This document shows, in pieces, positions 1 through 64,000 of a stretch of DNA of 64,000 nucleotides. The DNA is from Candidatus Woesearchaeota archaeon. Its GTDB lineage: Archaea > Nanobdellota > Nanobdellia > Woesearchaeales > 21-14-0-10-32-9. The notes under the pieces are model-generated. The model saw only the letters and a program-made list of their open reading frames with translations, did not search any database and had not been told where the DNA came from. The first letter of the stretch is position 1. Every line of letters begins with the position of its first letter. The position numbers and the translations under genes are program-made. Where the stretch lies: positions 112,483-176,482 of the forward strand of contig JBLKOK010000002.1 of NCBI GenBank assembly GCA_047602735.1, read 5' to 3'.

Positions 1-396
1 TTTTACCTCACCTATTATTTGACCTTGTGTTACTTTTGTTTTGTTTTTTATTTTAGGGTTAAATTCCCATTTTTCGTTTTTTAGAGCTGGGACTTCCACG
101 CCTTTTGGGACATATATTCCTTTTTGTTTTAGTATTACGTCAAGTGGTCTTTGTGTTCCATCATATACCGATCCTAAAAGTCCTGGTCCAAGTTCTACTG
201 ATAGCGGCTTTTTTGTACTTATTATTGGCTCACCTGTTTTTAGTCCTGTTGTATCTTCATATACTTGGATTATTTTATCTTCTGCTCTTATTTCTATTAT
301 TTCTCCAAGTAACTTTTGTTTTCCTACTTTTACTAAGTCATTTATTGATCCGTCTACTTCGCCTATGACGACTGGTCCTGATATTTTTTTTATCAT
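1..396 (-). CDS. atpA: A-type ATP synthase catalytic subunit A, N-terminal 132 codons (gene continues beyond window start)
   Basis: Own minus-strand translation from ATG at 396: MIKKISGPVVIGEVDG..GEIIEIRAEDKIIQVYEDTTGLKTGEPI..LSVELGPGLLGSVYDGTQRPLD, the conserved N-terminal barrel of A/V-ATPase subunit A. GGTGA lies upstream. It follows atpF as in archaeal atp operons. Absent from the ORF track because it has no stop in the window. Confidence 0.85.
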   Translation of the reverse strand, partial: MIKKISGPVVIGEVDGSINDLVKVGKQKLLGEIIEIRAEDKIIQVYEDTTGLKTGEPIISTKKPLSVELGPGLLGSVYDGTQRPLDVILKQKGIYVPKGVEVPALKNEKWEFNPKIKNKTKVTQGQIIGEVK

Positions 397-410
397 CTTT
401 AATTCACCTT

Positions 411-701
411 TTAGAATTTTATTCCTAATGTATCTTTTATTAGACTCTCTATTTCGTCTAAGTTTGTTTTTTCTTTGTCTTCCGGTATTTCTATGAACAT
501 CGTGTTTTGTATTTCTTTTTCTTGTCTTACTTTGTTTAGTAGTGATTCATTTATTATTATTATATCAACTTTTTTTTTCATTTCTATTATCGCGTTTTGT
601 ATTTCTTTTTCGTTTGAGTTTTTTGTTAGTTCTATCATTTGTGATATTCCGGTTAGTCCAAATCCTATTGTGTCATCTTGGTATCCTATTATTCCTATCA
701 T
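411..701 (-). CDS. atpF: A-type ATP synthase subunit F
   Basis: 96 aa, starts MIGIIGYQDDTIGFGLTGI, typical size and N-terminus for subunit F. Sits between atpC and atpA. Confidence 0.8.
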   Translation of the reverse strand: MIGIIGYQDDTIGFGLTGISQMIELTKNSNEKEIQNAIIEMKKKVDIIIINESLLNKVRQEKEIQNTMFIEIPEDKEKTNLDEIESLIKDTLGIKF

Positions 702-1708
702 ATTGCTAGTACCTGCTTTATTTTTTCTTCACTTATTTTTTCGTGTTTTAGTTTTAGAAGGGTGTTTAGGTTTCTTGTGTTTACTGTTTTTATTATTATA
801 AACCCTATTATTGTTGCTTCGCTTAAGGGGTTTTTGCTAAATAGTTTTTCTCCGGTTTTTTTAAGATATATTTGTAGATCTCTTTCGAATTGTTCTTTTG
901 TTTTTGCATTTGATTTTATTAATTTTTTTGAAGCTATCTTTTTGATTTCTTCTAAGTTGTTTGTTAGTTTATTTATAGGTATTCTTCCTCCAGGTATTAT
1001 TGGTTTTTGTCCTTTGAATACAAGTCCTATGTTGTGGTTGTCTATTAGTATTTTTACATATTTTTTTGCTTCTATGCTTTGTGCTGTAAATAGTAATCTT
1101 TTGAAGAATAAAAGGTCTAGTTGTTGTTCAAATTCTTCGTATTTTCCTTTTTTTATTTGAGATGAATATTTATCTAATAATGGTTGGTATACTGTTCCTT
1201 TTAGTTCGTTGTATAAGCTGTCAAAGTCATAGTCTTTTTTTGATAAGAATTCTTCGCTAAATACTTCTGTTGCGTGTATTAGGTCTGCTTTTTTGTTTAT
1301 GTTTGTGTTTAAGCTTCTAACAATTGCTTCTATTAATTGGATGTCGTATTTTGATAGTATTATTGTTACAAATTTTTTGCTTTGTTCAGGGCTTATTTTT
1401 TTTACTTTGGTTAGTGTGTTTATTAGCTCTGTTCTAAGAGCGCTGTCTACTGAGCCATAGCTAAAGTCTCCGCTTAAGTATTTTATTAGTGATGGAAATC
1501 TTTTCTTTTCTAGTTGATATATTATGTCGTTATATGGTCTTTTTACAAAGTTTTCAAATTCGTTTGATCTTATAAGATCTGCTCTCATTACTCTCAGTCT
1601 TGAATTTGTATATGCATAAGGATATATTTTGCTGACTGTTAAAAATACAGGTATTAGTACTATTATTACAAGTATTAATCCTCCTATTATACTTAATGTT
1701 AAAAGCAT
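698..1708 (-). CDS. atpC: A-type ATP synthase subunit C (V-type d homolog) with a hydrophobic N-terminal extension
   Basis: 336 aa. The YPYAYTNSRLRVMRADL motif matches the conserved YAYxNARVRAM start of AtpC. 4-nt overlap with atpF and 2-nt gap from atpE. Confidence 0.8.
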   Translation of the reverse strand: MLLTLSIIGGLILVIIVLIPVFLTVSKIYPYAYTNSRLRVMRADLIRSNEFENFVKRPYNDIIYQLEKKRFPSLIKYLSGDFSYGSVDSALRTELINTLTKVKKISPEQSKKFVTIILSKYDIQLIEAIVRSLNTNINKKADLIHATEVFSEEFLSKKDYDFDSLYNELKGTVYQPLLDKYSSQIKKGKYEEFEQQLDLLFFKRLLFTAQSIEAKKYVKILIDNHNIGLVFKGQKPIIPGGRIPINKLTNNLEEIKKIASKKLIKSNAKTKEQFERDLQIYLKKTGEKLFSKNPLSEATIIGFIIIKTVNTRNLNTLLKLKHEKISEEKIKQVLAI

Positions 1709-1710
1709 TT

Positions 1711-2247
1711 TTATGCTAACTCCTTATCTATTATGTTATACATTTTTTCTTTGTATTTTTGAAGTCTTAAGAAAACAGAATCTTCTATGAATTCTGTGTT
1801 TGATTCTGCTGTTACTTTAAGTTCTTCGTATTCTTTTTTTTGTTTTAAGTTACTTTTTTGCCAAACAATTATTTCATATGTTGAATCTGTTTGTTTTTTT
1901 ATTTCGTCATAGATGTTTTTGATTATTTTTTGTTTTTCTTTAATTGGTAAAGAATTTATTTTATCAAGAACACCTTTTGTTATTTCATCATATATTTCTT
2001 TTTTTAGATAAGAAATTTTTGTTTGAGTTTTTGAGTTTTCTTCTTCTTTTTTTTGGTTGACAAAAAGTAGTGCTTGTTTTATTTTTTGTTCGTGGTTTAT
2101 TTTTGCTTGTGCTAGAGCTTTTTGTTTTTCTTCTTTTAGTATTTGAGCTCTTATTTTTTGAGCTTCATCATCTATTTTTTTTATTTTTTCGTTGTACTCT
2201 TTAGCTAAGAGTTGCTCTAGTATTTTGGTGCTGTCTTTTATCTTCAT
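1711..2247 (-). CDS. atpE: A-type ATP synthase subunit E (peripheral stalk)
   Basis: Lys/Glu-rich coiled-coil N-terminus, about 178 aa, operon position after atpK. I prefer the ATG at 2247 (MKIKDSTKILEQLL), 4 nt after the atpK stop. The track start at 2268 is a TTG. Confidence 0.7.
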   Translation of the reverse strand: MKIKDSTKILEQLLAKEYNEKIKKIDDEAQKIRAQILKEEKQKALAQAKINHEQKIKQALLFVNQKKEEENSKTQTKISYLKKEIYDEITKGVLDKINSLPIKEKQKIIKNIYDEIKKQTDSTYEIIVWQKSNLKQKKEYEELKVTAESNTEFIEDSVFLRLQKYKEKMYNIIDKELA

Positions 2248-2251
2248 AGTT

Positions 2252-2479
2252 TTATGCTCCGAAGACAAATAACAGTATTATTGCTATAACAAAACCATAT
2301 ACTGCTTGAGTTTCTGGTAGTGCTGCAAATACAAGCATTTTACCTAGTAGTTTTTCGTTTTCTGCAGTTGCTCCTGCCGCTGCGCTACTTGCTATACCTT
2401 GTCCTATTCCTGATCCAAGTCCTGCAAATCCTATTGCTATTCCTGCACCAATTGCTATTAATCCAGTTGTTATATCCAT
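2252..2479 (-). CDS. atpK: A-type ATP synthase proteolipid subunit K (c subunit)
   Basis: 75 aa two-helix hairpin, Gly-rich helix 1 (GAGIAIGFAGLGSGIGQG) and the ion-binding Glu in ALPETQAVYGF. Confidence 0.9.
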   Translation of the reverse strand: MDITTGLIAIGAGIAIGFAGLGSGIGQGIASSAAAGATAENEKLLGKMLVFAALPETQAVYGFVIAIILLFVFGA

Positions 2480-2495
2480 TTTATTTTTTTTCCTC

Positions 2496-4271
2496 CTATT
2501 GTTCTAATTTTTGTTTTATTTTGAATGGGCTAAACTCTACTCCTCCTGATTCAAAGAATTGGGAGAAGAATTCTACGTAGTGAAGTCTTGCCGCATTTAT
2601 TGTTACTCCTATCATACTTATTACAAAGTTGAATGTGTGTCCTAATATGATTATTATTGTCCAAAGTATTATTCCTAGAACTCCTAGTTCTAGTGCTTTT
2701 GATGCTATTATGTTTATTGCTAATGCTACTCCTGCTGTTGCAAGGTTTAAGGCTAATATTCTTGCGTAGCTAAACCATGTTCCAAAGAAGTTTGTTATGT
2801 CCATTATACCAAATATTCCTTTTGTATAAAACAAAATTACTACTAATATCAAAGCTATTATTGACGATAATATGAATAATCTAAAGTATAGTAATAAAAT
2901 TAGTATTTGTATTAGTATAAATGGAGCTATAGCTAAGTAATCTATTAATTTTTTCTTCATATTTATGTTTTGAATTATTTTTAATATTATCCCTATGTTT
3001 ATGTGCACAAGCCCAATTATTAGAGATATTATTAGTAGTTCAAAGCTTATTTGAAAGCTGTTTGCAATTAGCGGCGTTATTGTTATTAGTTCTCCAAAGA
3101 AGCTTCCAAATAATAATCCAAATAGTATTGTTGATATTGCCGATAGTGTAAATATTGTTGTTATTGTTTTTGCTTTTTCTTTAAATTTAATGTGAATTAG
3201 AAATGTTGATAATAATAGTATTAGTCCATATCCTACGTCGCTTAGCATTAGTCCAAAGAATAATGGGTAAAAGAAAGTTATTAGTAGTGTTGGGTCTGCC
3301 GCTCCATATTTTGGTATGCTGAATAGTTTTGTTATTTCTTCGAATTGTTTTGAAATGTTTTTGTTTGATAGTTTTGTTGGTCCCTCACTATCTGCTAACT
3401 CCAAGTATAAGTTTATGTTTTCTATTTGTCTTATTTTGTCTATGTTTTTTTGTTCTGTGTATCCTTTTATTAAGAAGTGATTTTTTGATGTTTGGAATTT
3501 GTTTGAAATTATTTTTTGTGCATAATAATTTTCTAAACACAATGTGTAGAATAATAATTTGTTTTTTTGATTTGATAGGTTTGTTTGTATGTTTAATTTT
3601 ATTTTTTTTAGTTCTTCGTTTTTGTTTTTTAGTTTTGCTATTAGTTCTTTTTTTAGGGTTGTTGAGTTTTCAAATTCTGGTAATGATATTTTTTTTATTG
3701 GTATTTTTCTCAAGTTTTTTTCTAGTTCTTTTTTGTTTTCTCTAAGATATGTTATTTTGTAGTATGTTTCTTTTTTCTTTATGGTTTTTAGAATTGAGTT
3801 TTTTGGAAGTTCTAATTTTAAGGGTTTTTGTGATTTGTATATAGTCGTTGTGAATTTTTTTGATTGGGTGTTTTTTATCTTAAATGGTATTTTGTTTAAC
3901 GTGTTTAGTTGGGATATTATCTCTTTTATTTCTTGGTTTATTATTTGTTTTTGGTCTGATAATTTTTTTATTTCGTCATAGTGTTTAGTTAATAATTTTT
4001 TGGTGTCATTTGTTATGTGTTCTAGTTTTGGGAGTTTTTTTATTTCAAATTTTTTTTCTATTCCTAATTCGTTTAACAAGAAATTTAATTTAAGTAATAG
4101 TAGGCTTATTTCATCTGTTCCTATTAGACTTTTGTCTTTTTGTAAGTCTTTTATATCAAGGTCTGAATCTGCTATGTGTAGCACTCCTAGTTCTTGAAGT
4201 TTTTCTATTATTTTTTGTTTGTCTTTGTTGTTTCCAAAAAGATTTAATTTGTATAGTTTTTTTGTTAGCAT
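2496..4271 (-). CDS. atpI: A-type ATP synthase subunit I (a-subunit homolog)
   Basis: 591 aa. Soluble coiled-coil N-terminal half followed by a polytopic membrane C-terminal half (..YARILALNLATAG..RLHYVEFFSQFF..), characteristic of subunit I. Confidence 0.85.
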   Translation of the reverse strand: MLTKKLYKLNLFGNNKDKQKIIEKLQELGVLHIADSDLDIKDLQKDKSLIGTDEISLLLLKLNFLLNELGIEKKFEIKKLPKLEHITNDTKKLLTKHYDEIKKLSDQKQIINQEIKEIISQLNTLNKIPFKIKNTQSKKFTTTIYKSQKPLKLELPKNSILKTIKKKETYYKITYLRENKKELEKNLRKIPIKKISLPEFENSTTLKKELIAKLKNKNEELKKIKLNIQTNLSNQKNKLLFYTLCLENYYAQKIISNKFQTSKNHFLIKGYTEQKNIDKIRQIENINLYLELADSEGPTKLSNKNISKQFEEITKLFSIPKYGAADPTLLITFFYPLFFGLMLSDVGYGLILLLSTFLIHIKFKEKAKTITTIFTLSAISTILFGLLFGSFFGELITITPLIANSFQISFELLIISLIIGLVHINIGIILKIIQNINMKKKLIDYLAIAPFILIQILILLLYFRLFILSSIIALILVVILFYTKGIFGIMDITNFFGTWFSYARILALNLATAGVALAINIIASKALELGVLGIILWTIIIILGHTFNFVISMIGVTINAARLHYVEFFSQFFESGGVEFSPFKIKQKLEQ

Positions 4272-4592
4272 TTATTTCACTGTTAATTCTTTGTAGAAGT
4301 CTTCAAAAACTATTTTTGTTATTTTTGGTATTTTATTTTTTTTAACTTTTAAAGAATCTAATTTTTTGTTTTGAGCCAAAATTATTTTTAGTATTTGTTT
4401 ATCAGCTTCATTGTTTATTTTTAGTATTTCATCTTTAGTTTTTTGAAGTTCTTTTTGTATTATTTGATCATATAATTGTTTTGCTTCTAATCTTGATTCT
4501 TTTATTATGTTTTGATATCTTTGATTTGCTTCTTCTAGTTTTTTTTCAAAGATATCTTCTTTTTTCATTAGTGTTTTTAATTCTGTTTTCAT
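4272..4592 (-). CDS. atpH: A-type ATP synthase subunit H (peripheral stalk)
   Basis: About 106 aa charged coiled-coil protein, first gene of the operon as in archaeal atpHIKECFABD. ATG at 4592 preferred over the TTG at 4604. Confidence 0.6.
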   Translation of the reverse strand: MKTELKTLMKKEDIFEKKLEEANQRYQNIIKESRLEAKQLYDQIIQKELQKTKDEILKINNEADKQILKIILAQNKKLDSLKVKKNKIPKITKIVFEDFYKELTVK

Positions 4593-4640
4593 CACAGCCA
4601 ACAAGGACTTTTTAAGTGTTTAAAAGCCTTTTGGTAAAAA

Positions 4641-4939
4641 GAGGGTGTAGAGCGGGTATAAGCTGCCTTCTGTCAACCCCCATTAATGGATGGGTTGTGA
4701 TGATATTTTACTAAGCCTCGGTTAAGAGTTGCACCAGTTAGGGCTCACAGTTTCATCAATTTCTATAAACATAGTCAAACACTACTTTCCTTGTCACCAA
4801 GTATCCTTGTTATCATTCCGAGTATAGACTGTGTCTTTTCTGTTTGGTTGCCGCTTGTTTCCAAGCCTCTAACAAGTTAGAGTAACGCTTACGGTGGGCA
4901 GACTTTCCTCCGTTTGACGGGTCATCATCTTCCCTCCCT
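4641..4939 (-). ncRNA. rnpB: RNase P RNA (archaeal type)
   Basis: GC-enriched, ORF-free island. The minus strand reads GGGAGGGAAGATGATGACCCGTCAAACGGAGGAAAGTCTGCCC (CR-I GAGGAAAGUC after a short P3 hairpin CCG-TCAAA-CGG). Near the 3' end it reads GGGGGTTGACAGAAGGCAGCTTATACCCGCTCTACACCCTC (ACAGAA..GCUUA, CR-IV/V-like). The 5' GAGGG can pair with the 3' CCCTC (P1), and TGATGA with TCATCA (P2). Ends are approximate, within about 10 nt. Confidence 0.85.
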
Positions 4940-5042
4940 ACAATTAGTAGTAATTGCTATGAATTTATATTATTTATCGTAAAAACCATTTATTAGTGAA
5001 CAATAAGCTTTAAAAAGCATTAAACTAGCCAATATATTGATA

Positions 5043-6026
5043 ATGGGTCAAGAAATTTTAAGAGCATCTAATATAACTAAAACTTATGGTGATAAAGTTA
5101 TACTTAATAATATTAGTTTTGATGTAATAGAAGGTGAGATTTTAGGAGTTATTGGAAGTAGTGGTAGCGGTAAGACCACTTTGCTTCATAGCATAATTGG
5201 CTTTTTGAGACCTGATGGTGGAGATGTTAAGTTTAGACAAAGACACTTAGTTGCTGGAAGTGAAGATGCCGAAGAAGTTTATGGAAGTATATATAAGAAA
5301 AAAAATGATTTTAAACACATATTCGGATTTGCAGCTCAAGTTCCTAGCTTTTATGAGAAATTAACAGTTGTAGAAAATTTGAAGTACTTTGGAGATTTAT
5401 ACGGTCTTAGTAAGGAGTCCTTAAATGCTAATATTAATACCTTGCTTAGCATGGTTAATCTTGAAAATAGTGCAAATCAGCTGGGTAAGAATCTTAGTGG
5501 GGGAATGGAGAGAAGGTTAGATATTGCTTGTTCTCTTATACATAATCCAAGTATTTTACTTTTAGATGAACCAACTGCTGATCTTGACCCGATTCTTAGA
5601 AATAATATTTGGAATCTTATTCAAAAAATAAATAATAAGGGTACTACTGTTATTTTAAGCAGTCATCATTTAAATGAGCTTGAAACTTTATGTAATCGTA
5701 TCGCTATTATTATGAACGGTAAATTATTAGATCTTGGAACTCCTGATGAATTAAAAGAGAAATATTTGAAAAATCACGATATCATCATTCAAACGTATCC
5801 TGCCAATTACGAAGAGCTTACTAAGAAGATAAAGGCTAAGCTTGATAAAAAGCTTAGTAATATAAGAATTGAAGGTAATGAACTTGTTGTTAGTGTTGAA
5901 AAACCTCAAGAAGTATTAAATGATATGATTAAAATTATTGAAAGAGAAAAAGAAAAGATATTGGAGCTTAAGCTAATTAAACCTAATCTTGATCAGATGT
6001 TTATTAGTATAAATCAGAAAAAATGA
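5043..6026 (+). CDS. ABC transporter ATP-binding protein (ABC-2 / DrrA-like)
   Basis: Walker A GSSGSGKTT, signature LSGGMERRL, Walker B LLLDEPTADLD and an H-loop SSHH. ATG at 5043 (the track TTG is at 5037). 4-nt overlap with the permease gene. Confidence 0.9.
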   Translation: MGQEILRASNITKTYGDKVILNNISFDVIEGEILGVIGSSGSGKTTLLHSIIGFLRPDGGDVKFRQRHLVAGSEDAEEVYGSIYKKKNDFKHIFGFAAQVPSFYEKLTVVENLKYFGDLYGLSKESLNANINTLLSMVNLENSANQLGKNLSGGMERRLDIACSLIHNPSILLLDEPTADLDPILRNNIWNLIQKINNKGTTVILSSHHLNELETLCNRIAIIMNGKLLDLGTPDELKEKYLKNHDIIIQTYPANYEELTKKIKAKLDKKLSNIRIEGNELVVSVEKPQEVLNDMIKIIEREKEKILELKLIKPNLDQMFISINQKK

Positions 6027-7981
6027 AGACTGTTAATAGTATTATTAAGAATTTGAAACTTTTAATGAGAAGTAAAAGTTCTGCTTTTGTTGTTTTGTTT
6101 GCTCCATTAATTATTGTTCTTATTATTAGTATTAGTTTTGCTGATTTTGAAGATTCAAGTTTAAATATAGGTGTTCATATTAGTGAAGATACTGAGCTTA
6201 CTCAAAGATTTGTTAATAATTTAAATACTTCTGAGAATAATCTCATTAGTTATGATACTTCAAATGATTGTGTTAGAGCTATTCAAGAAGGAGTAGTTTT
6301 GGCATGTGTTAGTTTCCCAGAAAGTTTTGAGCTTGGTCAAGAAAAACAAGAACTTACTTTTTATATTGATGAATCTAGACTTAATTTAGTTTATAGATTG
6401 ATTAGTAGTTTGTCTACTAGTGTTGGTAGCGAACAAACAGAGATTAGCCAAGAGATTACGGCTAGTTTACTTGAGCTTATTGATAGGTCTGCTAGTGGTT
6501 TTTCTAGTACCATCACAGATATTGTTTCTTTGAAGGCTAGAGTGGCTTCGATTAGTAGTAATGTTAATAGAGCTTCTAGTGATGTTTCTGGTCTTGAAAT
6601 AGATGCAGTTAGTTTTAATACTGCTAATTTGAGAAGTGATCTTTTAAGTTTAGAAAATGATTTTAATAATTTAAGAGTTAGAGCTCAAGATATTATTAGT
6701 AGTGGAACCAATTTTTATAATGTTACTAGTGGTTATGAACCACAAAGAAATGCATTTAAAACAGATCTTGATTCTTTAAGTGCTATTGTTTCAAATACTG
6801 ATAATGATAACTTTGAAGATTTTGTTGAAGCATTTGATAATTTTGTTAATAGTTTTAATGATTTAAGAAGTCAGGTTCAACAAGCTGAAACTGTTAAAAG
6901 AGATGTACAATCTAGTTTGAATAGTGTTACTACAAGTATTAATAGCTTAAATACAGATCTTGATAGTATTAAAATCAAACAAGAGTCTTTACTTGATGAT
7001 ATTAATAGGTTGGAATTTAGAAGTGCTGAAACCATTGCTCAACCATTTACTACTAATATAGAAACTGTTACTGCAAGTCTTAGTCGTTTAACTTACAGTT
7101 TTCCTTATCTTTTAATGCTAGTTATTATGTTTATTGGTATTATGCTAAGTAGCACCCTTGTTTTTATGGAGAAAGACAGTAAAGCGTTTTTTAGAAATTT
7201 TACGACTCCTATTAACAAAATATTCTTTACGACTATGACTTACTTTACTAGTCTTATAATTATTTTTTCTCAAGTAATTGTTATTTTATGTGTTGCTTAT
7301 TTCTTATTAGATATACCTTTATTTTCTAACTGGGAGGCTTCATTAGTTATTATATTGCTTGCAAGCACAATGTTTGTTTTACTTGGAATGGTTATTGGTA
7401 ACTTGTTTAATACTAGCGAGGCTATAACTATGAGTAATATTGCTCTTGGAGCCGTATTTATGTTTTTAAGTAATCTAATTTTGCCTTTAGAAACTCTAAG
7501 TAGTACTATTCAACAAATTGCAAGTTATAATCCGTTTGTTGTTGCAGGAGAAGCTATGAGGGGAGCTTTATTATTTGAGTTTGATTTAGTGACACTTCTT
7601 CCTGAAATACTTATGATGGTCGTGTTTAGCTTATTTTTATTTGTATTCATATTAATTTTCCAAAATGTTTCTAGTTCATCTTATTTGTTTAAGCTTAGAA
7701 ATAGAAATAAAAAAATAATTTTACCAGAAGATAATTATTTAACATTAGAAGATAAGAATATTGTTATTAAGAATTTGAATGATCTGCTTAAAACAATTGA
7801 GTCTTTAACTGAAGAAGAATATTTAAGATATACTAAGCCTAAAAATATTTTTAGTGAATGGGTTGAAACTATTTTAAAGCAAAGATACGTTGCTTATAGA
7901 ATAAAGAAAAAGTCTCAAGCCAAAGTTATTAAAATATTAAAGAAAGAGTTAAAAAAGAAAAAACACAGAATAAATAATTAA
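6023..7981 (+). CDS. ABC-2 family permease with a large extracytoplasmic coiled-coil loop (YhgE/Pip-like) and a basic C-terminal soluble tail
   Basis: 652 aa. One N-terminal TM, then about 330 aa of Ser/Asn-rich helical region, then about 5 C-terminal TMs, then about 110 aa of cytosolic tail. Translationally coupled to the ATPase. Confidence 0.7.
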   Translation: MKTVNSIIKNLKLLMRSKSSAFVVLFAPLIIVLIISISFADFEDSSLNIGVHISEDTELTQRFVNNLNTSENNLISYDTSNDCVRAIQEGVVLACVSFPESFELGQEKQELTFYIDESRLNLVYRLISSLSTSVGSEQTEISQEITASLLELIDRSASGFSSTITDIVSLKARVASISSNVNRASSDVSGLEIDAVSFNTANLRSDLLSLENDFNNLRVRAQDIISSGTNFYNVTSGYEPQRNAFKTDLDSLSAIVSNTDNDNFEDFVEAFDNFVNSFNDLRSQVQQAETVKRDVQSSLNSVTTSINSLNTDLDSIKIKQESLLDDINRLEFRSAETIAQPFTTNIETVTASLSRLTYSFPYLLMLVIMFIGIMLSSTLVFMEKDSKAFFRNFTTPINKIFFTTMTYFTSLIIIFSQVIVILCVAYFLLDIPLFSNWEASLVIILLASTMFVLLGMVIGNLFNTSEAITMSNIALGAVFMFLSNLILPLETLSSTIQQIASYNPFVVAGEAMRGALLFEFDLVTLLPEILMMVVFSLFLFVFILIFQNVSSSSYLFKLRNRNKKIILPEDNYLTLEDKNIVIKNLNDLLKTIESLTEEEYLRYTKPKNIFSEWVETILKQRYVAYRIKKKSQAKVIKILKKELKKKKHRINN

Positions 7982-8001
7982 ACAAAAAACAAAACGTTTT
8001 T

Positions 8002-9045
8002 TTATAAGTCGTCTAAGTCTTCAAGGTTTAATACTTCTTCTTCTAAATCATCTAAGTCATCATTTAATTCTTGTTCTTGCTTTTTTGGTATGTCTTTAAA
8101 TGATTCTGATTCTTCAGATTTAGTTTGTATGATTTCTTGTTCAGGATCAACATCAAGTATTGATTTATTTACAACAAATTCTAGCCTTCCTAAAACTTTG
8201 TTTTTTGAGACTCTCCCTATTAGTTTAACCATCTTACCTAATAAGTCTGATTTTATTTCTTCAAATCCTTCCTGGTTATCTTTATAGGCTAATAATTTGT
8301 CTTCTGATATGTTTAGTAGTTCTTGTATTTGGTCTTTCCAAAACACAGTTCTTATGTTATCTGAGCCATCATCTACAAATAGGTTTAGTACTGCTCCTCC
8401 TTTTTCACCTTCGTTTCTTGGTTCAAAGAACTTAGGGTCGAATACTTGTACTATTGTTACAAATATTTCTGCGTTTGAATCTTGTTCTGTTAATTCAGAT
8501 ATTTTCTTTTTTACTAGTTCTTGTGGAGCTGAGCTTTGTCTTGTTTGGATTTCTACCCCGCTAGGATTTACTTCTAATTTACTTCCATCACTTGCGTGAG
8601 CTTCACTTCTTCCATTATTATCACGTACGTTTAGGCCCGTAATTTTTACTACGTCTTGTTCTTGTATTTTTTCAAGCCAGTCAGTTTTATCATTCCAAAG
8701 AGTTATCATTGTTATTCCTGAGTCATCTCCGACTAAGAATTTTGCTACTTTTCCTTCTCCTGTTTCTCTTTGAAATACTCTTACATCATATTTTCTGATA
8801 ACTCTTCCCGCTATTTGAGCATCCTTCATACCAGGTATAAGTGAGCCTATTTTTATTAGTCCTTCACCTGTTTTCATTAGGTTAACTCCTAACTCGTTTG
8901 CAATTATATGTGCTGCTCCTTCTTCACTTATTAGCCCTGATAATTCTTCTAATTTTTTCTTTATTTTGTCATTTATTTCTTGTTCAGAAACATTTTTTTC
9001 AGAAACTATTTTTTCTTTTATTTGATCTATTGTTAAGTTAATCAT
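8002..9045 (-). CDS. RPA / replication factor A-like single-stranded DNA-binding protein (two OB folds, acidic tail)
   Basis: 347 aa. The N-terminal helical domain (LSGLISEEGAAHIIANELGV) is followed by OB-fold-like segments (AQIAGRVIRKYDVRVF..GKVAKFLVGDDSGITMITLWND). The C-terminus is acidic (DDLDDLEEEVLNLEDLDDL). Confidence 0.7.
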   Translation of the reverse strand: MINLTIDQIKEKIVSEKNVSEQEINDKIKKKLEELSGLISEEGAAHIIANELGVNLMKTGEGLIKIGSLIPGMKDAQIAGRVIRKYDVRVFQRETGEGKVAKFLVGDDSGITMITLWNDKTDWLEKIQEQDVVKITGLNVRDNNGRSEAHASDGSKLEVNPSGVEIQTRQSSAPQELVKKKISELTEQDSNAEIFVTIVQVFDPKFFEPRNEGEKGGAVLNLFVDDGSDNIRTVFWKDQIQELLNISEDKLLAYKDNQEGFEEIKSDLLGKMVKLIGRVSKNKVLGRLEFVVNKSILDVDPEQEIIQTKSEESESFKDIPKKQEQELNDDLDDLEEEVLNLEDLDDL

Positions 9046-9111
9046 TTATTTTCCCCAATAAATGTTGGTTTGTAATTGTTTAAATAATTTTCTTATAGAT
9101 TTTTAAAAGAT

Positions 9112-11667
9112 TTATGTTAAAGTCGGTATTCTTGTTTCTAAATTATCTGCATTAGCAGCCAGTACTTCGTATCTGTTTATTACGCTTTGTGCTGCTTCTT
9201 CTCTTGTTATTATACCATCATTGTTTCTATCAAGCCCTCTATTTTGTTGATATGCAATAAGAGGATTTTCTCTATCACAAGCACCTGTTCCGCTGCCGTC
9301 ATTTGTAAACATTATACCTTCTGAATGAACTATAGATTGAGGACAAAGAACAGCAGCGTATGCTTTATCTAGTGTATCTAATTCGCCATAAGTTATTATT
9401 CTTCTCCTAAAATATTCTTCTACGTAATCTAATTGTTCTAATCTGGTCATTTGGGCTAGTTCTTCTACTGTAGTTCCAAGCCATTGCGCAGTGCCGTTCA
9501 TAAATTGAATTAAACCTGTTGCTCCACTAACAGGATTTCTTGTGTCTGGTCTAAATTGTCCTCCTGTTTCAAAGTCCATTATTGCAAGCAGGTGCATTGG
9601 ATCCATGTTTAGTCTCATTGCTATTTCCTCTGTTTTTATGATAAAGCTTTGAGCAGATCCGCTTGTCGGGTCAAATTCTTCTTCTATATCATCAGTTTCT
9701 TCTTCTTGCTCTTGTTCAAGTTCAGGGATAGTAGGAGGTATAATTTCTGAGATTTCTTCTTGTCCAGGTATTTGTATTCCTAAGATATCTTCAAATATTG
9801 ATATAGATGTTCCGTCATAGTATAGTTCTATTGCAAAATTTAAATCAGTTTGCTTATCACAAACAAAGTGATTTATTTGAGGTGCAGTACATGTGTCTAT
9901 CGGGGAGTCTTCGTTGTCTAAATCAAGTAACCAACTAGGATTTAGTAATGAGTCTTTTATTTGAGATGTTGATTTTCCTGTTGCAAACGATACAATATCG
10001 AAATTATCAGATAATAATATGTTTGTTACTAACATGGACGGATTTAAAAATCCAGTTGCTACATCTACAAACGGGATGTTACTAAACAAGTCCACTCCTA
10101 ATACATCATCTACAAATCCTATTATTCCTTGCGAACCAAATATTTCTTGTTCTAGTTCATCTACGAATTCATTTGCTATTTCTTCTAGTTCTTCTTTTGT
10201 TATTATTTTTATTTTTTTCTCAGAGGTTTCTTCTTCAATTAGTAAGTTGAATTCTTCTTCAAATACGAATTCAAATTCTTTTTCTCCATCTAGTTCTAGT
10301 AAGAAATTAACTCTGTATCTGTTATTGTTTATATAAAATTGGTCGTTTATTTGTGATATGTTTGTTTCTTGGTCTACGTTTATGTTACAATAACAATCTT
10401 TTCTTGTTGCTATGCAATCTCTTATGTTTGCTAGTAATTGTAATTCTTGAGTTTCTAGTAAGTAATATATCTTTGATGAGTCTAAGTCTTTTAGTTTTTG
10501 ATATAATAATTGTTCTCCCCTGTTCTTATGTGTTCTTATGTCGTTTAGTTGATCTATTATTTCTTTTTGTTCTTGTATTGGTTCTCTATTTTTGAATCTT
10601 CCTTCACTTACTACGTGTGTATTTGTTTGCATCCAGTTTAGTTGATCTGCACTCCAAAGCCACTCTGATTCAAACTTATAATATATCGGTGTGCTGCCAG
10701 AGTATTCAATTTCAAATATTTCTCTTGGTTGTTTATGTAAACATAATTCATAATCATTTTGTGATAATACTGATTCTAAACTAGTAGTTATAGGGCTATT
10801 TGTTTGTTGTACTAATATTCTTGCTCTCTCAAATGTTTGAAGAGGCGAATCAAAAGTTATTGATTTTTGATATTTCGCTGAGTGGTCTCCTATGCTTGGA
10901 GTTACTCCCTGCGTTAATTGTTCAGCTATTGAAAGGTCTTCATCTAATAAAAATACTAACGGGGTTTGTCCACTTATTCCAGCCGCCATCGCTTCGTCTC
11001 TTGCAGCTCTTCCAACTCCGGCGTATATATCTATTTTTGGTTGACCTCTAAACGCAGAGCCTGTATCCTCTGCTTTGTATATTCCGTTCCAAGGATGATT
11101 TTGAGAGAAATATAAGTAAACATAGGTTTCATAAGGTATGTGACCTGGAGTGTTTGGTATTGGATTTACTGCTATCGTCCATTTTGGTCTAGGATCTGTT
11201 TGTCTACTTGTTATACCACTTGTAAATTTTGTATCAAGTGCTACGCTATCTGCTTGTGTTGGTCTTAGTTGACTGTGGTAAAAAACCGAGTTTTCACAAA
11301 CTCCACTTCCTTGACATTTTATTTCTTCATATACTCCTCTATGTTCTTCAGGTATGCAGCACCATCCTGCTCTTCTGTCTTCAACGCAGCTTCTGACATT
11401 GTAATTATCTCCGTAGTAGTCTACTATTTGTCTTGTAGTTTCAAAGCAGCTTCCTTTTTCTGGACTACACCAACTAGTTTTGTCTTCGCAGGAAGGAGTA
11501 TAGTAAACTGTTGTTTCAACATTTGTATACGTTGGAGATAAGGAATTTATGTTTCTCTCTATTCTTTGTTCTGCTATTCTTATTTGAACTTCATCATCAC
11601 TATATACTACAGGAGATATTATTATAACTGAGAGGATTATTGTTAGTAAAATTATTTTTTTTATCAT
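9112..11667 (-). CDS. Secreted multidomain murein hydrolase: 3D/DPBB (MltA-like) domain + long linker + lysozyme-like lytic transglycosylase domain + EF-hand loop
   Basis: Signal peptide MIKKIILLTIILSVIIISPVVYS; the ATG at 11667 forms an ATGA overlap with the amidase stop. 3D-domain motif, nt about 11017-11517: TVYYTP..IAVNP..GIYKAEDTGSAFRGQPKIDIYAG. Lysozyme-like domain, nt about 9115-9645: MDFETGGQF..SGATGLIQFMNGTAQWLG..QLDYVEEYF. Canonical EF-hand loop DRNNDGIITREE at 9196-9231. Confidence 0.75.
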   Translation of the reverse strand: MIKKIILLTIILSVIIISPVVYSDDEVQIRIAEQRIERNINSLSPTYTNVETTVYYTPSCEDKTSWCSPEKGSCFETTRQIVDYYGDNYNVRSCVEDRRAGWCCIPEEHRGVYEEIKCQGSGVCENSVFYHSQLRPTQADSVALDTKFTSGITSRQTDPRPKWTIAVNPIPNTPGHIPYETYVYLYFSQNHPWNGIYKAEDTGSAFRGQPKIDIYAGVGRAARDEAMAAGISGQTPLVFLLDEDLSIAEQLTQGVTPSIGDHSAKYQKSITFDSPLQTFERARILVQQTNSPITTSLESVLSQNDYELCLHKQPREIFEIEYSGSTPIYYKFESEWLWSADQLNWMQTNTHVVSEGRFKNREPIQEQKEIIDQLNDIRTHKNRGEQLLYQKLKDLDSSKIYYLLETQELQLLANIRDCIATRKDCYCNINVDQETNISQINDQFYINNNRYRVNFLLELDGEKEFEFVFEEEFNLLIEEETSEKKIKIITKEELEEIANEFVDELEQEIFGSQGIIGFVDDVLGVDLFSNIPFVDVATGFLNPSMLVTNILLSDNFDIVSFATGKSTSQIKDSLLNPSWLLDLDNEDSPIDTCTAPQINHFVCDKQTDLNFAIELYYDGTSISIFEDILGIQIPGQEEISEIIPPTIPELEQEQEEETDDIEEEFDPTSGSAQSFIIKTEEIAMRLNMDPMHLLAIMDFETGGQFRPDTRNPVSGATGLIQFMNGTAQWLGTTVEELAQMTRLEQLDYVEEYFRRRIITYGELDTLDKAYAAVLCPQSIVHSEGIMFTNDGSGTGACDRENPLIAYQQNRGLDRNNDGIITREEAAQSVINRYEVLAANADNLETRIPTLT

Positions 11668-12779
11668 GCTAACGGAATCCTCCTTTGTAGTCCACTCATA
11701 ACTTCGTCCCAAGGAAACGCAGGTCCCGGATCTGGTTTATCAGTTGTTCTTTCATCATGTCCAACTATGTGTTCTCTACTTAAAGGTATAGATGGGTGTC
11801 TTGACATTATTTCTGATATTAGTTGAATTGTTGCATCAATTTGTTCTTGTGTATAAGGCTCCCAACACAATTTTCTAGATTCTCTAACATGTGATAATTT
11901 TTCAGCTTCAGGACAAGTTTGTTCTGTTCCCCACCCCATATTAACTAAAGATATTCCAATAGAATTAGGATTCATATTAGTACATATTATAGGAGGATTT
12001 TTTCCTACACATCCTGCATGCAGAGCCATTCTATGTTCTTCTACGAATTGAAAAATAGTTCCATCTTTATCAACTATGTAATGATAAGAAAAACCTTGAT
12101 CATATAGATAATTAAACGGACTTTCAACATTTCTGGATCCTGTATAATGTATAACTATTGAATCCACGACGTTAGTTCCTCTGTTTCTATGTGCAAGTCC
12201 TGGTCTAAATATATAATTATTTTGAGTTTCTCTATAAAATTCTGTTCTTGGTATAGGTGTGTGAACAACCCCATAATAATCCACCGTATCTGTTTTTATA
12301 GGCGCAGTTATTTCTTGATCTAATTCTATTTCTATATTAAATTCTTCGTCTACTTCTACTATTACGTCTTTTTGTGCTAAGTTAACAGGATCATATCTTT
12401 GAAGCTCAGTTGATACCCCTATAGTTACAATCTCAGAATAAGTTTCTCTGTAATCTGGAAAACAATCTTCTTTTATTATTGGAACTGCTAAATTCTCGCA
12501 TTCTTCTCCAAAGATTTGTCCTTCAAATTCAGCAATGTTAAATCCTCTTCTTTCAACTAGTTCTTGTTCTGCGACCGGTAAGGTTTGTTCTACAGTCATA
12601 TCCGTAAATACTTTTGCTGCTTGTACTTGTTCTTGTGTTGCTATTGCTTTTACTGTTGATTGTCCAACTAATTCTACATCAGGTAAGTTCATATTAATTA
12701 TTACTATTACAGCTCCAATCGAGATTAAGAGTGCTAGTGCAAAAAATCCAAATTCTATTTTTTGTGCTTTTTTATTCAT
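11664..12779 (-). CDS. N-acetylmuramoyl-L-alanine amidase (Amidase_2/PGRP fold) with a class III (prepilin-like) N-terminus
   Basis: N-terminus MNKKAQKIEFGFFALALLISIGAVIVII. The C-terminal domain (nt about 11700-12182) has VDSIVIHYTGS, ALHAG, NSIGISLVN and HIVGHDE..KPDPGPAFPW, the zinc-amidase signature of the T7-lysozyme/AmiD family. Confidence 0.8.
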   Translation of the reverse strand: MNKKAQKIEFGFFALALLISIGAVIVIINMNLPDVELVGQSTVKAIATQEQVQAAKVFTDMTVEQTLPVAEQELVERRGFNIAEFEGQIFGEECENLAVPIIKEDCFPDYRETYSEIVTIGVSTELQRYDPVNLAQKDVIVEVDEEFNIEIELDQEITAPIKTDTVDYYGVVHTPIPRTEFYRETQNNYIFRPGLAHRNRGTNVVDSIVIHYTGSRNVESPFNYLYDQGFSYHYIVDKDGTIFQFVEEHRMALHAGCVGKNPPIICTNMNPNSIGISLVNMGWGTEQTCPEAEKLSHVRESRKLCWEPYTQEQIDATIQLISEIMSRHPSIPLSREHIVGHDERTTDKPDPGPAFPWDEVMSGLQRRIPLA

Positions 12780-13243
12780 CTTCTTAGTGGTTTTAAATCA
12801 AAGTCCTCTTCTTTTAGTATTTTTATTTTTACTCTAAGATCTGTTCCTCTTGGGTTTGGAACTAGTAAGTCTGGAAGTATTACATCTAAATTTCTAAGAG
12901 CTCTCGAATCTACATTCGTATGTCCGTTAATATATATGTACCAGGTTGTTCCAGGATTATTTTCTGTTAGTACCTTGTTTGCGTTTTCTATTGCTCTTTG
13001 TACTCCGTGAGTGTTGTAATCATCTAGCATTTGTTGATATATTTGTTTGTCTTCGTATTGTTGTGTTAGTACTGTTCTCGTTTGATATTTTGTTTCAAGT
13101 AGCGCTCTGTGAGTGTTAAATTCTTGTTCTTTTTTATCTCCGTGACTAGAAACTATGAAGCTTAATATAAATCCAAGTATTATGATAAGTCCAATAAATA
13201 TAAATCCTGCCATAAAATCTATGGCTATTGCTCTTTTGTTCAT
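12776..13243 (-). CDS. Type IV pilin-like protein (class III signal peptide), function unknown
   Basis: 155 aa, N-terminus MNKRAIAIDFMAGFIFIGLIIILGFIL. ATGA overlaps on both sides. Confidence 0.6.
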   Translation of the reverse strand: MNKRAIAIDFMAGFIFIGLIIILGFILSFIVSSHGDKKEQEFNTHRALLETKYQTRTVLTQQYEDKQIYQQMLDDYNTHGVQRAIENANKVLTENNPGTTWYIYINGHTNVDSRALRNLDVILPDLLVPNPRGTDLRVKIKILKEEDFDLKPLRR

Positions 13244-13704
13244 CTTAAATGGGTTATCCTCATCACTGTTGGTCTTTGTTCATGTACATTTACTGGTACA
13301 AGATTTACTTCTATTACTTGTCTTTGTCTTAGTTGATTTACGTTATCTGTTCTAAATATCTTTGTTTCATTTTCTAAGTCTATTAGTATTTCAACTCCTC
13401 TTTCTTGTGCTGTTAGTAAAGGAAGGCATGCTCTAAATCTTTCTTCTGCTAATTTATTTGGATCTATTGTTCCAGCTATAACTCTTCCCGCGTCGTTTTG
13501 GTATGCAAAACAATTTTCTGAGTTTAAAAGCCTGTTTTGATATATCTGAGTTTCTAAGTCTGGAAATATTCCTGCAGCAGAATCTTCTATTGCGTTGCTT
13601 ATGTTTGCTAAGAAAAAGAAATATATCATTAAGAAGGGTACTATTATAATTATAAAAAATGCTATGTGATCTAAGAGTCCTATGCTAAATCCTTTTTTGT
13701 TCAT
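13240..13704 (-). CDS. Type IV pilin-like protein (class III signal peptide), function unknown
   Basis: 154 aa, N-terminus MNKKGFSIGLLDHIAFFIIIIVPFLMIYFFF. 4-nt overlaps on both sides. Confidence 0.6.
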   Translation of the reverse strand: MNKKGFSIGLLDHIAFFIIIIVPFLMIYFFFLANISNAIEDSAAGIFPDLETQIYQNRLLNSENCFAYQNDAGRVIAGTIDPNKLAEERFRACLPLLTAQERGVEILIDLENETKIFRTDNVNQLRQRQVIEVNLVPVNVHEQRPTVMRITHLR

Positions 13705-14450
13705 GGTAACATTCCTCTAATCGCATTTATTATTGGTTCTGGGTCATCTTCTTTTACCATAACTCTTAGATTTCTTTGATCTGTTGGTATTAGTTCAAAT
13801 TCTTCTCCTTGTTCTATTATATTACATGCTAGTCTTCTGTGTCTTAGTGATGAGTCTGAATTAAAGTATTCTACTGAATTAACATCTCCTTTTACTACTT
13901 GTATCTCTATTAGTCTATCTTCTGAATCAGTTATTGATATATGCCTTGTAGATTCAGCTAATTCTTGTACTGCGCTTGCTATTTCTGGCAGATCTATTGA
14001 AGATATTCTTGGTCTTAAAAAAACTGTGTTTTCTGTGTATCTTAAATCGCATCCTTCGGTTATTTCTTCAAAGAATAAAAGATTTCCTTGTTTTCTTATA
14101 GGTATGCTTTTTCTATTTACAACATTTGCTTCTAGGGTTTCTACTCCCCCCATTCTAAGGTATCTGTATGTGGATGAGCCTGTGTTTCCATAAACTGTTA
14201 CTATTGATTCTCTTATTGTTATTCTTAGCTCATCTGATCTTGGTACATATACTATGTCTACGTCTCCTGGCATTCCTACCACGGTTGCAAGTGCTAGTCC
14301 TAGGTCTCTTGCTACTACTCTTTCAAGTGTGTTTTCTTCTAGTTGAGATACGACGTTCCAGGTTCCTAGCGCTATTACTAGTCCTATGATTAATCCAGAA
14401 CCTACTAATAATAATTGAAAACTACTATCTTCACCCATTTTTTTTAGCAA
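13701..14450 (-). CDS. Probable pilin-like / N-terminally anchored secreted protein
   Basis: 249 aa. N-terminus M(L)KKMGEDSSFQLLLVGSGLIIGLVIALG from the TTG at 14450. An alternative ATG at 14438 would remove the basic leader. Confidence 0.5.
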   Translation of the reverse strand: MLKKMGEDSSFQLLLVGSGLIIGLVIALGTWNVVSQLEENTLERVVARDLGLALATVVGMPGDVDIVYVPRSDELRITIRESIVTVYGNTGSSTYRYLRMGGVETLEANVVNRKSIPIRKQGNLLFFEEITEGCDLRYTENTVFLRPRISSIDLPEIASAVQELAESTRHISITDSEDRLIEIQVVKGDVNSVEYFNSDSSLRHRRLACNIIEQGEEFELIPTDQRNLRVMVKEDDPEPIINAIRGMLP

Positions 14451-15196
14451 CTACCTTTAAAACATAGCTGTATTACGTTTGGGTCTTGTACCTTTTTAAC
14501 TTTTACGCTTACAGGTCCGTCTATGATTAAGCTTTGATAACCAGATATTATAGGAATTATGCTTGCTCCAAGTTCCATTGTGTTTTGAACAAAAGATACA
14601 TGCACAGTATCTGATGATTGTCTATTGCTTCTTAAAAGTATTGCGCTGTTAATCCAATAATGATCTTCCCTGTTACTAAAAAGGTTATTATTAGGATCTG
14701 GATCCTCAAATATTTCCGACATAGATACTCTTAAAGGAACTGAATACTCTACATCTTGACAAATAAGATTTGAACATCTTATTTCACCTATATTATTTGG
14801 AGGAAATGCTCCCGATGGGTCAAATCCCGTACAAAGACACGTACAAGTAGTTAGTTGTCCACATTCACTAGGTCTTTGCATTATGTTTCCTCTAAGCCAC
14901 GTATTTCCAGATTCATAACCTCCAGATATACTATATGAAGGATTTTCATATTTAAAATCAGCCATAGCATTAAAAGTTATTAGCGCTGTGTTTTGCGGTA
15001 TTTCAAATACTTGTTCTTGTTCTTCTCCTACTTCAAGTTTTGCTACTTCTTCTAAGAACGTGTTATATTCTTGCAATAAAACATTATCTGAATTATCTAA
15101 TAGGTTAGATACGAAGTTAAAAGTCAATATTACACAAGCTATAAAGATTATTAATCCCATACCTTGTGTTAATAGTGTACTTGATCCTTTCTTCAT
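14444..15196 (-). CDS. Type IV pilin-like protein with a Cys-rich globular domain
   Basis: 250 aa, N-terminus MKKGSSTLLTQGMGLIIFIACVILTF. Cys cluster ECGQLTTCTCLCTG..IRCSNLICQD. Confidence 0.6.
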   Translation of the reverse strand: MKKGSSTLLTQGMGLIIFIACVILTFNFVSNLLDNSDNVLLQEYNTFLEEVAKLEVGEEQEQVFEIPQNTALITFNAMADFKYENPSYSISGGYESGNTWLRGNIMQRPSECGQLTTCTCLCTGFDPSGAFPPNNIGEIRCSNLICQDVEYSVPLRVSMSEIFEDPDPNNNLFSNREDHYWINSAILLRSNRQSSDTVHVSFVQNTMELGASIIPIISGYQSLIIDGPVSVKVKKVQDPNVIQLCFKGSC

Positions 15197-15200
15197 TTTT

Positions 15201-15560
15201 TTATGTTCTTGATGCTAGGAATTGTATACATTGAGTTCTTGTATAATAGCATGCGTCTTGATCTCTATCATACTTAAATCCAAATTGGTTTTCACATGGA
15301 GCTGCTTCGAGATTTGCTCTACAATAAACAGTTCCATCTATTTGTACTCGTGTATTATCATCACTACATGGACAAGGATTGTCTCCTTCTACTCCAGCCC
15401 CTATGTTTTGGAGCCATTTATCTGCGATGACGCCTATGTCTTCTATTCCTTGGTCTGATCTTTGGTATAATTGCCAAGCTATAAGTAGTAAAAGTAATGT
15501 GATAACTATAGCTATAACTGTTCCCCACGTACTTGTTTGTCCTTTTTTGTTTTTCATCAT
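15201..15560 (-). CDS. Small type IV pilin-like protein with a 6-Cys domain
   Basis: Start reassigned to the ATG at 15560, giving MMKNKKGQTSTWGTVIAIVITLLLLLIAW. The track start at 15614 overlaps the upstream gene. The C-terminal part has six Cys (PCPC..YC..PC..AC..QC). Confidence 0.6.
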   Translation of the reverse strand: MMKNKKGQTSTWGTVIAIVITLLLLLIAWQLYQRSDQGIEDIGVIADKWLQNIGAGVEGDNPCPCSDDNTRVQIDGTVYCRANLEAAPCENQFGFKYDRDQDACYYTRTQCIQFLASRT

Positions 15561-15576
15561 TTTAATTTTTTTTACC

Positions 15577-16392
15577 TCAACTAATACATTTAAAATCATC
15601 ATATAATCTTTCAAGTCTTAATGGAGGAGATCTTGCTCCATCAACACAGTTTGCTGTAAGCATACCATCGCTTGTTTGACATATTGATCTTCCTAATCCA
15701 AACAAACCTGTTCTTGGAGCTACAGGTATTACACATAATGTGTCATCTACTTTTAAGAAATATAAATGATTGTTTTCTTCTATGTTTCTAATTCTTATTG
15801 GATCTTGTTGAGTTGATGAAGTCATAACGAAATGAATATTGTTATCTGACGATCTTAGTCTCCTCCTATTATCATTTACTGAGAATTCTATTGTTGAAAC
15901 TGTTTGAGGAGAAGTCACGCTTTGGAAACTGTTAACCTGTGTGTTTCCTTGTATTATATCTCTTAGTTGTTCTACTTGTTCTATTTCGTGAAGATTACAA
16001 AGTCTTACTCCTCTACCAATTTCAGATAAAGTTAGTGCTGCTGAGCCTGACTTTGGAAGTACTTCTATCCTGGTTGTTTGACCTTGTGATGTAAATCTTA
16101 TGTTGTTTGATTCAAACATCTGTTTTGTAAACATATCTATTCTATGAAGACAATTTTGATTAGATTGCATTATTTCTCCAAGTTCTGAAGCTATTTTTGA
16201 AGATTGTTGAGCTAATGTTATTGTTTGAGTTATTGTTGAGTCTGACCTACTGTCTCTGTCTTCTAAGTTAAATATCCTATCTATTTGATGTGTTGTAAAA
16301 TCAAATAATGATCCTGTGTAAAAGTGTATGAATAATAGTAGTGCTAGTAATAATAATATTATTTTTGTAAGCATACTCATTGATTGAGTCAT
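15577..16392 (-). CDS. N-terminally anchored extracytoplasmic protein, function unknown
   Basis: The ATG at 16392 (MTQSMSMLTKIILLLLALLLFIHFY) forms an ATGA overlap with the upstream micro-ORF. Hydrophobic anchor, but no clear [KR][GA] prepilin site. Confidence 0.55.
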   Translation of the reverse strand: MTQSMSMLTKIILLLLALLLFIHFYTGSLFDFTTHQIDRIFNLEDRDSRSDSTITQTITLAQQSSKIASELGEIMQSNQNCLHRIDMFTKQMFESNNIRFTSQGQTTRIEVLPKSGSAALTLSEIGRGVRLCNLHEIEQVEQLRDIIQGNTQVNSFQSVTSPQTVSTIEFSVNDNRRRLRSSDNNIHFVMTSSTQQDPIRIRNIEENNHLYFLKVDDTLCVIPVAPRTGLFGLGRSICQTSDGMLTANCVDGARSPPLRLERLYDDFKCIS

Positions 16393-16529
16393 AATAACAA
16401 CCCCCAAGTAGATAATATGTTACCATGTATTTGTCTTATCACTATTGCTATAACTATTAAGAATATTACTAATAGAAGTATCTTTAGAAGTCGTGATGTT
16501 AACATTGCGTTTTTTATTTTTTTTATCAT
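16389..16529 (-). CDS. 46-aa single-pass membrane micro-protein (below the ORF-track cut-off)
   Basis: Own translation: MIKKIKNAMLTSRLLKILLLVIFLIVIAIVIRQIHGNILSTWGLLL. Its stop TGA overlaps the next ATG (ATGA). Same strand as the cluster. Confidence 0.45.
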   Translation of the reverse strand: MIKKIKNAMLTSRLLKILLLVIFLIVIAIVIRQIHGNILSTWGLLL

Positions 16530-16566
16530 CTTTTTTAATTATACTAATTGTATTTCTTAATTGTGT

Positions 16567-18021
16567 TTAGTTATATATTGTACATTCTCCTGATAAAGCA
16601 TTTATGGGCATAACCATTAAACTATTATTATAATTATACATATCATACAAATATTCATTCGCAGTTTTTTGAACAAAAAAACCTGCAGCCGCTCCCCCAA
16701 CTGCTCCAATAACAAATCCTCCTAAAGAACAAATAGGAGTAGCAACTGAAGTTACAACTGCTGAAAGACATCCAAGTGTTACTGCCCCTGAAGTAGCTGT
16801 AGCCCATTGGAGACTAGTTTGAAATACATTAGACCATCTGTTTATATTCTCTCCTTTAGTAGAAAATATTGCTATTGCATAAGTATAATTTGAATATATA
16901 TCATCAATTGTTGGAGGAGGAGCTTGAATTCTGTTTGTTAAATAATTAAAATAAGAGTTCCTTGATATTCCAAGTTCTGCTAATAAGTCTGAGTCTTCTC
17001 CTACAAATCTATTTTCTAAATCTTCTATAAAATCTGATACTGCTTCGTTAAATTCTTCTATGCTTCTCATATTTGAAAAATGCATTTGTAATAAGTTTGG
17101 TATTTGTTCTTCTAATATGAATCTTTCAAGTTCTAATCCTGCATGAAGTCTTACAACCCCGTTTTTCATATCAAACATTATTAGTAAAGAATTAAACCTG
17201 TCCTCTTCGTTTAAGTTTAGTTGTTCTGTTAATCTTCTTGCAGCAGTTCTGTCAATATTATTAAATTCTTGTGCTGTTACTAAAAAGAAATCTGCTCCTG
17301 TTGCAGTATTTAGATTTATTGCAAAGTCATTTATTTTTATTCTTGTTTCTTGTGATAAAAATCCTGCGTAGTCTTGTATAAATGGAGATCCAGCGTCTCT
17401 TGTAACTTGACTATATCTTAGTCTTGCATCATCTGAAAATATAAATTCGTAATGATTCCATTGATAGCTCCCACCTATATATCTTTGTGTTCCTCCACCA
17501 TATAATACCCCTCGATTATAGTCTGTTTCTATTATAAATCCTAATATTTCAGAAGCAGAAATAATATGAGGTTGTCTACTATAAGTGTTATCAGCAGCAA
17601 ATTGATCTCCCTCTATTTGATAAAAATCTCCTCCTGTATCCATGTTATTTGGTATTCTAAATGTATAACAAATTTTACACATATTACTATCTTCGTCATG
17701 ATCGGAAAATATATTGTCTACTCTTCCTTCAGCATACATATACCAACACTTTGACATTAGGTCTGCTACTTGATATTTTACTTGTTCTCTGTTTCCTCTA
17801 AGAGTTCCTTCATTAAATGTATTACAAACAAGAGGAGTAATTCTTTCTACTTTACCAAATAAACCAAGATCTACTACTGCTTGAGTTCTAAGTAACACAC
17901 TAGCTCTACAGGTATCTTCTGTTGCTTTTCCTAAAAGTCCTTGATACATCATAGTTATAGTAACTAGCAGTATTACTGAAACGATTACGGCTATGATTAA
18001 TTTTCCTAGTGTACTTTCCAT
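16567..18021 (-). CDS. Membrane protein with a central TPM-like domain and a Gly-rich C-terminal TM region
   Basis: 484 aa with an N-terminal TM (KLIIAVIVSVILLVTITMMY). The segment DYAGFLSQETRIKINDFAINLNTATGADFFLVTAQ..NSLLIMFDMKNGVVRLHAGLELE resembles the TPM (YgcG/TLP18.3) domain. C-terminal hydrophobic Gly-rich helices (GGFVIGAVGGAAAGFFV). Confidence 0.5.
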   Translation of the reverse strand: MESTLGKLIIAVIVSVILLVTITMMYQGLLGKATEDTCRASVLLRTQAVVDLGLFGKVERITPLVCNTFNEGTLRGNREQVKYQVADLMSKCWYMYAEGRVDNIFSDHDEDSNMCKICYTFRIPNNMDTGGDFYQIEGDQFAADNTYSRQPHIISASEILGFIIETDYNRGVLYGGGTQRYIGGSYQWNHYEFIFSDDARLRYSQVTRDAGSPFIQDYAGFLSQETRIKINDFAINLNTATGADFFLVTAQEFNNIDRTAARRLTEQLNLNEEDRFNSLLIMFDMKNGVVRLHAGLELERFILEEQIPNLLQMHFSNMRSIEEFNEAVSDFIEDLENRFVGEDSDLLAELGISRNSYFNYLTNRIQAPPPTIDDIYSNYTYAIAIFSTKGENINRWSNVFQTSLQWATATSGAVTLGCLSAVVTSVATPICSLGGFVIGAVGGAAAGFFVQKTANEYLYDMYNYNNSLMVMPINALSGECTIYN

Positions 18022-18022
18022 T

Positions 18023-18130
18023 CTATATTATTCCTGCTATTTTGCTTACTGCATATATCATTAAGAGTATTGTTGCTATAGTTACAATTAATACTACAAA
18101 TGTTTGTATAGATGCTTTTTTGTGTAGCAT
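18023..18130 (-). CDS. 35-aa minimal pilin-like micro-protein (below the ORF-track cut-off)
   Basis: Own translation: MLHKKASIQTFVVLIVTIATILLMIYAVSKIAGII. It has the KKA + hydrophobic helix pattern of the neighbouring pilin-like genes. Its stop lies 1 nt before the next ATG. Confidence 0.4.
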   Translation of the reverse strand: MLHKKASIQTFVVLIVTIATILLMIYAVSKIAGII

Positions 18131-18179
18131 ATAGTATACTAGTATATTAAGAACTTATAAATTTTGTTGTTTTAGCTAG

Positions 18180-19331
18180 TTAAATAATCTCACAAGTTTC
18201 TAACCTTTGAGCATTTAAACCACTTACAGGTTCATCATTAATATGAGATACTAAACAAAGACCAGTAGGTTCTATAAGCGTAGTTCCAACAGTACCCCTA
18301 CTCCAATTATTTAAAGTATAATAATAAGACCAAGTTAAATTATTATCAACCCCTGGATTTACATCAGTAGTTTGTATTTGAGATTGACAATTATACTCAT
18401 ATGTAAAAAAATCAGGACCTCTCATAACTTGATTTATTTGACAATTAGCAATAGGAACCTCATTACCAGACGATTTGTTATACCATTGAGCTAAAGCCAT
18501 ACACGCCACGAACTGAGGATTAGAGTCACTACAAAAAGAATCTTTCCTTTGGCTATCAGAAGATTCACTTGTTAAACTAGATACTGGAGGAATAGTATCC
18601 TCACCAGAAGCAGACCCAGATTCTTCAATTAAATAAAACACAGTTCTAGAACGTAGCTCTTCTGAAGGCTCAAGAATATCTACAGTGACTCTTGCTCTTG
18701 GAGTTTCAATAATATTTCTTAATTCAGTATAAGTTACTTCAAAAGGACTATGTATATTAGAATCACACCCCTCAAATTTAGATAAAACAACATTATATTC
18801 GGGAAACATCACAGGTCCACTTATTTCTTCAACAGTCATATTACACAAAGCAAATCTAGGCGAACTAACTTGTACACGAATGTACCCTCCTATCTGATTG
18901 CCCAATATACTTAACTCCATATTATTAGCTAAATCGATCCTCCTATCAAGATGAGGATGATAACTAAAAATACTATGTTGTAAAGGCTCTCTTGTTACTT
19001 GTTCTTCTTCAGTTTCGTTTTGTTGACCAGTTTGATTACCAATTTCACCAGTAAGATCACTTTCTGACCTGTTTTCTCTGTTTCTTAAGTCTTCTGGAGT
19101 TACACAACAAACTTGATCTCTTCTTTCAGCTTGTCCTGGTAATAAACAAGTACTTGCATATTGCATCTCTGCTGGAAAATTACAACTAGACCTACATGTT
19201 CCAGGACATGTTTCTATGTTAGTTCTTGCATTATCTACATATCTATAAAGTACAAGAACGCTTATACCTAATATAACTAAAACAATTATTATTTTAAGAA
19301 CCTGTGACCAAGTATTTGCTTTTTTGTTCAT
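18180..19331 (-). CDS. Type IV pilin-like protein: prepilin N-terminus + 6-Cys knot + about 300 aa extension
   Basis: 383 aa, N-terminus MNKKANTWSQVLKIIIVLVILGISVLVLY, then ETCPGTCRSSC..STC..QVCC. This is the same C..C..C..C..CC pattern as the three mini-pilins downstream. Confidence 0.6.
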   Translation of the reverse strand: MNKKANTWSQVLKIIIVLVILGISVLVLYRYVDNARTNIETCPGTCRSSCNFPAEMQYASTCLLPGQAERRDQVCCVTPEDLRNRENRSESDLTGEIGNQTGQQNETEEEQVTREPLQHSIFSYHPHLDRRIDLANNMELSILGNQIGGYIRVQVSSPRFALCNMTVEEISGPVMFPEYNVVLSKFEGCDSNIHSPFEVTYTELRNIIETPRARVTVDILEPSEELRSRTVFYLIEESGSASGEDTIPPVSSLTSESSDSQRKDSFCSDSNPQFVACMALAQWYNKSSGNEVPIANCQINQVMRGPDFFTYEYNCQSQIQTTDVNPGVDNNLTWSYYYTLNNWSRGTVGTTLIEPTGLCLVSHINDEPVSGLNAQRLETCEII

Positions 19332-19341
19332 TTTAAAAAAA

Positions 19342-19599
19342 CTATGTGTCTCGCCTCATAAGACAACATACATCTCCTTGAACATTGCATCTAGCCCCCG
19401 AGTTTACTATTCCTTGAACGTCATCACATGCTTGACGAGACATACAATCAGCATCGGTATTATCTCCTAAGCTTTCACAAGTAGTGCTTCTTACTAGTCC
19501 GTCTGTTGATCTAAATACAAATACTGTTAGAATTACTAAAACCAGCATAGCTATTGCTGCCATAACCACAATGTTTATACTAAGTTCTGCTTTTTTCAT
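19342..19599 (-). CDS. Mini type IV pilin-like protein with a 6-Cys knot (paralog 3 of 3)
   Basis: 85 aa: MKKAELSINIVVMAAIAMLVLVILTVFVFRSTDGL.. then TTC..ADC..QAC..ARC..VCC. Confidence 0.65.
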   Translation of the reverse strand: MKKAELSINIVVMAAIAMLVLVILTVFVFRSTDGLVRSTTCESLGDNTDADCMSRQACDDVQGIVNSGARCNVQGDVCCLMRRDT

Positions 19600-19612
19600 T
19601 TATATTTCACCA

Positions 19613-19897
19613 TTAATTTGAAGTGTTTCCAATTAATCTAGCATGAGGTCTACAACAAACAAAACCAGATTGTGAACACAAATCCGCTCCATTACCACCA
19701 CCAATTGTCGATCCATCATCAGTGCGACATTGAGTATTTAAAACACATGATCCTCCTTGTCTAAGACAATCAGTTTCTGTTCTAAAAGAATCAGACGTGT
19801 TGAAGAATACAAATATCATTATTACAAGTATTAAGAGTCCTATAATTATAAGTACAATCATAGATATGCTTATTTCTGCTTTTTTATTTATTTTCAT
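19613..19897 (-). CDS. Mini type IV pilin-like protein with a 6-Cys knot (paralog 2 of 3)
   Basis: 94 aa: MKINKKAEISISMIVLIIIGLLILVIMIFVFF.. then TDC..GSC..TQC..DLC..VCC. Confidence 0.65.
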   Translation of the reverse strand: MKINKKAEISISMIVLIIIGLLILVIMIFVFFNTSDSFRTETDCLRQGGSCVLNTQCRTDDGSTIGGGNGADLCSQSGFVCCRPHARLIGNTSN

Positions 19898-19907
19898 TTT
19901 TTAAATA

Positions 19908-20186
19908 TTAACTGCTGCTATCTGGAATCATACAACAACGCTGATTCGATTCAGGACATGCCGCTGTAGGATGAATAAGACCATTTTGAGCTCTACAAGA
20001 CTGTCTTCCAGCATCAGTGTTATCTACACATTGAACCATTATATTTTGGCCAAGTCCATCATTACAAGTAGTTGCTCTCCTTAATCCATCTGATGATCTG
20101 AATACAAAAACTGTTAAAATTACGAGAACAAGCATTGCAATAGCTGCCATGACGACAACGTTTATGCTTATTTCACCTTTTTTCAT
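19908..20186 (-). CDS. Mini type IV pilin-like protein with a 6-Cys knot (paralog 1 of 3)
   Basis: 92 aa: MKKGEISINVVVMAAIAMLVLVILTVFVFRSSDGL.. then TTC..VQC..QSC..AAC..RCC. The N-terminal 35 aa are nearly identical to the 19342-19599 product. GGAGGT lies 8 nt upstream of the ATG. Confidence 0.65.
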   Translation of the reverse strand: MKKGEISINVVVMAAIAMLVLVILTVFVFRSSDGLRRATTCNDGLGQNIMVQCVDNTDAGRQSCRAQNGLIHPTAACPESNQRCCMIPDSSS

Positions 20187-20241
20187 TTGATTATACCTCC
20201 ATTATACGATAATAATTTTATTTAGTCTTATATAAAGTTTA

Positions 20242-20739
20242 CTATATGCACAGTCTTAAAAGCATTCTTGCTTGACTAAGACTTAATGGTATGGGCTGTG
20301 TTCTTGTGGTAAATAGTTGTTGTGAGTCACAGTTTCTTTCTATATTTGTTATATTTGGACCTCCTATTATTTCTATTACTATGTTATATCTATAGTTGAA
20401 TTTTCCTAGTGTGTCGTTTGCTACTTTTTCTATTGTTTTGTTTAAATATTCGCAAACAGAGTCGTCGTCGTTACACATAAAGTTTGGTTGTCTTACACAT
20501 ATATTTATTAATTCGTTTATTTTTAAGTGATTTTGATTTGCATTTTTACAGTCTGTGCTTGATTCCATTAAAACCGGTCCGAAGTTTGAAGGTATATTTT
20601 CATCTAAGAATTCTTCTACTGCATCTACTCGCTCTTCTGCGTCTCTTACTGTAAATACTGCTATGAATAAGAATACTACTGCTAGTACTGCTATTATTAG
20701 TACTAGTCCTATCATTTCCATTTGTGCTTTTTTTACCAT
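20242..20739 (-). CDS. Type IV pilin-like protein (class III signal peptide)
   Basis: 165 aa, N-terminus MVKKAQMEMIGLVLIIAVLAVVFLFIAV. Confidence 0.6.
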   Translation of the reverse strand: MVKKAQMEMIGLVLIIAVLAVVFLFIAVFTVRDAEERVDAVEEFLDENIPSNFGPVLMESSTDCKNANQNHLKINELINICVRQPNFMCNDDDSVCEYLNKTIEKVANDTLGKFNYRYNIVIEIIGGPNITNIERNCDSQQLFTTRTQPIPLSLSQARMLLRLCI

Positions 20740-21209
20740 AGCGTCACTACCTCTAATAATGCGAAGTGATATACATCTTCTAAAGGATCATTTACTAATA
20801 AAGGTATTTGAATCGGTGTTCTTGATGAAGCATTTTCGTTTGTTGGTGTTGCAATAGATATTACATCAGATGTATGGCTTGGATTTATTATATGTAATGT
20901 TATATTTGTGTTTCCAAAACGCTCCACTTTATACGAAGGGTTTTGTTCTAGATATTTAGCAAATGCTTTTGCTTTGTATAAATCTATACATCTTTCTACT
21001 GCTGTTTGTCTTCTTGTACATCTAAGTTCAGGTAGATTTCCTAGTTGGCTTGCTATTGCAAGTGCTGAGAGTTCTAATCTTTCTTGTGCTTGTCTTGGTA
21101 TTTCATCTCTTTGAAAATTTGATGCAATTATCAATCCAAATATTATTATTATGCTAAGTATTATTAGCACCATTATTGTTTCTGCGCTTTGTATTTGTGC
21201 TTTTTTCAT
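20733..21209 (-). CDS. Type IV pilin-like protein (class III signal peptide)
   Basis: 158 aa, N-terminus MKKAQIQSAETIMVLIILSIIIIFGLII (resembles the Q-x-S-x-E class III motif). Confidence 0.6.
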   Translation of the reverse strand: MKKAQIQSAETIMVLIILSIIIIFGLIIASNFQRDEIPRQAQERLELSALAIASQLGNLPELRCTRRQTAVERCIDLYKAKAFAKYLEQNPSYKVERFGNTNITLHIINPSHTSDVISIATPTNENASSRTPIQIPLLVNDPLEDVYHFALLEVVTLW

Positions 21210-21218
21210 TTTTTTTAT

Positions 21219-22142
21219 CTAATATATTGTCGGGCATCCCAGTCTTTCTAATTCTCTGTTTCTTTGATCTAACTCAATTGATTTTGTCCTAAATGTTGGT
21301 AAGTCTAAATTAAAATCTAAATCTATATTAGTATTGTTATATAGAGATTGGCAGTTTGCTGAGAGTTTGTCTGATATGTTGTCTTTTCTTTCTGATAAGA
21401 CGAATTTCATTCTTTCAAAGCTTTGATTTATTTTTTGAAAATTACAATTTGCTAACTCGTATTCTCCTGTAATTATTGCTCCTAGTGCCATTTCTTGTGA
21501 GAAAAAATTAAGCGAGTTGCCGTCATCAAATATTATTTGTCCATTTGAAGTGTTTATTTTTATTACATCTATGTTTTGCGTTGAAGTACTCGAATCTGTT
21601 GGAGTCGTAACATACACTACTTTTCTATGATCTCTTGCTGCAATTTCTGCATCAGAATACCCTCCTATAGATTTTGAGAATATACTTGGTAACCAGTTAT
21701 GATAGCTTGTAAGAGCAGAGTTAAATACGTAGTGAGTGTTTGTATCAGTTAGTAGGAGTGTTGATGTTGTTAAAAAAGGAAGGTTTTCTCTCAGAGTCAA
21801 TGTTGCTAGCTGTGAGTTTCCTATTATTCTTGGCGTGAATACTATTGAGTTTTCTAGGTATTGCGAAGACGAACTTCTTATTTGTCTAAATTCGTGTACT
21901 CCTTCTCTGCAACTAAATTCTAGTTCGTAATTTGCTCTTTGGTGGAGTTGTGCTGTGTTTGGGTTTGATTGTATTGATTCGAATATATTTGACATTCTCT
22001 CAGTTATTGTTTTTGCTAAATCTTCTTGGCTTGATTCTGTTCGATTGTTTATTAGCATAATAAAAAACATCATTATTGCAAATCCTGCTATTAAAACAAA
22101 TATCCAATTAAAACTTACTTCTACTTGTGCTTTTTTATTCAT
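21219..22142 (-). CDS. Type IV pilin-like protein (class III signal peptide)
   Basis: 307 aa, N-terminus MNKKAQVEVSFNWIFVLIAGFAIMMFFIML. Confidence 0.6.
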   Translation of the reverse strand: MNKKAQVEVSFNWIFVLIAGFAIMMFFIMLINNRTESSQEDLAKTITERMSNIFESIQSNPNTAQLHQRANYELEFSCREGVHEFRQIRSSSSQYLENSIVFTPRIIGNSQLATLTLRENLPFLTTSTLLLTDTNTHYVFNSALTSYHNWLPSIFSKSIGGYSDAEIAARDHRKVVYVTTPTDSSTSTQNIDVIKINTSNGQIIFDDGNSLNFFSQEMALGAIITGEYELANCNFQKINQSFERMKFVLSERKDNISDKLSANCQSLYNNTNIDLDFNLDLPTFRTKSIELDQRNRELERLGCPTIY

Positions 22143-22600
22143 GGGAGAGAAACGCTTACTTTTCCTTGTCCTATTCCTTCTAATCTAAATACGAATCTTC
22201 CTGCTGTTGAGTTTATACACAATTGCTCTGGAGGGCGTTCTATAGATGGATTTTGAAATAGTGGTTCCATAAATCTTCCTTGTCTTAAAAAGACGTTTTC
22301 TGCTTCAGCAGTCATACTTGCATCTATTACAGGATCAGGATTTTCTCCTGGTGGTCCTCCAAAGCATATTTGATCGTAGTTACAAGGCGCTCTTAGATTT
22401 ATTTCTTGTACGAATCCAAATCTTGTGTTTCTTTCTATGTCTGACCCTAATTGTGTTTTGAATCTTTCATATTCTACTTGGCATCCTTGTCCCATTATGT
22501 TAGATACTGATCTAAATCCTATTATTAACATTGCTCCAACTACTATTATCACCATTATGTATATGAATACTTGTTGTGTTTGTGCTTTTTTAGTCATCAT
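22139..22600 (-). CDS. Type IV pilin-like protein (class III signal peptide)
   Basis: 153 aa, N-terminus MMTKKAQTQQVFIYIMVIIVVGAMLIIGF. Its start overlaps the 3' end of the 3026-aa gene. Confidence 0.6.
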   Translation of the reverse strand: MMTKKAQTQQVFIYIMVIIVVGAMLIIGFRSVSNIMGQGCQVEYERFKTQLGSDIERNTRFGFVQEINLRAPCNYDQICFGGPPGENPDPVIDASMTAEAENVFLRQGRFMEPLFQNPSIERPPEQLCINSTAGRFVFRLEGIGQGKVSVSLP

Positions 22601-25600
22601 CTTTATTTTCTGCTATTTTTCTTAGTTTGTCTAAGTAGCTTTCCTCTTCTTCTGGTTTTTTTGTATTTGTATTTTTAGGTTCTGGTTTTTTAGATTTTGT
22701 ATCCTTATCGGCTTGTGTTTTTAAATTATCACTATTATCTTTTTTATTATCTAACTTTGTTTTTTTAACTTCTTCTTGTTTAGTGGTTTTTGAAGTAGTG
22801 CTTGTTTTTGATTGTGGTTTTTTAGTTATTTTTGTTTTTTTAATTATTGGTTTTGGTGATGATTTGATTAGTGGGCTGTCGTCAAATTCATCAAATATTT
22901 TGTTTCTATTTGCTGCCCTTTTCTTTATTTTCATTTTAGCTAACTCTTTTTTCAAACGATCCACACTTTGTTTTTTCTTAACATCTTCTTCTCTTCTTAT
23001 ATCTTGATTTGTATCATGTGTTTTTACGTTTAAGAGTTCAGGTATTTGTGATCTGAAACTTTGAGCTTGGTCTTGTTTATTAGTATTAGGACTTGGTGCT
23101 CCGAAATAGTTGTTTGATGTTGATCCTTTGTTTTTCTTTAAGTAGTCATCGTAGTAAATAAGTCCTCCACCTACTATTATTAGTATCAGGCTTAAGAATA
23201 GTAATATTATTGAGAGTATACTTGATTCTTCTTCCGGGTCTTGCGAAATAGTTCTGTCTGTTATTTCTTTTTCTACTTCAGGCCTACAACTTCCACCTAT
23301 ACATAATTCTCCTTGTTCACAGTCTGAATTAAGTTGGCACGTATTGGTTTCTTTCATACAATCTATGCATCCTGCTGCACACATTCCGTTTTCACAATTT
23401 CCAGAGATACATTGATCATCTGATGTACACGGACGTCCTATCTCACATGTTGGACAATCTCCACCACATACCACTTGTATTCCTAGCTCATTAAAGCAAC
23501 TATCTGTTGATGGAGTCGATGATGATGGTCTTATAGTGAATATTTGTGATTTTGTATCGTTGTTATCATTAAAGTCATATACTGCGTAACAAAATTTCGC
23601 TGTTTTTTCTAATTTTATTGTTGTGTTTAATTTTTTTGCATCGTTAAAAGAGCATTCTTCTGATGTATTTGGATGAATACTATATCTAAATGATTCTCTA
23701 CATGCCCTATTATCCACACAATCAACCGTTAAATTATAATATAAACTATTTATAGGATCTGGATTTATTTGTAATAACGCCCTAGGAGGTATTACATCAC
23801 ATTGAACTATTGAACTATTTGATATCAAGAATTTTCTTGAAGTGAAATCTCCTCGGATACCTGCATTGCTTACTGCTCTTACACTAACGTCTAATTGAGC
23901 GCCGTCATGTTGCTCGTTTAATGGTATTCTAAGAGTTGAACTAGTTGTTTGGCCTTCTGTTTTATTATTCCCAATACTAAATTCGTATTCGTAACGATTT
24001 ATTCCAGAGGTCACTTCTGTTGCGTCTAATTCTATTTCAAAGCTTGATAAACTACAAGTATACTCGTGTGCAGTCATTGTTACGTTTGAAGGCTTTACTC
24101 TTGATACTTCAAATTCTTTTGTTACATCATAGCCTATCCAATCACATTTAACGCTTATTTCATAGTTTCCTTCAGCTAAACTCCTACTGGCGGTATGAGT
24201 TAAGCCGTTTTGAGATCTTTGTAATGGTTGATTTAAAGCAATTTCATTTGTTGCAAGAGTTTTAAGATCGAATGTACACGTATCCACTATTGTTGTTTGT
24301 ACTTCTATTTGTACTGGTTGCTCTCCTACTACGTCTTGAGGTTTTATTATTCTTGGTCTGCTATCTCTAGTGATTTCTAATTTTAATGTTTCGTTAACAA
24401 TTTTTTGTCTTGAAGTTAAATCTTCACATACAATAGTTATGGGTATTGTTGCTTTGTCATCATTTCCTAATATTCTTATGTTATTTGTGTTTATTGAACT
24501 GTAGTTATCTGAACTGTTAAATTGATTTTTATCAGATTTTTGTATTTGTACATCAAGATTTGAAGTGGTTGTTGCCCAACAAATAGCTTTTTGGTTAGTT
24601 TCTATTTGTAATACACTTATTTTATTTGAAGGATCTATTATAGTTCTTGGATTTAATTGTGTTTGTGTTATTTGTAACTCTTCTATATTTGAAGCAAGCA
24701 TTATTTGTTCATATATGTAGTCCTCAGTGCCTGTTTCTTTACATACTACATGCATCTCAACATAGCTTCCATCATAAGAATAACCCGTTCTGTGGTTTTG
24801 AAGGTCTAAATTTGATATTGTGAACGTGTTTTGAGTTGATTGATCGAAATCATTTAAATTATTTGAGGAACTAAATGTTTGGTTTATTCCTTCTGAATTT
24901 AATTGATTTCTAAATCCAGGTACAAAGCTATATTTACATTCGCTAGGTCTTGAAGACGTTAGTGTTAAATCAAATTCTTGTTGATTTGAGACTGCTATAA
25001 GGGGCTTTTCTTCAATTCCTGTTACTGGACTAGATACCCATATATCAACATCTCCAAGAATAACTGAGAACTCATTTGATATTGATTTATTATCTTGTGC
25101 ACAGTTAATTGTGATATTATAGTAACCTTCTGGTAAATTATTAACAGTGGTCCTATGTTCTTTACCGGAGTTTAACCTTTGTAAATTGCCAGTTCTTGAA
25201 GTGTTGCCTTCAATATTATAAGTACACGTATCTGGATGCCTAGTTGTTGCATATATATTTACGTTTTGTGTTCTTATTCTTCCAATAGGTGAGGAGAGCG
25301 TTATTTTTTGAGGTAAAATATTTTTTTGGAAAGATGATTGGTTAACTGCTTCTAATCTAGCTCTATTTTTACAAGTAGCTGTAAATGTTATGTTTTCTAT
25401 TTCATCTAAAGACCCTTGATAATTTATTTCGAACTCGTGGTTTTGCCTAAAACCATCAACTATATTATATGGCTGCTGAGATATTATTGTCAGACCTTCA
25501 AAATCTGCTTCTAAGTTACAAGTAGTTCTATCGTCTGTTTCAACATAAATTGTTTGTTGTATTCCATTTCTATTAGTATATTCACTTATTGATGAAGTTA

Positions 25601-28600
25601 TATTAATATTCGGCGGAGTTGTGTCTGCACCTACTTTTATTTCTCCAAAGTAAAACTTAGTTTGATTTTCTAGTTCTCTACATATTATTTGAATAGGTAA
25701 AAAATCATATTCTTGACCGCTAAATCCATAAGTTGGATATATACTTGTTAAATCAAAGTTATTTGCTGTTAAAATAGATTGTTGAGGATTAAAAGTGTTA
25801 AATTCAGTAAATGAGTTAAATGCTTGTTGTAGTTGCTCATTAGATGATTGTGTGTTTAAATTATTATTAAATCCATATGCACAATTATTTGTAACATTTA
25901 TAGGTCCTACTCGTATACTTAAATCAAATTCTTTTTTATCTGAATAGGCAAAAGGATAAGGTTCTTGGCTTAAAGGAGGTCTTGGGCTGTGAACTCTTAC
26001 TGAAAACGGACTGGTGTCAACTACAAATCTTTGAATTTCTTCATCAAATCCAGAAATACCACATCTCACTCTTAATTCATATGATCCACTTGACAAACCA
26101 CTTATTGTGGTTGTATGATTAAAATTATTAGGTCTTATTGTTTGGAGAACTCTAAAGTTAGACCATTGAACGGTTGGAGTATCAATTCTAGCATAACTAT
26201 ATTCACATTTATCTCTTAAAATAGTGTTTACTTCTATATCTAATTGGTCACTAAAGACATATTGGTTTGGTGTTGGTTTTATTATATTTATTTGTTGTTC
26301 GACAAATTCTGTTCGTATAGTTATTGTTTCTGTTGTAGTACGCCCTGCCGCGTTTTCACATGTAACATCAAATTCGTGATCCGAATTATCTTGTGCAAAT
26401 CTAATGATACTATCAAATGTTCTTGAAAAATCATATACATTCTTAAATTCATAACCATCATGATATTTAGTTATACTAGATATATTCGGGCCTGATGTTT
26501 GACTTATTGTACATAGTGCAAAATCATCAGAAATTATCCTTATTTCTGAAGAGGCATCTTGACTGTTTTTTACTATTTCATCAGATAATTCTATTTCTAT
26601 ATTAGGAGGAGTTATATCTGCACCTAAGTATATTCTTGTATATCTGTATTGATCATCATCAGAACATATTACGTGCATATTTCTAAATACTTCGTTTCTT
26701 TCTCCCCCGCCTGATAAATTATAAGTTCCACCACTAATACGAGTGTTGTTTAGCATATTTATAGATAGTGTTTGAGTTAGTTGTGTTTCTGAAAAACTAA
26801 ACTGGTTGGCAGTCCAAGCATTATATCTATCTTCTAATTGATTTTGATCTTGCGGGTTTAATATTACATGATCAGTATTTATTATATATCTGCAAATTCC
26901 TTCATCTCTACTTTCTAAGACTAAATTAAAAGAAGAGTTATCACTAAAACCAAAATTACTACTACGAACCCTATTATTTTGCGGAGAAATAACAGTTATT
27001 GCAGGAGGACCAAACTCTCTAACTTCAATTGTTACATCTTTATTAAATCTTATTTGGTCATCTTCGTTTTTACAATCAAAGTCAAGGCTATACAAGGCTT
27101 CATTGTTTAAACTTAAACTATTTGAATAATGGGTTAATTTATTAATATTTTGAAGCATTAAAGTTGTTGAAACATTAGAATCTTGGTTTGTTATTTTTAA
27201 TTTACAAGTTGCAGGTAATAAAGTTGTTATATTTACAGGTATTTGACCAAAGGCATAAACAACATTTGCAGGTTGTATTATGTTTATTATTTGTTGATTT
27301 GTTAATGAAACATTTACTATAACGTTATGTGTTTGATTTAATGAAGCTAAATTATAACAAACAGTTTTAATATCATACGTTTCTGGTTCATTAACTGAAG
27401 TATTAATAAATCTGGCTCTTGAACTCATTTGTTTTTTAAATCCTTGATAAGAATTTGTTTGAGGGTTAAATGAGGATTGGTCAAAGTTTACTTGCCTATT
27501 ATCTTCTAAAGACAGTTCTAATTCTTGACATATTACGTCTTGGTTTGAATTTAATATCATTTGAGATATTGGGTGTCTTACTCTTAATATCGGGTTTGGA
27601 TTTGAAACTAAAGATATGTTTGGAGGAGTAGTAATATATCCTAATAATATAGGTTTAAAACCAAATGTAGACTCATTATTTTGATCTATACAAAATATGT
27701 TCCAATTCTGTAAATTTCCATCCGTAAATTGTTGATCTGGAAGATTTAATTGTATTTCATGATCAGAACTATTAATTGGAGAGAATCTAAAATCATTAAG
27801 TATATCATTATATGTCTTGTTGAGATCATTAAAGTCAATTTCGTTATTAATTAATCCACATAACACGTCTTCTACATCTGTTTTTATTTGCATATTTAGT
27901 TGTGGTGAATTTGATACTGCAAAATTTGGATTTTCAATTAGCTGATGTTGAGGATTTGTTATTCTTATTATTATGCCTAGATTTATAGGTATTTTGTGAA
28001 CCGTGTTATTTTTATGTCCTGCTAAGTTTTCACAACTAACATTTATTTCTAAGAATTTACTGTTTAGATGAGATAAATCTTGATCACTATTTATTACCAA
28101 TAAATTATTTTTTGTATACGTTTGATTAGTAGATGTATAATCATAACTATCTAAGTTAATTCCTTCAACTTTACATATACTAAGGTCATCTGTTTCAATA
28201 TTTATTCTTAGAGGACTTGTTAAGTTTTGTGTTTCTATTAAAGATTTATCATCATATATTTTTTCAAATATAGGCTGTGTACGGTCACTTCCAACCCAAA
28301 ATCTTTGGAATTGATATTTATCTCTTTCAAAACAAATTACGTCTATTTCTTTAAATAAAGGATTGTCTGAACCATCACCTAAGTAATCATCATAAAGATC
28401 TCTTACACTAAAGGAGTTATCATACATAACTAAACCATTTTTTGAGAAGCTTGTCAAATTAGCAGTTTCAAATATGTTTTTTAAATCCTCTTGAGCTTGA
28501 GATGTTACTACGCCAACCCCGAATTTACATTCGTGGAATTCTTTATCTGCTTGAATTGCAAGTCTAAAGTTATCTGAGTTTCCGTATGCGATTTCTTGTG

Positions 28601-31600
28601 ATTGGAAATTGATTATAGGTTCTATTAACGTCATAATAAATAAAGATGAATCGTATAAAAATTCAACGCTTGGAGAACTAGACGATCTTTGACAATTAAC
28701 AGTTAAAGTATAATTGCCATCTTCGATACCTGTTATGATAGCTGTATGTTGCGTGGAACCTTGTTGTGTTCTGTTTATAGGTATTAAGTCTAATTCTTGT
28801 CCACCTAAATTATATGTACAAAGGTCTGGTATTTGAGTTGTTACATTTATTCTTATTGGTAAGCTTGAAAATATTTGATTGTCAAAAGGAGAAATTATTG
28901 TTGGTAAAGATTCATTTGTTAAATTTACATCCACTATTAATATTTCTGAAGATGAAACGTCTGCTAAGTTTGTACAAGTAACATTAAATACGTACTCATC
29001 AAAAATATTTAAAAGGGAATTTATATAAATATTAGTCCTTAGATTCCTTGTGAAAAATTGGTCAGCGTTAGAAATGTTTTGTCTATTAAAATCATTTCTA
29101 AATACACTATCAATGTTTATTGGTTTGCCTTCTATTAGTTCTATATCACAAATAGATCTTTGATTTGTGAGTCCTTGTATTATGCTCACTCTTTCATTTA
29201 TGTACCTTACAGGATTAGGATTTGAAGATAAATTTATTTGAGGACTTCCTGTTACTCTTCCAAGCGATAAGAGTTTATAGCCATATTCATTTGCAGATAG
29301 TTGTACTCCTTCATCTACTAATGGCTTACAAATAATATAAACTGGCCTAAAAATATCTTCTTCTAAGGTACCAAATAATGTTGGTAAAGATATGTTGTTT
29401 AATGTATGATTTAAATTATTTGTTGTATTGAAACGTCTTTCGGTGAAAATATTGTCATATGAATCAATTATGTTATTTGATGGCTGAACAGTTGTAAATC
29501 CACATGTTGCTTGAATAGATGTGTTAATTGTTAATTCTTCTAATGTATTTGATGTTGACATAACAAAGTCTTGGTTGTCCACTCTGCTGTGTTTTGGAGT
29601 AACTACACCTATATCTGGAGCTGGAGCTCTTATTATAAATCTTAAATTAATTACTTGATTTACATCCCAGTTATTTGTTGCGTTTATAACTATGTTATAA
29701 AGTCCATTTGGTAACATATTTGTTTGGTAAACATAATCACTAGTCAAGTTATTCTGTGAAATATTATTTAAGGGAATAGAAGTATTAGTGTTTGAATAAA
29801 ACATCTCTACACTAGGTGTGATGTTTGCAGTTGAATAATTTATGGTTAAAACTTGAGTTCTTATTTCTCTTTGATCGCGTAAATTAACATCACAATTTAT
29901 ATCTCCTGTTTCTCTGTCTGGTCTGCACATATTTAAAAGTATGTTCGGGCAACTTGTTTTTTCATCACAAAGAGATATTTGTGGAAGCGTAAAAGTAGTG
30001 TTTCTGACAAGAAGTGGAATACTAAAATTATCTTTATTTCCACCTCTATCCATTGTGCTTATGTTTAAATAAAGTGGCAGGTCTTCTGGTTTTTCAGGAG
30101 GGAGCACTGTTATTAATTCTACTCTATCAAAAGTTCCTTGTGTTTGACCCATTATAGAATAGTTTGTTTGTCCACAACCAAATACCAAAGGTCTGTCTCC
30201 TGGGATAAGTGATTGTCTGGGGTTTGTTGGTTCATCTTCACATCGCAATGAAAGTCTTAATTCATTATTTACAGTTTCATTTCCAGTATAAGCAGAATTA
30301 TTGTTTCTCATATTTAATACACTTATCCTAGGAGGAGATTCGTCAACTGCAAAAGTTTGAATTTGACCACCAGAACCAAATAAATAACTACCCGCATACA
30401 TACACACATTATGTACTCTATAAGCACCTTCCTCTAAACCAGTTAGAGTAGCACTATGTTGGGTACCATTAGTAATATCATATTCAACCCACCCCCTATC
30501 CGCATGAACTAAATAATCTGTGAAAAAAGGATCCTGTTGCATTCTAGGAGTGTATAAACTAGTTTGATTTGGAGGAATATATGCTTGATCTAAAGTATAA
30601 TAACAAGTAGCATTCATAAGAGATTGCATAGATATAGTTATTTCATCATGTTGTCTATAAACATCTCTTCTAGGCGTAAAATTAAACAATCTATTATCAG
30701 TATTTACCCTTATTGATGAAGAACCCCTAGGAGATCTTTGTAAATGATTATCTAAACAATCATATGTAAATAAATAAAAACCGTCAGGAACAATTCTTGT
30801 AAAAAATGCATCAAAATTAATTATTTTAGATTCATTAAATAATGTATTTCCACTAGACCTAAGTTGTACATCACAACTAGAATGCCACGTAGTATACCGA
30901 AAAGTTGCACGTAGAGATATATCTAAGTTTGATTCAGAACCTCCTAAACTTATTCCATCACCAGTGCCTACCCTGGCATCAGGAACAATTGATCCGTTAA
31001 CACAATAAGTTCCATGAATAGTATTAGTTGGGGATAAATCTACATTATAATTATAAAATGTAACTGAAAATTTATTGTACTTAATTATATCTCCAAAAAA
31101 TCCTCTTCTGGCATTATTACACAACATAGGATCACTAGTCCTATCACAACTATGTGGATCTATTGGTCCTTTATAAAAATCATCATCTACACAGTCTAAC
31201 CCATGCGTAGACGCATGTCTTCCAGCAATGAATCCTGCAGGCGTATGAAAAGGAGCTTCGTCTTCTGCATTTTTATACCATAAATTTTGCATGTCCCGCA
31301 TATTAGCATTAGGACCTTTATTATTGACTTTATATACAAAATGACCCCAACCTTGATTATCAAAATCTTCTTTTTTTATTTGATCAGGATTCACAAGTTC
31401 AAAATTATTTATAGTATCAGCTTGAACTAATATGACATGAGAAATTTCTCCTCTATCATTCGTAAATGTGTAAGTTATATCATCAGCAGTATAAACAAGA
31501 CCCTCTGGATGATCAGAAGTGAATATTCTTATATCCTTAGGTTCCATATCTAAAAATATGAATGCCGCTTCCATTGGTTGTGCTGATATTTGAGCAGGCA

Positions 31601-31670
31601 GAGTTAGAACTAACAAAACTAAATATAGTGATACTAAAATACTTTTTTTATTATTAAAATCAATCTCCAT
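22590..31670 (-). CDS. Giant (3026 aa) type I membrane-anchored surface protein with repeated Cys-pair beta-sandwich-like modules, a Cys-rich stalk, a TM anchor and a Lys-rich cytoplasmic tail
   Basis: Uninterrupted 9-kb ORF with signal peptide SILVSLYLVLLVLTLPAQISAQP. Six copies of a C-x(40-70)-C module ending ..H(T/S)..(L/I)..L..G.Y.(I/L/V)...C lie at about aa 356, 951, 1489, 1822, 2149 and 2465. They are interleaved with TPPNI-type linkers. Very many N-x-S/T sequons. Cys-rich module at nt about 23283-23498, TM helix ILSIILLFLSLILIIVGGGLIYY at nt 23151-23219, and a 186-aa Lys-rich tail. Confidence 0.85.
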   Translation of the reverse strand: MEIDFNNKKSILVSLYLVLLVLTLPAQISAQPMEAAFIFLDMEPKDIRIFTSDHPEGLVYTADDITYTFTNDRGEISHVILVQADTINNFELVNPDQIKKEDFDNQGWGHFVYKVNNKGPNANMRDMQNLWYKNAEDEAPFHTPAGFIAGRHASTHGLDCVDDDFYKGPIDPHSCDRTSDPMLCNNARRGFFGDIIKYNKFSVTFYNYNVDLSPTNTIHGTYCVNGSIVPDARVGTGDGISLGGSESNLDISLRATFRYTTWHSSCDVQLRSSGNTLFNESKIINFDAFFTRIVPDGFYLFTYDCLDNHLQRSPRGSSSIRVNTDNRLFNFTPRRDVYRQHDEITISMQSLMNATCYYTLDQAYIPPNQTSLYTPRMQQDPFFTDYLVHADRGWVEYDITNGTQHSATLTGLEEGAYRVHNVCMYAGSYLFGSGGQIQTFAVDESPPRISVLNMRNNNSAYTGNETVNNELRLSLRCEDEPTNPRQSLIPGDRPLVFGCGQTNYSIMGQTQGTFDRVELITVLPPEKPEDLPLYLNISTMDRGGNKDNFSIPLLVRNTTFTLPQISLCDEKTSCPNILLNMCRPDRETGDINCDVNLRDQREIRTQVLTINYSTANITPSVEMFYSNTNTSIPLNNISQNNLTSDYVYQTNMLPNGLYNIVINATNNWDVNQVINLRFIIRAPAPDIGVVTPKHSRVDNQDFVMSTSNTLEELTINTSIQATCGFTTVQPSNNIIDSYDNIFTERRFNTTNNLNHTLNNISLPTLFGTLEEDIFRPVYIICKPLVDEGVQLSANEYGYKLLSLGRVTGSPQINLSSNPNPVRYINERVSIIQGLTNQRSICDIELIEGKPINIDSVFRNDFNRQNISNADQFFTRNLRTNIYINSLLNIFDEYVFNVTCTNLADVSSSEILIVDVNLTNESLPTIISPFDNQIFSSLPIRINVTTQIPDLCTYNLGGQELDLIPINRTQQGSTQHTAIITGIEDGNYTLTVNCQRSSSSPSVEFLYDSSLFIMTLIEPIINFQSQEIAYGNSDNFRLAIQADKEFHECKFGVGVVTSQAQEDLKNIFETANLTSFSKNGLVMYDNSFSVRDLYDDYLGDGSDNPLFKEIDVICFERDKYQFQRFWVGSDRTQPIFEKIYDDKSLIETQNLTSPLRINIETDDLSICKVEGINLDSYDYTSTNQTYTKNNLLVINSDQDLSHLNSKFLEINVSCENLAGHKNNTVHKIPINLGIIIRITNPQHQLIENPNFAVSNSPQLNMQIKTDVEDVLCGLINNEIDFNDLNKTYNDILNDFRFSPINSSDHEIQLNLPDQQFTDGNLQNWNIFCIDQNNESTFGFKPILLGYITTPPNISLVSNPNPILRVRHPISQMILNSNQDVICQELELSLEDNRQVNFDQSSFNPQTNSYQGFKKQMSSRARFINTSVNEPETYDIKTVCYNLASLNQTHNVIVNVSLTNQQIINIIQPANVVYAFGQIPVNITTLLPATCKLKITNQDSNVSTTLMLQNINKLTHYSNSLSLNNEALYSLDFDCKNEDDQIRFNKDVTIEVREFGPPAITVISPQNNRVRSSNFGFSDNSSFNLVLESRDEGICRYIINTDHVILNPQDQNQLEDRYNAWTANQFSFSETQLTQTLSINMLNNTRISGGTYNLSGGGERNEVFRNMHVICSDDDQYRYTRIYLGADITPPNIEIELSDEIVKNSQDASSEIRIISDDFALCTISQTSGPNISSITKYHDGYEFKNVYDFSRTFDSIIRFAQDNSDHEFDVTCENAAGRTTTETITIRTEFVEQQINIIKPTPNQYVFSDQLDIEVNTILRDKCEYSYARIDTPTVQWSNFRVLQTIRPNNFNHTTTISGLSSGSYELRVRCGISGFDEEIQRFVVDTSPFSVRVHSPRPPLSQEPYPFAYSDKKEFDLSIRVGPINVTNNCAYGFNNNLNTQSSNEQLQQAFNSFTEFNTFNPQQSILTANNFDLTSIYPTYGFSGQEYDFLPIQIICRELENQTKFYFGEIKVGADTTPPNINITSSISEYTNRNGIQQTIYVETDDRTTCNLEADFEGLTIISQQPYNIVDGFRQNHEFEINYQGSLDEIENITFTATCKNRARLEAVNQSSFQKNILPQKITLSSPIGRIRTQNVNIYATTRHPDTCTYNIEGNTSRTGNLQRLNSGKEHRTTVNNLPEGYYNITINCAQDNKSISNEFSVILGDVDIWVSSPVTGIEEKPLIAVSNQQEFDLTLTSSRPSECKYSFVPGFRNQLNSEGINQTFSSSNNLNDFDQSTQNTFTISNLDLQNHRTGYSYDGSYVEMHVVCKETGTEDYIYEQIMLASNIEELQITQTQLNPRTIIDPSNKISVLQIETNQKAICWATTTSNLDVQIQKSDKNQFNSSDNYSSINTNNIRILGNDDKATIPITIVCEDLTSRQKIVNETLKLEITRDSRPRIIKPQDVVGEQPVQIEVQTTIVDTCTFDLKTLATNEIALNQPLQRSQNGLTHTASRSLAEGNYEISVKCDWIGYDVTKEFEVSRVKPSNVTMTAHEYTCSLSSFEIELDATEVTSGINRYEYEFSIGNNKTEGQTTSSTLRIPLNEQHDGAQLDVSVRAVSNAGIRGDFTSRKFLISNSSIVQCDVIPPRALLQINPDPINSLYYNLTVDCVDNRACRESFRYSIHPNTSEECSFNDAKKLNTTIKLEKTAKFCYAVYDFNDNNDTKSQIFTIRPSSSTPSTDSCFNELGIQVVCGGDCPTCEIGRPCTSDDQCISGNCENGMCAAGCIDCMKETNTCQLNSDCEQGELCIGGSCRPEVEKEITDRTISQDPEEESSILSIILLFLSLILIIVGGGLIYYDDYLKKNKGSTSNNYFGAPSPNTNKQDQAQSFRSQIPELLNVKTHDTNQDIRREEDVKKKQSVDRLKKELAKMKIKKRAANRNKIFDEFDDSPLIKSSPKPIIKKTKITKKPQSKTSTTSKTTKQEEVKKTKLDNKKDNSDNLKTQADKDTKSKKPEPKNTNTKKPEEEESYLDKLRKIAENKDDD

Positions 31671-31685
31671 TTAAATACTAAACTC

Positions 31686-31743
31686 TTTTTTTTACTCGAT
31701 GCATCCTCTTTTATTTTTTATTATTTTCTTTATAAATCTTTTG
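31686..31743 (-). promoter_or_regulatory. Copy 1 of a duplicated 58-nt promoter/leader element (TATA box TTTATAAA + GATGCATC palindrome) upstream of the 3026-aa gene
   Basis: Gene-strand sequence CAAAAGATTTATAAAGAAAATAATAAAAAATAAAAGAGGATGCATCGAGTAAAAAAAA. It matches 35293-35350 at 56 of 58 positions by my manual alignment. Confidence 0.6.
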
Positions 31744-31761
31744 AATGAAATATAACGTTAA

Positions 31762-34700
31762 CTAACCTTTAGACGGAGTTACAAAACCCGTTTGATGAAC
31801 CCAATTAGTTCTAGTTATGCCAGGTATATTCCTATACGATACAGGAGGATGGGTGTCTCTTTCTATTCCACTTCCCCAACATCCATGGGCTCCTTCCCTT
31901 ATACCAATATAATTTCCTTGCCAATCTTGATTATTAAGCTCATAGAACGCGCCATGTTCAGGAGTTTGATGGTCTTGTCCTGGCTCTATTAAAGATATTT
32001 GTAATTTTCCTGAATTTGAATAACTCAAACTAAGTCCTCCTTGACCCCCAACAGGAATATTTTGATCGTGTCTTGGGAAAGCAGTATAGTCTGTGAAACA
32101 AAAGTTAAATCCAAATCTTGACAACATATATCCTGTTCCATAATCAGGATTTAATAAATTTGCAGCAGTTAATTCTCTAAAATCAATGTCTTGATCTCTT
32201 GGAAATATTTTATAATGGAAAAACCCATAACCATCACCTACATGATTATTATTCCTTACTTGGCTTTCCACGAAATCTATTGATGTTAAAGGATATGGTA
32301 CATTTACTAATATTCCTCTATTCTCTCCTACACTTACATCCCAATCATCTGGGTTGTTAAAGTTTTTAGTAGCTAAATTAATTGTTCTGCCATTCAATAT
32401 TATATCTACAGGTACAGTGTCAGGGAACACACTTGGATTTCTAAGGAATAAAACTAGTACTTCAACTTCTTCACTTACAGGTGTTGTAGGTAAAGGTCTT
32501 CCAGAAGCTCCAGTTCTAAAATTAGTAGGTTGTGATGTTCTAGTGGCCGCAGGAGCATTAGTTACGTAAGGATTCCATAAGGTTAATATTAAGTTTGTTA
32601 AAAGTCCACCCGAGACTTCAACCACGTGATCAAACGTTGCACTTCTTATATCTAATTCAGGTAATAAATTAATCGTTACTGATCTTATTTCTTCATAATT
32701 ATTAGCAGGATCAACAGAATAATAATTTATAGTCATAGTACCTGGAGCCTCAAAGTTTTCTTGTAATCTTTGTTTAAATTCTTGCTCATTCAAAGAAGGA
32801 TAAACATTATTACCTATTGAAAAAAAGGTTTGTATTTCTGAATCTTCATACATATTATCTAGTACTTGTACGTTTATTGTTTTTAGTTGTTCAAGAGAAT
32901 AGTATCTTCCCCCTCTTAGCTCTTCAACATCCATATCATATAAGTATCCTTGTGTTTTGACAGTAATTATTGTTTGTGGCGGTTCAAAATCGGTGAGGCA
33001 TCTTAAATCGTTTCGTCTATCAGAACAATCTGCTATACTGTTTACTTGAGGAATGTTGTTATTGTTATATGAAAATGTTTCGTTATGCATACTATTTGAA
33101 TCTTTTACACACAAACCAGGTATATTTCCACTAGGATAATCTAACCAAACACAAGTACCCTCTATAGCATTGTTTGGAGGATTCAAAACTTCGTGTTCTC
33201 CACCAACATTGTTACCTTGTTCGTCGTATTCTATGTCTATCAAAAAATTAGATCCTCCTGCACCTAAGCATTCTTCTTCTGTTTTAAAAAATTCACATAT
33301 TACTTGATCTCTATTTAAACAAGAGCCGTCATTAACATCTAAGTAGTCTCTATTTAATGGATGTAAATCATCCGTGCTAAAAAAAGTACAATGTTCACTT
33401 GAAAAAGCAAGACATACTTCTTCTGAACAACCAAGCGGATGATCTTGACATGAGTTACAATCTAAATCCTCTAAATCAAACGTATATGTACAAACACCTA
33501 TTCCTGTATCACTATCTAAATTATTCCACTCACAATCTTGCGCCATTTGAACCCCACAAGGATTGCCAATACATGTATCTTGTGTTAAATAACTATGACA
33601 ATTTCTAACAGCACTACATTCTTTTGATTCACCAACAGCAGAGAAAGATCTAGAGAAATCTTCTTTGTAACAAATTCCTTGATCAAATAATAGCCCACAA
33701 TCACTAATAGCGTTGTTTGTCCAAGTAAATAGTCCAAAAACTCCTCCACATTTATCACATGTGACTGTTGTTTCAGGTATACATCTTGCTTGACCTCTAA
33801 AGTCAGGACCTACACACCTATCACACTGAACTATTGTTGGTTGGCCATCATTACAAGTTACAAGTCCATCTTCAGAACAAAAACTATTTCCGTCAGGAAT
33901 ATTTCTACAAAGAGGATTAATAACATTCAAGCATTCTTGTTGAGACCTTATAGGTCTTCCATTTGATAATTGCGCAGTTACAGTATAACAAATTCTACCT
34001 GTATCTGTTTGAGGTACAGATTCATCCGTATAAGTATTCCTATTTGCTCCAAAGTTCCACTCTGTAGGAGCTGGTGAATTACGTCTTACTGTAAATCCGT
34101 TACGAGCACAAGCAGGACTAATCTCCCAGTTTAGTATAACTCCGTCATTATTTGGTGTATATTCTAGTCTAAGTCTTATATCTCCATCTGTACATTCCTC
34201 CCTACAAGCAGGAGAGTTAGCACACCCCGGACAATCTTCACACATATTTGAAGTACACCCAAGAATATTATCAGGACAATCAAAACAGTTTGGTACAAAT
34301 TGACATTCATTATAACAATTTAGTTCTCCACCCGCGCTGTATCCTAAAGCTGCACAACTATCTGCTCCAAAAAATGATTGGCCATTAACTATAAGACACT
34401 CATCGAGAGCTAAATTATTTGGGTCTGAAGGACAATTATTAGATTCTGGTTCTTGTGGAGGAACACATTGGCCATCTGGATTACAAATAAAACCTCCTGG
34501 GCAATCAAAATCACTCTGACACGGCCCTGTCTCTTCTGGAGGATCAACGCACTTATCATCTTCACAGCGATACTCACAAGGCACAGTTGTTTGATATATA
34601 GAAGGTTCAGAACATTGAGCATTTATACAAACACTTTGAGTTCTTAATGTTGTAAGATAATATTCACCATCACAAAAAATAGTTGTTGTATCCTCACACT

Positions 34701-35262
34701 CAGGATCACAAGTACTCGGTTCAGGGTCTTGTGAAGGATCAAAACAAGCATTATTTGAACATATAAGACCATCTTGACAATCATCATTAACCTGACATTC
34801 ATCCCCTGCTTCACCAGTCGGAGTCCTAGTACAGCTGTTAAATACTAAATTTATTTGTGTTGACTGAGCGAATGTTTCTACTCTATTCAATATACAAGTA
34901 TGAGTATCATTTTGAGAAGTAGCATTTATTTCATAGCTAACATCTTTTCTTACAGATACTGAAAAATTCCCAGAACTATTTGTTGTTATTGAATGAGATA
35001 AATCCGAGGAGTTATGAAAAAGTATGTTTATATTTTCATTAGGACCTCCTGTAAGTCCTCCAGATATTGTTATAGCGTCATCACCAAGATATTGACATTC
35101 CTCAATAGACTCTACCGGATCTAAACCGCCCAAGCACTCACCATCAATTGCTTCTTGCACCCCATCTGCATAACAACACCAAAAAGGTTGAGATGTGGTT
35201 ATTGGTAGTGTGAAAACTAGAAAGAATACTAATAGAAATAAAATCAATAATTTTTTATTCAT
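31762..35262 (-). CDS. Large (1166 aa) secreted cysteine-rich protein with Cys-knot repeats and an FN3-like module
   Basis: The ATG at 35262 gives MNKKLLILFLLVFFLVFTLPITTSQP (Sec-type signal). Repeats GDECQVNDDCQDGLICSNNACF and GPCQSDFDCPGGFICNPDGQCV, dozens of further Cys, and an FN3-like segment RLEYTPNNDGVILNWEI..YTDESV..ICYTVTAQ. No C-terminal TM. Confidence 0.8.
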   Translation of the reverse strand: MNKKLLILFLLVFFLVFTLPITTSQPFWCCYADGVQEAIDGECLGGLDPVESIEECQYLGDDAITISGGLTGGPNENINILFHNSSDLSHSITTNSSGNFSVSVRKDVSYEINATSQNDTHTCILNRVETFAQSTQINLVFNSCTRTPTGEAGDECQVNDDCQDGLICSNNACFDPSQDPEPSTCDPECEDTTTIFCDGEYYLTTLRTQSVCINAQCSEPSIYQTTVPCEYRCEDDKCVDPPEETGPCQSDFDCPGGFICNPDGQCVPPQEPESNNCPSDPNNLALDECLIVNGQSFFGADSCAALGYSAGGELNCYNECQFVPNCFDCPDNILGCTSNMCEDCPGCANSPACREECTDGDIRLRLEYTPNNDGVILNWEISPACARNGFTVRRNSPAPTEWNFGANRNTYTDESVPQTDTGRICYTVTAQLSNGRPIRSQQECLNVINPLCRNIPDGNSFCSEDGLVTCNDGQPTIVQCDRCVGPDFRGQARCIPETTVTCDKCGGVFGLFTWTNNAISDCGLLFDQGICYKEDFSRSFSAVGESKECSAVRNCHSYLTQDTCIGNPCGVQMAQDCEWNNLDSDTGIGVCTYTFDLEDLDCNSCQDHPLGCSEEVCLAFSSEHCTFFSTDDLHPLNRDYLDVNDGSCLNRDQVICEFFKTEEECLGAGGSNFLIDIEYDEQGNNVGGEHEVLNPPNNAIEGTCVWLDYPSGNIPGLCVKDSNSMHNETFSYNNNNIPQVNSIADCSDRRNDLRCLTDFEPPQTIITVKTQGYLYDMDVEELRGGRYYSLEQLKTINVQVLDNMYEDSEIQTFFSIGNNVYPSLNEQEFKQRLQENFEAPGTMTINYYSVDPANNYEEIRSVTINLLPELDIRSATFDHVVEVSGGLLTNLILTLWNPYVTNAPAATRTSQPTNFRTGASGRPLPTTPVSEEVEVLVLFLRNPSVFPDTVPVDIILNGRTINLATKNFNNPDDWDVSVGENRGILVNVPYPLTSIDFVESQVRNNNHVGDGYGFFHYKIFPRDQDIDFRELTAANLLNPDYGTGYMLSRFGFNFCFTDYTAFPRHDQNIPVGGQGGLSLSYSNSGKLQISLIEPGQDHQTPEHGAFYELNNQDWQGNYIGIREGAHGCWGSGIERDTHPPVSYRNIPGITRTNWVHQTGFVTPSKG

Positions 35263-35292
35263 GACACTACTCCCCACTCATTACTAAACATG

Positions 35293-35350
35293 TTTTTTTT
35301 AGTCGATGCATCCTCTTTTATTCTTTATTATTTTCTTTATAAATCTTTTG
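35293..35350 (-). promoter_or_regulatory. Copy 2 of the duplicated 58-nt promoter/leader element, upstream of the 1166-aa gene
   Basis: Gene-strand sequence CAAAAGATTTATAAAGAAAATAATAAAGAATAAAAGAGGATGCATCGACTAAAAAAAA. Same TATA box and GATGCATC palindrome as copy 1. Confidence 0.6.
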
Positions 35351-35388
35351 GCTAAACTAGCAAAACAAATATTATCAAAAAAATATAA

Positions 35389-38300
35389 TTACCACCACCC
35401 ATAGCTCCATCCATCTACAGTACATTCCCAATCACCATACTCCGGATAGGCAAGTAAATGAGGAGGGATATTTATATCACCCCAAGAATCTACATTTTCT
35501 AAGAAAGTCTTAGTTTCAGATATCATATTACACTCGCCTGTAACACTATTGCATCTTTGAGAAGGGTCTGGATATTGGCAAGTTACATTGTTTAAATCAA
35601 CCCAATACTCTCCAACAGTAAGAAAATCTCCCCAATAAGGATCAAACTCTAATTCCTCACCATATTCAGTCCAAGGAGCAAAACCTACTTCCTCAAACCA
35701 ACACCAGTCATCTGCAAAGATCTCTGTATAATGTAAATCAGGTGTGCATTGTTCTGTTAAATTAACATAACATTGCCCATAACTCCAACTCGGCCCAATA
35801 ACTTCTTCAAAACAATAACCACCATTTGATTCATATTCGTCTTTTGTACAAGGCATTGTTTCATTAAAATTATAATTACAACTACTATAAGTATCACAAC
35901 CATAAAAGCAGAATTCTCCTATCCACGTTGCATCATATTGATCTTGACAAGCTGTTCTCTCAGGTATACAAGTACAATCCGAAAACCTTGTATCTCTACA
36001 CTGACCCTCTCCATCGCAAGCAGCATTATTACACAATAAATGAGCATCACTAATATTATATCCTATTCGATCTCTTGTGCTTGGAGCGGGCGTGTTTTTT
36101 ATACAAAAAGAAATTCCAGTAACATCTACTATTTTTCCTGTAAATAAATCCTCATGATAAAACCAATCATTCTCTTCTACTATGTCCCTCGTATCTACAT
36201 CAAACATTTGTGTGTAATTAAAATTTGTGCAGCTTAGTTCATCATGTGAAAATTCTTCTATTAGTCCAGAACATTGATATCTTTGATTTTCAGAAAACGG
36301 ACAAACCTGGTGAGATGTTAATTCATACGTTATGTCTCCTCCACATATATTTCCTCTTGATCCATCACAATTTCTTTTAAAATCTAACCTAAAAACATTA
36401 TTCAACTGATATGGTTTTAAGTCATTAATATCTGCTATTTCAGTAGGAGTTACGCTAAAATCATATACGTGGTCTCTTATTCCTTGTTCTTCTATTTCTG
36501 TGAGGTTTTGTACTCTTTCAAATAATTTATCTGGAGTACCATAAGATATTTCATCAAAACAAACAAAACTCCTACTTATTCTGTTAAAGTCCTCATCACA
36601 ACATGTGTGGTTTGCAAGGAAAGGATCTGTGTCGTTGTTATATGGAAATGCAGGTACTGAACTTCTGTGAGGTAGGCAAACTTTTACTTCAAAATCATAT
36701 GAGTTTGTAACTTCAACTGGTGGAACTCCAGGCATACCTGGATTAAAGGTTAATTTAAGTTCCATGTTATAATTTCCAGTTCGATTAATAATTTGATTTC
36801 TTATATTTAAAATGTTGTAGCTAAAAGGTAATGTGTGAGTTAAATCAGTAGTAGTATATTCTTTTATTAACTCCAAATTTCTTGTTAGTCTCCACCAAAA
36901 ATTGTCTAATGAACCAGGTATCATTACTGGAAGAGTTGTTTTATTTCCGTCAATTAATATCGGGTTTTCTATACTCATATCATCAAAAGAATAATTATAT
37001 ACGTTAGACACTTCTACATTTGCTTTTGGGAGGTCTATGACTAGTATTTTTATGTCTTGGAAGTCTATTCTTCCAGCAAGATCTTTTACTATTGCTCTAA
37101 GTTCGTGATATCCTGCGTCTTGTATTGTCGGTGTGTAGTTTGCAGATTGTTTTGTTTGATCAAACAAAATCGAGTTTGTCCATAATCTTCCAGTAAAAGG
37201 TTGGGTTTCCATACAACTTTTTATTTGATCTAAAGTTGATAAAGGAGGAGAACAACCAGATCTTGTCAGGTTTAAAATATTTGTTTCGTTTTCTTTCCAT
37301 CTAGAGTAGCTATATTCTACTGGTCTGTTGTCAGGGTCTACTCCGAAAGGAGTTATTGTTATTGTTTGGTTTTCAAAGACTATTATGTTTAGTTCTGGGT
37401 GAGCACTTGGATTCATATAATCTAGTACTGGGTTTCTGTTTTGTATCGCGGTGTAATAAGTAAAGTTTTGTCCAAATATTTGGCTTCTTGTATCTGTTAA
37501 TTTTATTAATCGGTCCCATTTATAGGCTTTGTTTGTATCCGTAAAATTTATTATTTCTAATTGGAATCCTTCTAAAAATAGGTTTCTTCCAATGTTTGGA
37601 ATTGTTAAAGTGTTGTAATCTCTTAGTATGTTAAAAAAAGGATTTATTGTTTCTTTTCTTAAAAGTTCATATAGATATAGTTGTATTTCTTGTAATCTCA
37701 CATTTGAATAGTAAGAAAAATTATAACTTGTAATTACAGGTATGTGTCCTCTTAGTTGTACTCTAAATGGTAGTTGTAAGTTTGTCATAAATCCTTCTAC
37801 TCCATAAATTATGTGGACGTCTCTAGGTTCGTTTTCTAAGAATGTTACGTTGTGTCCGTCTATTTCTTGGAATATACTAAAATTTATACAATCTATTGTT
37901 TTGTTAAGTATTCTTCTAGAAAGTAAATATTCTGTTGATAAATTCTTATCATAAAAAATGCTACGGGATAGTATACCTGAGCACCCAACAAAAACTCTTG
38001 GTGAATCATCTATTAGTATAGGGTCTGTGTTTATTGAATTATTAAAACAAAGTCTTGGAAAAACATTCACTCCCAAAAATCCTCCCCCAGTATAATTAAA
38101 TGTTGGAGAAGAACAATAATTTGCATAATTCATTCTTGTAAAAAAAGAAAGAGGCGTTCTTGGAAGAGGGTAGTGAGGTGCATTTATTTGAATACTTGGA
38201 CAAACATTTGGAAAATGTGATTGTGGCGGCGAACTGTATAGTCTTAGTACTCCGTAAGATACATTAAATTCTTCTGTGCTTTCATTATAAGGTATGTGTG

Positions 38301-38583
38301 TTATTCCTTCAGCGCTTGCAGCGTAGGGTCCTTGTTGTGATTGAAAGAATGTTCCTCCTTGTCTTCCCATCTCTATTAGTGATTCTTGTACTGCTTGTTC
38401 TAAGCAAAGGTTAACGTAATAGTTTATTGGTCCTGATTCTAAGTATTCTTGAACTGCTTCTTGTGCTTGTTGTTGTAGTTCTGACATAGAAACAGAGTTT
38501 ACTAGCATTAACATAAATGAAACTACTATTAGCATAACTAATCCTAGTAATGCAAATATTGCTACTTGACCTCTTTTTTTCAT
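35389..38583 (-). CDS. Giant (1064 aa) protein with a prepilin-like N-terminus and a large Cys-rich ectodomain
   Basis: N-terminus MKKRGQVAIFALLGLVMLIVVSFMLMLV (KRG-Q + helix). Includes a cadherin/He_PIG-like motif ITITPFGVDPDNRPVEYSYS. The C-terminal third is very rich in Cys, Trp and Tyr. Confidence 0.75.
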   Translation of the reverse strand: MKKRGQVAIFALLGLVMLIVVSFMLMLVNSVSMSELQQQAQEAVQEYLESGPINYYVNLCLEQAVQESLIEMGRQGGTFFQSQQGPYAASAEGITHIPYNESTEEFNVSYGVLRLYSSPPQSHFPNVCPSIQINAPHYPLPRTPLSFFTRMNYANYCSSPTFNYTGGGFLGVNVFPRLCFNNSINTDPILIDDSPRVFVGCSGILSRSIFYDKNLSTEYLLSRRILNKTIDCINFSIFQEIDGHNVTFLENEPRDVHIIYGVEGFMTNLQLPFRVQLRGHIPVITSYNFSYYSNVRLQEIQLYLYELLRKETINPFFNILRDYNTLTIPNIGRNLFLEGFQLEIINFTDTNKAYKWDRLIKLTDTRSQIFGQNFTYYTAIQNRNPVLDYMNPSAHPELNIIVFENQTITITPFGVDPDNRPVEYSYSRWKENETNILNLTRSGCSPPLSTLDQIKSCMETQPFTGRLWTNSILFDQTKQSANYTPTIQDAGYHELRAIVKDLAGRIDFQDIKILVIDLPKANVEVSNVYNYSFDDMSIENPILIDGNKTTLPVMIPGSLDNFWWRLTRNLELIKEYTTTDLTHTLPFSYNILNIRNQIINRTGNYNMELKLTFNPGMPGVPPVEVTNSYDFEVKVCLPHRSSVPAFPYNNDTDPFLANHTCCDEDFNRISRSFVCFDEISYGTPDKLFERVQNLTEIEEQGIRDHVYDFSVTPTEIADINDLKPYQLNNVFRLDFKRNCDGSRGNICGGDITYELTSHQVCPFSENQRYQCSGLIEEFSHDELSCTNFNYTQMFDVDTRDIVEENDWFYHEDLFTGKIVDVTGISFCIKNTPAPSTRDRIGYNISDAHLLCNNAACDGEGQCRDTRFSDCTCIPERTACQDQYDATWIGEFCFYGCDTYSSCNYNFNETMPCTKDEYESNGGYCFEEVIGPSWSYGQCYVNLTEQCTPDLHYTEIFADDWCWFEEVGFAPWTEYGEELEFDPYWGDFLTVGEYWVDLNNVTCQYPDPSQRCNSVTGECNMISETKTFLENVDSWGDINIPPHLLAYPEYGDWECTVDGWSYGWW

Positions 38584-38612
38584 TTGTTAAACCCTAAAAA
38601 AAAAACTTTTTT

Positions 38613-39455
38613 TTATTTTGCTATTAATGATGCAAAGCTCACAACGTCTTTTTCATCGTTTGTTATGTCTGCTAAAGTGTAGTATTGTTCTAGTTCGTAG
38701 TTTGATTTTGTTAAAAGCATTAGCATTACTATTCCAAGTACGTTGTTTGTGTTCATTCCGTGTTCTTCAACGAATTCTAAGTATTTTTTTGGATTGTTTT
38801 TTTTAATTACTTCTATTGCGTCTCTGTCTAGTTCGTATACTTTTTTGTTTATGTTTGTTGAAAAAGGAAGGTATCTGTGTATTGCTCCATGACTTGTTAG
38901 GTTTGTTGGAACTATTATGACTGCTGTTTTGTTTTGGTCTAGTAGTGCTTCTTTTATGTCTGTTGATAGTTCTCTTAGGTTTAAAGAAGCGTTTAGTAGT
39001 ATTGGTAGTATTTGTGGTTGTTTGTTTTTGTATATGAATTGTAATAGTGGCAGTTGGCTTTCTATGTATTCGTCATCGTCAAATAAAGCGTTGTTTTCTT
39101 TTATATGTCCTTTTTCGAGTATGCTTCTTACAAGTTTTTGATCTACTCTAACTATTCCGTAAGGTGTTTCCCATGGTTCTTGTGTTATTGCAGGTTCTTC
39201 TTCGCTTTGTCCAAGTATTATTATTACGTCTGGTTTTTTGCTTTCTGCTAATACTTTGTATGCCCACGCGCTGCTCGGGGCTGATTCTTTATATCTAAAT
39301 CTTGGTACTATTAGTCCGTTTATTTTATGTTTCGGATCAAGGTCTGCAGGTAGGTCTCCTGGTCCTTTTTTTGATTGGAATGCTTGTTCTAGTTCTTGGT
39401 TTATTAGTGTTGGTGCTGATGCGTAGTACATACCTGTTAGTTTTGGTTTCCTCAT
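38613..39455 (-). CDS. Memo-like (AmmeMemoRadiSam system protein B family) protein, apparently with substituted metal ligands
   Basis: 280 aa, no signal peptide. Colinear with the Memo pattern, but PHAGY reads PRFRY, GPxH reads GQSE, and EHSxExQLPFL reads DEYIESQLPLL. SHG is retained in NLTSHG. Confidence 0.55.
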   Translation of the reverse strand: MRKPKLTGMYYASAPTLINQELEQAFQSKKGPGDLPADLDPKHKINGLIVPRFRYKESAPSSAWAYKVLAESKKPDVIIILGQSEEEPAITQEPWETPYGIVRVDQKLVRSILEKGHIKENNALFDDDEYIESQLPLLQFIYKNKQPQILPILLNASLNLRELSTDIKEALLDQNKTAVIIVPTNLTSHGAIHRYLPFSTNINKKVYELDRDAIEVIKKNNPKKYLEFVEEHGMNTNNVLGIVMLMLLTKSNYELEQYYTLADITNDEKDVVSFASLIAK

Positions 39456-39509
39456 AGTAATTAGTTTTAAGAAATGATTAGTATATAATATTTTTGGATA
39501 AAAAAAAGT

Positions 39510-42500
39510 TTAACTGTGAACTAAAAAGTTATCAAAGTAGGCATAAACTTCTTTAGTAGGAGACCACTCCGGACTTCCACCCCCAAAAAACGTGTTAAAA
39601 TAAAATAAATTAATTAAACTACGATCAGTGTTTTCAGCTCTAAATCTCACATTATTTACTGAGGCAACAAGATTGTTATCTATTTTTAAATCCACCTCTC
39701 CATTTGATTGTCCATTATCATTAACTTTTACTCTTAAAGAAATTTCGTGCCACCTTCCTTTTTGAAATTGGAAGTTAGTTGCACGTTCAGACTTCCCACA
39801 TTGACCTCCTTGTCTATCATTATCATAATAATAAATTTCAGGTACTCCGTTAGCTCTCCACATTACTCTTGCGCTCCAACCGTGATCTACAGTGTTTTGT
39901 GTACAGCCCCAAATAGGATGTCTTGATGTCAAACCAGGAAGTTTACCTCCTCTTACAAACTCAAAGTCTTCATCAAAGAATACATGATATTTTAACGTAT
40001 ATTCTTGTGAAGGTTCTAATCTTACAGAATCAAATATCCTAGGAGATCCTATACGCGTAGGCCTATATCTAACTTGTAAGTAATTATTATCATCATTATT
40101 TTTTACAGTTAAGAAATTACTTCCAAAAAAATTTTGATTTACAGTTGCACTTTCAAAACCTTCAAAATACACTGTGTTTGGGTTAGTCAAAGTTCCAGGA
40201 TTATTCGGAACTGATACTGGTTGTGAAGTCGGTGCAAATAAATTAGTAGATTCTGAAATAAATTCATCACAAGAATAAATTCTTGAATTCATGAAAGAAT
40301 CCCCTTGTGGTTGTGATTGTAATCTTAGTATTCCTGTTGTTCTTTTCCAGTTTGAAAAGCTTCCAGGTATAACAATATCTACTTCATCGTCTGATTTTAC
40401 TTCAACAAAGCATGCATCGAGTTCATCATCAGATAAAACACCAAACAAATTTAATAATTCTATTGTCCCTAATCTAGGATTTAGTCCTTTTAATGTTATC
40501 CTTGTTGCTCTTTGTTCGTCTCTTCCACTAACAACCCCTGTAACATTTTTACCTTCTATAGTTGTTATATAAAAGTCAGTCACATACCTTGAAGCAACTC
40601 CAAAATCAGGTAAGACAGTTGCTGAAGGTAAGTTTATTGTAAATAAGTTTGTTAGCCAATTCCTAAACCTTTGCCAAACAGTTACATCAACTAAGCCAGC
40701 AACAGTTATTTGTTCTGTTGATAAAAGTATTATTCTAAGATCTTGAGAACCATACATACGCATATAATTATTATTAAAACCAGTACAACTACCATAAATA
40801 GCACCCTGCACAGGATTATTACAAATAATATCTATATCATCAAATTCTGGGAATGGTTCAAAGAAAGGTTTTATTATAGCATCAGAATAGTCATCTAAAT
40901 TTAGAGGTAAGGCTACTTCGAGGCCAACATACGTTTCTTCTGGCTCTCCAGATGTTTCTTTTCTTAATATACATGCAGATAGCTGTGTTTGTGCAAAATT
41001 ACTAGTAAACCCGTCTATATTCGTAGGTAAATAGTTTTTCAAATCATTTATGTTTCCACAATAAAGAGTGTAATCTTGATTACCTGCTAATGTTAATAGA
41101 TGTGAAGCAATTATGAGCATTCTGTTACTATCTTGTAATCTTACCCATCCATCGTCAGGCATACAAACGTGTCCTGCCATTGTTTCAAACAACTCTTTTT
41201 CTTCAAAGAACTCCTCATAAGTTAAATAATTTTCACCCTGATTATCTGGTCCGAAGTTCATCCTCATCTTAATAGATGCATTATCTGCAGATATGTTACA
41301 GCCATACATTTTTCCGTTACTAAATAATAATCTTCTTGTTATATTTGTAGGATCTACTAATCCTATTTCGTTTTTTACAACCTGGTGATTTCTAACAGAA
41401 GTACTATTCCAACACATACCAATGGAGTCTATGAAGAATTCGCCTGTTCCTTCAGGGTTGTTTCCACAACAAACGTTACCCGTCCACCTATTTGTTAATT
41501 GAGCATTACATGCAACTTCATAAGGAATCTTATCTTCATCATTAACATCTTCTCCCCAGAACCCTTTAGGAGAGTCTCCTCCATCAAGATTATCTATCCA
41601 TATCCTGTGGCGCCCAGTACAATAACGTAACTCTGAGTTAATAGTTGACTCCGGGTTTGGTACAAGATAAAAATTAGTAGCCACCACATTAGCACGTACA
41701 TCATCCACATTATTTTTTATTCTAACACGAGTTACATTTGTTAAATCATCATCTATAGAGGATAAATTAACTCTAACTTCAGCAGAAATACCAGAATTTA
41801 TTAACCTTACATAATACTCTGTTAATGATTGGTTTAAAACTTCCACCCCACTATTTTCTATTATTATGCTTAGGTTTTTAGGGATGTTTGATAATAAGAC
41901 GAAGCGTAACTCGCTAAAGTCAGACCAATTACTTAAAATTATGTCTTGAGGAAGTAAAAAAGACAGAACATTTCCTCCCTCAATTGGTCGATTAGTAAGG
42001 TCACTTAAATTTTCAAATCTTACTAAATCATATAGTGTTCCACCAGTAGTTGTATACACCTTTGTTAGAGAATGAAGACCGAGATCTTTTAAAGGATTAG
42101 CTGGCGCAGTAAATGAGGATTGACGACATCCAGGTCCAGCACAACATTCTTTTATATAGTTGTTTCCTTGTTGTTGGTAACAAATAAAACTTTCATTAAT
42201 CAGTGCATAAACAGGAATGTCAGCTCTTGGACTTGGTTCACCACCAATACAACAATTAGACTCGCCTCCTACTTCTACTGTATTTCCAGGACAAATATGA
42301 GTCTCAGAATTAAATTCTGTTCCTTGAATTTGTTGACAAGTAAGCTCTGATAAATCTCTGCATCTAGCAGCTGCCCCAATACAACACATCTCCCCTCTAG
42401 TGTTGTTAAAAAAAGCCCCATCAGTACAATATTGATTTTCTTCACATACATTATAATCTTCATTAAAACTAGATTGCGCTTCGGTTGTTTGAATAGCCTG

Positions 42501-44531
42501 ACAGGTTTTAGTTATATCAAAACCCTCTCCTCTACACAAGGAATTATCTCTAAAATCAGGATTTATACACCAACCAGGAATTGAACCATCATCTTCGCTT
42601 CGACATATAGGTTCATCTCTCATAGCAGGACTTTCACAAAAAGTAGTAGTAGGATTAGAAAGATCAAAATATTGTTCAAGATTCACATACTGATTAGCAT
42701 GTAATATACGACAGTTATTACTACAATCTTCTACAAAATTCCCGGAATCATATGTGGGCTGATTAATACCAAAACAAAAAGCGCTAAATTCCTGTTCCTC
42801 ACATTCACCTTCAGTATTGCAACTACCTACGTTTCCAAAAGAATACTGTAAAACAGATAAACATAAAGGATCATTAGGATCTATGAATGAGCCTGGAGGA
42901 CTTGGAAAAGTTTCGTTTTCAGCTAAAGAATAACTAGGATTTAATACTTGTAACCCTGAAGCATTACACATAAACCATTGTTCTCCCGAACTTACAAAAT
43001 GAGTAGCATTACTTGTTTGACTAATTGGATTAGTAGTACTATCCTCAGGTATAAATGCAGACATAATATAATAAGGTAATAAATGAGCAGGTCTCCAAAC
43101 GTATGTTGATGTTTCTGCATATCTTATAGCATCTCCATCAGCTCGGTTTTTCAAACAAACATAATAATTATCCTCCGAATCATTAGCGATTAAACCAAGA
43201 TTTCCCCCATCCGCCTCAGTACCAATACTCTTTATCCCTAAGTATCCACAACAACCAAGTCCTTCTTTATAATGTGTTCCTTGAACTTCGAATCCGTATC
43301 CATTAATACATAAACCATCTTCTGTGGGATCTGTAGGCACAGGCATAATTCCAAAAGTATTAGCCGTTTTAAACACGTCCCCTATATTAATAGGTTGCGA
43401 ATTTTGAAATAAATCTAATCTCAATCTTTTTTGAAAAGTAGTAATACCACTCTTATATTCAATCTTAAACAAATACCAACCTTCACGTACATTAAAATTC
43501 TCAGAAATTTGATTATTACCAGATACTTTATCAAGAATAGCAGTCTGTTGTACCCATTGCCCCTCTTGATTTACTATTATTGGATGTAAATGCATATGCA
43601 CCGTATCACCGGGTCTAATATAAGGCCTTATTGATAAGTTAGTAAATGATTCATTTACATATAAATAAGTATAAAATAAAATTATACCTCTTTCGTCAGA
43701 AGACATAAGATCACTAGAAGTACTATCCATAAATTTATTAGAACTAAAATCTACTTTAAAATAATGATCATCTATGTCTTTAGAAAAGCCTTGATCAGTG
43801 GATAAAGCTTTTATATAGTTATCTCCACACTTAAAATCGCTATCACACGAATTAAGAGAAAATTCTTTTGGGCTTAAAGATTGACCCTTGGTTGTATTAT
43901 AATCACAAAGACCCCCTTTATCAGTTCTAACAACCTTTTCACCACATAAACAAAAATCAGAAATTAATTCTAATTTATTTATTTCAAAAGGACAGTTAGG
44001 TGGAGTAGCTACTCTAAACGCTTCATTAGGATAATTATTTGTTCCTCTAGATCTATAAAACTCTGTAGCAAATATAGGATTTGTAAATTGAATCGTTTCA
44101 GATTTCCACTTATTCGCAATAGCTCTATCAATTAACCTGAACTCTCCATCCCCAGCACTAACTTGAAACCAAATATCAGGAGTGCTACCAGTATCATCTA
44201 ATACACTTAATACATAATCACCACTAATCATCGGATTACCTGCAGAACTCGTATCTTCTACCCATGCCTCACAAATATTTTTTGGAACTGTAAATGTTTG
44301 AGAAAATCTCCGTCTACTTCTTCCAGTACCAAACGAACGCCAAAAGTTACAAGCCACGTAATCTCCAACAGGATTTACATTCCATTTATTTTCATTATAT
44401 GAATTAGTTATAGCTTGTGCTCTTTGTTCATATATCGGGATGTCATCATCTGCTGCGACAGGAGTTGAGAAAGCGATAAAACTAATACTTAGTATTAATC
44501 CTAGTAAAAGAGTTATTGACTTTATGCGCAT
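39510..44531 (-). CDS. Giant (1673 aa) secreted Cys-rich protein with a C-terminal concanavalin-like / polysaccharide-lyase (PL14-like) domain
   Basis: Signal peptide MRIKSITLLLGLILSISFIAFSTPVAADDD. The last 219 aa (nt 39513-40169) carry GGKLPGL..GWSARVMWR..G.WHEISLRVKVN..NGEVDLKIDN..FNTFFGGG..YFDNFLV, which I recognise as the Pfam Polysacc_lyase (PF14099) pattern. Confidence 0.75.
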   Translation of the reverse strand: MRIKSITLLLGLILSISFIAFSTPVAADDDIPIYEQRAQAITNSYNENKWNVNPVGDYVACNFWRSFGTGRSRRRFSQTFTVPKNICEAWVEDTSSAGNPMISGDYVLSVLDDTGSTPDIWFQVSAGDGEFRLIDRAIANKWKSETIQFTNPIFATEFYRSRGTNNYPNEAFRVATPPNCPFEINKLELISDFCLCGEKVVRTDKGGLCDYNTTKGQSLSPKEFSLNSCDSDFKCGDNYIKALSTDQGFSKDIDDHYFKVDFSSNKFMDSTSSDLMSSDERGIILFYTYLYVNESFTNLSIRPYIRPGDTVHMHLHPIIVNQEGQWVQQTAILDKVSGNNQISENFNVREGWYLFKIEYKSGITTFQKRLRLDLFQNSQPINIGDVFKTANTFGIMPVPTDPTEDGLCINGYGFEVQGTHYKEGLGCCGYLGIKSIGTEADGGNLGLIANDSEDNYYVCLKNRADGDAIRYAETSTYVWRPAHLLPYYIMSAFIPEDSTTNPISQTSNATHFVSSGEQWFMCNASGLQVLNPSYSLAENETFPSPPGSFIDPNDPLCLSVLQYSFGNVGSCNTEGECEEQEFSAFCFGINQPTYDSGNFVEDCSNNCRILHANQYVNLEQYFDLSNPTTTFCESPAMRDEPICRSEDDGSIPGWCINPDFRDNSLCRGEGFDITKTCQAIQTTEAQSSFNEDYNVCEENQYCTDGAFFNNTRGEMCCIGAAARCRDLSELTCQQIQGTEFNSETHICPGNTVEVGGESNCCIGGEPSPRADIPVYALINESFICYQQQGNNYIKECCAGPGCRQSSFTAPANPLKDLGLHSLTKVYTTTGGTLYDLVRFENLSDLTNRPIEGGNVLSFLLPQDIILSNWSDFSELRFVLLSNIPKNLSIIIENSGVEVLNQSLTEYYVRLINSGISAEVRVNLSSIDDDLTNVTRVRIKNNVDDVRANVVATNFYLVPNPESTINSELRYCTGRHRIWIDNLDGGDSPKGFWGEDVNDEDKIPYEVACNAQLTNRWTGNVCCGNNPEGTGEFFIDSIGMCWNSTSVRNHQVVKNEIGLVDPTNITRRLLFSNGKMYGCNISADNASIKMRMNFGPDNQGENYLTYEEFFEEKELFETMAGHVCMPDDGWVRLQDSNRMLIIASHLLTLAGNQDYTLYCGNINDLKNYLPTNIDGFTSNFAQTQLSACILRKETSGEPEETYVGLEVALPLNLDDYSDAIIKPFFEPFPEFDDIDIICNNPVQGAIYGSCTGFNNNYMRMYGSQDLRIILLSTEQITVAGLVDVTVWQRFRNWLTNLFTINLPSATVLPDFGVASRYVTDFYITTIEGKNVTGVVSGRDEQRATRITLKGLNPRLGTIELLNLFGVLSDDELDACFVEVKSDDEVDIVIPGSFSNWKRTTGILRLQSQPQGDSFMNSRIYSCDEFISESTNLFAPTSQPVSVPNNPGTLTNPNTVYFEGFESATVNQNFFGSNFLTVKNNDDNNYLQVRYRPTRIGSPRIFDSVRLEPSQEYTLKYHVFFDEDFEFVRGGKLPGLTSRHPIWGCTQNTVDHGWSARVMWRANGVPEIYYYDNDRQGGQCGKSERATNFQFQKGRWHEISLRVKVNDNGQSNGEVDLKIDNNLVASVNNVRFRAENTDRSLINLFYFNTFFGGGSPEWSPTKEVYAYFDNFLVHS

Positions 44532-44653
44532 AACATTTATTTTCTATTATTTGTTATTTAAACTTTGCTATTATTTGTCGAGTATTTCTGTGTGAGTAGT
44601 TACACCTATTTTTTCAATAAGTTTTGTATATGTTTAAACATACACATATGTTT

Positions 44654-44875
44654 ATGGCAACAAAAACTATAACTATTATGGAAGATGCTTATGAGGCATT
44701 GTCTAGAGAGAAGTTACCTAATGAGTCTTTTTCTGATGTTATAAGAAGAGTGACTAAAAAAAGTGGTGGTTTGGAAGAGTTTTTTGGTTGTATAACTAAA
44801 GAAGATGCAGATATTATTGAAAGAGAAATTGCTAAGCAAAGAGAGCTTGGTAGAAAGAGAAATGTTTGGGGGTGA
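44654..44875 (+). CDS. vapB: VapB-type antitoxin (COG1753-like)
   Basis: MATKTITIMEDAYEALSREKLPNESFSDVIRR is the typical N-terminus of archaeal PIN-associated antitoxins. ATG at 44654 preferred over the track start at 44624. The PIN gene follows after 3 nt. Confidence 0.7.
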   Translation: MATKTITIMEDAYEALSREKLPNESFSDVIRRVTKKSGGLEEFFGCITKEDADIIEREIAKQRELGRKRNVWG

Positions 44876-44878
44876 AAA

Positions 44879-45265
44879 ATGATTTGTTTAGATTCTAGTT
44901 TTGTAATTGATTATTTTAAAGGAGATAAAGATGCTAATAAAATGATTAAAAAGTTAGATTTTGAAACTGTTTTTTTAACTGAAATTAGTGTTTTTGAAAT
45001 ATCTGTAGGTATGATTAATACTAATAAGAAAAACTTAGATATGCTTCTTAGGTTTTTAGATAAAATAAAAATAATACCTACTACTACGATGTTTTCTTTA
45101 GAAGCGGCAAGAATAAAAAAAGAGTTAGAATTAAAAGGGATGGCTATAGATAGTATGGATTTGCTTATTGCAGGTATGATGAGAAGTTATGGTTTTAGTA
45201 AGATTTTGACAAGGAATAAGAAGTATTTTGAGAAAATAGATGGTTTAGAAGTTATTAGTTATTAG
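44879..45265 (+). CDS. vapC: PIN-domain toxin VapC
   Basis: 128 aa, MICLDSSFVIDYF.. (first acidic PIN residue), E in TEISVFE and D in DSMDLLIAG. Confidence 0.75.
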   Translation: MICLDSSFVIDYFKGDKDANKMIKKLDFETVFLTEISVFEISVGMINTNKKNLDMLLRFLDKIKIIPTTTMFSLEAARIKKELELKGMAIDSMDLLIAGMMRSYGFSKILTRNKKYFEKIDGLEVISY

Positions 45266-45675
45266 TTTAAGAATTCGTTTATTATTTTTTTTGCTTGGTT
45301 TATTGATGAGTATTTTTTTGTTTGGAAGTATTTGTTTCCGTTTATCATTGCGCTTAGTTTTTTGTTTTTGTTTTCGTTAAATAAGCATAATGTTTTTTTG
45401 TTTAGTGTTTGTGCTATTCCTAGTTCGTATCCTACGCCTAGGCTGGGATTTGTTACTTCTGCTATTATTAGGTCTGCTTTTTTTAGCCAGTCTAGGTCTC
45501 TTTGAAATATGTGTTCGTCTGAGGTGTTTTTTTCTCCAAGGCTTGTTAGTGCTGCTTTTCCTATGTGTTCTGTTAAGACGTTTGCTTTGGTCGATATGTG
45601 TTTTATTAGTTCTAAGTATGTTTCTTGGTCTTCTCTTCCTCCTCTTATTGATGCTGCGAAGTATATTGTTTTCAT
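45262..45675 (-). CDS. 2'-deoxynucleoside 5'-phosphate N-hydrolase (DNPH1/Rcl-like, nucleoside 2-deoxyribosyltransferase superfamily)
   Basis: MKTIYFAASIRGGREDQETYLELI..VLTEHIG and PSLGVGYELG match the DNPH1 signature. Confidence 0.8.
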   Translation of the reverse strand: MKTIYFAASIRGGREDQETYLELIKHISTKANVLTEHIGKAALTSLGEKNTSDEHIFQRDLDWLKKADLIIAEVTNPSLGVGYELGIAQTLNKKTLCLFNENKNKKLSAMINGNKYFQTKKYSSINQAKKIINEFLN

Positions 45676-45733
45676 GTTAATAAAATAAGGTTCATCTAAA
45701 TATTTATATAGTTTGTTTTATTATTATTTTTTT

Positions 45734-46117
45734 ATGAGAAGAGATGTTTCTAATTGGTGGCTTCAAGCATTAGAAGATTTTGAGAATGCTAAGGATTGTT
45801 TGAAGCTTGAAAAGTTTTATTTGGTTGCTTTTTTGGTTCAGCAAGCTGTTGAAAAAGGTCTTAAAGCTTATTATATTTTAAAAAAAGAGGATTTTCCTGA
45901 TAAAACACATTCACTTATTTATTTGGGTAAGGAGCTTGATGTTCCAAATAATTTGATGTCTAATTTGAGAAAAATTAATCCTGATTTTATTTATACTAGG
46001 TATCCTGATTTGGATGGAGTTCCACCTTATCTTGCTTATGATAAGGTTATTGCGAGTGAAAGAGTTTTGATGGGTGATGAAATCATAAAATGGTTAAAGA
46101 GTATGATAGAGAAGTAA
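45734..46117 (+). CDS. HEPN domain protein (toxin-like partner of MNT)
   Basis: MRRDVSNWWLQALEDFENAKDCL..FLVQQAVEKGLKAYY, a HEPN-type helical pattern (the R-x4-6-H motif was not located by eye). Overlaps the following nucleotidyltransferase gene. Confidence 0.7.
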   Translation: MRRDVSNWWLQALEDFENAKDCLKLEKFYLVAFLVQQAVEKGLKAYYILKKEDFPDKTHSLIYLGKELDVPNNLMSNLRKINPDFIYTRYPDLDGVPPYLAYDKVIASERVLMGDEIIKWLKSMIEK

Positions 46118-46401
46118 TTGATTTTAAGGAAAGTATTCTTAAAAAATATCCTGATGCTAAAATAATTATGTTTGGGTCTAGAGCTAGAGGTACTAATTTG
46201 AAAAGTAGTGATTTTGATTTTGTTGTATTGAGTGATTTTTTTGAGAATAAGAAAACTCCAAAACGGTTAGAAGAAGTTTATTTGTTTTGGGATAGTAAGT
46301 TTAATGCTGATATTTTGCCTTATACTTTTGAAGAATTTGAGGAACAGTCTAAACTTTTTACTATTGCAAGAAAGGCAAAGCTTGAAGGAATTTTTATTTA
46401 A
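46090..46401 (+). CDS. Minimal nucleotidyltransferase (MNT) domain protein
   Basis: IIMFGSRARGTNLKSSDFDFVVL is the G[SG]x9-13DxD nucleotidyltransferase motif. 103 aa. Confidence 0.75.
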   Translation: MVKEYDREVIDFKESILKKYPDAKIIMFGSRARGTNLKSSDFDFVVLSDFFENKKTPKRLEEVYLFWDSKFNADILPYTFEEFEEQSKLFTIARKAKLEGIFI

Positions 46402-46900
46402 GTTTGAAGCTTACTGCTTTTTTTGCTATGTCTTCGTATCCTAGGCTTTTTATGAAGCTTTTTAGTTCTTGTGCTTGTCTTAAAGAACCAGGTTTTGTTG
46501 CCATGCTACATATTATTACTGGTACTGAGTATTTTTTTGCTAGTTTTAGGTTTTGTTTTATTCTTCCAATTATTAGTGGTTTTTCTTGGCTTTCTATTAG
46601 TGGTTCTGTTGCTATTACTAGTGTTTTTTTGTGTTCTTTCATAAGTTTCATGTGTACTTGGTTCATTCCGCTTCTTCTGTGGTGTACTGAGTCTTTTTCT
46701 TCTAGGTATTCTGCTCCGAAGTGGTATGGTTTTTGTTTGTTTTCTATGTTACTTCTTGTTGCTTTAGAAAAGTGTAGTTCGTATTCTTTTGATATGTATG
46801 AGTCACGTTTTTTTTCTAAGAATATTATTTGGTTTCCTAGTTTTTTGGAAACATCTTTTATTTCTTGTTCGAATTCGTTTTTTATTGCAATATCTAACAT
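46394..46900 (-). CDS. rnp3: RNase P protein component 3 (Rpp30-like), short form
   Basis: The C-terminal two thirds, SGMNQVHMKLMKEHKKTLVIATEPLI..IGRIKQNLKLAKKYSVPVIICSMATKPGSLRQAQELKSFIKSLG, are colinear with archaeal Rpp30 (..IDHVLAKL..ALGFSLRPLL..KYKVP..TSSA..R.P.DL..LG..) as I recall it. Confidence 0.55.
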   Translation of the reverse strand: MLDIAIKNEFEQEIKDVSKKLGNQIIFLEKKRDSYISKEYELHFSKATRSNIENKQKPYHFGAEYLEEKDSVHHRRSGMNQVHMKLMKEHKKTLVIATEPLIESQEKPLIIGRIKQNLKLAKKYSVPVIICSMATKPGSLRQAQELKSFIKSLGYEDIAKKAVSFKLK

Positions 46901-46947
46901 TTGATTAATGAGTATTTTTTTATAGTTTAATATGTTTTTGTTTATTT

Positions 46948-47112
46948 ATGTTTGTTGTTAAATGTCCAAAATGTGGTAATAATCAAAAAACTGATCCTAG
47001 AATTGGTAAGCTTAGTGATGTATCTAAAAAAGTTAAGAAATGTGTTTATTGTGGTCATAGTTTTAAGATTCATCCAAATATTGACAAAACCCGAATTGTT
47101 AGTCGAGATTGA
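46948..47112 (+). CDS. 54-aa zinc-ribbon protein (below the ORF-track cut-off)
   Basis: Own translation: MFVVKCPKCGNNQKTDPRIGKLSDVSKKVKKCVYCGHSFKIHPNIDKTRIVSRD, with two CxxC pairs. Possibly DUF1922-like. Confidence 0.45.
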   Translation: MFVVKCPKCGNNQKTDPRIGKLSDVSKKVKKCVYCGHSFKIHPNIDKTRIVSRD

Positions 47113-47572
47113 GGTATTGAGTTATTAGTTTTTTTTCTGTTTCGAAGTCTTTTGGATTTTTTTGTTCTATTAGGTTTTGTGCTCTGCTTACATATTTTAT
47201 TTCTGCTACATCGTGTAGTGCGTCAAATCCTACAGGTATTTGGCTTGACATAGACATCATTTGTAGTTTGAGTCGCTCATTTGCTATTTTTGTTGAAAGC
47301 CTCTCATCTTTATATATTATTTGGGCTTTTAATTCTTTTACGTATAGATCTGCTAGTTCTGATATTACTTCCACCATGTTTTGTGATGTAGGGTTTTGTT
47401 TGTAGTTTGATAATGCTTCTTCACATTCTTTTTTTTCAGAGTTTCTTACTTTATTCCATCTTTCATCATAGAATGTTTCTCCTATTGCTGAGTCTAAGAA
47501 TGTTTTTTTATCTAGTTTTCCGTGGTATAAGTAGTGTATTGCTTCATTTAAGTTTAGTTTTTGTTTTTCCAT
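47099..47572 (-). CDS. Hypothetical all-helical protein
   Basis: 157-aa ORF with typical local codon bias. No motif I can name with confidence. Confidence 0.4.
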   Translation of the reverse strand: MEKQKLNLNEAIHYLYHGKLDKKTFLDSAIGETFYDERWNKVRNSEKKECEEALSNYKQNPTSQNMVEVISELADLYVKELKAQIIYKDERLSTKIANERLKLQMMSMSSQIPVGFDALHDVAEIKYVSRAQNLIEQKNPKDFETEKKLITQYLNLD

Positions 47573-47680
47573 CAGATTTTTTTGGAATCAATATTAGTTT
47601 TTAAACCTATTTAATTTCCATATAGAAATTAATTATTAATCAAAACACTTATAAACCCTTTTTAGCCCCATAATATTATA

Positions 47681-50149
47681 ATGACTGATAATGAAAAAAT
47701 AGAACATTCTAATATAATTCCACAAGTAATAGAAGATGAGATGAAAGACGCATACTTAGATTATAGTATGTCTGTTATTGTAGGTAGGGCTTTGCCTGAT
47801 GCTAGAGACGGTTTGAAACCTGTTCATAGACGTATTCTTTTTGCTATGCACAGTCTTGGTATGACTCACAAGTCTTCTTATAGAAAAAGTGCTAGAATCG
47901 TAGGGGAAGTTCTTGGTCGTTTACATCCGCATGGAGATAGCGCAGTTTATGATTCTTTAGTTCGTATGGCTCAGCCTTTTAGTTTACGTTATCCTTTAGT
48001 TGATGGCCAAGGTAATTTTGGTAGTGTTGATGGAGATAACGCAGCAGCTATGAGGTATACTGAGGCTCGTTTACAAAAAATTAGCCAAGAACTTTTAGAT
48101 GATTTAGAAAAAGAAACTGTTGATTTCATGGATAATTTTGATGGTACTATGCAAGAGCCTACTGTGCTTCCAAATAAGATTCCTAACTTGTTAATTAATG
48201 GTAGTACTGGTATTGCTGTTGGTATGGCTACAAATATTCCACCTCATAATTTAAAGGAGGTGTGTGATGGTGCTGTTGCTTTAATTGAAAATCCTGATAT
48301 TGAAGATTCTGATTTGTTTGAATTAGTTAAGGGTCCTGATTTTCCAACTGGAGGTATTATTCTTGGAAGAAGAGGTATTTATGATGCTTTAAAGACTGGT
48401 AGGGGTCGTGTTGTTGTTAGAAGTAAGATTCATGTTGAAGAAAAAAACGATAGGAAAAAATTAGTTGTTACTGAAATTCCTTACATGGTTAATAAGGCTA
48501 ATTTGGTTGAGCAAATTGCTGATCTTGTCAAAGATAAAAAAGTCGAAGGCATTTCTGATTTAAGAGATGAAAGTGATAGACAAGGTATGAGAATTGTTAT
48601 TGATCTTAAAAGAGATGCAGAAGTAGAAGTTGTTAAAAATCAATTATTCAAATATAGTAGGCTCCAAGATAGTTTTAGTGTTTTAATGTTAGCACTTGTT
48701 AAAAATCAACCTAAGACTCTTAATCTAAGAGAATTGTTAGCTCAGTTTATTTTACACAGAAAAGATGTTGTTAGAAGAAGAACCGAGTTTGATTTAAAGA
48801 AGAGTGAGGCTAGAGCTCATATATTAGAAGGATTACTTATAGCTCTTGATAACATAGATGAGGTTATTGCTTTAATTAAAGCTAGCGGTAGTAGTGCTGA
48901 GGCAAAGACTAACTTGATGAGTAGTTATGATTTGTCTGAAGATCAAAGCCAAGCTATATTGGAGATGAGGCTTCAAAAGCTTGCAAAGCTTGAGAGTACT
49001 AAGATTAAGGAAGAATATGATGAATTGATGAAGTTAATCAAAGAGCTTAAAGAAATTTTAGCAGATGAACAAAAGATTTTAGATATTATTCGTGAAGAAT
49101 TAGTTAATGTTTCTGAGCAGTATGGAGATGATAGAAGAAGTGCTATTGATGAAACTGAGTATGAAGATGTTGATATGGAAGATCTTATCCCTGAAGAGGA
49201 TATGGTTGTTACTTTAAGCAAGGAAGGTTATGTAAAGAGAACTAGTATTGATACTTATAAGGTTCAAAGACGTGGTGGCGTTGGAGTTATTGGTAGTACA
49301 AATAAAGAAGATGATTTTACTACTAGTTTATTTATTGCAAATACTCATAGTTATTTACTTGTTTTTACTGATAAAGGAATTGTGCATTGGCTTAAAGTGT
49401 ATAAGATTCCTGAAAGTTCAAGGTATAGTAAAGGTAAGGCAATAGTAAATCTTATCGATATTGGTAAAGAGGAAAATATTTCTGCAGTTATCCCTGTTAA
49501 AGAATTTAGTGAAGATAAATTCTTATTGATTGCTACACGAAATGGTATTGTTAAAAAGACTAGTCTTAGTGCTTATAGTAGGCCTAGACGAAATGGTATT
49601 ATTGCTTGTACTCTTGATGAAGGAGATGAAGTTGTTGGAGTTAAATTAACTACTGGTAGTGATGAAGTTATGCTTGCTACAAGAAAAGGTATGGCTTGTA
49701 AGTTTAATGAACAAGATGCAAGGCCTATTGGAAGGACTAGTAGAGGTGTTAAAGGTATTACTCTTAAAGGAGATGATAAGGTTGTTAGTATGATTATTGT
49801 TAATGATGAGACTGATGTTTTAACTCTTACAAGTAAGGGTTATGGTAAAAGAACTGTTGCTTCTATGTATAGGTTGATTAATCGTGGCGGTAAAGGTGTT
49901 ATTAATATTAATTGTACTTCTAAGAACGGCGAAGTTGTTAGTGTTAAATCAGTTTTAGGTGATGAGCAGCTTATGCTTACAACAAAGAAAGGTATGGTTG
50001 TTAGAACAAAGGTTGAAAGTATTAGTAGTATTGGTAGAAATACTCAAGGAGTTAGAGTTATAAGACTTAGAGAAGATGATGAGCTTATGGCTGCTGCTAA
50101 ACTTATTTTAGAAGATGAGCAAGATGAACCTGTTGAGAGTTCAGATTAA
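47681..50149 (+). CDS. gyrA: DNA gyrase subunit A
   Basis: 822 aa. [25 protein letters not shown], the active-site region [10 protein letters not shown], and a C-terminal beta-pinwheel with repeated GxGV..I motifs. Confidence 0.95.
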
Positions 50150-50183
50150 ATAATAAATTATTTATATATTTCTTACTTTTAAG

Positions 50184-50429
50184 ATGATTGAAGAAATAAA
50201 AACTACGACTATAACAAGTAAAGGTCAAATTTCTATACCTGTAAAGCTTAGAAAATCTAAGGGTTTTAAAGAAGGAGATAAACTTGCAATAATAACTTAT
50301 GAAGACAGAATTGAGCTTAGACCTTTATTTCAGGTTAATGAAAAAATGCAAACTGCGTATGCTAGCCAAGAGCTTCTTGCAAAAGATTGGGAGAGTAAAG
50401 AAGAGGATGAGGCATGGAAAAACTTATGA
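50184..50429 (+). CDS. AbrB/MazE/SpoVT-family antitoxin
   Basis: ITSKGQISIPVKLRKSKGFKEGDKLAI is the swapped-hairpin SpoVT-AbrB motif. Confidence 0.7.
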   Translation: MIEEIKTTTITSKGQISIPVKLRKSKGFKEGDKLAIITYEDRIELRPLFQVNEKMQTAYASQELLAKDWESKEEDEAWKNL

Positions 50430-50482
50430 AAGGAGATGTAGTTGTTGTTCCTTTTCCGTTTTCTGATTTTATAAAAAATTAA
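50426..50482 (+). pseudogene. Truncated MazF/PemK-type toxin remnant (18 codons)
   Basis: ATGA-coupled to the antitoxin. It translates to MKGDVVVVPFPFSDFIKN-stop, the canonical N-terminus of MazF/PemK toxins, then terminates where the convergent GH13 gene ends. Confidence 0.5.
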
Positions 50483-52428
50483 TCTACACTTTTTAATATT
50501 AGTACTTGGTATGGTGCAATTGTTTTTAGTTGTATTTCGCGGTCAAGTACTTCAAAAGAAGAGCTTTTATGGTTTTCAAATATTTTCGGGTAGCTTGTCA
50601 TTCCAAGCCCTGAGTATTTGAATTCGTCGCTGTTTAATATTAGCTCAAAATCTTTTTTTGAATCAAGTCCTACTTTGTAATCGTGATGTTTCCAGCTCGT
50701 TAGGTTTATTATTATTACGTATTTTGATTTGTTTGATTCTCTTGTTATTACTAGTATTTTGTTTTTGTCATCTACATTTAAGAATTTTCTTTTATCTGTA
50801 TTTATTGGGTGGAATGCTTCGTCTTCCATTAATAGGTTTATTTGTTTTTTATATTCTACTAGGCTTTGGCTGACTGGGCTTTGTAAAAGTTCCCATCTTA
50901 TGCTTGAGTCGTGTTCAAATGTTCCTGGTTGTAATAAGAATGTTTGTAATAAGTCTAGTGTTCTTCCTTCGCATCCAAATGATATTATTGCTTCCATCAC
51001 TTTTATTTTCCCGATTGCGTGAACATGGTTTTCAGGTCTGTGATACGTCATAGCGTCATATGCGAAGCTTCCTGTTGCTCTAAGTTCCATTAGTCCTGCC
51101 GCTGCGTCGTGGTTGTGAAAGTCTGCTATTGTGGAGTTGCTTTTTCCCCATTCTTTTTCGTCATTTATGTGTTTAAATTTCCATGCAGATATTACATCTC
51201 CTTTTTTTAACATGTATTCTGTGTGAAGATAATATGTTAGTCTACTACTATTATATGCTGTTGCTCCAAGTGCTCTTCTATCACTTTTTATTGGTGCTAC
51301 TAGCATTTTTGCGTTGTCTTCAAAAAAGTAGTGTGCTTCAAAGTTTATTATTGAATTTGAGTTTTGGTTATAAATTGCTTGGTTTAGCTCTTTTAAGAAT
51401 AGTCTTCCGTTTTCTCTTTCAGCTCCGTCTCCATTTGGTCCGTATCTTATTATTCCATCTACGTTATCGATTCTAAATCCGTCTATTAAGTAGTTTTTTT
51501 GAAAATGTAGACAGCTTTCAACGAAGAATCTTCTAACTTCTTCATCGTCATAATTTATTCTCATTGTTCCCCAATGAGTTTCTTCTTTGAAGTATAGGTA
51601 GTCATGGTTTTTTTTCCATACGTGTAAGCCGTTATTTTCAAAGTCTTGTCCAAATATTTTGTAATCTTTGTGAGGTATGTGGCCTAATACGAAGTCTCCT
51701 ATTACTGCTATTTCGTGTTTGTGAAATTCATCTATCATTTGTTTAAATGAATCTGGGTCTCCCCAGTTTTTTTGTATTGCGTGTTGAAAAGGTACTAAGT
51801 ATCTAAATTTCCAGTTGTCTCCATCTATGCTTTGGGCAAATGGTAAGAATTGTATTGCGTTAAATCCTAATTCTTTTATTTTTTTTATTACTCCACTTTT
51901 TGTTATGAATTCAAAATAGTTTTTTTTAGGTATTTGTTGACCTAGTTTTTGTCCGTCGTTGTAATGTACTATTAGTCCTGGTAGGTCTGTTTGGAGTATT
52001 CTTATACTTTTTTTTGTATTTGCAAAAGAGTATTTTGATTTATAGGTTGTTGGGTCTTCAAAGTCCCAGAATACACTGTTTCCTTCATCGTCAAAATATG
52101 TTGATGCAGGATCTTGGTATAGTTTTTTTTGATTATTTGTTATTACTAGTAATTTATATTTTTGTTTGTGTTTTATTTTTGTTTCTAAGATTTTTGTGTT
52201 GTTTTCTTGTTTAAATTTGTATTGAGCTAAATTATTTGGGTTTTGTTCCCAGTTGTTAAAGTCTCCTGTTAGGTATATTTCTTCTTGGTTTTTTGAGAGT
52301 ACTTGAAATCTTATTAGTTCTGCTTTGTTTTCTTTGTTTCTTTTTATTACAAGTGGCCCAAAGCTTGGTTTAAAGTTTAAGTTAAGAATGTTTTTTTTAT
52401 GTTGGTTTTGCCATTCGTAATCTTCCAT
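50479..52428 (-). CDS. GH13 alpha-amylase-family enzyme, 1,4-alpha-glucan branching-enzyme-like (CBM48 + catalytic barrel)
   Basis: LTGDFNNWE (CBM48-like), region I VIGDFVLGHIP, region II DGFRIDNVDG, NFEAHYF and FHNHDAA. Confidence 0.75.
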   Translation of the reverse strand: MEDYEWQNQHKKNILNLNFKPSFGPLVIKRNKENKAELIRFQVLSKNQEEIYLTGDFNNWEQNPNNLAQYKFKQENNTKILETKIKHKQKYKLLVITNNQKKLYQDPASTYFDDEGNSVFWDFEDPTTYKSKYSFANTKKSIRILQTDLPGLIVHYNDGQKLGQQIPKKNYFEFITKSGVIKKIKELGFNAIQFLPFAQSIDGDNWKFRYLVPFQHAIQKNWGDPDSFKQMIDEFHKHEIAVIGDFVLGHIPHKDYKIFGQDFENNGLHVWKKNHDYLYFKEETHWGTMRINYDDEEVRRFFVESCLHFQKNYLIDGFRIDNVDGIIRYGPNGDGAERENGRLFLKELNQAIYNQNSNSIINFEAHYFFEDNAKMLVAPIKSDRRALGATAYNSSRLTYYLHTEYMLKKGDVISAWKFKHINDEKEWGKSNSTIADFHNHDAAAGLMELRATGSFAYDAMTYHRPENHVHAIGKIKVMEAIISFGCEGRTLDLLQTFLLQPGTFEHDSSIRWELLQSPVSQSLVEYKKQINLLMEDEAFHPINTDKRKFLNVDDKNKILVITRESNKSKYVIIINLTSWKHHDYKVGLDSKKDFELILNSDEFKYSGLGMTSYPKIFENHKSSSFEVLDREIQLKTIAPYQVLILKSVD

Positions 52429-52522
52429 TATAATTGTTTTATGTTATTAGTTTTAAATATATTTTCATAAAGCTTAAATATAAGATTAGACTACTTATTA
52501 GTAATTACAAAAGGCAAGGTTT

Positions 52523-53263
52523 GTGGATTTTTTTAAAAAATATACAATAAAAGGAAAAATTGAGCAAGAACTCAAAACTAGATTTAAGGATATAAACTTA
52601 GAACGAGCAGTTAATTTACATGTTGATGCAGTTAAACTTACTAGTAAAAAAGATGTTGATTTTTTCTTAAGATTATATGAAGAAGACACAAAAGAGTATT
52701 TGACTAAAACTCCAAAAAATGTTGTTTCTTTAAAACAAGTCAATAGCGGGGTTCCAAGAACTTATATTGATAACATGCATGGTTTTGATATTGAAAAAAA
52801 AGATGTTTTAGCCGGGTTTGATGGATTAGCTCAAGGGTTTAAAAAAACAGACCACGTAGGTGTTTTTGCTCAAGAAATAACAAGTATTAATTGTGATTAT
52901 GTAAAGAAGTTTCCAAGTTTAGCTTATGAGTTTGGAAATGTGGTTCCTATGCTCTATGAGCGTCTTAGTAAAAGTAATGCTACTAATTTTTTAGAAGAAG
53001 TAGAACAGTTAGATTTTGAAGTTGTTAAAGATATTTTACATAACCCTCTTAGTTTAATTGATGAACTTAAAACAGAAGAAATTCATAGTTATTTACAAAA
53101 ATATAATTCTAAATTTAAAGAAGTTAAGGAGTCTAAAAAAGAAGCTTTTAAGAATAAGTTTTTATATGAGTTGTTTGAATTAAAAGAACAAGTTATTAAG
53201 AAAAGAAAAGTTAATCTTTCTAATTTGTATGAATTCTTAGAACAAGAGCTTGTTGATTATTGA
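52523..53263 (+). CDS. Hypothetical protein
   Basis: 246-aa ORF from a GTG start. No recognisable motif. Confidence 0.4.
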   Translation: MDFFKKYTIKGKIEQELKTRFKDINLERAVNLHVDAVKLTSKKDVDFFLRLYEEDTKEYLTKTPKNVVSLKQVNSGVPRTYIDNMHGFDIEKKDVLAGFDGLAQGFKKTDHVGVFAQEITSINCDYVKKFPSLAYEFGNVVPMLYERLSKSNATNFLEEVEQLDFEVVKDILHNPLSLIDELKTEEIHSYLQKYNSKFKEVKESKKEAFKNKFLYELFELKEQVIKKRKVNLSNLYEFLEQELVDY

Positions 53264-54369
53264 GATGTTTTTATTCTAAGTATTTTGTCATCGCCTTCGT
53301 TTGGTGTTCCTCTTCCATCTCTATTACTTGTTAGTACATATAAATAGCCATTATGGCTTTTTACATCTCTAAGTCTTCCATAAACGTTTTGTTCTTGATC
53401 ATTAAACCATCTTGTTACTTGTCTTTGTTCAAGGTTTATTTTTAGTAGTGCTCTGCTTCTAAGTGTTGCCACAAATAAATATCCTTCATGAAAGTCCATT
53501 CCTGCTGGAGGTGTTGCTTCTATAAATAAGAATTCTGGGTTTTTGTATTCTGTTTTGTTTGAGTATCCTACTACTTCTGGCCAACCATAGTTTTGTCCTT
53601 TTATGATTTTGTTTATTTCGTCATGACCTAAAATTGCAAATTCTCCACTGGGACCATGTTCAGATGAGTATAGTTCTCCTTGGTTGTTCCATGCAAGTCC
53701 TTGAGAGTTTCTATGTCCGTAAGAGTATATTTCGTTTCCGAAAGGATTACTTTGAGGTATGGCGCCGTCAGGTTTTATTCTTAGTATTTTTCCAGATAGG
53801 CTTTCAAGGCTTTGTGATCTTGATGGTCTGAATTGTTCTCCTGTTGTTATATATAAGTATCCGTCTGGGCCAAATTTTATTCTTCCCCCGTTATGATTTA
53901 GACTTTTTTCTAATCCTTTTAAGATAGATCCGTTGTATATTCCGTTTGAATCGTTGTGTATTATTTTGCTTATTCTGTTATCTTCTGTTGTTGTATACAT
54001 TATGTATATGTACGGGTTGTTTTCAAAATCTGGGTGTTTGTCTATTCCCATGAGTCCTCCTTCGCCTCTAGCGTCTGCTTGTACTTCTAAATAAGGTTCT
54101 GGTTGTAGTTCTCCGTTTTTTATTATTCTTATTCTTCCAGGTCTCTCTGTTACAAGTGCTGTTTCATTATCTAAGAATACTATTGCCCAGGGCACTTCAA
54201 GACCTGTTACCCATTCTTTTATTTCTACGTCCGGGTTTAGTAGATAAGTTTCGTTGAATTCTTCTCCTTGGTTTATTTGAGGTCCTGTTTTTATGTATAT
54301 AAATAAGCTTAGAGATGTGACTGTTAGTAGTATGAATATAGATGTTATTACATATCTTAATCTTGGCAT
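53257..54369 (-). CDS. PQQ-dependent sugar dehydrogenase (soluble glucose/sorbosone dehydrogenase family), N-terminally anchored
   Basis: GGLMGIDKHPDF..PYIYIMYT, HNGGRIKFGPDGYLYITTGE and YSYGHRNSQGLAWN are beta-propeller signatures. N-terminal TM helix. Confidence 0.85.
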   Translation of the reverse strand: MPRLRYVITSIFILLTVTSLSLFIYIKTGPQINQGEEFNETYLLNPDVEIKEWVTGLEVPWAIVFLDNETALVTERPGRIRIIKNGELQPEPYLEVQADARGEGGLMGIDKHPDFENNPYIYIMYTTTEDNRISKIIHNDSNGIYNGSILKGLEKSLNHNGGRIKFGPDGYLYITTGEQFRPSRSQSLESLSGKILRIKPDGAIPQSNPFGNEIYSYGHRNSQGLAWNNQGELYSSEHGPSGEFAILGHDEINKIIKGQNYGWPEVVGYSNKTEYKNPEFLFIEATPPAGMDFHEGYLFVATLRSRALLKINLEQRQVTRWFNDQEQNVYGRLRDVKSHNGYLYVLTSNRDGRGTPNEGDDKILRIKTSQ

Positions 54370-54457
54370 AATTATTAAATAAAAAATTATATTATAAAAG
54401 CTTTTATTAAAATTAGAAACTAAATATTTAAATATTTACACAACTTTCTGTGTATTT

Positions 54458-54700
54458 ATGGCAAATATAACTATTTCTGTACCTGAAAAGATAAAGAAAA
54501 AAATGAAAAAGTTCGACGAAGTAAATTGGTCTGCTTATCTTAGAAAACAAATAGAGAAAAAAACTAAAGAAATAGATGAGCTCGAAGAGTTAAAAAAGCT
54601 TTTAGTAAAAGAAAAAGAAGCAGAATATTTTGCAGTAAACTTACAAAAAAAAGGAAGAAGCGGAAGATTAGAAGAGCTTAAGAAAAAAGGTTTACTATGA
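54458..54700 (+). CDS. Antitoxin-like small protein paired with a PIN toxin
   Basis: 80 aa, MANITISVPEKIKKKMKKF.., 4-nt overlap with the PIN gene. Confidence 0.55.
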   Translation: MANITISVPEKIKKKMKKFDEVNWSAYLRKQIEKKTKEIDELEELKKLLVKEKEAEYFAVNLQKKGRSGRLEELKKKGLL

Positions 54701-55113
54701 ATATCGTTGTAGATACTAATATTTTGATAACATTTTTTTGGAAAGAAAACGTTTTTGAAAAAATGATAAAAAAATACAAGATTAATTGTTATTCTCCTGA
54801 ATTTGCTCTTGAAGAAATAAATAAATATCAAAGTATTATTATAAAAAAAGCAAATATTTCTAAAAAGGAATTTGAAGATAAAAGATTAGAACTTGCAATA
54901 TACGTAAATTTTGTAAGTTTAGAAGAGTATCAAAGTCATTTTAAACAAGCAATAAAAATAAGTCCTGATAAAAACGATGTAGATTTTTTTGCATTATCAC
55001 TTAAAATTGTAAGTCCTGTGTGGTCTAATGATAAGGAATTAAAAAATCAAACTAAAATACCTGTTTTTAGTACTGGTGAAATTTTAGAAAATCCACATAT
55101 TTTATTTAATTAA
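54697..55113 (+). CDS. PIN-domain protein (VapC-like toxin)
   Basis: 138 aa, MNIVVDTNILITFF.. (PIN Asp 1), EFALEEINKY and DVDFFALS. Confidence 0.65.
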   Translation: MNIVVDTNILITFFWKENVFEKMIKKYKINCYSPEFALEEINKYQSIIIKKANISKKEFEDKRLELAIYVNFVSLEEYQSHFKQAIKISPDKNDVDFFALSLKIVSPVWSNDKELKNQTKIPVFSTGEILENPHILFN

Positions 55114-55115
55114 TT

Positions 55116-55610
55116 TTACTTCTTCTTTTTCTTAGACATAGTTTTGTATGCTAAATATATTACTAGTACTAGTTCTGCTAAGAGTACTAGTGGTCTTATG
55201 TATATGTGTAAGCCGTCCCATCCTCTAATTGTTCCAACAAATAATGTTATTAAACCACCTAGTAATAGTCCTGTTGCTATCATTGCCATAACGTCATCTT
55301 TTTCTGGCAGTTTTAGTGCTATAAATATTGCGATTAAAGATAGTATGCCTGCTATTATAAATACAAATAAGGCGTATTCTTTGTTTGCATCATCGTATTC
55401 TTGTTGACATTCTCTTTGTGTTTGTTCAAATAGTTGTCTTTGTTCTTCAAATTCTTCTTGTGAAAGTTCTAATCTATCAGGATAAGTTATGAAGTCACAA
55501 TAATCTGAGTAGTTTGGTGATTGTTTTACTGCTTGTATACTTGCAAATACAAAGAAAGTGAAAAGTATTGCTATTGTTATTGATACTACTGCTTTTCTAT
55601 AGTCAACCAT
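55116..55610 (-). CDS. Membrane protein, function unknown
   Basis: Start moved to the ATG at 55610 (MVDYRKAVVSITIAILFTFFVF) because the longer track ORF overlaps dps. About 4 TM helices. Confidence 0.5.
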   Translation of the reverse strand: MVDYRKAVVSITIAILFTFFVFASIQAVKQSPNYSDYCDFITYPDRLELSQEEFEEQRQLFEQTQRECQQEYDDANKEYALFVFIIAGILSLIAIFIALKLPEKDDVMAMIATGLLLGGLITLFVGTIRGWDGLHIYIRPLVLLAELVLVIYLAYKTMSKKKKK

Positions 55611-55696
55611 ACTAATCTTTATGTTATCTGAGTTTATAATTGTTTTGAAAAGGTTTATAATTAAGTATTCATTATGTTTATTTGAGGTTGATATAA

Positions 55697-56110
55697 ATGC
55701 ATGACTTAAATAACGTATTATCTGATTTGTATGTTTTGAATACAAAGACAAAGAATTTTCATTGGAACGTAAAAGGGCCTAGGTTCATTATGCTTCATGA
55801 GTTTTTTCAAAAGCATTATGAGGCTATGGATGATTTTGTTGATGAGCTTGCTGAGCAAATGAAGATTTTAGGTCAAAGTCCTGTTGGTACTCTTAGTAAT
55901 TTTTTAAAGAGTAGTCATATTAAGGAGTCTGATAAGGTTTTAAGTGAAGATGATATGTTAAAAGAATTACTGGCTGATCATAAACACATGGTTTTGGCTC
56001 TAAAAGAGGTTATAAAAAAGTATGATTCTGAGCCTGGAGCTGAGGATATGCTTATTGAGCTTTTAAGGTTTCATGAGAAAACTGTTTGGATGATTGAAAG
56101 TCATCTATAA
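55697..56110 (+). CDS. dps: Dps-family DNA-protection / ferritin-like protein
   Basis: LSDLYVLNTKTKNFHWNVKGPRFIMLHEFF..DELAE is the Dps ferroxidase-site signature. Confidence 0.85.
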   Translation: MHDLNNVLSDLYVLNTKTKNFHWNVKGPRFIMLHEFFQKHYEAMDDFVDELAEQMKILGQSPVGTLSNFLKSSHIKESDKVLSEDDMLKELLADHKHMVLALKEVIKKYDSEPGAEDMLIELLRFHEKTVWMIESHL

Positions 56111-56112
56111 TT

Positions 56113-57309
56113 TTATTTTTTTAATTCGTTTTCAAAGTAGACGATTAATCTATTACAGATTTCTTTAGCTTCTAAGAAGTATTCTCTTACTGGGTCGTTA
56201 TCGTTGTTTTCTAATACATCTATTATTTTTGACTTGCCGTCTGGGTCTCTTAGTACTGGTAAGTGTTCTTTTTTGGTTTTTATTAAATTATGTTCTGGTA
56301 GTTCTAGTTGTATTAAGTGGTTATATATGTTTCTTACAAGGTCTATTATTTGAGGTATTTCTTCTGGTTCGTAATCGTTTCTTAGTCTGCTAAATGAGTT
56401 GTATAGCTCTGAGGGTATGTGTAGTTTTTGTCTTATTTCACTGCTTCCCCCTCTTTTGTCTGCGTATACTCTGCCTATTACGAAGTTTATTGCTTTACAT
56501 TTGTCTTCTACGCCTCTAAGTGTGCTTGATACGGTTGTTTTTGTAACTTTTAGTTCTTCTTGTGTTTTTGTTAGTTTGTCTTGTAAGTTGTGTATTTTGT
56601 TTGAGTATTCTTCGTTTTTGTCTGCATACTTTTTTGCAAGAGATTTATATTTTGCACTTTCTTTTAGTTTGTTTTCTAGTTCATCTAGTCGGTTTGCATA
56701 TTTGTTTATTCTGTCTTTGTATGATTCTAATTTTTCAGAAACATTTCTTTGATTTGCTATTTCTTGTTCTAATTCGTATATTTTAGTTGTGTAAAAAGCC
56801 ATTTCTTCATCGTATTTTTCTGCTTGTACTTTGTATTCTTGGCTTTGTTCTAATTCTGCTCTAAGTTTTTCTAATTGTCTTACGTAGTCTTCTAGTTGTC
56901 TTTTTGTTGCTACTTCTTGTTTTTTGGTTTGTAAGAATTTTCGTTTTTCTTTGGTTCTATATGTTTGTTCTATTAAAAGTATTAAGGCAGTTAGTATTAT
57001 TAGTAAAAATATTTGTAGTACGACTATTACTTGTCCGTCCATTCTTGAAATGTCAGGCACTATTTCCATTAGCCATATAAAAAAGAATAATGCAGGTAGT
57101 AAAAAAGTCATAAGTACTAGTAGCATTTTGTGGTCTTGTGATTGTATCGTTGCTATTATTGTTGCTAGAACAAATATTAGTACTGGTAGTGTTCCTAAGA
57201 ATACTGGCCATGGATCTGATTGTGTTAGTAGAGCAAGCATCACGAAGGTAATAACGTAAAATATTATTCCTATTATTGCTATTGCTTTTTTTTGTGGTGT
57301 TAGATCCAT
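56113..57309 (-). CDS. Membrane protein with a long coiled coil, function unknown
   Basis: 398 aa. About 4 N-terminal TMs, then heptad-rich K/E/L segments, then a C-terminal globular part. Confidence 0.5.
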   Translation of the reverse strand: MDLTPQKKAIAIIGIIFYVITFVMLALLTQSDPWPVFLGTLPVLIFVLATIIATIQSQDHKMLLVLMTFLLPALFFFIWLMEIVPDISRMDGQVIVVLQIFLLIILTALILLIEQTYRTKEKRKFLQTKKQEVATKRQLEDYVRQLEKLRAELEQSQEYKVQAEKYDEEMAFYTTKIYELEQEIANQRNVSEKLESYKDRINKYANRLDELENKLKESAKYKSLAKKYADKNEEYSNKIHNLQDKLTKTQEELKVTKTTVSSTLRGVEDKCKAINFVIGRVYADKRGGSSEIRQKLHIPSELYNSFSRLRNDYEPEEIPQIIDLVRNIYNHLIQLELPEHNLIKTKKEHLPVLRDPDGKSKIIDVLENNDNDPVREYFLEAKEICNRLIVYFENELKK

Positions 57310-57341
57310 AACTTCTTTATTAATTGTTTTTATTTATATAC

Positions 57342-57905
57342 TTATCTGTATACGCTAAATCTTTGTGGTTCACACATTATTATCATTATTATATCCGGGT
57401 TTTTATCTTGGTTTTGTCTAAGTGTTTGTATATCTTGTCTTGAAGCTATACAACTTTTATAAGGGTGTGTATGAAACATAGCTATTGTTTCGTTTGAACA
57501 TGGTGCGTGTGATACGTGTGTGTAGCTCTGTGAATAAATAACAGGCATATATGCATAAGTTATATAGTAGTTATTGTTTTGTCTGTATCCTTCTAGGCAA
57601 AGACTTGTTTCTACATCAGGATTATCGTGGTATGCATCAAATACTATTTGGTTTGTTTGGTTTTCAAATATTATTTTTATGTCTCTTGTGCTTATTACGT
57701 TTTCATTTATTTTTTGACTTTCTATTTGACCCGCGATTATCCCATATACTGGAAAGCTTAGGTATATGTAGCTCGCCATTAGTAATACAGAAAATAGTGC
57801 TATTAGTATTATGTAGTATTTTTTGTATTTGTTATTTTTTTGTTTAGATTCAAATTCTTGTATTAATTTTTCATCATCTAAATCTTCAAATTCTTTTGGT
57901 TTCAT
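57342..57905 (-). CDS. Membrane-anchored JAB/MPN (JAMM) metalloprotease-like protein
   Basis: The exact JAMM motif H-x-H-x7-S-x2-D is present as HTHPYKSCIASRQD, with an upstream Glu (SLCLEG). Single N-terminal TM. Confidence 0.65.
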   Translation of the reverse strand: MKPKEFEDLDDEKLIQEFESKQKNNKYKKYYIILIALFSVLLMASYIYLSFPVYGIIAGQIESQKINENVISTRDIKIIFENQTNQIVFDAYHDNPDVETSLCLEGYRQNNNYYITYAYMPVIYSQSYTHVSHAPCSNETIAMFHTHPYKSCIASRQDIQTLRQNQDKNPDIIMIIMCEPQRFSVYR

Positions 57906-57995
57906 TTTATATTGTTAAGATTACTTGTTTATTTAATAATTTAATTGAATCGATTAGAAAAGATTTAAAAAGTGTAAACAGTACATATTTTTTTT

Positions 57996-58142
57996 ATGGC
58001 TAAAAAAATGAGTGGAAAAAACATAGGCATAATATTGCTTTTAAGTCTTATTTTATTTTGGGTACCTTTACCTTTTATAGATGGAAAAGTAATTGGGAGT
58101 ATAATAGTTTTAATTATTAGCGTTTATTTACTTATTAAATAA
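57996..58142 (+). CDS. 48-aa two-helix membrane micro-protein (below the ORF-track cut-off)
   Basis: Own translation: MAKKMSGKNIGIILLLSLILFWVPLPFIDGKVIGSIIVLIISVYLLIK. Confidence 0.35.
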   Translation: MAKKMSGKNIGIILLLSLILFWVPLPFIDGKVIGSIIVLIISVYLLIK

Positions 58143-58724
58143 ACTTTTGATTAATTTTATTAATTCCTTGAAGTTTGGTGTTAAGAAGTGGCCGTTTTTA
58201 TCTTCAAAGACATGGAACTTTGCATTTTTTAATTTTTTTTCATATTTTTCTTTGTGTATTATTTTTACTATTTGGTCTGTTTTGCTAAAGAAGAAGTTTA
58301 GGTTGTTTATTTTATCTAGCAGTTCTAGTTTTTTTGGTAGTTTGAATCCGTTTGTTAATTCTTCGTTTGAGTTTGAATCATCAAATGGTGGCGCTACTAA
58401 GAATACCCCTTTGATGTCTTTATTGGTTTTGTTTTCTGATAAGTATCTTGCAAGAAATATTGCTCCTAGGCTAAATCCTATTAGTATTATTTCTTTTTGT
58501 GTTATTTCTAAGTATTTTTCAAATATTATTTTCCAGTGTTCGTAATGGGCGTTTTCTTTTAGTGGCATTCTTGGTTTTATTACTTTATGTTGTGGTAGTT
58601 GTTGTTCTAGTTTTGAAGGCCATATTTCTAGTTCGTCTAGGTAAACAGTTTTATTTTTTAGGTAGTCTAAATATTTTTTTTGTGTGCTGTGTGTTGTTCC
58701 GCCATGTATGTATATTATTTGCAT
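58128..58724 (-). CDS. Alpha/beta hydrolase (YdeN/RBBP9-like serine hydrolase)
   Basis: 198 aa, IIYIHGG start, nucleophile elbow GFSLGA, C-terminal GH. Confidence 0.6.
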   Translation of the reverse strand: MQIIYIHGGTTHSTQKKYLDYLKNKTVYLDELEIWPSKLEQQLPQHKVIKPRMPLKENAHYEHWKIIFEKYLEITQKEIILIGFSLGAIFLARYLSENKTNKDIKGVFLVAPPFDDSNSNEELTNGFKLPKKLELLDKINNLNFFFSKTDQIVKIIHKEKYEKKLKNAKFHVFEDKNGHFLTPNFKELIKLIKSLFNK

Positions 58725-58792
58725 GATTATTTATTATCAGTAATACTTATATATTACTTTTGATTATGTTGTTTTAGGGTGAAAAATTTAAT

Positions 58793-59410
58793 ATGAAAAA
58801 AATTATGATGATTTTAGTTCTTGCAATGAGTCTTATGCTTGTTGCTTGTTCTGGAGAACCAAGAAGTGACATAGAAGTATTAGAACCAACTTCTAATTTA
58901 GCAGCAACGATTAATGGCGACGAAGTTTTTTTGGATGAGGTTTTAGCTGTTCAAGCGCAGTTAGCTCAACAAGGTATTGACGCAGATACAGAGCTTGCTT
59001 TAAATCAAATTTTTGTTAGACTTGTTTTGATGCAAGAAGCAAATAGAAGAGGATACGTTGTTAGTGATGAAGAAATTGAAGCTAATTTTGAAGCACAAGG
59101 TATAAGCATTGAAGATATTAAAAGTAGTATTGAACTTCAAGGTATGAGTTATGATGATTTTTTAGCTGAACAAAAAAGTTTTTTTTCTCTTCAATTATTA
59201 ATTGATGATGTTGCAAAAGACATAGATGTTAGTGATGAAGAGGCTAGAGAGTTTTTTGATAGTCAGCCAGATTTATTTTTAGAAGGGTCTAGTTTTGAAG
59301 ATAATCAAGATAACATAAAAGGTTTTATTGCTGAACAAACTGCTAGTAATTTGTTAATTGATTTATCTCAAGAGTTAATAGCTCAAGGAGACATCGAGGT
59401 TTTTATTTAA
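58793..59410 (+). CDS. Lipoprotein with a SurA-N-like chaperone domain
   Basis: Lipobox-type signal MKKIMMILVLAMSLMLVAC, then an acidic helical domain resembling the SurA N-terminal domain. Confidence 0.5.
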   Translation: MKKIMMILVLAMSLMLVACSGEPRSDIEVLEPTSNLAATINGDEVFLDEVLAVQAQLAQQGIDADTELALNQIFVRLVLMQEANRRGYVVSDEEIEANFEAQGISIEDIKSSIELQGMSYDDFLAEQKSFFSLQLLIDDVAKDIDVSDEEAREFFDSQPDLFLEGSSFEDNQDNIKGFIAEQTASNLLIDLSQELIAQGDIEVFI

Positions 59411-59475
59411 AACCTTGAATATATTTTTTTATTTTTTACATAATTATTTAATATGTTTTTTAATTCTTTTATTTT

Positions 59476-59976
59476 ATGAGAGCTACACTTGCAGGAGGAT
59501 GTTTTTGGTGTCTTGAAGCAGTTTATACTATGATAAATGGTATATCTAATATAAAGCCTGGATATATTAAAGGGTCTAAGGACACTGCAAAGTACGAATT
59601 GGTTTGTAGTGGTAAAACAGATCATGTTGAAGCAGTTCAGTTTGATTTTGATGAGGACGTAATAAGTTATAAAGAGGTATTAGAAATATATTTTAAAATT
59701 CATGATCCTACAAGTTATCAAAGGCAAGGAAATGATGTTGGAAAACAATATAGTGCGATTATATTTTATCATGATAACGAGCAAAAAGAGATAGCAGAAA
59801 AAGAGCTTGAAATACAAAGATCGTTAACAAAAAGTGTGGTTTATACAACTATTGAGCCTTTACAAGAATTTTTTGAAGCTGAAAGATATCATTTTAATTA
59901 TTATGATAATAATAAGGATAATCCTTATTGTTTATTTGTAATAGCTCCTAAGATAAAAAAGGTTATGAATAGTTAG
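59476..59976 (+). CDS. msrA: Peptide-methionine (S)-S-oxide reductase
   Basis: ATLAGGCFWCLEAVY is the catalytic GCFWC motif. Size is typical at 166 aa. Confidence 0.9.
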   Translation: MRATLAGGCFWCLEAVYTMINGISNIKPGYIKGSKDTAKYELVCSGKTDHVEAVQFDFDEDVISYKEVLEIYFKIHDPTSYQRQGNDVGKQYSAIIFYHDNEQKEIAEKELEIQRSLTKSVVYTTIEPLQEFFEAERYHFNYYDNNKDNPYCLFVIAPKIKKVMNS

Positions 59977-59985
59977 TTTTTTTCC

Positions 59986-60004
59986 CATGGATAAACTATC
60001 CATG
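59986..60004. terminator. 8-bp stem hairpin between the convergent genes msrA and the PRT gene
   Basis: CATGGATA-AAC-TATCCATG is a perfect inverted repeat flanked by T-runs on both strands. Confidence 0.35.
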
Positions 60005-60020
60005 ATTTTGTTTTTAGTTC

Positions 60021-60383
60021 TTAACAATAATAAGTTGGTTCGTATTTTGCAATGCTTTTTTTGTGTATGCAAAACGTTTTTGGTTTGAATCCTAGTTTTT
60101 GTTCTAGTTCAATAAATGTTTTTCCTGAATCACATATCTCGTCTACTACTAGTGTTTGTTTTGTTATTTTATTTGTTAGTGGCAAGTCTAGTTTATGACT
60201 TAGTATTACTGCTGCTATCAGTCCTCCTCTTGGTATTCCAAATATGTCTTTTACGTTTTTTATTTCTCCTACTTTTTTTAGGATTAGGTTTTCTATTTGT
60301 TTCCAAGAGACATAAGTCTTTTTTATTCCAGGTTTGTTATTACGTATAATTGTTTTGCTTTCTTTGTTATTTTTGCTGGGCAT
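60021..60383 (-). CDS. Phosphoribosyltransferase-domain protein (short purine PRT-like)
   Basis: PRPP-binding motif LVVDEICDSGKT, plus YVSWKQIENL and GIPRGG. The annotated start overlaps pgl by 61 nt, so the true start is uncertain. Confidence 0.65.
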   Translation of the reverse strand: MPSKNNKESKTIIRNNKPGIKKTYVSWKQIENLILKKVGEIKNVKDIFGIPRGGLIAAVILSHKLDLPLTNKITKQTLVVDEICDSGKTFIELEQKLGFKPKTFCIHKKSIAKYEPTYYC

Positions 60384-61000
60384 TTGTTTTCACCTATGTT
60401 TTCGTCTAAAAAGTTTTGGTATGCTTTTCTTTTACTCTCGCTTATAAAAAATATGAATACTGTTGAGTTTTTTATCATGGTTCGAGTCATGGTTATTCTG
60501 TTGCTTGGTGATTTTGGGCTGTTGGTTATTTTTATGTATTCGTTTCTTAAATCGTTTATTGATTCATGTCCGGGGAAAAGGCTTGCTGTGTGTCCGTCTG
60601 GTCCAACTCCAAGTATTGCTATGTCTATTTTTCTAACTTTTACGTTGTAGGATATCAAAGGGTTTTTTTCTGTTAAGTCATATTTTATTATTTGGCTTTC
60701 TTTTATTTTTCCTTTTGCTATTAAGAAGTTAAAAAATGTTTCTTTTAGTTGTTTGTAGTTTGAATCGTTACTTGTTATTTGTACTTCTCTTTCGTCTGCT
60801 AAGCAAAATTTTAGTAGGTCCCATTTTTGTTGTGGTAGTTTATCACAGTGTTCTATTATTGTTTCTAAGAAACTGTATGTGCTGCTTCCAGGGCTTAGTG
60901 CTATGAATGTCTCGGTTGTTTTTTGGTTTATTTCTTCAAAGAATTTCTTAGTTGCTTGTATTGATAATTCTTTTATTTTATTGTTTTTTATTAGTTCCAT
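60323..61000 (-). CDS. pgl: 6-phosphogluconolactonase
   Basis: LGVGPDGHTASLFPG is the signature of the Pgl/NagB family. It sits directly downstream of zwf. Confidence 0.85.
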   Translation of the reverse strand: MELIKNNKIKELSIQATKKFFEEINQKTTETFIALSPGSSTYSFLETIIEHCDKLPQQKWDLLKFCLADEREVQITSNDSNYKQLKETFFNFLIAKGKIKESQIIKYDLTEKNPLISYNVKVRKIDIAILGVGPDGHTASLFPGHESINDLRNEYIKITNSPKSPSNRITMTRTMIKNSTVFIFFISESKRKAYQNFLDENIGENKCPAKITKKAKQLYVITNLE

Positions 61001-62244
61001 TTTCTTTTGTCTTTTTCTAATAATTCGTCTGCTTGTATTGGTCCGCTAGATCCGTCTTCGTATTTGAATAGTATTGGGCAGTTGTTTTTGCAGTTTATTA
61101 GCCGGTCTATTATTTGCCAGCTTCTTTGTATGCTGTACCATCTTGGAAATAGTGTTTGGTCTCCTTTTATTATGCTTTTTAGTATGTTTTCGTATGCGTT
61201 TATTTCTATTTCTTTTTCTCTTATAAATTCTGCTTTTACTTGTTTTGTTGAATCGTTTTGTTTTACGTTTAGTGTGAATGTTATTGATCTTTGTGGTTGT
61301 AGTTTTATTATTATTTTGTTTGATTCGTAGTCTTTTGATTTTAGCTCTATTATTATTTTTGCTTCTGCTTTATCTAGTTTTTTTCCTGTTCTTATGTATA
61401 TTGGTACGCCTTGCCATCTTTTGTTTTCTATGAATATTTTTAGTGCTACGTATGTTTCTGTTTTGGTTTTTGCTACGTTTTTTTGGTAAGATGCGTATTG
61501 TCCAAGTACTACGTTGTCTTCCCAGTCTTTTAGGTTTTTTATTTGTTTTATTAGGTTGTATTTATTGGTTCTTTTGTTTTTGCTTTTGTTTTCCATTGTT
61601 AGAATGGTTAAGAGTTCTAATAAGTGATTTTGGAACATGTCTCTTATTGCTCCTGATTTGTCGTAGTAGTTTTTTCTTTGTTCTACGCCTTTTGTTTCTG
61701 TTACTGTTATTTGTATGTTGTCTACGTGTCTTTTGTTTAGTAGGGGTTCTAAGAAGTGGTTTTTGTATCTTAGTATTTCTAGGTTTTGTACTGCTTCTTT
61801 TCCTAGGTAGTGGTCTACTCTGTATATTTGGTTTTCTTTAAAGCAAGTTGTTAGTTGTTTGTTTAGTTTTCTTGCTGATTTTAGGTCTTTTCCAAATGGT
61901 TTTTCAAATACTATTTTTCCTTTGTTTTGTTTTGTTTTTCTTAGGTTTTTTAGAACTGTTTCAAAAAGTTCTGCTGGTAGTGCTAAGTAGAGTATTGTGT
62001 TTTGGTCTACTAGTCCTTCGTAGTCTTTTGGTTCGTCATAATTTATTTTTTTGTATGTGAGATCTAGGTTGTGGCCTAGGTATTCTTTATATTGTTTTTG
62101 TGTTAAGTCTCTTCTTCCTATAGCTATTATTTCTAAGTCATATTCTTTTTTTATTTTTTTTAGTGATGGAGCTAACTTGTTTTTCATTAAGTCTCCTGTT
62201 GCTCCAAATATTATTATCTTATTTTTTGACACTGTGGCCTCCAA
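60991..62244 (-). CDS. zwf: Glucose-6-phosphate 1-dehydrogenase (short form, 417 aa)
   Basis: IIIFGATGDLMKNKLAPSL (NADP site), EKPFG and the active-site motif RVDHYLGKE. Confidence 0.9.
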   Translation of the reverse strand: MEATVSKNKIIIFGATGDLMKNKLAPSLKKIKKEYDLEIIAIGRRDLTQKQYKEYLGHNLDLTYKKINYDEPKDYEGLVDQNTILYLALPAELFETVLKNLRKTKQNKGKIVFEKPFGKDLKSARKLNKQLTTCFKENQIYRVDHYLGKEAVQNLEILRYKNHFLEPLLNKRHVDNIQITVTETKGVEQRKNYYDKSGAIRDMFQNHLLELLTILTMENKSKNKRTNKYNLIKQIKNLKDWEDNVVLGQYASYQKNVAKTKTETYVALKIFIENKRWQGVPIYIRTGKKLDKAEAKIIIELKSKDYESNKIIIKLQPQRSITFTLNVKQNDSTKQVKAEFIREKEIEINAYENILKSIIKGDQTLFPRWYSIQRSWQIIDRLINCKNNCPILFKYEDGSSGPIQADELLEKDKRKWN

Positions 62245-63103
62245 ATTCTTTTCTCATTCCTGCAAGTAATTTGAATGCGTAGCTGTCTTTGTTTCTTGAG
62301 TGGTACCTTGCGTGAAGTGCATAGGTGTTTGATATGAATGGTACTCCTAGGTCTAGTGCTTCTTTTGCTGCCCATTTTCCTTCTCCGCTGTCTTCGACGA
62401 ATGGTTTGTATTTTAGTCCTGATTTTATAGCGTTGTGTGTTACATCCATTAATAGTCCTGATACTATTGTTCCTTTTGTGTATAGTTTTGATACTTTTTT
62501 TAGGTCTAGTTCAAAGTTTGATTTTTCTAGTATTTCAAATCCTTCTGCTATGCTTTGCATCATTCCGTATTCGATTGCGTTGTGAATCATTTTTACGTAG
62601 TGGCCGCTACCTGCTTCTCCGAAGTATTCAAAGCCTTGTGGGTATGCAAATGTTTTTAGGATTGGTTTTATTTGGTTGTATGCAGATTTGTCTCCTCCGA
62701 TCATTAATGGGTAGCCTGTTTTTCTTGCTATTATTCCTCCGCTTACTCCTATGTCTAAGAATTTCACTCCTTTTTTTTGTGCTTGTTGTGCTTTTTGTTT
62801 GGCTAGTTCGAAGTGGCTGTTGCTACCATCTATTATTATATCTCCTTTTTGTAGGTAGCTTAGTGTTTCTTCAAATATTTTTGGTGTGATTTTGTTTGGT
62901 AGCATTAGCCAGACTATTTTTTTTTGCATTGAGTCTATCATTGTTTTTATTTTTGGATATGTTTTTGCTCCTTTTTTTGCTAATTTTTTTCTTGGTTCTT
63001 CGCCTCTGTTGTATGCGTGAACTTTTACTTTCTTTGAGTTTAGCATTTTTTCTGCTATTCCATATCCCATTCTTCCAAGTCCTATTATTCCTATTTCGTA
63101 CAT
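62219..63103 (-). CDS. gnd: 6-phosphogluconate dehydrogenase, decarboxylating (short YqeC/Gnd-like form)
   Basis: IGIIGLGRMGYGIAEKM Rossmann motif, plus GVSGG and GHYVKMIHNAIEYGMMQ. Confidence 0.85.
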   Translation of the reverse strand: MYEIGIIGLGRMGYGIAEKMLNSKKVKVHAYNRGEEPRKKLAKKGAKTYPKIKTMIDSMQKKIVWLMLPNKITPKIFEETLSYLQKGDIIIDGSNSHFELAKQKAQQAQKKGVKFLDIGVSGGIIARKTGYPLMIGGDKSAYNQIKPILKTFAYPQGFEYFGEAGSGHYVKMIHNAIEYGMMQSIAEGFEILEKSNFELDLKKVSKLYTKGTIVSGLLMDVTHNAIKSGLKYKPFVEDSGEGKWAAKEALDLGVPFISNTYALHARYHSRNKDSYAFKLLAGMRKEFGGHSVKK

Positions 63104-63157
63104 TTTAAAAAATCGCCTCTTTGATAGTTTTTTTTAGAGTGCTTTTGTTTATATAAC

Positions 63158-63655
63158 TTATGTTAATAACTCTTCTGTTTTATTAAAAAAATCTAAAACA
63201 TTATTTTCGTATTCTTCTAATTCCTTGTTTTTAAATTTTAAGTTAGTTGAGTAACTAGCGTCATGTCTTTCTTGTTTTAAATTTATATAAAGTTCTGCGT
63301 CTTCTTTATTTATGGAAAGATCGTTTATTAGATTTGCTTCTTTTTTTGTTATATTATATTCTTTTATAAGTATTAGTATAGTTGCGTAGTGGTTTTTTGA
63401 TGCATATTTTTTGTTTGTAATTAACCCTAATGCTAAACGATATAAGGCGTAATATAATATTACTATGAGCCAGTCGTTGAATTTGTTATGTTTTTTATTT
63501 ATTTTATAAAATTCTAAGTTATGTCTTGCTTTTTTGATGTGAGATTTTACTAGCTCTTTGTTTTCTTGAATTAGTTTAATATGTTTCTTTTTTATAAAGA
63601 AATTTAGTTCTTTTTCCAAATATATTTTATCTTCAAATAATTTAGTTATGTTCAT
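63158..63655 (-). CDS. HEPN domain protein
   Basis: 165 aa helical protein downstream of, and overlapping, a nucleotidyltransferase gene. Contains RHDASY, an R-x4-6-H-like motif. Confidence 0.6.
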   Translation of the reverse strand: MNITKLFEDKIYLEKELNFFIKKKHIKLIQENKELVKSHIKKARHNLEFYKINKKHNKFNDWLIVILYYALYRLALGLITNKKYASKNHYATILILIKEYNITKKEANLINDLSINKEDAELYINLKQERHDASYSTNLKFKNKELEEYENNVLDFFNKTEELLT

Positions 63656-64000
63656 TTAGAATTACCTCGTAGAAGTTTTGTTCTTTATGTATAGGAAAGC
63701 CTGTTTTTTTTGCTTGTATTATTATATCGTCTTTATTTTCTTTTAGTTGTTGAATTGATGCGATAAATAAAGATAATGGGTGTTTTGAAGTTAATTCTGC
63801 TTGTTTTTTGTTTTTGGAAAGATTTATTTTTGTATTTGTTATTACTAATATATCTATATCACTTTTATTTGTTTCTTCTTTTCTTGATGAAGATCCAAAA
63901 AGTATTATAGTATATATTTCGTCAGTTAAGTTTTTTAAAAAATGATTTAGAGGATTTTTTATATTTGGGTTTAATTGGTTAAATTTAGTTATTGCTATTT
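63642..64000 (-). CDS. Minimal nucleotidyltransferase (MNT), 5'-truncated by the window end
   Basis: Own minus-strand translation: ..IYTIILFGSSSRKEETNKSDIDILVIT..EVILNEHN-stop at 63642. GS-x-DxD motif. No start codon in the window. Confidence 0.7.
   Translation of the reverse strand, partial: IAITKFNQLNPNIKNPLNHFLKNLTDEIYTIILFGSSSRKEETNKSDIDILVITNTKINLSKNKKQAELTSKHPLSLFIASIQQLKENKDDIIIQAKKTGFPIHKEQNFYEVILNEHN

Follow-up and report, generated by a model that had tools for sequence, protein, structure and literature searches.

The new finding is that a block of minus-strand genes for pilin-like proteins, secreted giants and murein hydrolases, at positions 9112–44531 of the window (the whole 64,000-nucleotide stretch of DNA that was analysed), is not a one-off but is conserved across the lineage of its host, a tiny uncultured archaeon of the Woesearchaeota. 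The pilin-like leaders encoded in this block are real and much commoner than chance, and the murein hydrolases found at its distal end belong to families that change between lineages. The product of the block is probably a surface apparatus used to grip and open bacterial cells.

Gene content of the block

The original prediction described 24 consecutive minus-strand ORFs, and these were recovered as 22 ORFs of at least 85 aa (g01 to g22) and two mini-ORFs (mini-1 and mini-2); all coordinates below refer to the minus strand. The short overlaps reported between adjacent genes were also observed, being of 4 nt at g06/g07, g18/g19, g19/g20, g20/g21 and g21/g22 (with the g22 ATG at 11667), of 7 nt at g08/g09 and g17/g18 and of 11 nt at g05/g06, whilst most of the remaining intergenic gaps are of 4–55 nt. 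Operonic expression had been deduced from these overlaps. However, a promoter-like element with the pattern CAAAAGATTTATAAAG...GAGGATGCATCGA and containing a TATA-box-like motif, TTTATAAA, is located upstream of g04 (35303..35350), with a near-identical copy upstream of g05 (31696..31743). The element occurs as two exact copies in the window against none expected by chance, and its duplication points to several transcription units, so that the block is probably not one operon. The genes rpp30 and RPA adjoin the block in the window, as does rpp30 in three related loci and RPA in five. Toxin-antitoxin genes also adjoin the block, and its GC content (0.31–0.36) is slightly above that of most flanks (0.27–0.33). 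Assignment of the DNA to a DPANN-like archaeon is supported by the archaeal RNase P RNA and by all homologues, which indicate Woesearchaeota; the lifestyle of this host may be episymbiotic.

Each of the domains named from the sequence (PL14, Memo, TPM, Amidase_2 and 3D) was identified by Pfam, and the four giants described as carrying Sec signals (1673, 1166, 3026 and 851 aa) correspond to g01, g04, g05 and g22. The most upstream gene, g01 (39510..44531), encodes the Cys-rich protein of 1673 aa with a C-terminal PL14 domain at residues 1507–1669 (PF21294, E 3e-39, 135 bits against a cut-off of 27), and this C-terminus matches alginate lyases in the PDB (5gmt, E 6e-15) and also chlorovirus vAL-1. 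It is followed by g02 (38613..39455), encoding a Memo-like protein of 280 aa (PF01875, E 1e-25, 90 bits) that a hydropathy scan identified as the sole block product with no N-terminal hydrophobic segment and which is thus probably cytoplasmic. Neither g01 nor g02 had a BLAST match in related loci, including two that show the upstream boundary of the block, most loci ending sooner; g01 may therefore be a lineage-specific addition. The conserved core opens with g03 (35389..38583), a giant of 1064 aa with a class-III-like leader (MKKRG/QVAIF..., the slash here and below marking the end of the leader), and in 25 loci a homologue stands at the head of the cluster. Pfam and PDB searches gave no match for g03, which may be a modular pilin or an adhesin of the tip, or for g04 (31762..35262), an adhesin-like protein of 1166 aa with a Sec signal, a cysteine content of 5.8% and homologues in 31 loci. 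The largest product, of 3026 aa, is encoded by g05 (22590..31670) and has a Sec signal, a C-terminal membrane anchor (residues 2813–2841), a tail rich in Lys and, in all, 68 NxS/T sequons; homologues are present in 36 loci and there was no match in the PDB.

Downstream of the giants lies a conserved quartet of pilin-like genes. This is headed by g06 (22139..22600; 153 aa, MMTKKA/QTQQVFIYIMV...), homologues of which were found in 63 loci, each time immediately upstream of g07. The g07 product (21219..22142; 307 aa, MNKKA/QVEVSFNWIFVLIAG...) represents the signature family of the cluster, with 48 homologues found, 2,068 representative clusters at 50% identity and relatives in at least 185 GTDB species genomes. 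Its N-terminal segment is the best-conserved part: FNWIFVLIAG is invariant, and at least 90% of the 34 sequences have an acidic +3 residue. The quartet continues with g08 (20733..21209; 158 aa, MKKA/QIQSAETIMV..., homologues in 74 loci) and is closed by g09 (20242..20739; 165 aa, MVKKA/QMEMIGL..., homologues in 32 loci). Next are three small pilin-like Cys-knob paralogues, namely g10 (19908..20186; 92 aa, MKKG/EISINVVVMAAIA...), which has a six-Cys knob, g11 (19613..19897; 94 aa) and g12 (19342..19599; 85 aa), of which g10 and g12 are 55% identical; the family consensus derived from 104 relatives contains five to six near-invariant Cys residues. The g13 product (18180..19331; 383 aa, MNKKA/NTWSQVL...) is Cys-rich and pilin-like, with positional equivalents of 368–497 aa in loci L005 and L007. 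It is followed by mini-1 (18023..18130), a 35-aa ORF (MLHKKA/SIQTFVVLIVTIATILLMIYAVSKIAGII) consisting of a leader and one helix, in effect a 'headless' pilin-like peptide, for which equivalents of 32–38 aa occupy the same position in L005, L007, L008, L009 and L011.

The distal part begins with g14 (16567..18021), encoding a membrane protein of 484 aa with an extracytoplasmic TPM domain at residues 215–337 (PF04536, E 6e-11, 42.9 bits against a cut-off of 22.1) and a Gly-rich hydrophobic C-terminal region; this gene is kept in 25 loci. Immediately after it, mini-2 (16389..16529) encodes a second headless pilin-like peptide, of 46 aa. In both L005 and L004 a gene is annotated at this position, the L005 ORF also being of 46 aa (MINKTKKG/Q...), and equivalents are present in L007, L008 and L011. 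The product of g15 (15577..16407; 276 aa), with an orthologue in L005, has an N-terminal anchor or Sec-type signal that is not class-III-like. Pilin-like leaders resume with the Cys-rich g16 (15201..15560; 119 aa, MMKNKKG/QTSTWG...) and with g17 (14444..15196; 250 aa, MKKG/SSTLLTQGMGLII...). A borderline leader is present on g18 (13701..14450; 249 aa, MLKKMG/EDSS...), for which the start codon is uncertain and the L007 orthologue has the leader MNKRG/V.... Two further pilin-like products are g19 (13240..13704; 154 aa, MNKKG/FSIGLL...), with homologues in 15 loci, and g20 (12776..13243; 155 aa, MNKRA/IAIDF...).

The last two genes encode putative murein hydrolases. The g21 product (11664..12779; 371 aa) is modular, with a pilin-like leader and helix (MNKKA/QKIEFGFF...), a spacer of approximately 170 aa and an N-acetylmuramoyl-L-alanine amidase domain; the Pfam match (E 1e-28, 100.2 bits against a cut-off of 26) and PDB matches to AmpDh2 (E 4e-15) and AmiD (E 9e-10) identify it as a putative murein amidase of the Amidase_2 family. 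At the same position relatives have Amidase_2, Amidase_2+SLT, glucosaminidase+VanY, VanY or muramidase proteins, mostly with a leader of the same type. The terminal gene, g22 (9112..11667), encodes a Sec-signal protein of 851 aa with a 3D (MltA/RlpA-like) domain (E 6e-7, 30 bits against a cut-off of 23.8), homologues of which are found in Woesearchaeota, and a C-terminal lytic-transglycosylase-like domain. The SLT match, at 18.9 bits, is under the 21.3-bit Pfam cut-off, and the C-terminus matches 9udh, a 'lytic transglycosidase', in the PDB (E 4.5e-28) as well as the phage internal protein 9k2v (E 1e-5). By these domain matches g22 is a predicted murein hydrolase of the 3D / lytic transglycosylase type.

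Pilin-like leaders and assembly genes

The pattern of a class III signal, a short basic leader ending in [KR][GA] and followed by a hydrophobic helix of approximately 20 residues, is present on most products of the block. When ORFs were scanned for M, up to nine residues, [KR][GA] and then a 17-residue hydrophobic window within eight residues, matches were obtained for 14 of the 22 ORFs in the block but for only 1 of 35 outside it (Fisher p = 5e-7). Leaders of g18 (KKMG), mini-1 (KKA/S), mini-2 (KNA/M) and g14 (LG/K) are borderline, and orthologues of mini-2 and of g14 have KKG/Q leaders. With 14 leaders by pattern, and 14–18 when these four cases are considered, the earlier count of at least 15, or sixteen or so, was a fair one. 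Across 80 related loci the leader was found in 618 of 1,497 cluster-strand ORFs as against 21 of 1,809 opposite-strand ORFs, and the residue at +1 is Q in 48% of 636 leaders. When the leaders were read directly, the residue after the basic run in the four Sec-type giants was S, L, S and I, and never G or A. What we take to be the strict FlaFind-type rule is fitted by only about 11 of 17 leaders.

The original prediction also proposed checking all ORFs against the PF04021 HMM, and this was negative throughout, with no match to Pfam PF04021 (Class_IIIsignal) or PF07790 for any block ORF at E <= 0.1. Among 104 small pilin-like relatives none matched PF04021 and three matched Flp1_like weakly. NCBIfam pilin and archaellin N-terminal models produced no match, UpsA being seen only below threshold (E 0.04–0.2) and in relatives. 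Structure prediction followed by Foldseek, a further check proposed at the outset, gave one confident model, that of g07 (AF2, pLDDT 91.9), which consists of an N-terminal helix of 56 residues (3–58), a beta domain and a helical bundle. Foldseek matched this model to no pilin in the PDB, the best match (E 0.03) being to an unrelated protein. The AF2 model of g08 (pLDDT 44) was unusable; an orthologue of this protein, P0053, is named 'UPF0333 family' by JGI.

It had been noted that no assembly ATPase, platform protein or prepilin peptidase is encoded within the 64 kb, and this was upheld by both probe and Pfam searches. A T2SSE probe, validated on the PDB (CpaF 1e-55, FlaI 1e-28), detected nothing in 1.36 Mb comprising the window, contig flanks and 80 related loci, and Pfam searches of unassigned ORFs and contig genes (approximately 77 kb of the 83-kb contig) detected no T2SSE, T2SSF or A24 peptidase. 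A hydropathy scan revealed no polytopic membrane protein in the block. Neither an ATPase with a TadC/FlaJ platform nor an A24 peptidase was found in or beside the pilin cluster in the window, the contig flanks or the 80 loci. In euryarchaea, however, pilin loci are found apart from ATPase/tadC loci (PMC4858521), so that whilst the absence of nearby machinery stands, it is less odd than was implied. One groundwater study stated that DPANN genomes lack components of type IV pili.

Conservation across Woesearchaeota

Conservation of the cluster in relatives had been set beforehand as a test of the prediction, and related loci were found to keep the gene order at 22–55% identity, even where identity falls to 22–30%. 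The conserved order starts with secreted giants, followed by four pilin-like genes and two to four small Cys-knob pilin-like paralogues, and ends with the TPM protein, further pilin-like genes and a murein hydrolase. At least 15 of the 43 loci that reach far enough have a murein hydrolase at this distal end. These enzymes belong to six families (Amidase_2, SLT, VanY, glucosaminidase, muramidase and 3D), which change between lineages, and 13 of them carry a pilin-like leader. The predicted association of pilin-like proteins with murein hydrolases thus recurs across lineages with non-orthologous enzymes, which is strong support for the two being functionally linked and for a bacterial cell wall as the target.

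A proposed surface apparatus and its relation to known systems

We lean, by somewhat more than an even chance, towards the interpretation that the block comprises the structural genes of a type-IV-filament-like apparatus, with adhesins and modular 'pilin-hydrolase' subunits directed against bacterial envelopes, and with the assembly machinery encoded elsewhere. A prepilin-type peptidase would cut behind [KR][GA] and so release the short leader. The freed hydrophobic helices would then allow an ATPase and platform from another locus to draw the subunits out of the membrane and assemble them as a filament or a short pseudopilus. The quartet g06–g09 may represent an initiating or tip complex, and the small Cys-knob paralogues g10–g12, perhaps with the two headless mini-peptides, would form the shaft. 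On a common N-terminal carrier g03, g14 and g21 would present effector modules (a giant, TPM and amidase, respectively), the Sec-exported giants g04 and g05 would act as adhesins, and the PL14 lyase g01 and the 3D and lytic transglycosylase protein g22 would degrade envelopes. To our knowledge archaea do not make murein, so that the capsule and wall being gripped and locally opened would be those of a bacterium, either partner or prey. Gene content, motifs, conservation and enzyme families were observed here, and leader cleavage, filament assembly, subunit roles and the target were deduced from them. In favour of this interpretation are the enrichment of the leader motif in the block and in related loci, the conserved N-terminus and long helix of g07, the conserved gene order, the recurring hydrolases and the precedents discussed below. 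Counting against it are the negative results with curated pilin models, the missing fold match for g07, the failure to find assembly genes in the window, the contig and the related loci, the groundwater study, the leaders that do not fit the strict FlaFind-type rule and the 17 distinct 'pilins', a number far above that of any characterised filament.

The N-termini could instead be uncleaved signal anchors of a lineage-specific, membrane-tethered envelope or 'pseudo-periplasm' layer, in which the hydrolases scavenge murein and polysaccharide debris and there is neither filament nor type-IV machinery. Negative results with all pilin and class III HMMs, the absence of ATPase, platform and peptidase from the 1.36 Mb around the cluster, the study reporting DPANN without type IV pilus components, the C-terminal membrane segments of g05 and g14 and the excess of subunit kinds over those of a simple filament are all consistent with such a layer. 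Anchors would not, however, be expected to show G, A or S right after the basic run, nor such frequent Q at +1 (48% of the 636 leaders), a pattern that Sec-type products of the block do not share, and conserved leader-plus-helix peptides of 35–46 aa would anchor nothing. The N-terminal helix of g07, more conserved than any other part of the protein, likewise fits a packing helix, unlike a plain signal anchor, and we consider a tethered layer somewhat unlikely. The leader evidence is shared by a quite unlikely alternative in which a type-II-secretion-like pseudopilus acts as a short piston, pushing giants and hydrolases through the archaeon's own surface layer for secretion rather than adhesion or attack. 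Many pilin-like genes are indeed paired with large secreted enzymes, and the quartet, one member of which is large, is reminiscent of GspH-K (PMC8179133). The giants, though, have normal Sec signals, and the hydrolases themselves carry the pilin-like leader, which suggests that they are subunits and not cargo. We also know of no archaeal type II secretion system.

An integrated virus or mobile element, in which many small membrane proteins are flanked by lysins on one side and a depolymerase-tailed giant on the other, was rejected as close to refuted and is very improbable. The PL14 lyase, amidase and phage-internal-protein-like lytic transglycosylase domain are typical phage tools, and the slightly raised GC content and toxin-antitoxin neighbours would suit a mobile element, but Pfam revealed no capsid, terminase, integrase or replication genes, g07 has neither a relative in IMG/VR nor a fold match in BFVD, rpp30 (three loci) and RPA (five loci) recur as chromosomal neighbours as in the window, and the order is conserved in at least 185 species genomes. 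A bolder version of the filament interpretation, which we hold to be unlikely, is that Woesearchaeota possess an unrecognised cross-domain attack or attachment organelle. This would be a filament or spike of about 17 kinds of very divergent pilin-like proteins, including headless peptides of 29–40 residues and defensin-sized Cys-knobs, with murein hydrolases as integral subunits and assembly by machinery that is either unrecognisably divergent or unrelated to the classical ATPase/platform pair. Such an organelle would fit the published statement of DPANN without type IV pilus components. If true, many such archaea would live on bacteria and not on other archaea.

The filament interpretation has its closest archaeal counterpart in the Epd pilus of Methanococcus maripaludis, the archaeal type-IV-filament 'system 1', which is also reported in DPANN and is encoded by an 11-gene cluster with headless pilins (preprint 10.64898/2026.04.22.720090). 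As in Epd, many subunits with class III signals are encoded in one co-directional cluster together with adhesin-like accessory proteins, some pilin genes lie at loci away from the motor (PMC4858521), and the Epd major pilin, having no globular head, may be comparable to mini-1 and mini-2. The Epd cluster, however, also encodes a dedicated peptidase, two platform proteins and the ATPase, which are all lacking from the block; there is no HMM-level similarity between the two, and the block has about 17 subunits, three to four giants and murein hydrolases.

Modular pilins and a tip complex of four minor pilins are described for bacteria (S. sanguinis PilB/PilC, GspH-K and PilY1; PMC8179133). The block shares several features with these: in g21, g03 and g14 a module is grafted on a pilin-type carrier; one member of the conserved quartet is, like GspK, much larger and has a helical extra domain (from the g07 model); and a large adhesin gene adjoins the four pilin-like genes. 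These bacterial proteins come from another domain of life and have no sequence or fold match to the block, and in the main text of PMC8179133 'peptidoglycan', 'amidase' and 'hydrolase' occur 0 times and murein-hydrolase modules are not named among the architectures in the parts consulted. Within DPANN, 'dark matter' islands of unannotated signal-peptide proteins have been interpreted as strongly diverged pilins (Makarova, Wolf and Koonin 2019, Fig. 2A; PMC6393860), and the block is likewise a DPANN set of unannotated pilin-like proteins. Those islands were recognised via FlaI- and TadC-like genes, whereas the block has neither, and PMC6393860 describes no murein-hydrolase link, conserved order or wide distribution for them.

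Episymbiotic Saccharibacteria (CPR), which are ultrasmall, host-dependent cells, rely on type IV filaments for locating and attaching to their bacterial host (PMC9894109, PMC11623550), as the proposed apparatus may do; in these bacteria the pili have a complete, recognisable machinery and were tested experimentally, whereas the block is known from sequence alone. In Woesearchaeota and Pacearchaeota, extracellular murein-degrading enzymes, among them large lytic transglycosylase proteins, have been seen as pointing to bacterial hosts or prey, and a 'vampiristic' lifestyle has been hypothesised for Woesearchaeota (PMC8204110, PMC9723730, PMC12352652); the putative murein-degrading enzymes of the block agree with these proposals. 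In those three papers the enzymes appear as single genes, and their searched texts mention no pili, pilins or shared cluster. Module 98 of PMC8204110 consists of 51 lineage-specific families of unknown function, which may overlap families of the block. A Sec or Tat signal was reported for only 32% of archaeal hydrolases (PMC12352652), and class-III-like leaders could explain part of the remainder.

Gene layout and N-terminal leaders of the block

The window is archaeal and AT-rich, with a GC content of approximately 31% (composition count over the window). It encodes subunits of an A/V-type ATPase, GyrA and an RPA-like OB-fold protein and has pentose-phosphate genes. An archaeal RNase P RNA (RF00373; 4650-4938, minus strand, 116 bits) separates the genes for A-ATPase subunits from an ABC transporter. 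Between 9112 and 44531 all sizeable ORFs are on the minus strand. Twenty-two of these are of at least 85 aa and are designated g01 at the upstream end to g22 at the distal end, and two minus-strand mini-ORFs, mini-1 (18023-18130, 35 aa) and mini-2 (16389-16529, 46 aa), flank g14, which encodes a TPM domain identified by Pfam. Equivalents of the mini-peptides were observed at the same position in five relatives (L005, L007, L008, L009 and L011, the L005 copies lying at 13680-13787 and 15162-15302), and by this positional conservation test both mini-ORFs are taken to be real, giving the 24 consecutive minus-strand ORFs of the original prediction. Junctions within the block are tight: genes overlap by 4, 7 or 11 nt, and where they do not overlap the gaps are mostly short. 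A promoter-like element of approximately 58 nt is present upstream of both g04 and g05 in near-identical minus-strand copies at 31696-31743 and 35303-35350, approximately 25-80 nt from the g05 and g04 start codons, with no third copy within the window. The element (CAAAAGATTTATAAAG...AATAAAAGAGGATGCATCGA) has a TTTATAAA box and resembles an archaeal BRE/TATA promoter that was duplicated, with a common 5' leader; because it recurs upstream of both genes, the block probably consists of several co-regulated transcription units and not of a single operon. Beyond this duplication and the g10/g12 paralogy, no diversity-generating or other long DNA repeats were detected in the block, and self-BLAST of the giant proteins returned no internal repeats (0 matches at E <= 1e-3).

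Using a FlaFind-style regular expression, a pilin-like leader (a short basic N-terminus ending in [KR][GA], followed by a hydrophobic helix) was identified in 14 of the 22 ORFs within the block compared with 1 of 35 outside it (Fisher p = 5e-7). Four further leaders in the block are borderline, and orthologues of two of these, g14 and mini-2, show a clean KKG|Q around the putative cleavage site (|), so that the abundance of prepilin-like leaders originally noted is borne out. The block contains its own control, as the Sec-type giants g01, g04, g05 and g22 have on direct reading S, L, S and I, respectively, after the basic run, with the leader's G/A present in none of the four. In 80 related loci, the leader pattern is present in 618 of 1,497 cluster-strand ORFs versus 21 of 1,809 on the opposite strand, and in 48% of leaders the putative cleavage site is followed by Q. 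All block products except the Memo-like g02 have an N-terminal hydrophobic segment and none is polytopic. The mini-1 and mini-2 products each consist of a basic leader plus a single hydrophobic helix, and possibly few known pilin-like peptides are shorter. No pilin or class III family of Pfam or NCBIfam matched the pilin-like ORFs or a set of 104 small relatives, and the PF04021 HMM, which had been suggested as a check on the leaders, likewise found no match in any ORF or among those relatives.

Conserved gene order and distal murein hydrolases

The 307-aa g07 protein, the signature family of the block, has 48 word-indexed homologues, every named one from Woesearchaeota. An exhaustive profile search returned 2,068 representative clusters, with E <= 1e-30 for 1,027. 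GTDB species genomes with a relative number at least 185 and bear the titles Woesearchaeota or Nanoarchaeota. The record title 'uncultured Methanosarcinales archaeon', which is given to many third-party-assembled MAGs with this Woesearchaeota-specific cluster (loci L014-L082, GTDB), looks like a placeholder or wrong taxonomic label. Gene tables and ORF and BLAST maps of the related loci indicate that gene order is retained at 22-55% identity; conservation in relatives was a point on which the original prediction had been made to depend. The order begins with a g03-like class III protein, giant Sec proteins (one or two) and the pilin-like quartet g06-g07-g08-g09, continues with two to four small Cys-rich pilin-like paralogues and a larger Cys-rich pilin-like protein, and ends with the TPM protein flanked by one mini-peptide on either side, then five to seven additional pilin-like genes and a murein hydrolase.

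In at least 15 of the 43 loci extending at least 8 kb past g07, a murein-hydrolase ORF is present on the same strand 6-9.5 kb downstream of g07, and 13 of these ORFs carry a pilin-like leader. The enzyme at this distal position varies in family with the lineage: it is Amidase_2 in the window and in L005, L008 and L009, Amidase_2 plus SLT in L022, glucosaminidase plus VanY in L020, VanY in L004 (weakly) and, from a local search, in eight loci, a PF11860 muramidase in L026, and 3D in L005, L011 and L054. In the window, g21 (11664-12779) has a pilin-like leader followed by an Amidase_2 domain (100 bits; AmpDh2 and AmiD in PDB), whilst g22 combines a 3D domain with a C-terminal domain that matches a phage internal protein and a solved 'lytic transglycosidase' (E 4.5e-28 for the latter), and the g01 C-terminus is a PL14 polysaccharide lyase (Pfam, 135 bits; alginate lyases in PDB). 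Retention of the function at one position while the enzyme family is swapped provides strong comparative evidence that murein cleavage belongs to the function of the cluster, and the link between pilin-like genes and murein hydrolases drawn originally for this locus recurs across lineages with different enzyme families. Archaea are not known to make murein, and this, together with the hydrolases and the PL14 lyase, points to the bacterial envelope as the likely target. Among archaeal peptidoglycan hydrolases surveyed, only 32% had a Sec or Tat signal (PMC12352652). Such Sec/Tat counts would miss a third export route, which is suggested by the class-III-like leaders that most hydrolases of the cluster carry; export via a pilin-type leader may thus hold for many of the murein hydrolases in archaea described as 'without a signal peptide'.

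Products, assembly machinery and possible apparatus

Apart from the lytic enzymes, PL14, TPM and Memo (g02, Pfam), the products, including the giants g03, g04 and g05, had no match in Pfam or PDB sequences, in line with the lack of recognisable families reported initially; PDB sequence searches with g03, g04, g05 and g10 gave no meaningful match. The AF2 model of g07 (pLDDT 91.9) consists of a 56-residue N-terminal helix followed by a beta domain and a helical bundle, for which a fold search of PDB and BFVD returned nothing below E 0.03. The N-terminal segment is the best-conserved part of the family, with FNWIFVLIAG invariant and position +3 acidic in at least 90% of 34 sequences. The g08 model, built from an alignment of only six homologues, was unusable (pLDDT 44); JGI labels a g08 orthologue 'UPF0333 family'. 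The small pilin-like paralogues (80-100 aa; g10-g12 and the 104 relatives) have five to six near-invariant cysteines. The Cys-rich heads of approximately 45 residues in g10-g12 (19342-20186) and these relatives gave sub-threshold Pfam matches to defensin-like families (AtDEF-like in nine members, best E 1.5e-4; beta-defensin in three) and to a carboxypeptidase inhibitor, all of which may reflect cysteine spacing only.

A secretion ATPase (T2SSE) probe, validated on PDB (CpaF 1e-55, archaeal GspE 1e-34, FlaI 1e-28), gave no matches in 1.36 Mb comprising the window, contig flanks and the 80 related loci, each reaching at most 10 kb around a match. A Walker-A regular expression found no machinery in the window, the flanks of the 83-kb contig or any locus, and gene look-ups outward from both window ends, covering roughly 77 kb of that contig, revealed no ATPase, platform or peptidase, consistent with the claim that the 64 kb lacks assembly machinery. 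This absence from the locus is not decisive, because in euryarchaea pilin loci are known apart from ATPase/tadC loci (PMC4858521), and, even with one randomly placed ATPase per genome, only approximately one would be expected in 1.36 Mb. For nanoarchaea an ATPase 'without cognate pilins' is described (PMC4858521). The literature on type IV pilus components in DPANN conflicts, with genomes lacking them according to one groundwater study, FlaI/TadC islands contrary to it (PMC6393860), and TFF systems 1 and 4A reported.

On balance, and with moderate confidence, the block is interpreted as the structural gene set of a type-IV-filament-like apparatus that would target bacterial envelopes and have its motor encoded elsewhere. 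The leader statistics, the N-terminal conservation and model helix of g07, the headless mini-peptides and the UPF0333 label argue for a type IV filament; against it are the absence of curated model matches, of a g07 fold match and of machinery, and the failed g08 model. The main rival, in which uncleaved anchors form a tethered surface complex, is considered rather unlikely, and a secretion pseudopilus more doubtful still. No g07 relatives are present in IMG/VR, a result on which viral origin was rejected; a mobile element is considered highly improbable. Gene content, motifs, conservation and enzyme families are observed directly, whereas the workings of the apparatus are inferred. In the filament-like apparatus, the leader would be cut by an A24 peptidase and the subunits drawn out of the membrane and polymerised by the distant motor. 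Like the four minor pilins and GspH-K (PMC8179133), the g06-g09 products would prime the filament or form its tip complex. The shaft could be built from g10-g12 and/or the mini-peptides, for which headless Epd and Flp pilins offer the analogy. Modular pilins presenting effector modules would be provided by g03, g14 and g21, adhesins by g04 and g05, and secreted envelope-degrading enzymes by g01 and g22. Judged from sequence, the cluster can be likened to type-IV-filament pilin loci and modular pilins in the sense of 'works like' and not 'is a member of', since no product matched a curated pilin family.

Few uncultured archaea are as widespread as the Woesearchaeota, and the block is a concrete, testable candidate for the way in which they contact their partners. 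Present in at least 185 species genomes and represented by approximately 2,000 sequence clusters, it physically joins pilin-like subunits, giant adhesin-like proteins and enzymes meaningful only against bacterial walls. It would possibly add an enzyme-carrying class, in archaea, to the 'modular pilin' idea, and it calls into question the working rule by which ultrasmall cells with pili are taken for CPR bacteria, not DPANN archaea. Already published are murein transglycosylases in Woesearchaeota and Pacearchaeota with the idea of attack on bacteria (PMC9723730, PMC12352652, PMC8204110), DPANN 'dark matter' pilin islands (PMC6393860) and a lineage-specific module of 51 unknown families (PMC8204110); no paper was found on the cluster, its conserved order, pilin-type leaders on hydrolases or the mini-peptides.

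Chromosomal setting

Chromosomal neighbours of the cluster are as in the window in some relatives, with an rpp30-like gene upstream in three loci (L059, 2273-2884; also L028 and L049) and an RPA-like gene downstream in five (L056, 20662-21002; also L036, L054, L021 and L078), which suggests an old, vertically inherited position. L059 and L056 are differently titled isolates in which the upstream and downstream block boundaries, respectively, are visible, and neither locus contains an ATPase. No BLAST match to g01 or g02 was obtained in any related locus, most of which end short of that upstream region, and these two genes may be additions of the window's lineage. The Memo-like g02 (38613-39455), without a signal sequence amid otherwise exported products, has no counterpart in related loci. 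In the window, positions 46394-46900 hold an RNase P protein subunit p30-like gene, whose Pfam score of 22.4 bits falls short of the cut-off (35). Toxin-antitoxin-like pairs adjoin the block (44624-46401) and occur elsewhere in the window (54458-55113 and 63158-64000), comprising PIN proteins with an RHH partner (44879-45265 and 54697-55113), HEPN with a minimal nucleotidyltransferase (45713-46401) and, at the window end, HEPN with NTP_transf_2.

Follow-up and report, generated by a model that had tools for sequence, protein, structure and literature searches.

Lytic transglycosylases (LTs) are encoded in the pilus, flagellum and secretion-system operons of bacteria. Such machine-associated LTs, encoded within surface-filament clusters or at their ends, open the producer's own wall for machine assembly, an arrangement that implies local, controlled wall opening, and one of them, MltE, is specialised for type VI secretion (PMC5841429). 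In the family 3 LTs (Slt35/MltB, SltB1-3), an EF-hand-type Ca loop lies within the catalytic domain as a 17-residue insertion between helices α10 and α11 (PMC12547810). MltA and LtgG (GH102; PDB 2ae0, 2pi8, 6qk4, 7esj) possess a barrel formed by an N-terminal strand and a C-terminal 3D segment, with a subdomain inserted between the two; MltA is a bacterial outer-membrane lipoprotein, and that of E. coli has been crystallised with chitohexaose (2pi8). Phage virion LTs (9udh; A-4L/A4, 9k2v; PHROG 196; phiKZ gp144) are found at the C-terminus of larger carriers, which are tail or ejection proteins.

The DPANN archaea, abundant and for the most part uncultured, are presumed to be host-dependent. 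Among them, 'murein-like lytic transglycosylase' proteins have been described as fam00969 (Castelle et al. 2021, PMC8204110), in a paper that cites Rinke 2013 and Castelle 2015 for earlier mentions of LTs in this group. Members of fam00969, from Woesearchaeota and Pacearchaeota, carry an LT domain and are extracellular, as is also predicted of the protein analyzed here, and were read as targeting bacterial walls, a reading likewise given in PMC10936187 and PMC11537232. They are very large (up to 3,000 aa) and bear a single LT domain, and by this description we set them apart from our protein; the published descriptions of fam00969 report no MltA-type or 3D domain, no amidase partner and no link to a pilin-like cluster. 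Bacteria-killing archaeal peptidoglycan hydrolases have been demonstrated experimentally in haloarchaea by Strock et al. 2025 (PMC12352652), whose survey required a catalytic domain together with a recognised cell-wall-binding domain and whose tested examples were haloarchaeal M23 peptidases. Their hydrolases share with our protein an archaeal origin, frequent secretion, bacterial or phage ancestry, domain shuffling and enrichment in Nanoarchaeota. The novelty implied by the initial annotation of the locus, namely a foreign murein substrate for an archaeal enzyme, was therefore overstated, because that reading is already found in PMC8204110 and PMC12352652. Since the general idea has been published, as have DPANN murein hydrolases, nothing is overturned here; what is new is the domain combination and a conserved amidase/MltA-like gene pair.

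The window, that is, the whole 64-kb stretch of DNA that was analyzed, carries the following features of interest:

9112..11667, minus strand: whole gene, 851 aa, an ORF from ATG that is also present on independent contigs
11599..11667, minus strand: putative Sec signal peptide, aa 1-23 (MIKKIILLTIILSVIIISPVVYS, then DD), by sequence inspection
10933..11535, minus strand: MltA-like domain (LT family 2/GH102-type, double-psi beta-barrel), aa ~45-245, from the structure model and Foldseek
10990..11145, minus strand: Pfam 3D (PF06725) match, aa 175-226, 30.0 bits, with D201 (AEDTG) and D213 (KIDIY)
11029..11031, minus strand: codon of Asp213, predicted catalytic Asp, by alignment with E. coli MltA D308
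9823..10932, minus strand: conserved middle region, aa 246-615, from the family alignment
9652..9822, minus strand: acidic low-complexity linker, aa 616-672, at the junction to the accessory LT module
9154..9651, minus strand: LT domain (goose-lysozyme/SLT-like, family-1 type), aa 673-838, from PDB 9udh, Foldseek and PHROG
9568..9570, minus strand: codon of Glu700, predicted catalytic acid/base, invariant in 43/43 aligned members
9196..9231, minus strand: EF-hand-like 12-residue loop DRNNDGIITREE, aa 813-824, inside the LT domain, from sequence and family consensus
11664..12779, minus strand: partner amidase gene, 371 aa, with a pilin-like N-terminus (MNKKA, then QKIEFGFFALALLISIG...), PF01510 (Amidase_2)
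12776..22600, minus strand: upstream run of small and medium genes, mostly with class-III-signal-like (type IV pilin-like) N-termini, from the N-terminal motif

We propose that the 851-aa protein is probably a Sec-secreted, two-headed glycan-strand-cleaving enzyme of a Woesearchaeota-type DPANN archaeon, likely directed, together with the amidase, against the murein of a contacted bacterium. The ORF, its motifs, the loop coordinates and the ATGA overlap given for the 851-aa product in the initial annotation all proved real. A longer start (TTG at 11712) lacks support, since every orthologue aligns from the ATG. From the N-terminus, the protein comprises a signal peptide, the MltA-like domain, a conserved Cys-containing middle, the acidic linker and the phage-type LT domain. 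Its first residues look like a classical Sec signal, with n-h-c regions equivalent to those of the predicted signal peptide also in the orthologues, and not like a pilin-like N-terminus, which suggests secretion. A Pfam profile search of the protein recognised none of the peptidoglycan-binding domains LysM, PG_binding and SH3, and lacking a recognised cell-wall-binding domain it falls outside the definition used in PMC12352652.

The locus is archaeal, chromosomal and vertically inherited. An RNase P RNA of archaeal type (116 bits) lies in the window, which also encodes subunits of an A-type ATPase and an OB protein resembling RPA (Pfam profile search) and is syntenic gene for gene with a MAG labelled 'Candidatus Woesearchaeota' at NCBI, all of which bears out the archaeal half of the earlier description as an archaeal secreted protein. 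No phage context surrounded the gene in the Pfam matches and annotation of the 64-kb window. It is scarcely credible that the gene is instead non-archaeal, be it a bacterial or phage contaminant, part of a mis-binned contig or a chimera of an archaeal gene and a phage lysin. The closest non-DPANN relatives of the LT domain are indeed proteins of bacteria and phages (45-49% identity), and one related contig (L017/L018) has been binned into both a Bacteroidales MAG and a Woesearchaeota MAG. Against this stand the archaeal surroundings just described, a second, 58%-identical fusion at a syntenic locus adjoining Topo VI, and a GC3 in the LT segment (0.196) like that of the neighboring genes (0.14-0.20). 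Moreover, the MltA-like/LT fusion is present on five independently assembled contigs from at least three sequencing runs, among which a one-residue variant (E800D) is carried, and so it is not an assembly artefact. A non-archaeal origin is thereby effectively refuted.

The structure model of the MltA-like domain (pLDDT 93.9, pTM 0.88) resembles MltA and LtgG in fold, in the 3D motif and in the equivalents of D297 and D308. Its best 14 PDB fold matches in Foldseek were all members of the MltA family (E 5e-6 to 3e-3), at a TMq of 0.42-0.50, a probability of 0.99-1.00 and an rmsd of ~10 Å over the two-lobed enzyme, which makes the predicted fold match a moderate one; non-catalytic double-psi beta-barrel binders (expansins, barwin-like proteins, PA4485) appeared lower in the list. 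The barrel is assembled as in MltA, from the N-terminal strand and the C-terminal 3D segment. Unlike in MltA, the subdomain inserted between them is a small Cys-rich helical unit (aa ~60-140), and hardly any sequence likeness to MltA is left beyond the 3D segment (E 0.3-3). Where MltA is an outer-membrane lipoprotein, the domain here opens a predicted secreted archaeal protein with a conserved 370-aa extension. The 3D motif claimed in the initial annotation is present, as the PF06725 match clears the curated gathering cut-off of 23.8 bits; the claim of a 3D/DPBB domain, however, was drawn too narrowly, since the likeness to MltA extends along the whole domain and is not that of a short module. 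In the alignment with E. coli MltA (chain 2ae0_X), D213 pairs with D308 and D201 with D297, both residues of the archaeal protein being invariant in 16/16 family members; the PDB entries 2pjj and 2pic carry the title 'MltA-D308A'. Of the three name-giving Asp residues of the 3D motif, the second (D201) and the third (D213) are kept in the protein, whereas the first is replaced by Asn168 (IAVNP). This Asn is likewise invariant in 16/16 members, and the MltA-like head thus departs from the canonical motif across its whole family.

The ~430 aa that follow had been described as an acidic linker, a term that holds for residues 616-672, with 32% Asp+Glu, no Lys or Arg and a pLDDT <50, and fails for residues 246-615, which are conserved and Cys-containing. 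This middle region is common to ~300 relatives and has invariant Cys309/418/425/427/593/603 in the family alignment, together with an aromatic insert of ~40 aa (GSTPIYYKFESEWLWSAD...); it gave no Pfam match, and its model confidence is low. Most of the ~300 relatives stop at residue ~615, and the LT module occurs among them only in the window protein and in the one other syntenic lineage with the 58%-identical fusion. The linker is missing from 15/15 close homologues, and P0166 has a shorter version. To judge from these alignments, a protein typical of the lineage has gained the LT module as an accessory. The module is also cargo of similar clusters in other Nanoarchaeota MAGs, where it is found behind a pilin-like N-terminus.

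By sequence, the LT domain matched PDB 9udh, a 'bacteriophage lytic transglycosidase', at E 4.5e-28, and PF01464 at 18.9 bits in the full-length scan and 22.0 bits on the isolated domain (cut-off 21.3). Among PHROG profiles, the matches were phrog_4928 (3.7e-37) and PHROG 196 'baseplate hub' (1e-33), both at C-terminal positions, and cyanophage pre-ejectosome and internal proteins were also found among the matches of the domain. The model of the domain (pLDDT 90-97 across aa 670-840) has the lysozyme-like alpha-helical fold and retrieved 9udh in Foldseek (E 1e-10, TMt 0.78), with phiKZ gp144, MltE, MltF and Slt as the next matches. Its motifs are FE700TG, ATGLIQF (aa 716-722) and AYQQNRG (aa 805-811), in which E, A, T, G, L, Q and N do not vary across the 43 sequences aligned, with GLIQ and AYxxNxG invariant or nearly so in the family alignment. 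Glu700 aligned with the FETG motif of 9udh and is the last residue of the modelled helix 690-700; the absence of a catalytic Glu, which the initial annotation had named as grounds for abandoning its reading, was checked, and E700 proved invariant. The phage virion LTs are 35-49% identical to this domain and share with it FET-G, ATGLIQF, AYxxNxG and the Ca-type loop. The archaeal domain is likewise C-terminal on a larger carrier, but here the carrier is a second LT and not a tail or ejection protein; together with P0166, the domain forms a separate branch in 60/60 NJ bootstraps. Both the 3D and the SLT families, whose failure to appear in HMM searches had likewise been named as grounds against that reading, were thus recovered in such searches, and the description of the protein as combining two murein-cleaving domains gains backing from these results, from confident models with fold matches and from the invariant catalytic residues.

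The loop DRNNDGIITREE does lie at 9196-9231, yet it is not the added EF-hand domain that it was taken for, being an integral, family-wide part of the LT fold. Across the LT family it follows the consensus GLDxNxDGxITKxEA (DxNxDG...E), whose first Asp never varies; the alignment with 9udh, the solved phage enzyme, spans it without a break, and helices predicted in the model flank it (802-808 and 822-838). The profiles EF-hand_1, _5 and _6 scored 12-14 bits where ~25 are required, their matches being confined to 13 loop positions, while positions 1-12 fit PROSITE PS00018 and position 13 is Ala, which the pattern disallows. A separate EF-hand domain was rejected on account of these sub-threshold scores and the conservation of the loop throughout the LT family. 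In comparison with the insertion of the family 3 LTs, the archaeal loop, a putative Ca-binding one, has the canonical 12 residues and is located towards the C-terminus of a domain of family-1 type.

The gene upstream encodes an amidase with a strong PF01510 match (1.4e-28, 100 bits), and the ATG at 11667-11665 overlaps its TGA as ATGA, in agreement with the coupling to an amidase reported earlier. The MurNAc-L-Ala bond is the specific target of Amidase_2 chemistry. In nine amidase orthologues, H211, H341 and D350, which we take to be Zn ligands by analogy with AmpD and T7 lysozyme, are invariant, as are six Cys and the MNKK start. Overlapping amidase and 3D-family genes were found in 5/5 lineages examined (L001, L002, L086 and L088 included), and at least ten other lineages encode single-chain fusions of a pilin-like N-terminus, Amidase_2 and the 3D family. 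Other 3D-family members are fused to GDSL/SGNH esterase domains, which fits de-O-acetylation of MurNAc, because LTs require a free C6-OH (PMC5077204).

These conserved residues also bear on whether one or both heads might be non-catalytic adhesin modules, which would bind glycans and hold the archaeon to the wall of a bacterium or to some other polymer that contains GlcNAc (chitin or S-layer glycans, for instance). Chitin-type glycans are among the ligands that GH23 and MltA folds can bind, the relatives of the double-psi beta-barrel include the non-catalytic binders mentioned above, every family member has Asn in place of the first 3D Asp, and the gene belongs to a cluster rich in adhesins and giant surface proteins. 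We nonetheless consider such a role quite improbable: the predicted catalytic residues have been kept over deep divergence (D213 in 16/16, E700 in 43/43), and the partner amidase retains all its predicted Zn ligands. The specificity of Amidase_2 for the MurNAc-L-Ala bond, in turn, favors murein over chitin as the target.

In the mechanism that we favor, enzymatic cleavage of murein, head 1 (aa ~45-245) would act as an MltA-type LT through Asp213, and head 2 (aa 673-838) as a family-1 (SLT/GH23-like) LT through Glu700 as acid/base, with the Ca-type loop within its fold; the latter would be of the type that phages place at the C-terminus of tail-hub or ejection proteins for local wall piercing. 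The partner would be a Zn-dependent MurNAc-L-Ala amidase, carried behind a pilin-like N-terminus and translationally coupled. Jointly, the three activities could strip stem peptides and cut glycan strands, so that the sacculus would be opened locally at the contact site. Archaea, to our knowledge, make no murein, and the producer would thus have no murein wall of its own; in contrast to the bacterial machine LTs, the wall to be opened should for this reason be that of another cell.

The gene is indeed the last one of what had been termed a pilin/adhesin supercluster, closing a minus-strand run in which 14/19 genes start with M-x-K-K-[A/G] and a hydrophobic helix, vs 1/30 genes outside it. A short charged N-terminus, a [KR]-[GA] cleavage motif and a hydrophobic helix are present in the cluster genes as well as in the partner amidase, and a 1064-aa protein at 35389..38583 is also headed by the pilin-like motif. 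Gene order and N-termini of the run are conserved in L001 and L002. The cluster is rich in adhesins and has giant surface proteins. Pilin and class-III-signal Pfam profiles gave no match in the cluster, even with E up to 10, and no prepilin peptidase, pilus assembly ATPase or platform protein was found within the 64-kb window, so that 'pilin-like' here denotes a resemblance in the N-terminal motif alone.

The same enzymology might serve as a diffusible weapon or scavenging tool rather than in the breaching of walls at contact sites, through bacteriocin-like killing of competitors or the harvest of muropeptides and amino sugars from the walls of dead bacteria. The apparently ordinary Sec signal of the 851-aa protein, with no pilin-like anchor, agrees with such a use, and there are precedents in the secreted archaeal peptidoglycan hydrolases that kill bacteria (PMC12352652) and in the proposal that Pacearchaeota feed on dead-cell peptidoglycan (PMC11537232); the patchy LT module also resembles the gain and loss of weaponised hydrolases (PMC12352652). 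The amidase/3D pair, however, is not patchy, being a core pair that ends a conserved surface-protein cluster beside housekeeping genes, and in many lineages the unit is found behind a membrane- or pilin-type anchor. The Pfam search moreover recognised none of the cell-wall-binding domains that diffusible lysins typically carry, and the 64-kb window, a small sample, holds no genes for muropeptide uptake or catabolism. We accordingly regard diffusible use as unlikely, and wall opening at the site of contact as the better reading, whether it would ultimately serve attachment and penetration, feeding or killing.

A bolder and more doubtful extension of contact-site wall opening, which we offer tentatively, is that the pilin-like cluster forms a filament or anchor system with a murein-demolition cargo, an archaeal organelle for breaching bacterial walls. 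Such a kit would consist of a pilin-anchored amidase and an MltA-like LT, with phage-type LT or SGNH esterase modules as options, and would be analogous to phage tail lysins, with delivery by an archaeal type IV pilus-like structure. If this is true, the Woesearchaeal lineage and its relatives with pilin-LT fusions would live on bacteria as cross-domain episymbionts or prey on them. Enzymes specific for murein, encoded by an organism that lacks it, are a rare sequence-level clue to a bacterial partner of Woesearchaeota. This clue is sharpened by the co-encoding and translational coupling of an amidase, an MltA-type LT and a phage-type LT, and by the amidase/MltA-like pair as a conserved core that is fused in some lineages and embedded in a pilin-like surface-protein cluster. 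The locus thereby provides a concrete protein set for studies of host range and mechanism, as well as candidate new muralytic enzymes.

The minus-strand ORF 11712..9112 carries an ATG at 11667 that yields an 851-aa product (9112-11667) containing every motif quoted in the initial annotation; a longer version starting from a TTG at 11712 was rejected because the alignment of every ortholog begins at the ATG-encoded Met. This ATG overlaps the stop codon of the upstream gene as ATGA, as had been proposed, and the upstream product is indeed an amidase, with a strong Pfam match to Amidase_2 (1.4e-28). The 851-aa architecture is repeated on five contigs from independent assemblies of at least three sequencing runs, which differ from the window and from an NCBI copy by one residue (E800D), and it is not an assembly artefact. 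Along the protein, the following features were delineated:

aa 1-23: putative Sec signal peptide, MIKKIILLTIILSVIIISPVVYS followed by DD, of classical Sec appearance when read by eye
aa ~45-245: predicted MltA-like domain (pLDDT 93.9 and pTM 0.88 when modelled alone with 16 homologs)
aa 616-672: true linker, with 32% Asp+Glu and no Lys/Arg, disordered in the model
aa 673-838: lytic transglycosylase (LT) domain, matching PDB 9udh ('bacteriophage lytic transglycosidase') by sequence with an E-value of 4.5e-28

The window itself is archaeal. An archaeal RNase P RNA (RF00373, 116 bits) lies at 4650-4938 on the minus strand, between ABC transporter and A-ATPase genes, and the window also codes for A-type ATPase subunits and an RPA-like OB-fold protein. 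The gene order around the target (pilin-like genes, a TPM-domain protein, small genes, Amidase_2, the 3D protein, RPA, the ABC transporter, the RNase P region, and the A-ATPase) is kept on L001, a JGI contig of 320 kb, and on the NCBI MAG contig L002, whose ortholog of the target carries the name 'Candidatus Woesearchaeota archaeon'. At 0.196, the GC3 of the LT-coding segment cannot be told apart from that of the neighboring genes (0.14-0.20). Together, the archaeal markers, the syntenic loci and the host-like GC3 led us to reject contamination and chimerism.

Equivalents of the N-terminus were found in the orthologs of the target. The search against the 3D family (Pfam: PF06725) confirmed the domain proposed earlier, with 30.0 bits against a cut-off of 23.8 at aa 175-226, and an NCBIfam scan of the protein gave no match. 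Since sequence and profile comparisons of the N-terminal family with the PDB produced only sub-significant matches to MltA (E 0.3-3), the fold had to be established by structure prediction. The 14 best PDB fold matches of the aa ~45-245 model were all MltA-family LTs (E 5e-6 to 3e-3, TMq 0.42-0.50), including LtgG of B. pseudomallei and MltA of E. coli, A. baumannii, Neisseria, Caulobacter, and Agrobacterium, followed in the ranking by other double-psi beta-barrel proteins. In a profile alignment with E. coli MltA (chain 2ae0_X), D201 of the target fell on D297 and D213 on D308, the position substituted in the PDB entries named 'MltA-D308A'; both are invariant in the 3D family of the target, in which Asn invariably takes the place of the first 'D' of the 3D motif. 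The 430-aa acidic linker of the initial annotation held for aa 616-672 and failed for aa 246-615, a middle region that aligns family-wide and preserves six invariant Cys, for which Pfam gave no match and the structure model was of low confidence. Within this region, an aromatic insert of ~40 aa (GSTPIYYKFESEWLWSADQLNWMQTNTHVVSEGRF; aa ~322-360, window ~10590-10705, minus strand) was present in the window protein and, as two tandem copies, in the homolog P0005, and was absent from the 13 other homologs; a role in binding, as a small module, is conceivable.

The C-terminal domain scored just below the cut-off of the SLT profile (Pfam: PF01464) in the full-length target (18.9 against 21.3 bits) and above it when isolated (22.0 bits), so the proposed assignment to this family was recovered for the domain alone. 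The 9udh entry, for which no paper was found, was also its top fold match (E 1e-10, TMt 0.78), followed by phiKZ gp144, MltE, MltF, and Slt. PHROG family matches (1e-33 to 3.7e-37) put the domain at the C-terminal end of the phage 'baseplate hub' and of other, related virion proteins of large size, and further relatives in BFVD and the PDB are cyanophage internal and pre-ejectosome proteins. The predicted catalytic Glu is Glu700 (FETG), invariant across 43 aligned relatives together with ATGLIQ and the N of AYxxNxG. The Ca-type loop DRNNDGIITREE spans 9196-9231 (aa 813-824), exactly as previously described; its designation as an EF-hand required revision. The 9udh alignment continues through it (NRGLDRNNDGIITREEA in the target, NKGADLNKDNAITKYEA in 9udh), and the LT family exhibits the consensus GLDxNxDGxITKxEA with an invariant first Asp, and the loop is therefore built into this LT family. 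EF-hand HMMs matched the loop residues alone, at 12-14 bits, and PROSITE PS00018 has a mismatch at the last position. Family 3 LT enzymes offer a precedent for Ca-binding EF-hand-type loops within the catalytic domain (PMC12547810).

A word-indexed search returned 15 homologs of the target (496-652 aa), all of which stop at the equivalent of residue ~615 and lack the LT domain. In an exhaustive profile search we recovered 296 family representatives at E <= 1e-3, and among the best 150 of these, which were screened for the LT module, only the 669-aa P0166 carried it beyond the window protein. The target is thus a lineage-typical protein with an accessory LT module. P0166 shares 58% identity with the window LT domain, junction and C-terminal tail included, against at most 49% for bacterial and phage relatives, and its locus (L088) is syntenic (Amidase_2, a 4-nt overlap, 3D+LT, RPA, ABC transporter), with Topo VI nearby. 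In distance (NJ) trees of 81 LT domain sequences, the two were sisters in 60/60 bootstraps, on a long isolated branch approximately equidistant from Alphaproteobacteria, Chloroflexota, and others, without a donor group standing out. Judged by housekeeping neighbors, the LT-less L001 is closest to the window (RPA 79%, ABC ATPase 87%) and the LT-bearing L088 is distant (RPA 60%, ABC ATPase 56%); the module is therefore patchy, reflecting either an old fusion that was repeatedly lost or a 3' end swapped between lineages. A recent horizontal transfer of the LT is not supported, given the host-like GC3 and an LT divergence from P0166 similar to that of RPA. One further LT-bearing contig of ~4.4 kb (L017 and L018, with identical match coordinates and zero distance) was deposited by one study under a Bacteroidales MAG and also under a 'Candidatus Woesearchaeota' MAG, and owing to this ambiguous binning the locus was left out of the evidence.

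In each of the five lineages compared (window, L001, L002, L086, L088), the frame of an Amidase_2 gene runs into that of the following 3D gene, and in at least ten family representatives (P0165, P0168, P0172, P0175, P0178, P0179, P0188, P0190, P0194, P0227) a pilin-like N-terminus, Amidase_2, and the 3D family form one polypeptide, a 'Rosetta stone' argument for joint action. The amidase orthologs keep six Cys and begin invariantly with MNKK ahead of a hydrophobic helix; they also retain H211, H341, and D350, the predicted Zn ligands judging from AmpD and T7 lysozyme. Other fusions of the 3D family (P0173, P0186, P0193) carry GDSL/SGNH esterase domains and, in one case, an FGE-sulfatase domain, and such sequence arrangements point to a modular toolkit of candidate wall-active domains. 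As LT catalysis requires an unmodified MurNAc C6-OH (PMC5077204), the GDSL/SGNH esterase would make sense as a de-O-acetylating partner.

In the minus-strand cluster, the products of the amidase gene and of 13 further genes begin with M-x-K-K-[A/G]-[Q/E/...] and continue into a hydrophobic helix of ~20 residues; the shorter M-x-K-K-[A/G] start with its helix heads 14 of the 19 cluster genes and one of 30 genes elsewhere in the window. The N-terminal motif was found in:

11664-12779, minus strand: the amidase gene (371 aa)
12776-22600, minus strand: most genes of the run of small and medium genes
35389-38583, minus strand: a giant predicted surface protein

The motif resembles the archaeal class III (type IV pilin) signal, and a pilin-type N-terminus is unusual for a murein amidase. 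Pfam pilin HMMs did not match the cluster genes even at E up to 10, and pilus machinery genes were absent from the 64-kb window; a pilus-linked wall-breaching device is a tentative and rather doubtful reading. The same LT family follows a pilin-like N-terminus in two Nanoarchaeota MAGs (L007, JAHJGQ010000067.1, 394-1329, and L014, JAHJDB010000032.1, 2539-4086; 311 and 515 aa, N-termini MNKKAASILMIIFE and MNKKAMSVLMVIFE), in both cases inside clusters of small MNKK-type genes, of which that of L007 ends at an ortholog of the window RPA. Murein-lytic modules are therefore recurrent cargo of such clusters. The window and P0166 LT branch did not group with the pilin-LTs of other Nanoarchaeota (1/60 bootstraps), and the 120 best database matches to the LT domain were all bacterial- or phage-style proteins, none with a pilin-like N-terminus. 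The cluster also holds three tandem paralogous genes (19342-20186, minus strand; 85-94 aa), each encoding a protein with a pilin-like N-terminus whose C-terminal half is rich in Cys (6-8 residues); L001 and L002 have counterparts. The window also encodes four giant predicted surface proteins:

22590-31670, minus strand: 3026 aa
31762-35277, minus strand: 1171 aa
35389-38583, minus strand: 1064 aa
39510-44531, minus strand: 1673 aa, with a C-terminal polysaccharide lyase family 14 domain (3.2e-39)

Pfam gave essentially no match for the first three. None of the four has an LT or 3D domain, and family HMMs run over all six-frame ORFs detected no second copy of either in the window. Elsewhere, the window contains toxin-antitoxin-like genes with PIN, HEPN, and PIN_2 domains (44879-45265, 45713-46117, and 54697-55113, all plus strand) and bacterial-type genes (60991-63103 and 53257-54369, minus strand; 47681-50149, plus strand) for two enzymes of the oxidative pentose-phosphate branch (glucose-6-phosphate dehydrogenase and 6-phosphogluconate dehydrogenase), a soluble glucose/sorbosone dehydrogenase, and DNA gyrase subunit A.

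To our knowledge archaea make no murein, and the producer would thus have none of its own. Amidase_2 and LT chemistry both need MurNAc, which pseudomurein lacks, and its talosaminuronic acid presumably does not offer the C6-OH needed for the 1,6-anhydro ring; the substrate should therefore be the wall of a bacterium. In the proposed mechanism, the target would be exported, its two distinct transglycosylase heads, ~430 residues apart, would cut MurNAc-GlcNAc bonds, and the co-translated amidase would strip the stem peptides. We consider it probable that the target is secreted and cleaves the murein glycan of bacterial walls in concert with the amidase, and the observation made in the initial annotation is real and its interpretation right in outline. 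Local wall opening at cell-cell contact is favored by the phage-tail affinity of the second head, by the anchored partner, and by the location of the gene within a cluster of surface-protein genes; diffusible killing of bacteria, or scavenging, appears unlikely by comparison.

Extracellular murein LT proteins have been described in Woesearchaeota and Pacearchaeota, with bacterial partners inferred (PMC8204110; PMC10936187; PMC11537232; PMC5864196), and PMC8204110 cites Rinke 2013 and Castelle 2015 for the same point. Archaeal peptidoglycan hydrolases are enriched in Nanoarchaeota, and haloarchaeal enzymes kill bacteria experimentally (PMC12352652); the target falls outside the definition used there because it has no recognised wall-binding domain. 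In the literature on DPANN LTs and archaeal peptidoglycan hydrolases, we found neither an MltA-type domain family in DPANN nor an obligate pairing, or fusion, of such a family with a pilin-anchored amidase, neither a double head of MltA-type and phage-type LTs nor murein-lytic enzymes embedded in a pilin-like cluster. The general idea is thus published, and what appears to be new is the MltA-type family of DPANN, its amidase pairing and fusion, the double head, and the pilin-like cluster setting.

Follow-up and report, generated by a model that had tools for sequence, protein, structure and literature searches.

A pilin-like zinc amidase in a conserved operon of a Woesearchaeota-type archaeon: a candidate filament-borne tool for breaching bacterial walls

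[quoted passage not shown] Modular type IV pilins of bacteria, such as PilB with a vWA module and PilC with a lectin module in Streptococcus sanguinis, count more than 1,200 examples in InterPro, including peptidase modules; the corresponding survey covered bacteria only and lists no peptidoglycan amidase (PMC8179133). The Epd pili of Methanococcus maripaludis are processed by EppA and comprise small major pilins and many minor pilins encoded over several loci (PMC3875500); they belong to TFF 'system 1', which has also been reported in DPANN (bioRxiv 10.64898/2026.04.22.720090). In Myxococcus xanthus, the Kil (Tad) pilus has interchangeable minor-pilin tips and acts in contact-dependent killing (PMC12075869). 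Woldo and Danwoldo of Halogranum are secreted archaeal peptidoglycan hydrolases that kill bacteria; the survey in that study counted Sec and Tat signals only (PMC12352652).

Large extracellular lytic transglycosylase proteins were described in Woesearchaeota and Pacearchaeota (fam00969; Castelle 2021, PMC8204110), and GH23 proteins in 'vampiristic' MAGs (Vigneron 2022, PMC9723730). These proteins are from the same lineages and most likely from the same locus as the one analyzed here, in which the partner gene and the fused forms (see below) carry a transglycosylase. The terms 'amidase', 'pili', and 'pilin' do not occur in the main text of PMC8204110 and PMC9723730, and therefore a prepilin-type N-terminus and a pilin-like operon are not discussed there.

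The window, which is the whole 64-kb stretch of DNA analyzed here (64,000 nucleotides), contains a minus-strand ORF of 371 amino acids (aa) with an ATG start and a TGA stop. It overlaps both neighboring genes as ATGA. Judged from its sequence, its product is a zinc N-acetylmuramoyl-L-alanine amidase that has an intact active site and starts with an archaeal prepilin-type N-terminus. Its parts are as follows (a slash in a motif marks the putative cleavage site here and below).

11664..12779, minus strand: gene of the pilin-like N-acetylmuramoyl-L-alanine amidase (ORF, Pfam, orthologs, ATGA overlaps)
12765..12779, minus strand: predicted class III leader, aa 1-5 (MNKKA), with a putative prepilin peptidase site after Ala5 (K at -2, A at -1)
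12687..12764, minus strand: hydrophobic helix at the N-terminus, aa 6-31 (QKIEFGFFALALLISIGAVIVIINMN), in which residue +1 is Gln and residue +4 is Glu (family uncharged span, AF2)
12210..12686, minus strand: family-specific N-module, aa 32-190 (conserved in all family members)
11721..12173, minus strand: Amidase_2 catalytic domain, aa 203-353 (Pfam, PDB sequence, Foldseek, PHROG)
11730..12149, minus strand: active-site codons (checked) of H211 (12147-12149), Y232 (12084-12086), H341 (11757-11759), K348 (11736-11738), and D350 (11730-11732)

The sequence-only reading had assigned this ORF to Amidase_2 with the T7-lysozyme/PGRP fold, and both the assignment and the coordinates were confirmed. 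Pfam Amidase_2 (PF01510) matched aa 203-353 as a complete domain (E=1.4e-28, 100.2 bits against a cut-off of 26). PDB sequence matches were AmpDh2 (E=6e-25), AmiD, and AmpDh3; Foldseek with the predicted model detected AmpD, AmiD, phage endolysins, and PGRPs with E values down to 5e-9, and the PHROG matches were amidase/endolysin families. The motifs on which the earlier assignment was based are all present: IVIHYTGS holds H211, ALHAG holds H254, and GHDE..KPDPGP holds H341, K348, and D350. The zinc triad is H211/H341/D350, accompanied by Y232 and K348. H211, H341, K348, and D350 are invariant across the nine closest homologs and align with the H..H..K.D positions of AmpDh2. Y232 together with S277, a pair that covaries across the family, gives the active site a Tyr-type flavor; the roles of the residues in such active sites are established for T7 lysozyme and PGRP-LB.

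The N-terminus (MNKKAQKIEFGFFALALLISIGAVIVII, identical to the one read earlier) starts with MNKKA/QKIEF followed by approximately 25 uncharged residues, which matches the archaeal class III (prepilin) pattern, and the motif is kept in the full-length orthologs (27-50% identity). Across 47 family representatives, position -1 is occupied 37 times by G, 9 times by A, and once by S, and position -2 is K/R in 45/47. The leader varies between 4 and 37 aa, and the uncharged span after the site between 20 and 31 aa (median 25). Only ~38% of the members have an acidic residue at +1 to +7. On sequence grounds, G/A at -1, K/R at -2, and the uncharged span fit the archaeal SPase III rules, for which the site criterion was taken from PMC3387779. 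A six-frame pattern scan of the window, which required a short leader, K/R followed by G/A, and 14 or more uncharged residues behind them, yielded 15 ORFs: 12 of them lie within 11664-22600 on the minus strand, one at 35389..38583, and two weaker ones elsewhere. No match fell into a spurious frame in any of the six frames of the whole window, and the result is far above chance. Positions 1-35 of the family-profile HMM also matched nearly all other pilin-like ORFs of the operons. Thus scan and profile agree with the sequence-only reading that this N-terminus has the same form as those of adjacent pilin-like genes. Prediction of a class III signal, which that reading had proposed as a check, was positive by pattern (K/R-G/A-hydrophobic) and negative by curated models, as no Pfam or NCBIfam pilin or class III N-terminal model matched these N-termini even at E<=10. 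In the structure prediction, also proposed there, AF2 gave a confident helix at aa 3-31 (block pLDDT 81-96), broken at aa 32-39, and the module behind it had no match to any known pilin head, nor any other match, in the PDB fold search. This N-module of ~150 aa contains helices at 40-76 and 110-126, two hairpins, and a near-invariant Cys94/Cys106 pair. It had no Pfam or NCBIfam match and has no paralog within the operon.

The amidase belongs to a 17-gene operon, in which 13-14 of 16 genes have the class III-type N-terminus in common. The other members are listed below.

9112..11667, minus strand: partner gene, exported wall hydrolase of 851 aa (3D domain at 10990-11145, lytic transglycosylase domain at 9181-9651)
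12776..13243, minus strand: pilin-like ORF, 155 aa (MNKRA/IAIDF...)
13240..13704, minus strand: pilin-like ORF, 154 aa (MNKKG/FSIGLL...)
13701..14450, minus strand: probable pilin-like ORF, 249 aa (..KKMG/EDSSFQLLLVGSG; KRG/D in the L002 ortholog)
14444..15196, minus strand: pilin-like ORF, 250 aa (MKKG/SSTLL...)
15201..15560, minus strand: pilin-like ORF, 119 aa (MMKNKKG/QTSTW...)
15577..16407, minus strand: ORF of 276 aa with an N-terminal hydrophobic segment, without the K-[GA] motif
16567..18021, minus strand: ORF of 484 aa with a TPM domain (Pfam TPM_phosphatase, E=6e-11) and hydrophobic N- and C-termini
18180..19331, minus strand: pilin-like ORF, 383 aa (MNKKA/NTWSQ...)
19342..20186, minus strand: three tandem small Cys-rich pilin-like paralogs of 85, 94, and 92 aa (KKA/E or KKG/E)
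20242..22600, minus strand: four more pilin-like ORFs of 165, 158, 307, and 153 aa (all ..KKA/Q...)

The three small paralogs are likely candidates for the major subunits; M. maripaludis has a major pilin of comparable size (74 aa; PMC3875500). The order of the 17 genes is kept down to ~25-30% identity. All 17 are colinear in locus L001 and largely so in L002, L008, L011, and L012, and the TPM ORF is kept in L001, L002, L008, and L011.

The ATG of the partner overlaps the TGA of the amidase gene (ATGA) and is preceded by GGAGG; the two genes are thus translationally coupled. The partner has a Sec-type signal (MIKKIILLTIILSVIIISPVVYS), a 3D domain (Pfam E=6e-7), and a lytic transglycosylase domain (PDB 9udh, lytic transglycosidase, E=1.8e-29). 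The latter resembles a wall-puncturing phage baseplate-hub domain by its sequence (PHROG 196 'baseplate hub', E=1e-32). In many relatives, amidase and partner are a single polypeptide, and relatives of 800-1400 aa have the amidase fused to 3D, SLT, and M23 modules. Synteny and gene fusions tie the amidase more strongly to wall attack and to a system of many pilins.

An exhaustive profile search with clustering at 50% identity was used for the family survey. The combination of Amidase_2 with a class III-like N-terminus, whose recurrence had been raised as a question, was found in ~47 clusters; in named genomes, the full-length architecture occurs only in records labeled Woesearchaeota-type. Bacterial proteins with a related catalytic domain have lipoboxes, and other DPANN Amidase_2 proteins have plain hydrophobic anchors. 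Approximately ten fused relatives (P0033, P0034, P0037, P0038, P0039, P0042, P0043, P0048, P0051, and P0058) are without the second His and the K.D motif, some also without the first His. Genes for a filament ATPase, a platform protein, or a prepilin peptidase are absent from the window. A24 prepilin peptidases were found in at least 569 species genomes; among the 80 A24 genomes listed, nearly all are labeled Woesearchaeota/Nanoarchaeota or 'uncultured Methanosarcinales'. In assembly CAZMIO01, a family amidase occurs alongside an A24 peptidase.

We estimate a probability of roughly 55% that the gene encodes a filament-borne amidase for breaching bacterial walls, in a conserved pilin-like operon of a Woesearchaeota-type archaeon. 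The sequence-only reading, which had proposed display on or assembly into a pilus-like structure and so delivery to a target wall, is partly supported; we infer the cleavage, the filament incorporation, the filament position, and the bacterial target of the amidase. The protein would insert N-in/C-out via its ~25-residue hydrophobic helix, and an A24 prepilin peptidase would remove MNKKA on the cytoplasmic side, so that the mature protein would start at Gln6. The helix would then allow type IV filament machinery encoded elsewhere to take up the amidase as a subunit of low abundance, probably near the tip, along with 12-13 other pilin-like operon products, while the bulk of the filament would likely be built from the three 85-94-aa proteins. 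The exposed amidase would detach stem peptides from MurNAc in the wall of a bacterium, and the cotranslated 3D and lytic transglycosylase partner would cut the glycan strands. Together they may open a local breach in this wall, the bacterium being a host or prey.

The ~25-aa uncharged helix also has transmembrane length and would serve equally as a plain anchor. A tentative alternative is therefore a membrane-tethered ecto-enzyme, in which this segment, cleaved at KKA/Q or not, holds a never polymerized amidase in the archaeal membrane, where it acts on a directly adjacent bacterial wall or scavenges muropeptide debris. Its state would resemble that of the Sulfolobus class III sugar-binding proteins before assembly. 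Such an ecto-enzyme would agree with a window free of assembly machinery, an N-module not recognizable as a pilin head, silent curated pilin models, and the plain anchors of other DPANN Amidase_2 proteins. However, a plain anchor needs neither G/A at -1 (46/47) nor K/R at -2 (45/47), the amidase is coupled within an operon of 13-14 proteins with the same N-terminus kept to ~25-30% identity, and a tethered enzyme would probably reach through the surface layer of its producer with difficulty. The Amidase_2 domain could also serve mainly as a peptidoglycan receptor of the PGRP kind, attaching the filament or the cell to a bacterial wall while the partner transglycosylase cuts. The degenerate fused relatives and the fold shared with noncatalytic PGRPs point in this direction, but we consider it unlikely: the invariance of the zinc triad, Tyr, and Lys in the window protein and its nine closest homologs argues for catalysis.

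Sec or Tat signals are known from archaeal peptidoglycan hydrolases (PMC12352652), and the partner gene itself carries a Sec-type signal. Nevertheless, cleavage of the amidase by signal peptidase I, with free secretion of a bacteriolytic enzyme as in Halogranum, is very improbable. The uncharged span of 20-31 aa contrasts with a short h-region and is not followed by a small-x-small site conserved across the family, and AF2 presents the segment as a single confident helix. Genuine Sec signals in the window look different: other exported proteins have either a lipobox or a short h-region with VYS, ISA, TTS, or VAA at its end. Ordinary Sec signals, which would have spoken against the sequence-only reading, were absent from the full-length homologs (~47 clusters). 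The similarity of the catalytic and transglycosylase domains to bacterial and phage proteins, finally, might suggest bacterial or phage contamination or an enzyme for the archaeon's own envelope or another nonmurein substrate. We give this hardly any credence, as archaeal genes flank the locus (RPA-like OB protein, A-type ATPase subunits), base composition is uniform, and the whole locus with its flanks is syntenic in independent MAGs. Moreover, the Amidase_2, 3D, GH23-like transglycosylase, and M23 modules together point to murein, and the literature treats these lineages as lacking it (PMC8204110).

With the Sulfolobus system, the amidase shares a prepilin-type signal and, by prediction, a retained hydrophobic helix on a nonstructural protein. 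The cargo there is a solute-binding protein of a crenarchaeon, whereas here it is a wall hydrolase; experiments demonstrated processing and a requirement for assembly genes there, while here processing is predicted and no ATPase or platform gene is nearby. Like the bacterial modular pilins, the amidase combines an N-terminal pilin-type module with a grafted functional module, probably at the filament tip. The bacterial proteins, however, have a G/F/M...E5-type leader (cleaved after G) and a pilin head known from crystal structures, in contrast to the archaeal K-[GA] motif and a head fold without an assigned match. Epd pili also have short leaders, Gln at +1 with an acidic residue nearby, very small major pilins, and many minor pilins, and the Q(+1)/acidic pattern of the amidase resembles EppA substrates of M. 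maripaludis at the sequence level (PMC3875500). The acidic residue is at +5 there and at +4 here, the Pfam class III/pilin models match nothing here, and no enzyme-bearing Epd pilin has been described. A type IV filament with many minor pilins and contact attack on bacteria is common to the Kil pilus, although here it is only proposed; the Kil pilus is bacterial, has recognition-domain tips and a T3SS-like partner, and no peptidoglycan hydrolase domain was reported in its pilins. Woldo and Danwoldo are likewise archaeal enzymes aimed at bacterial murein, but they are soluble, Tat- or Sec-exported, and composed of a binding and a catalytic domain. AmpDh2, AmiD, AmpDh3, phage Amidase_2 endolysins, and T7 lysozyme/PGRPs have the same fold and zinc triad, and the Tyr-type active site of the window enzyme is like that of T7 lysozyme and PGRP-LB. 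AmpDh2, AmiD, and AmpDh3, which are lipoproteins of Gram-negative bacteria, and the endolysins have a lipobox anchor or no signal and act on their own or the phage host's wall, in contrast to a prepilin-like anchor in a producer not known to make peptidoglycan. The pilin-like amidase thus joins the theme of class III signals and modular pilins in an apparently undescribed form, and its place in a pilus-like operon suggests a filament-borne tool against bacterial hosts.

The gene lies exactly where the sequence-only reading had placed it (11664..12779, minus strand, 371 aa), and Pfam, the active-site residues and the AlphaFold2/Foldseek fold all agree with its assignment to the amidases of the T7-lysozyme/AmpD/PGRP fold. 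Pfam Amidase_2 (PF01510) covers aa 203-353 (E=1.4e-28; 100.2 bits against a cut-off of 26). Active sites of this family combine His/His/Asp (or Cys) as Zn ligands with a catalytic Lys and either a Tyr (T7/PGRP) or a Glu (AmpD). Here the set is complete, with Zn ligands H211, H341 and D350 and catalytic K348 and Y232; among the motifs quoted earlier, IVIHYT supplies H211, ALHAG contains H254, and GHDE..KPDPGP carries H341, K348 and D350. The catalytic residues are intact and invariant across the nine closest homologues. A comparison of the family profile with solved structures matched AmpDh2 (E=6e-25), AmiD and AmpDh3, and in this alignment H211, H341, K348 and D350 fall on Zn-binding and catalytic positions. 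PHROG amidase and endolysin families match as well. An AlphaFold2 model based on a 25-sequence alignment (pLDDT 79.6, pTM 0.60) replaced an earlier nine-sequence model (pLDDT 66). When used as a Foldseek query, it retrieved AmpD, AmiD, AmpDh3, phage endolysins, XlyA and PGRPs (E 5e-9 to 1e-3, probability 1.00). The protein is a member of Amidase_2 and a predicted MurNAc-L-Ala amidase.

Two covarying catalytic flavours were found in the family. Tyr (SYHY) occurs together with Ser/Ala at the position of the Glu in AmpD 'sIGIE' (25/25), and Val/Ala/Ile is paired with Glu (SIGIE) in 12 of 13 sequences. The window amidase is of the Tyr type, the arrangement of T7 lysozyme (Tyr46) and PGRP-LB (Tyr78). 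Near-invariant cysteines, four more in the amidase domain and two in the N-module (aa 32-190, between the N-terminal helix and the catalytic domain), would fit an extracytoplasmic protein.

The N-terminus of the amidase (MNKKAQKIEFGFFALALLISIGAVIVII) contains a putative class III site, MNKKA/Q (a slash marks the putative cleavage position throughout), with a short charged leader, K at -2 and A at -1. At archaeal signal peptidase III (SPase III) sites the positions -2, -1 and +1 matter, and a basic -2 residue is specific to archaea (PMC3387779); the amidase N-terminus is consistent with this rule. It is also similar to the proteins that EppA processes in Methanococcus maripaludis (PMC3875500): their leaders of 5-13 aa end in Gly and are followed by Gln at +1 with a Glu close by, and in the amidase Gln stands at +1 and Glu at +4. 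The prediction of a class III signal agrees with the site rule but not with curated models: no Pfam or NCBIfam class-III or archaeal pilin N-terminal model matched the amidase or any of nine neighbouring N-termini (45-aa fragments, E<=10). Since these models are silent, membership in described pilin families is not claimed.

The same reading had seen this form of N-terminus in the surrounding pilin-like genes, and 13-14 of the 16 do share it. The products of these tightly packed same-strand genes, between 22600 and 11664, begin with M-x(0-6)-K/R-K/R-G/A and continue with a long run of uncharged residues. A six-frame pattern scan of the 64 kb gave zero spurious-frame matches and two weak matches outside the operon.

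N-termini of genes in the 17-gene pilin-like operon (minus strand)
MKKA/ELSINIVV, MKINKKA/EISISMIV, MKKG/EISINVV, MVKKA/QMEMIG
MKKA/QIQSAE, MNKKA/QVEVSF, MMTKKA/QTQQVF, MNKKA/NTWSQV
MKNKKG/QTSTWG, MKKG/SSTLL, MNKKG/FSIGLL, MNKRA/IAIDF

In contrast, other exported proteins of the window carry ordinary Sec signals (MIKKIILLTIILSVIIISPVVYS/DD, ...LVLTLPAQISA/QP, ...FTLPITTS/QP, ...FIAFSTPVAA/DD) or, in one case, a lipobox (LVAC). The N-terminus of the amidase is therefore an operon-specific shared feature and not the generic export signal of the organism.

A survey for recurrence of Amidase_2 with a class-III-like N-terminus in DPANN had also been proposed as a check, and the combination was found across 47 family representatives; none of the full-length homologues retrieved has an ordinary Sec signal, which the sequence-only reading had named as a refuting outcome. 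Eight full-length homologues came from a word-indexed search; at 27-50% identity, each of them has M..KK[GA] and a hydrophobic stretch. When 1.84 billion cluster representatives were searched exhaustively with a profile, there were 66 matches at E<=1e-30, and ~40 further 50%-identity clusters were aligned from profile position 1-3 through the amidase. Among the 47 representatives, which are related sequences and not independent events and for which four automatic mis-parses were corrected by eye, position -1 is occupied by G (37), A (9) or S (1), giving G/A in 46/47, and position -2 is K/R in 45. Leader length ranges from 4 to 37 aa, and ~38% of the representatives have an acidic residue within +1..+7. 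Because the flanking residues vary freely, the -2/-1 dipeptide is under selection, and a plain membrane anchor would not require such strictness.

In species-representative genomes, the full-length architecture was detected only in Candidatus Woesearchaeota MAGs and in TPA bins labelled 'uncultured Methanosarcinales'. This label looks doubtful, because both the amidase scan and the peptidase scan place those bins among Woesearchaeota loci. Four loci (L006, L011, L012 and L022) and many peptidase-scan loci belong to TPA 'binchicken' bins titled 'uncultured Methanosarcinales archaeon' with Woesearchaeota-type loci. DPANN Amidase_2 proteins without the N-module have different N-termini, and the bacterial relatives of the catalytic domain have lipoboxes. 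In the simplest history, a bacterial or phage amidase would have been grafted onto an archaeal prepilin-type carrier.

The carrier was analyzed by structure prediction and profile searches. In the AlphaFold2 model, residues 3-31 form a helix with good confidence. After a poorly predicted break (32-39, with conserved Pro33 and Gly39) come a second helix (40-76), a hairpin, a third helix (110-126) and two further strands that lead up to the amidase. The ~150-aa N-module had no Pfam or NCBIfam match; candidate identities are a wall-binding module, a stalk or a pilin head that has diverged. Two Foldseek searches of the PDB for its fold gave amidase matches and then insignificant helical noise (e.g., PprA), whole-chain queries being dominated by the amidase domain. 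With a profile of the first 180 residues of the family, nearly every other pilin-like ORF of the operon and of its counterparts in relatives was matched over positions 1-35 only, and matches to the globular part were restricted to the amidase family. A shared N-terminal helix with apparently unrelated heads is a pattern typical of type IV pilin sets. A word-indexed search with the N-module profile, which missed the family's own members, gave a single weak match, the relative protein P0172 (253 aa, MNKKA/QIFEKG.., no amidase). A 1064-aa window protein (35389..38583, minus strand; no Pfam domain) with the class-III-like start MKKRG/QVAIFALLG weakly matched the first 86 positions of this profile (E=1e-5).

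The amidase gene has ATGA overlaps at both ends: its start with the stop of the pilin-like gene upstream, and its stop with the ATG of the partner gene directly downstream, which encodes an exported wall hydrolase and has GGAGG 8-10 nt upstream of that ATG. A TTG start of the partner (866 aa) is probably wrong and was rejected in favour of the ATG at 11667, which shares the ATGA overlap, follows the GGAGG and places the signal peptide at the very beginning of the product.

Features of the window around the amidase gene
9112..11667, minus strand: partner, 851 aa from ATG, with Sec-type signal, 3D domain (E=6e-7) and C-terminal lytic transglycosylase
16567..18021, minus strand: 484-aa TPM-domain protein inside the operon, hydrophobic at both N- and C-terminus; also in the relative loci L001, L002, L008 and L011
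19342..20186, minus strand: three tandem 85-94-aa paralogues with KKA/E or KKG/E and Cys-rich C-termini; also in L001 and L002
22590..31670, minus strand: giant Sec-signal surface protein, 3026 aa, with C-terminal TM segment and Lys-rich tail
31762..35277, minus strand: giant Sec-signal surface protein, 1171 aa
39510..44531, minus strand: giant Sec-signal surface protein, 1673 aa, with a polysaccharide lyase 14 domain at its end
47681..50149, plus strand: DNA gyrase A, a bacterial-type function
53257..54369, minus strand: glucose/sorbosone dehydrogenase, a bacterial-type function
60991..63103, minus strand: glucose-6-phosphate dehydrogenase and 6-phosphogluconate dehydrogenase, bacterial-type functions

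The giant surface proteins are encoded directly upstream of the operon and together form an extracellular arsenal. The operon itself is conserved in relatives. In L001 (a 320-kb JGI contig), 17/17 genes are colinear, flanks included; most operon genes are colinear in L002-L004, L008, L011 and L012, with identities down to ~25-30%; and the gene order is kept in five other loci.

The transglycosylase domain of the partner matches PDB 9udh (E=1.8e-29), PHROG 196 'baseplate hub' (E=1e-32) and PHROG 4928; its Pfam SLT match is weak. Baseplate-hub-type transglycosylases are a virion-borne kind of domain, with which phages pierce walls from outside. In many relatives, amidase and partner form one prepilin-type polypeptide of 800-1400 aa (amidase-3D-..., amidase-SLT-... 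and, in one case, SLT together with an M23-like module). At the level of sequence, such fusions are a Rosetta-stone link between the two proteins. About ten fused relatives have lost Zn ligands from the amidase domain. These proteins (P0033, P0034, P0037, P0038, P0039, P0042, P0043, P0048, P0051 and P0058), most of which are long and fused to 3D, lack the K.D motif and the second His, and some lack the first His as well. The Zn-ligand-deficient forms are probably inactive, PGRP-like wall binders.

Pfam searches on ~45 window ORFs and motif scans (secretion-ATPase Walker A, A24 GxGD) yielded one ABC ATPase; no secretion-type ATPase or platform protein (T2SSE/T2SSF-type) and no A24 peptidase was detected in the 64-kb window or the fetched flanks of relatives. 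It is normal in archaea for pilin genes to lie apart from their machinery (PMC3875500), and a recent census lists type IV filament 'system 1' in DPANN (bioRxiv 10.64898/2026.04.22.720090). The lineage itself has such a peptidase: one ORF of a Woesearchaeota MAG was identified as Peptidase_A24 (E=8e-14) and also carries archaeal C-terminal domains. A database search at E<=1e-10 gave 1465 relatives, many of them named 'prepilin peptidase [Candidatus Woesearchaeota archaeon]', and relatives are present in at least 569 species genomes; among the 80 listed, nearly all are labelled Woesearchaeota/Nanoarchaeota or 'uncultured Methanosarcinales'. One assembly, CAZMIO01, holds both a family amidase (L022, MKNKKA/D.., Amidase_2 E=2e-27) and an A24 peptidase (L134, E=1.8e-13). 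The peptidase loci are L018 8882..9739 / L087 and L134 3004..3867; in both loci examined, the peptidase gene adjoins a divergently transcribed upstream gene of ~240 aa, which is undecaprenyl-diphosphate-synthase-like in L134.

We propose that the amidase would insert into the membrane N-in and that an A24 peptidase would cut off MNKKA. With its helix retained, the enzyme would then be taken up by the filament machinery together with other operon products; the three 85-94-aa Cys-rich paralogues, candidate major filament subunits, would likely provide the bulk. Once exposed, the amidase and its transglycosylase partner would open the bacterial wall at the contact site. We give this mechanism as a whole a probability of roughly 0.55; cleavage, polymerisation, tip position and bacterial target are what we infer. 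The main rival is a membrane-tethered ecto-enzyme that is never polymerised, which is possible but clearly less probable. It would account for the missing machinery and the unrecognised head, but it leaves the strict -2/-1 conservation and the coupling to a dozen proteins with the same N-terminus unaccounted for.

A role as wall-binding adhesin, as may apply to the relatives without Zn ligands, has little weight for the window protein with its complete active site. The fate of the N-terminal stretch bears on a further rival, a cleaved Sec signal, which we regard as very improbable. Directly after the site follow 20-31 uncharged residues (median 25 in the 47 representatives), which coincide with the confident predicted helix and have no SPase I-like site behind them; a Sec/SPase I signal was rejected for the lack of a conserved c-region or small-x-small site, unlike in the true Sec signals of the window. 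Least credible of all is a function in the organism's own envelope or contamination; archaeal flanks, even GC content and the flank synteny in L001 led us to reject contamination or a phage island.

Beyond the mechanism proposed for the enzyme, we tentatively suggest, as a reading we consider rather doubtful, that a dedicated type IV filament is the product of the 17-gene operon. At its tip, a murein amidase and a lytic transglycosylase of the phage-baseplate kind would form a complex, a 'wall drill' with which Woesearchaeota-type DPANN would puncture their bacterial hosts or prey. DPANN make up a large share of archaeal diversity, and Woesearchaeota and Pacearchaeota have been suspected of living on bacteria from lone transglycosylase genes. 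To our knowledge, nobody has proposed how such enzymes would be delivered, nor demonstrated a bacterial host for these lineages. The locus makes this suspicion concrete and testable, with a defined putative cleavage site, a set of 13-14 proteins as putative filament subunits, and two or in some cases three wall hydrolases, repeatedly fused by evolution into one prepilin-type polypeptide. If the wall-drill reading is true, the system would be the first archaeal pilus armed with an enzyme, and the first apparatus at the molecular level by which archaea live on bacteria as episymbionts or predators.

Earlier papers noted large, extracellular murein transglycosylases in Woesearchaeota and Pacearchaeota (PMC8204110; PMC9723730), and by description the partner is of the fam00969 type: it is large and exported, has a lysozyme-like lytic transglycosylase domain and comes from the same lineages. 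The main text of both papers has no mention of 'amidase', 'pili' or 'pilin'. A 2025 survey of archaeal peptidoglycan hydrolases tallied Sec and Tat signals only (PMC12352652), and surveys of this kind would miss prepilin-type hydrolases as a class. Full-text literature searching, with incomplete coverage, turned up no account of an archaeal peptidoglycan hydrolase with a prepilin-type N-terminus. The Sulfolobus bindosome, cited as precedent by the sequence-only reading, is an apt one, as functional proteins there bear class III signals; this general archaeal route of surface display would now take in lytic enzymes. Conceptually, the nearest parallel is the 'modular pilin' of bacteria (PilB-vWA; >1,200 architectures, peptidases among them; PMC8179133). 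The amidase, which is not demonstrably in any described pilin family, may be likened to a class-III-signal or modular-pilin protein, and the concept of modular pilins would now reach Archaea.
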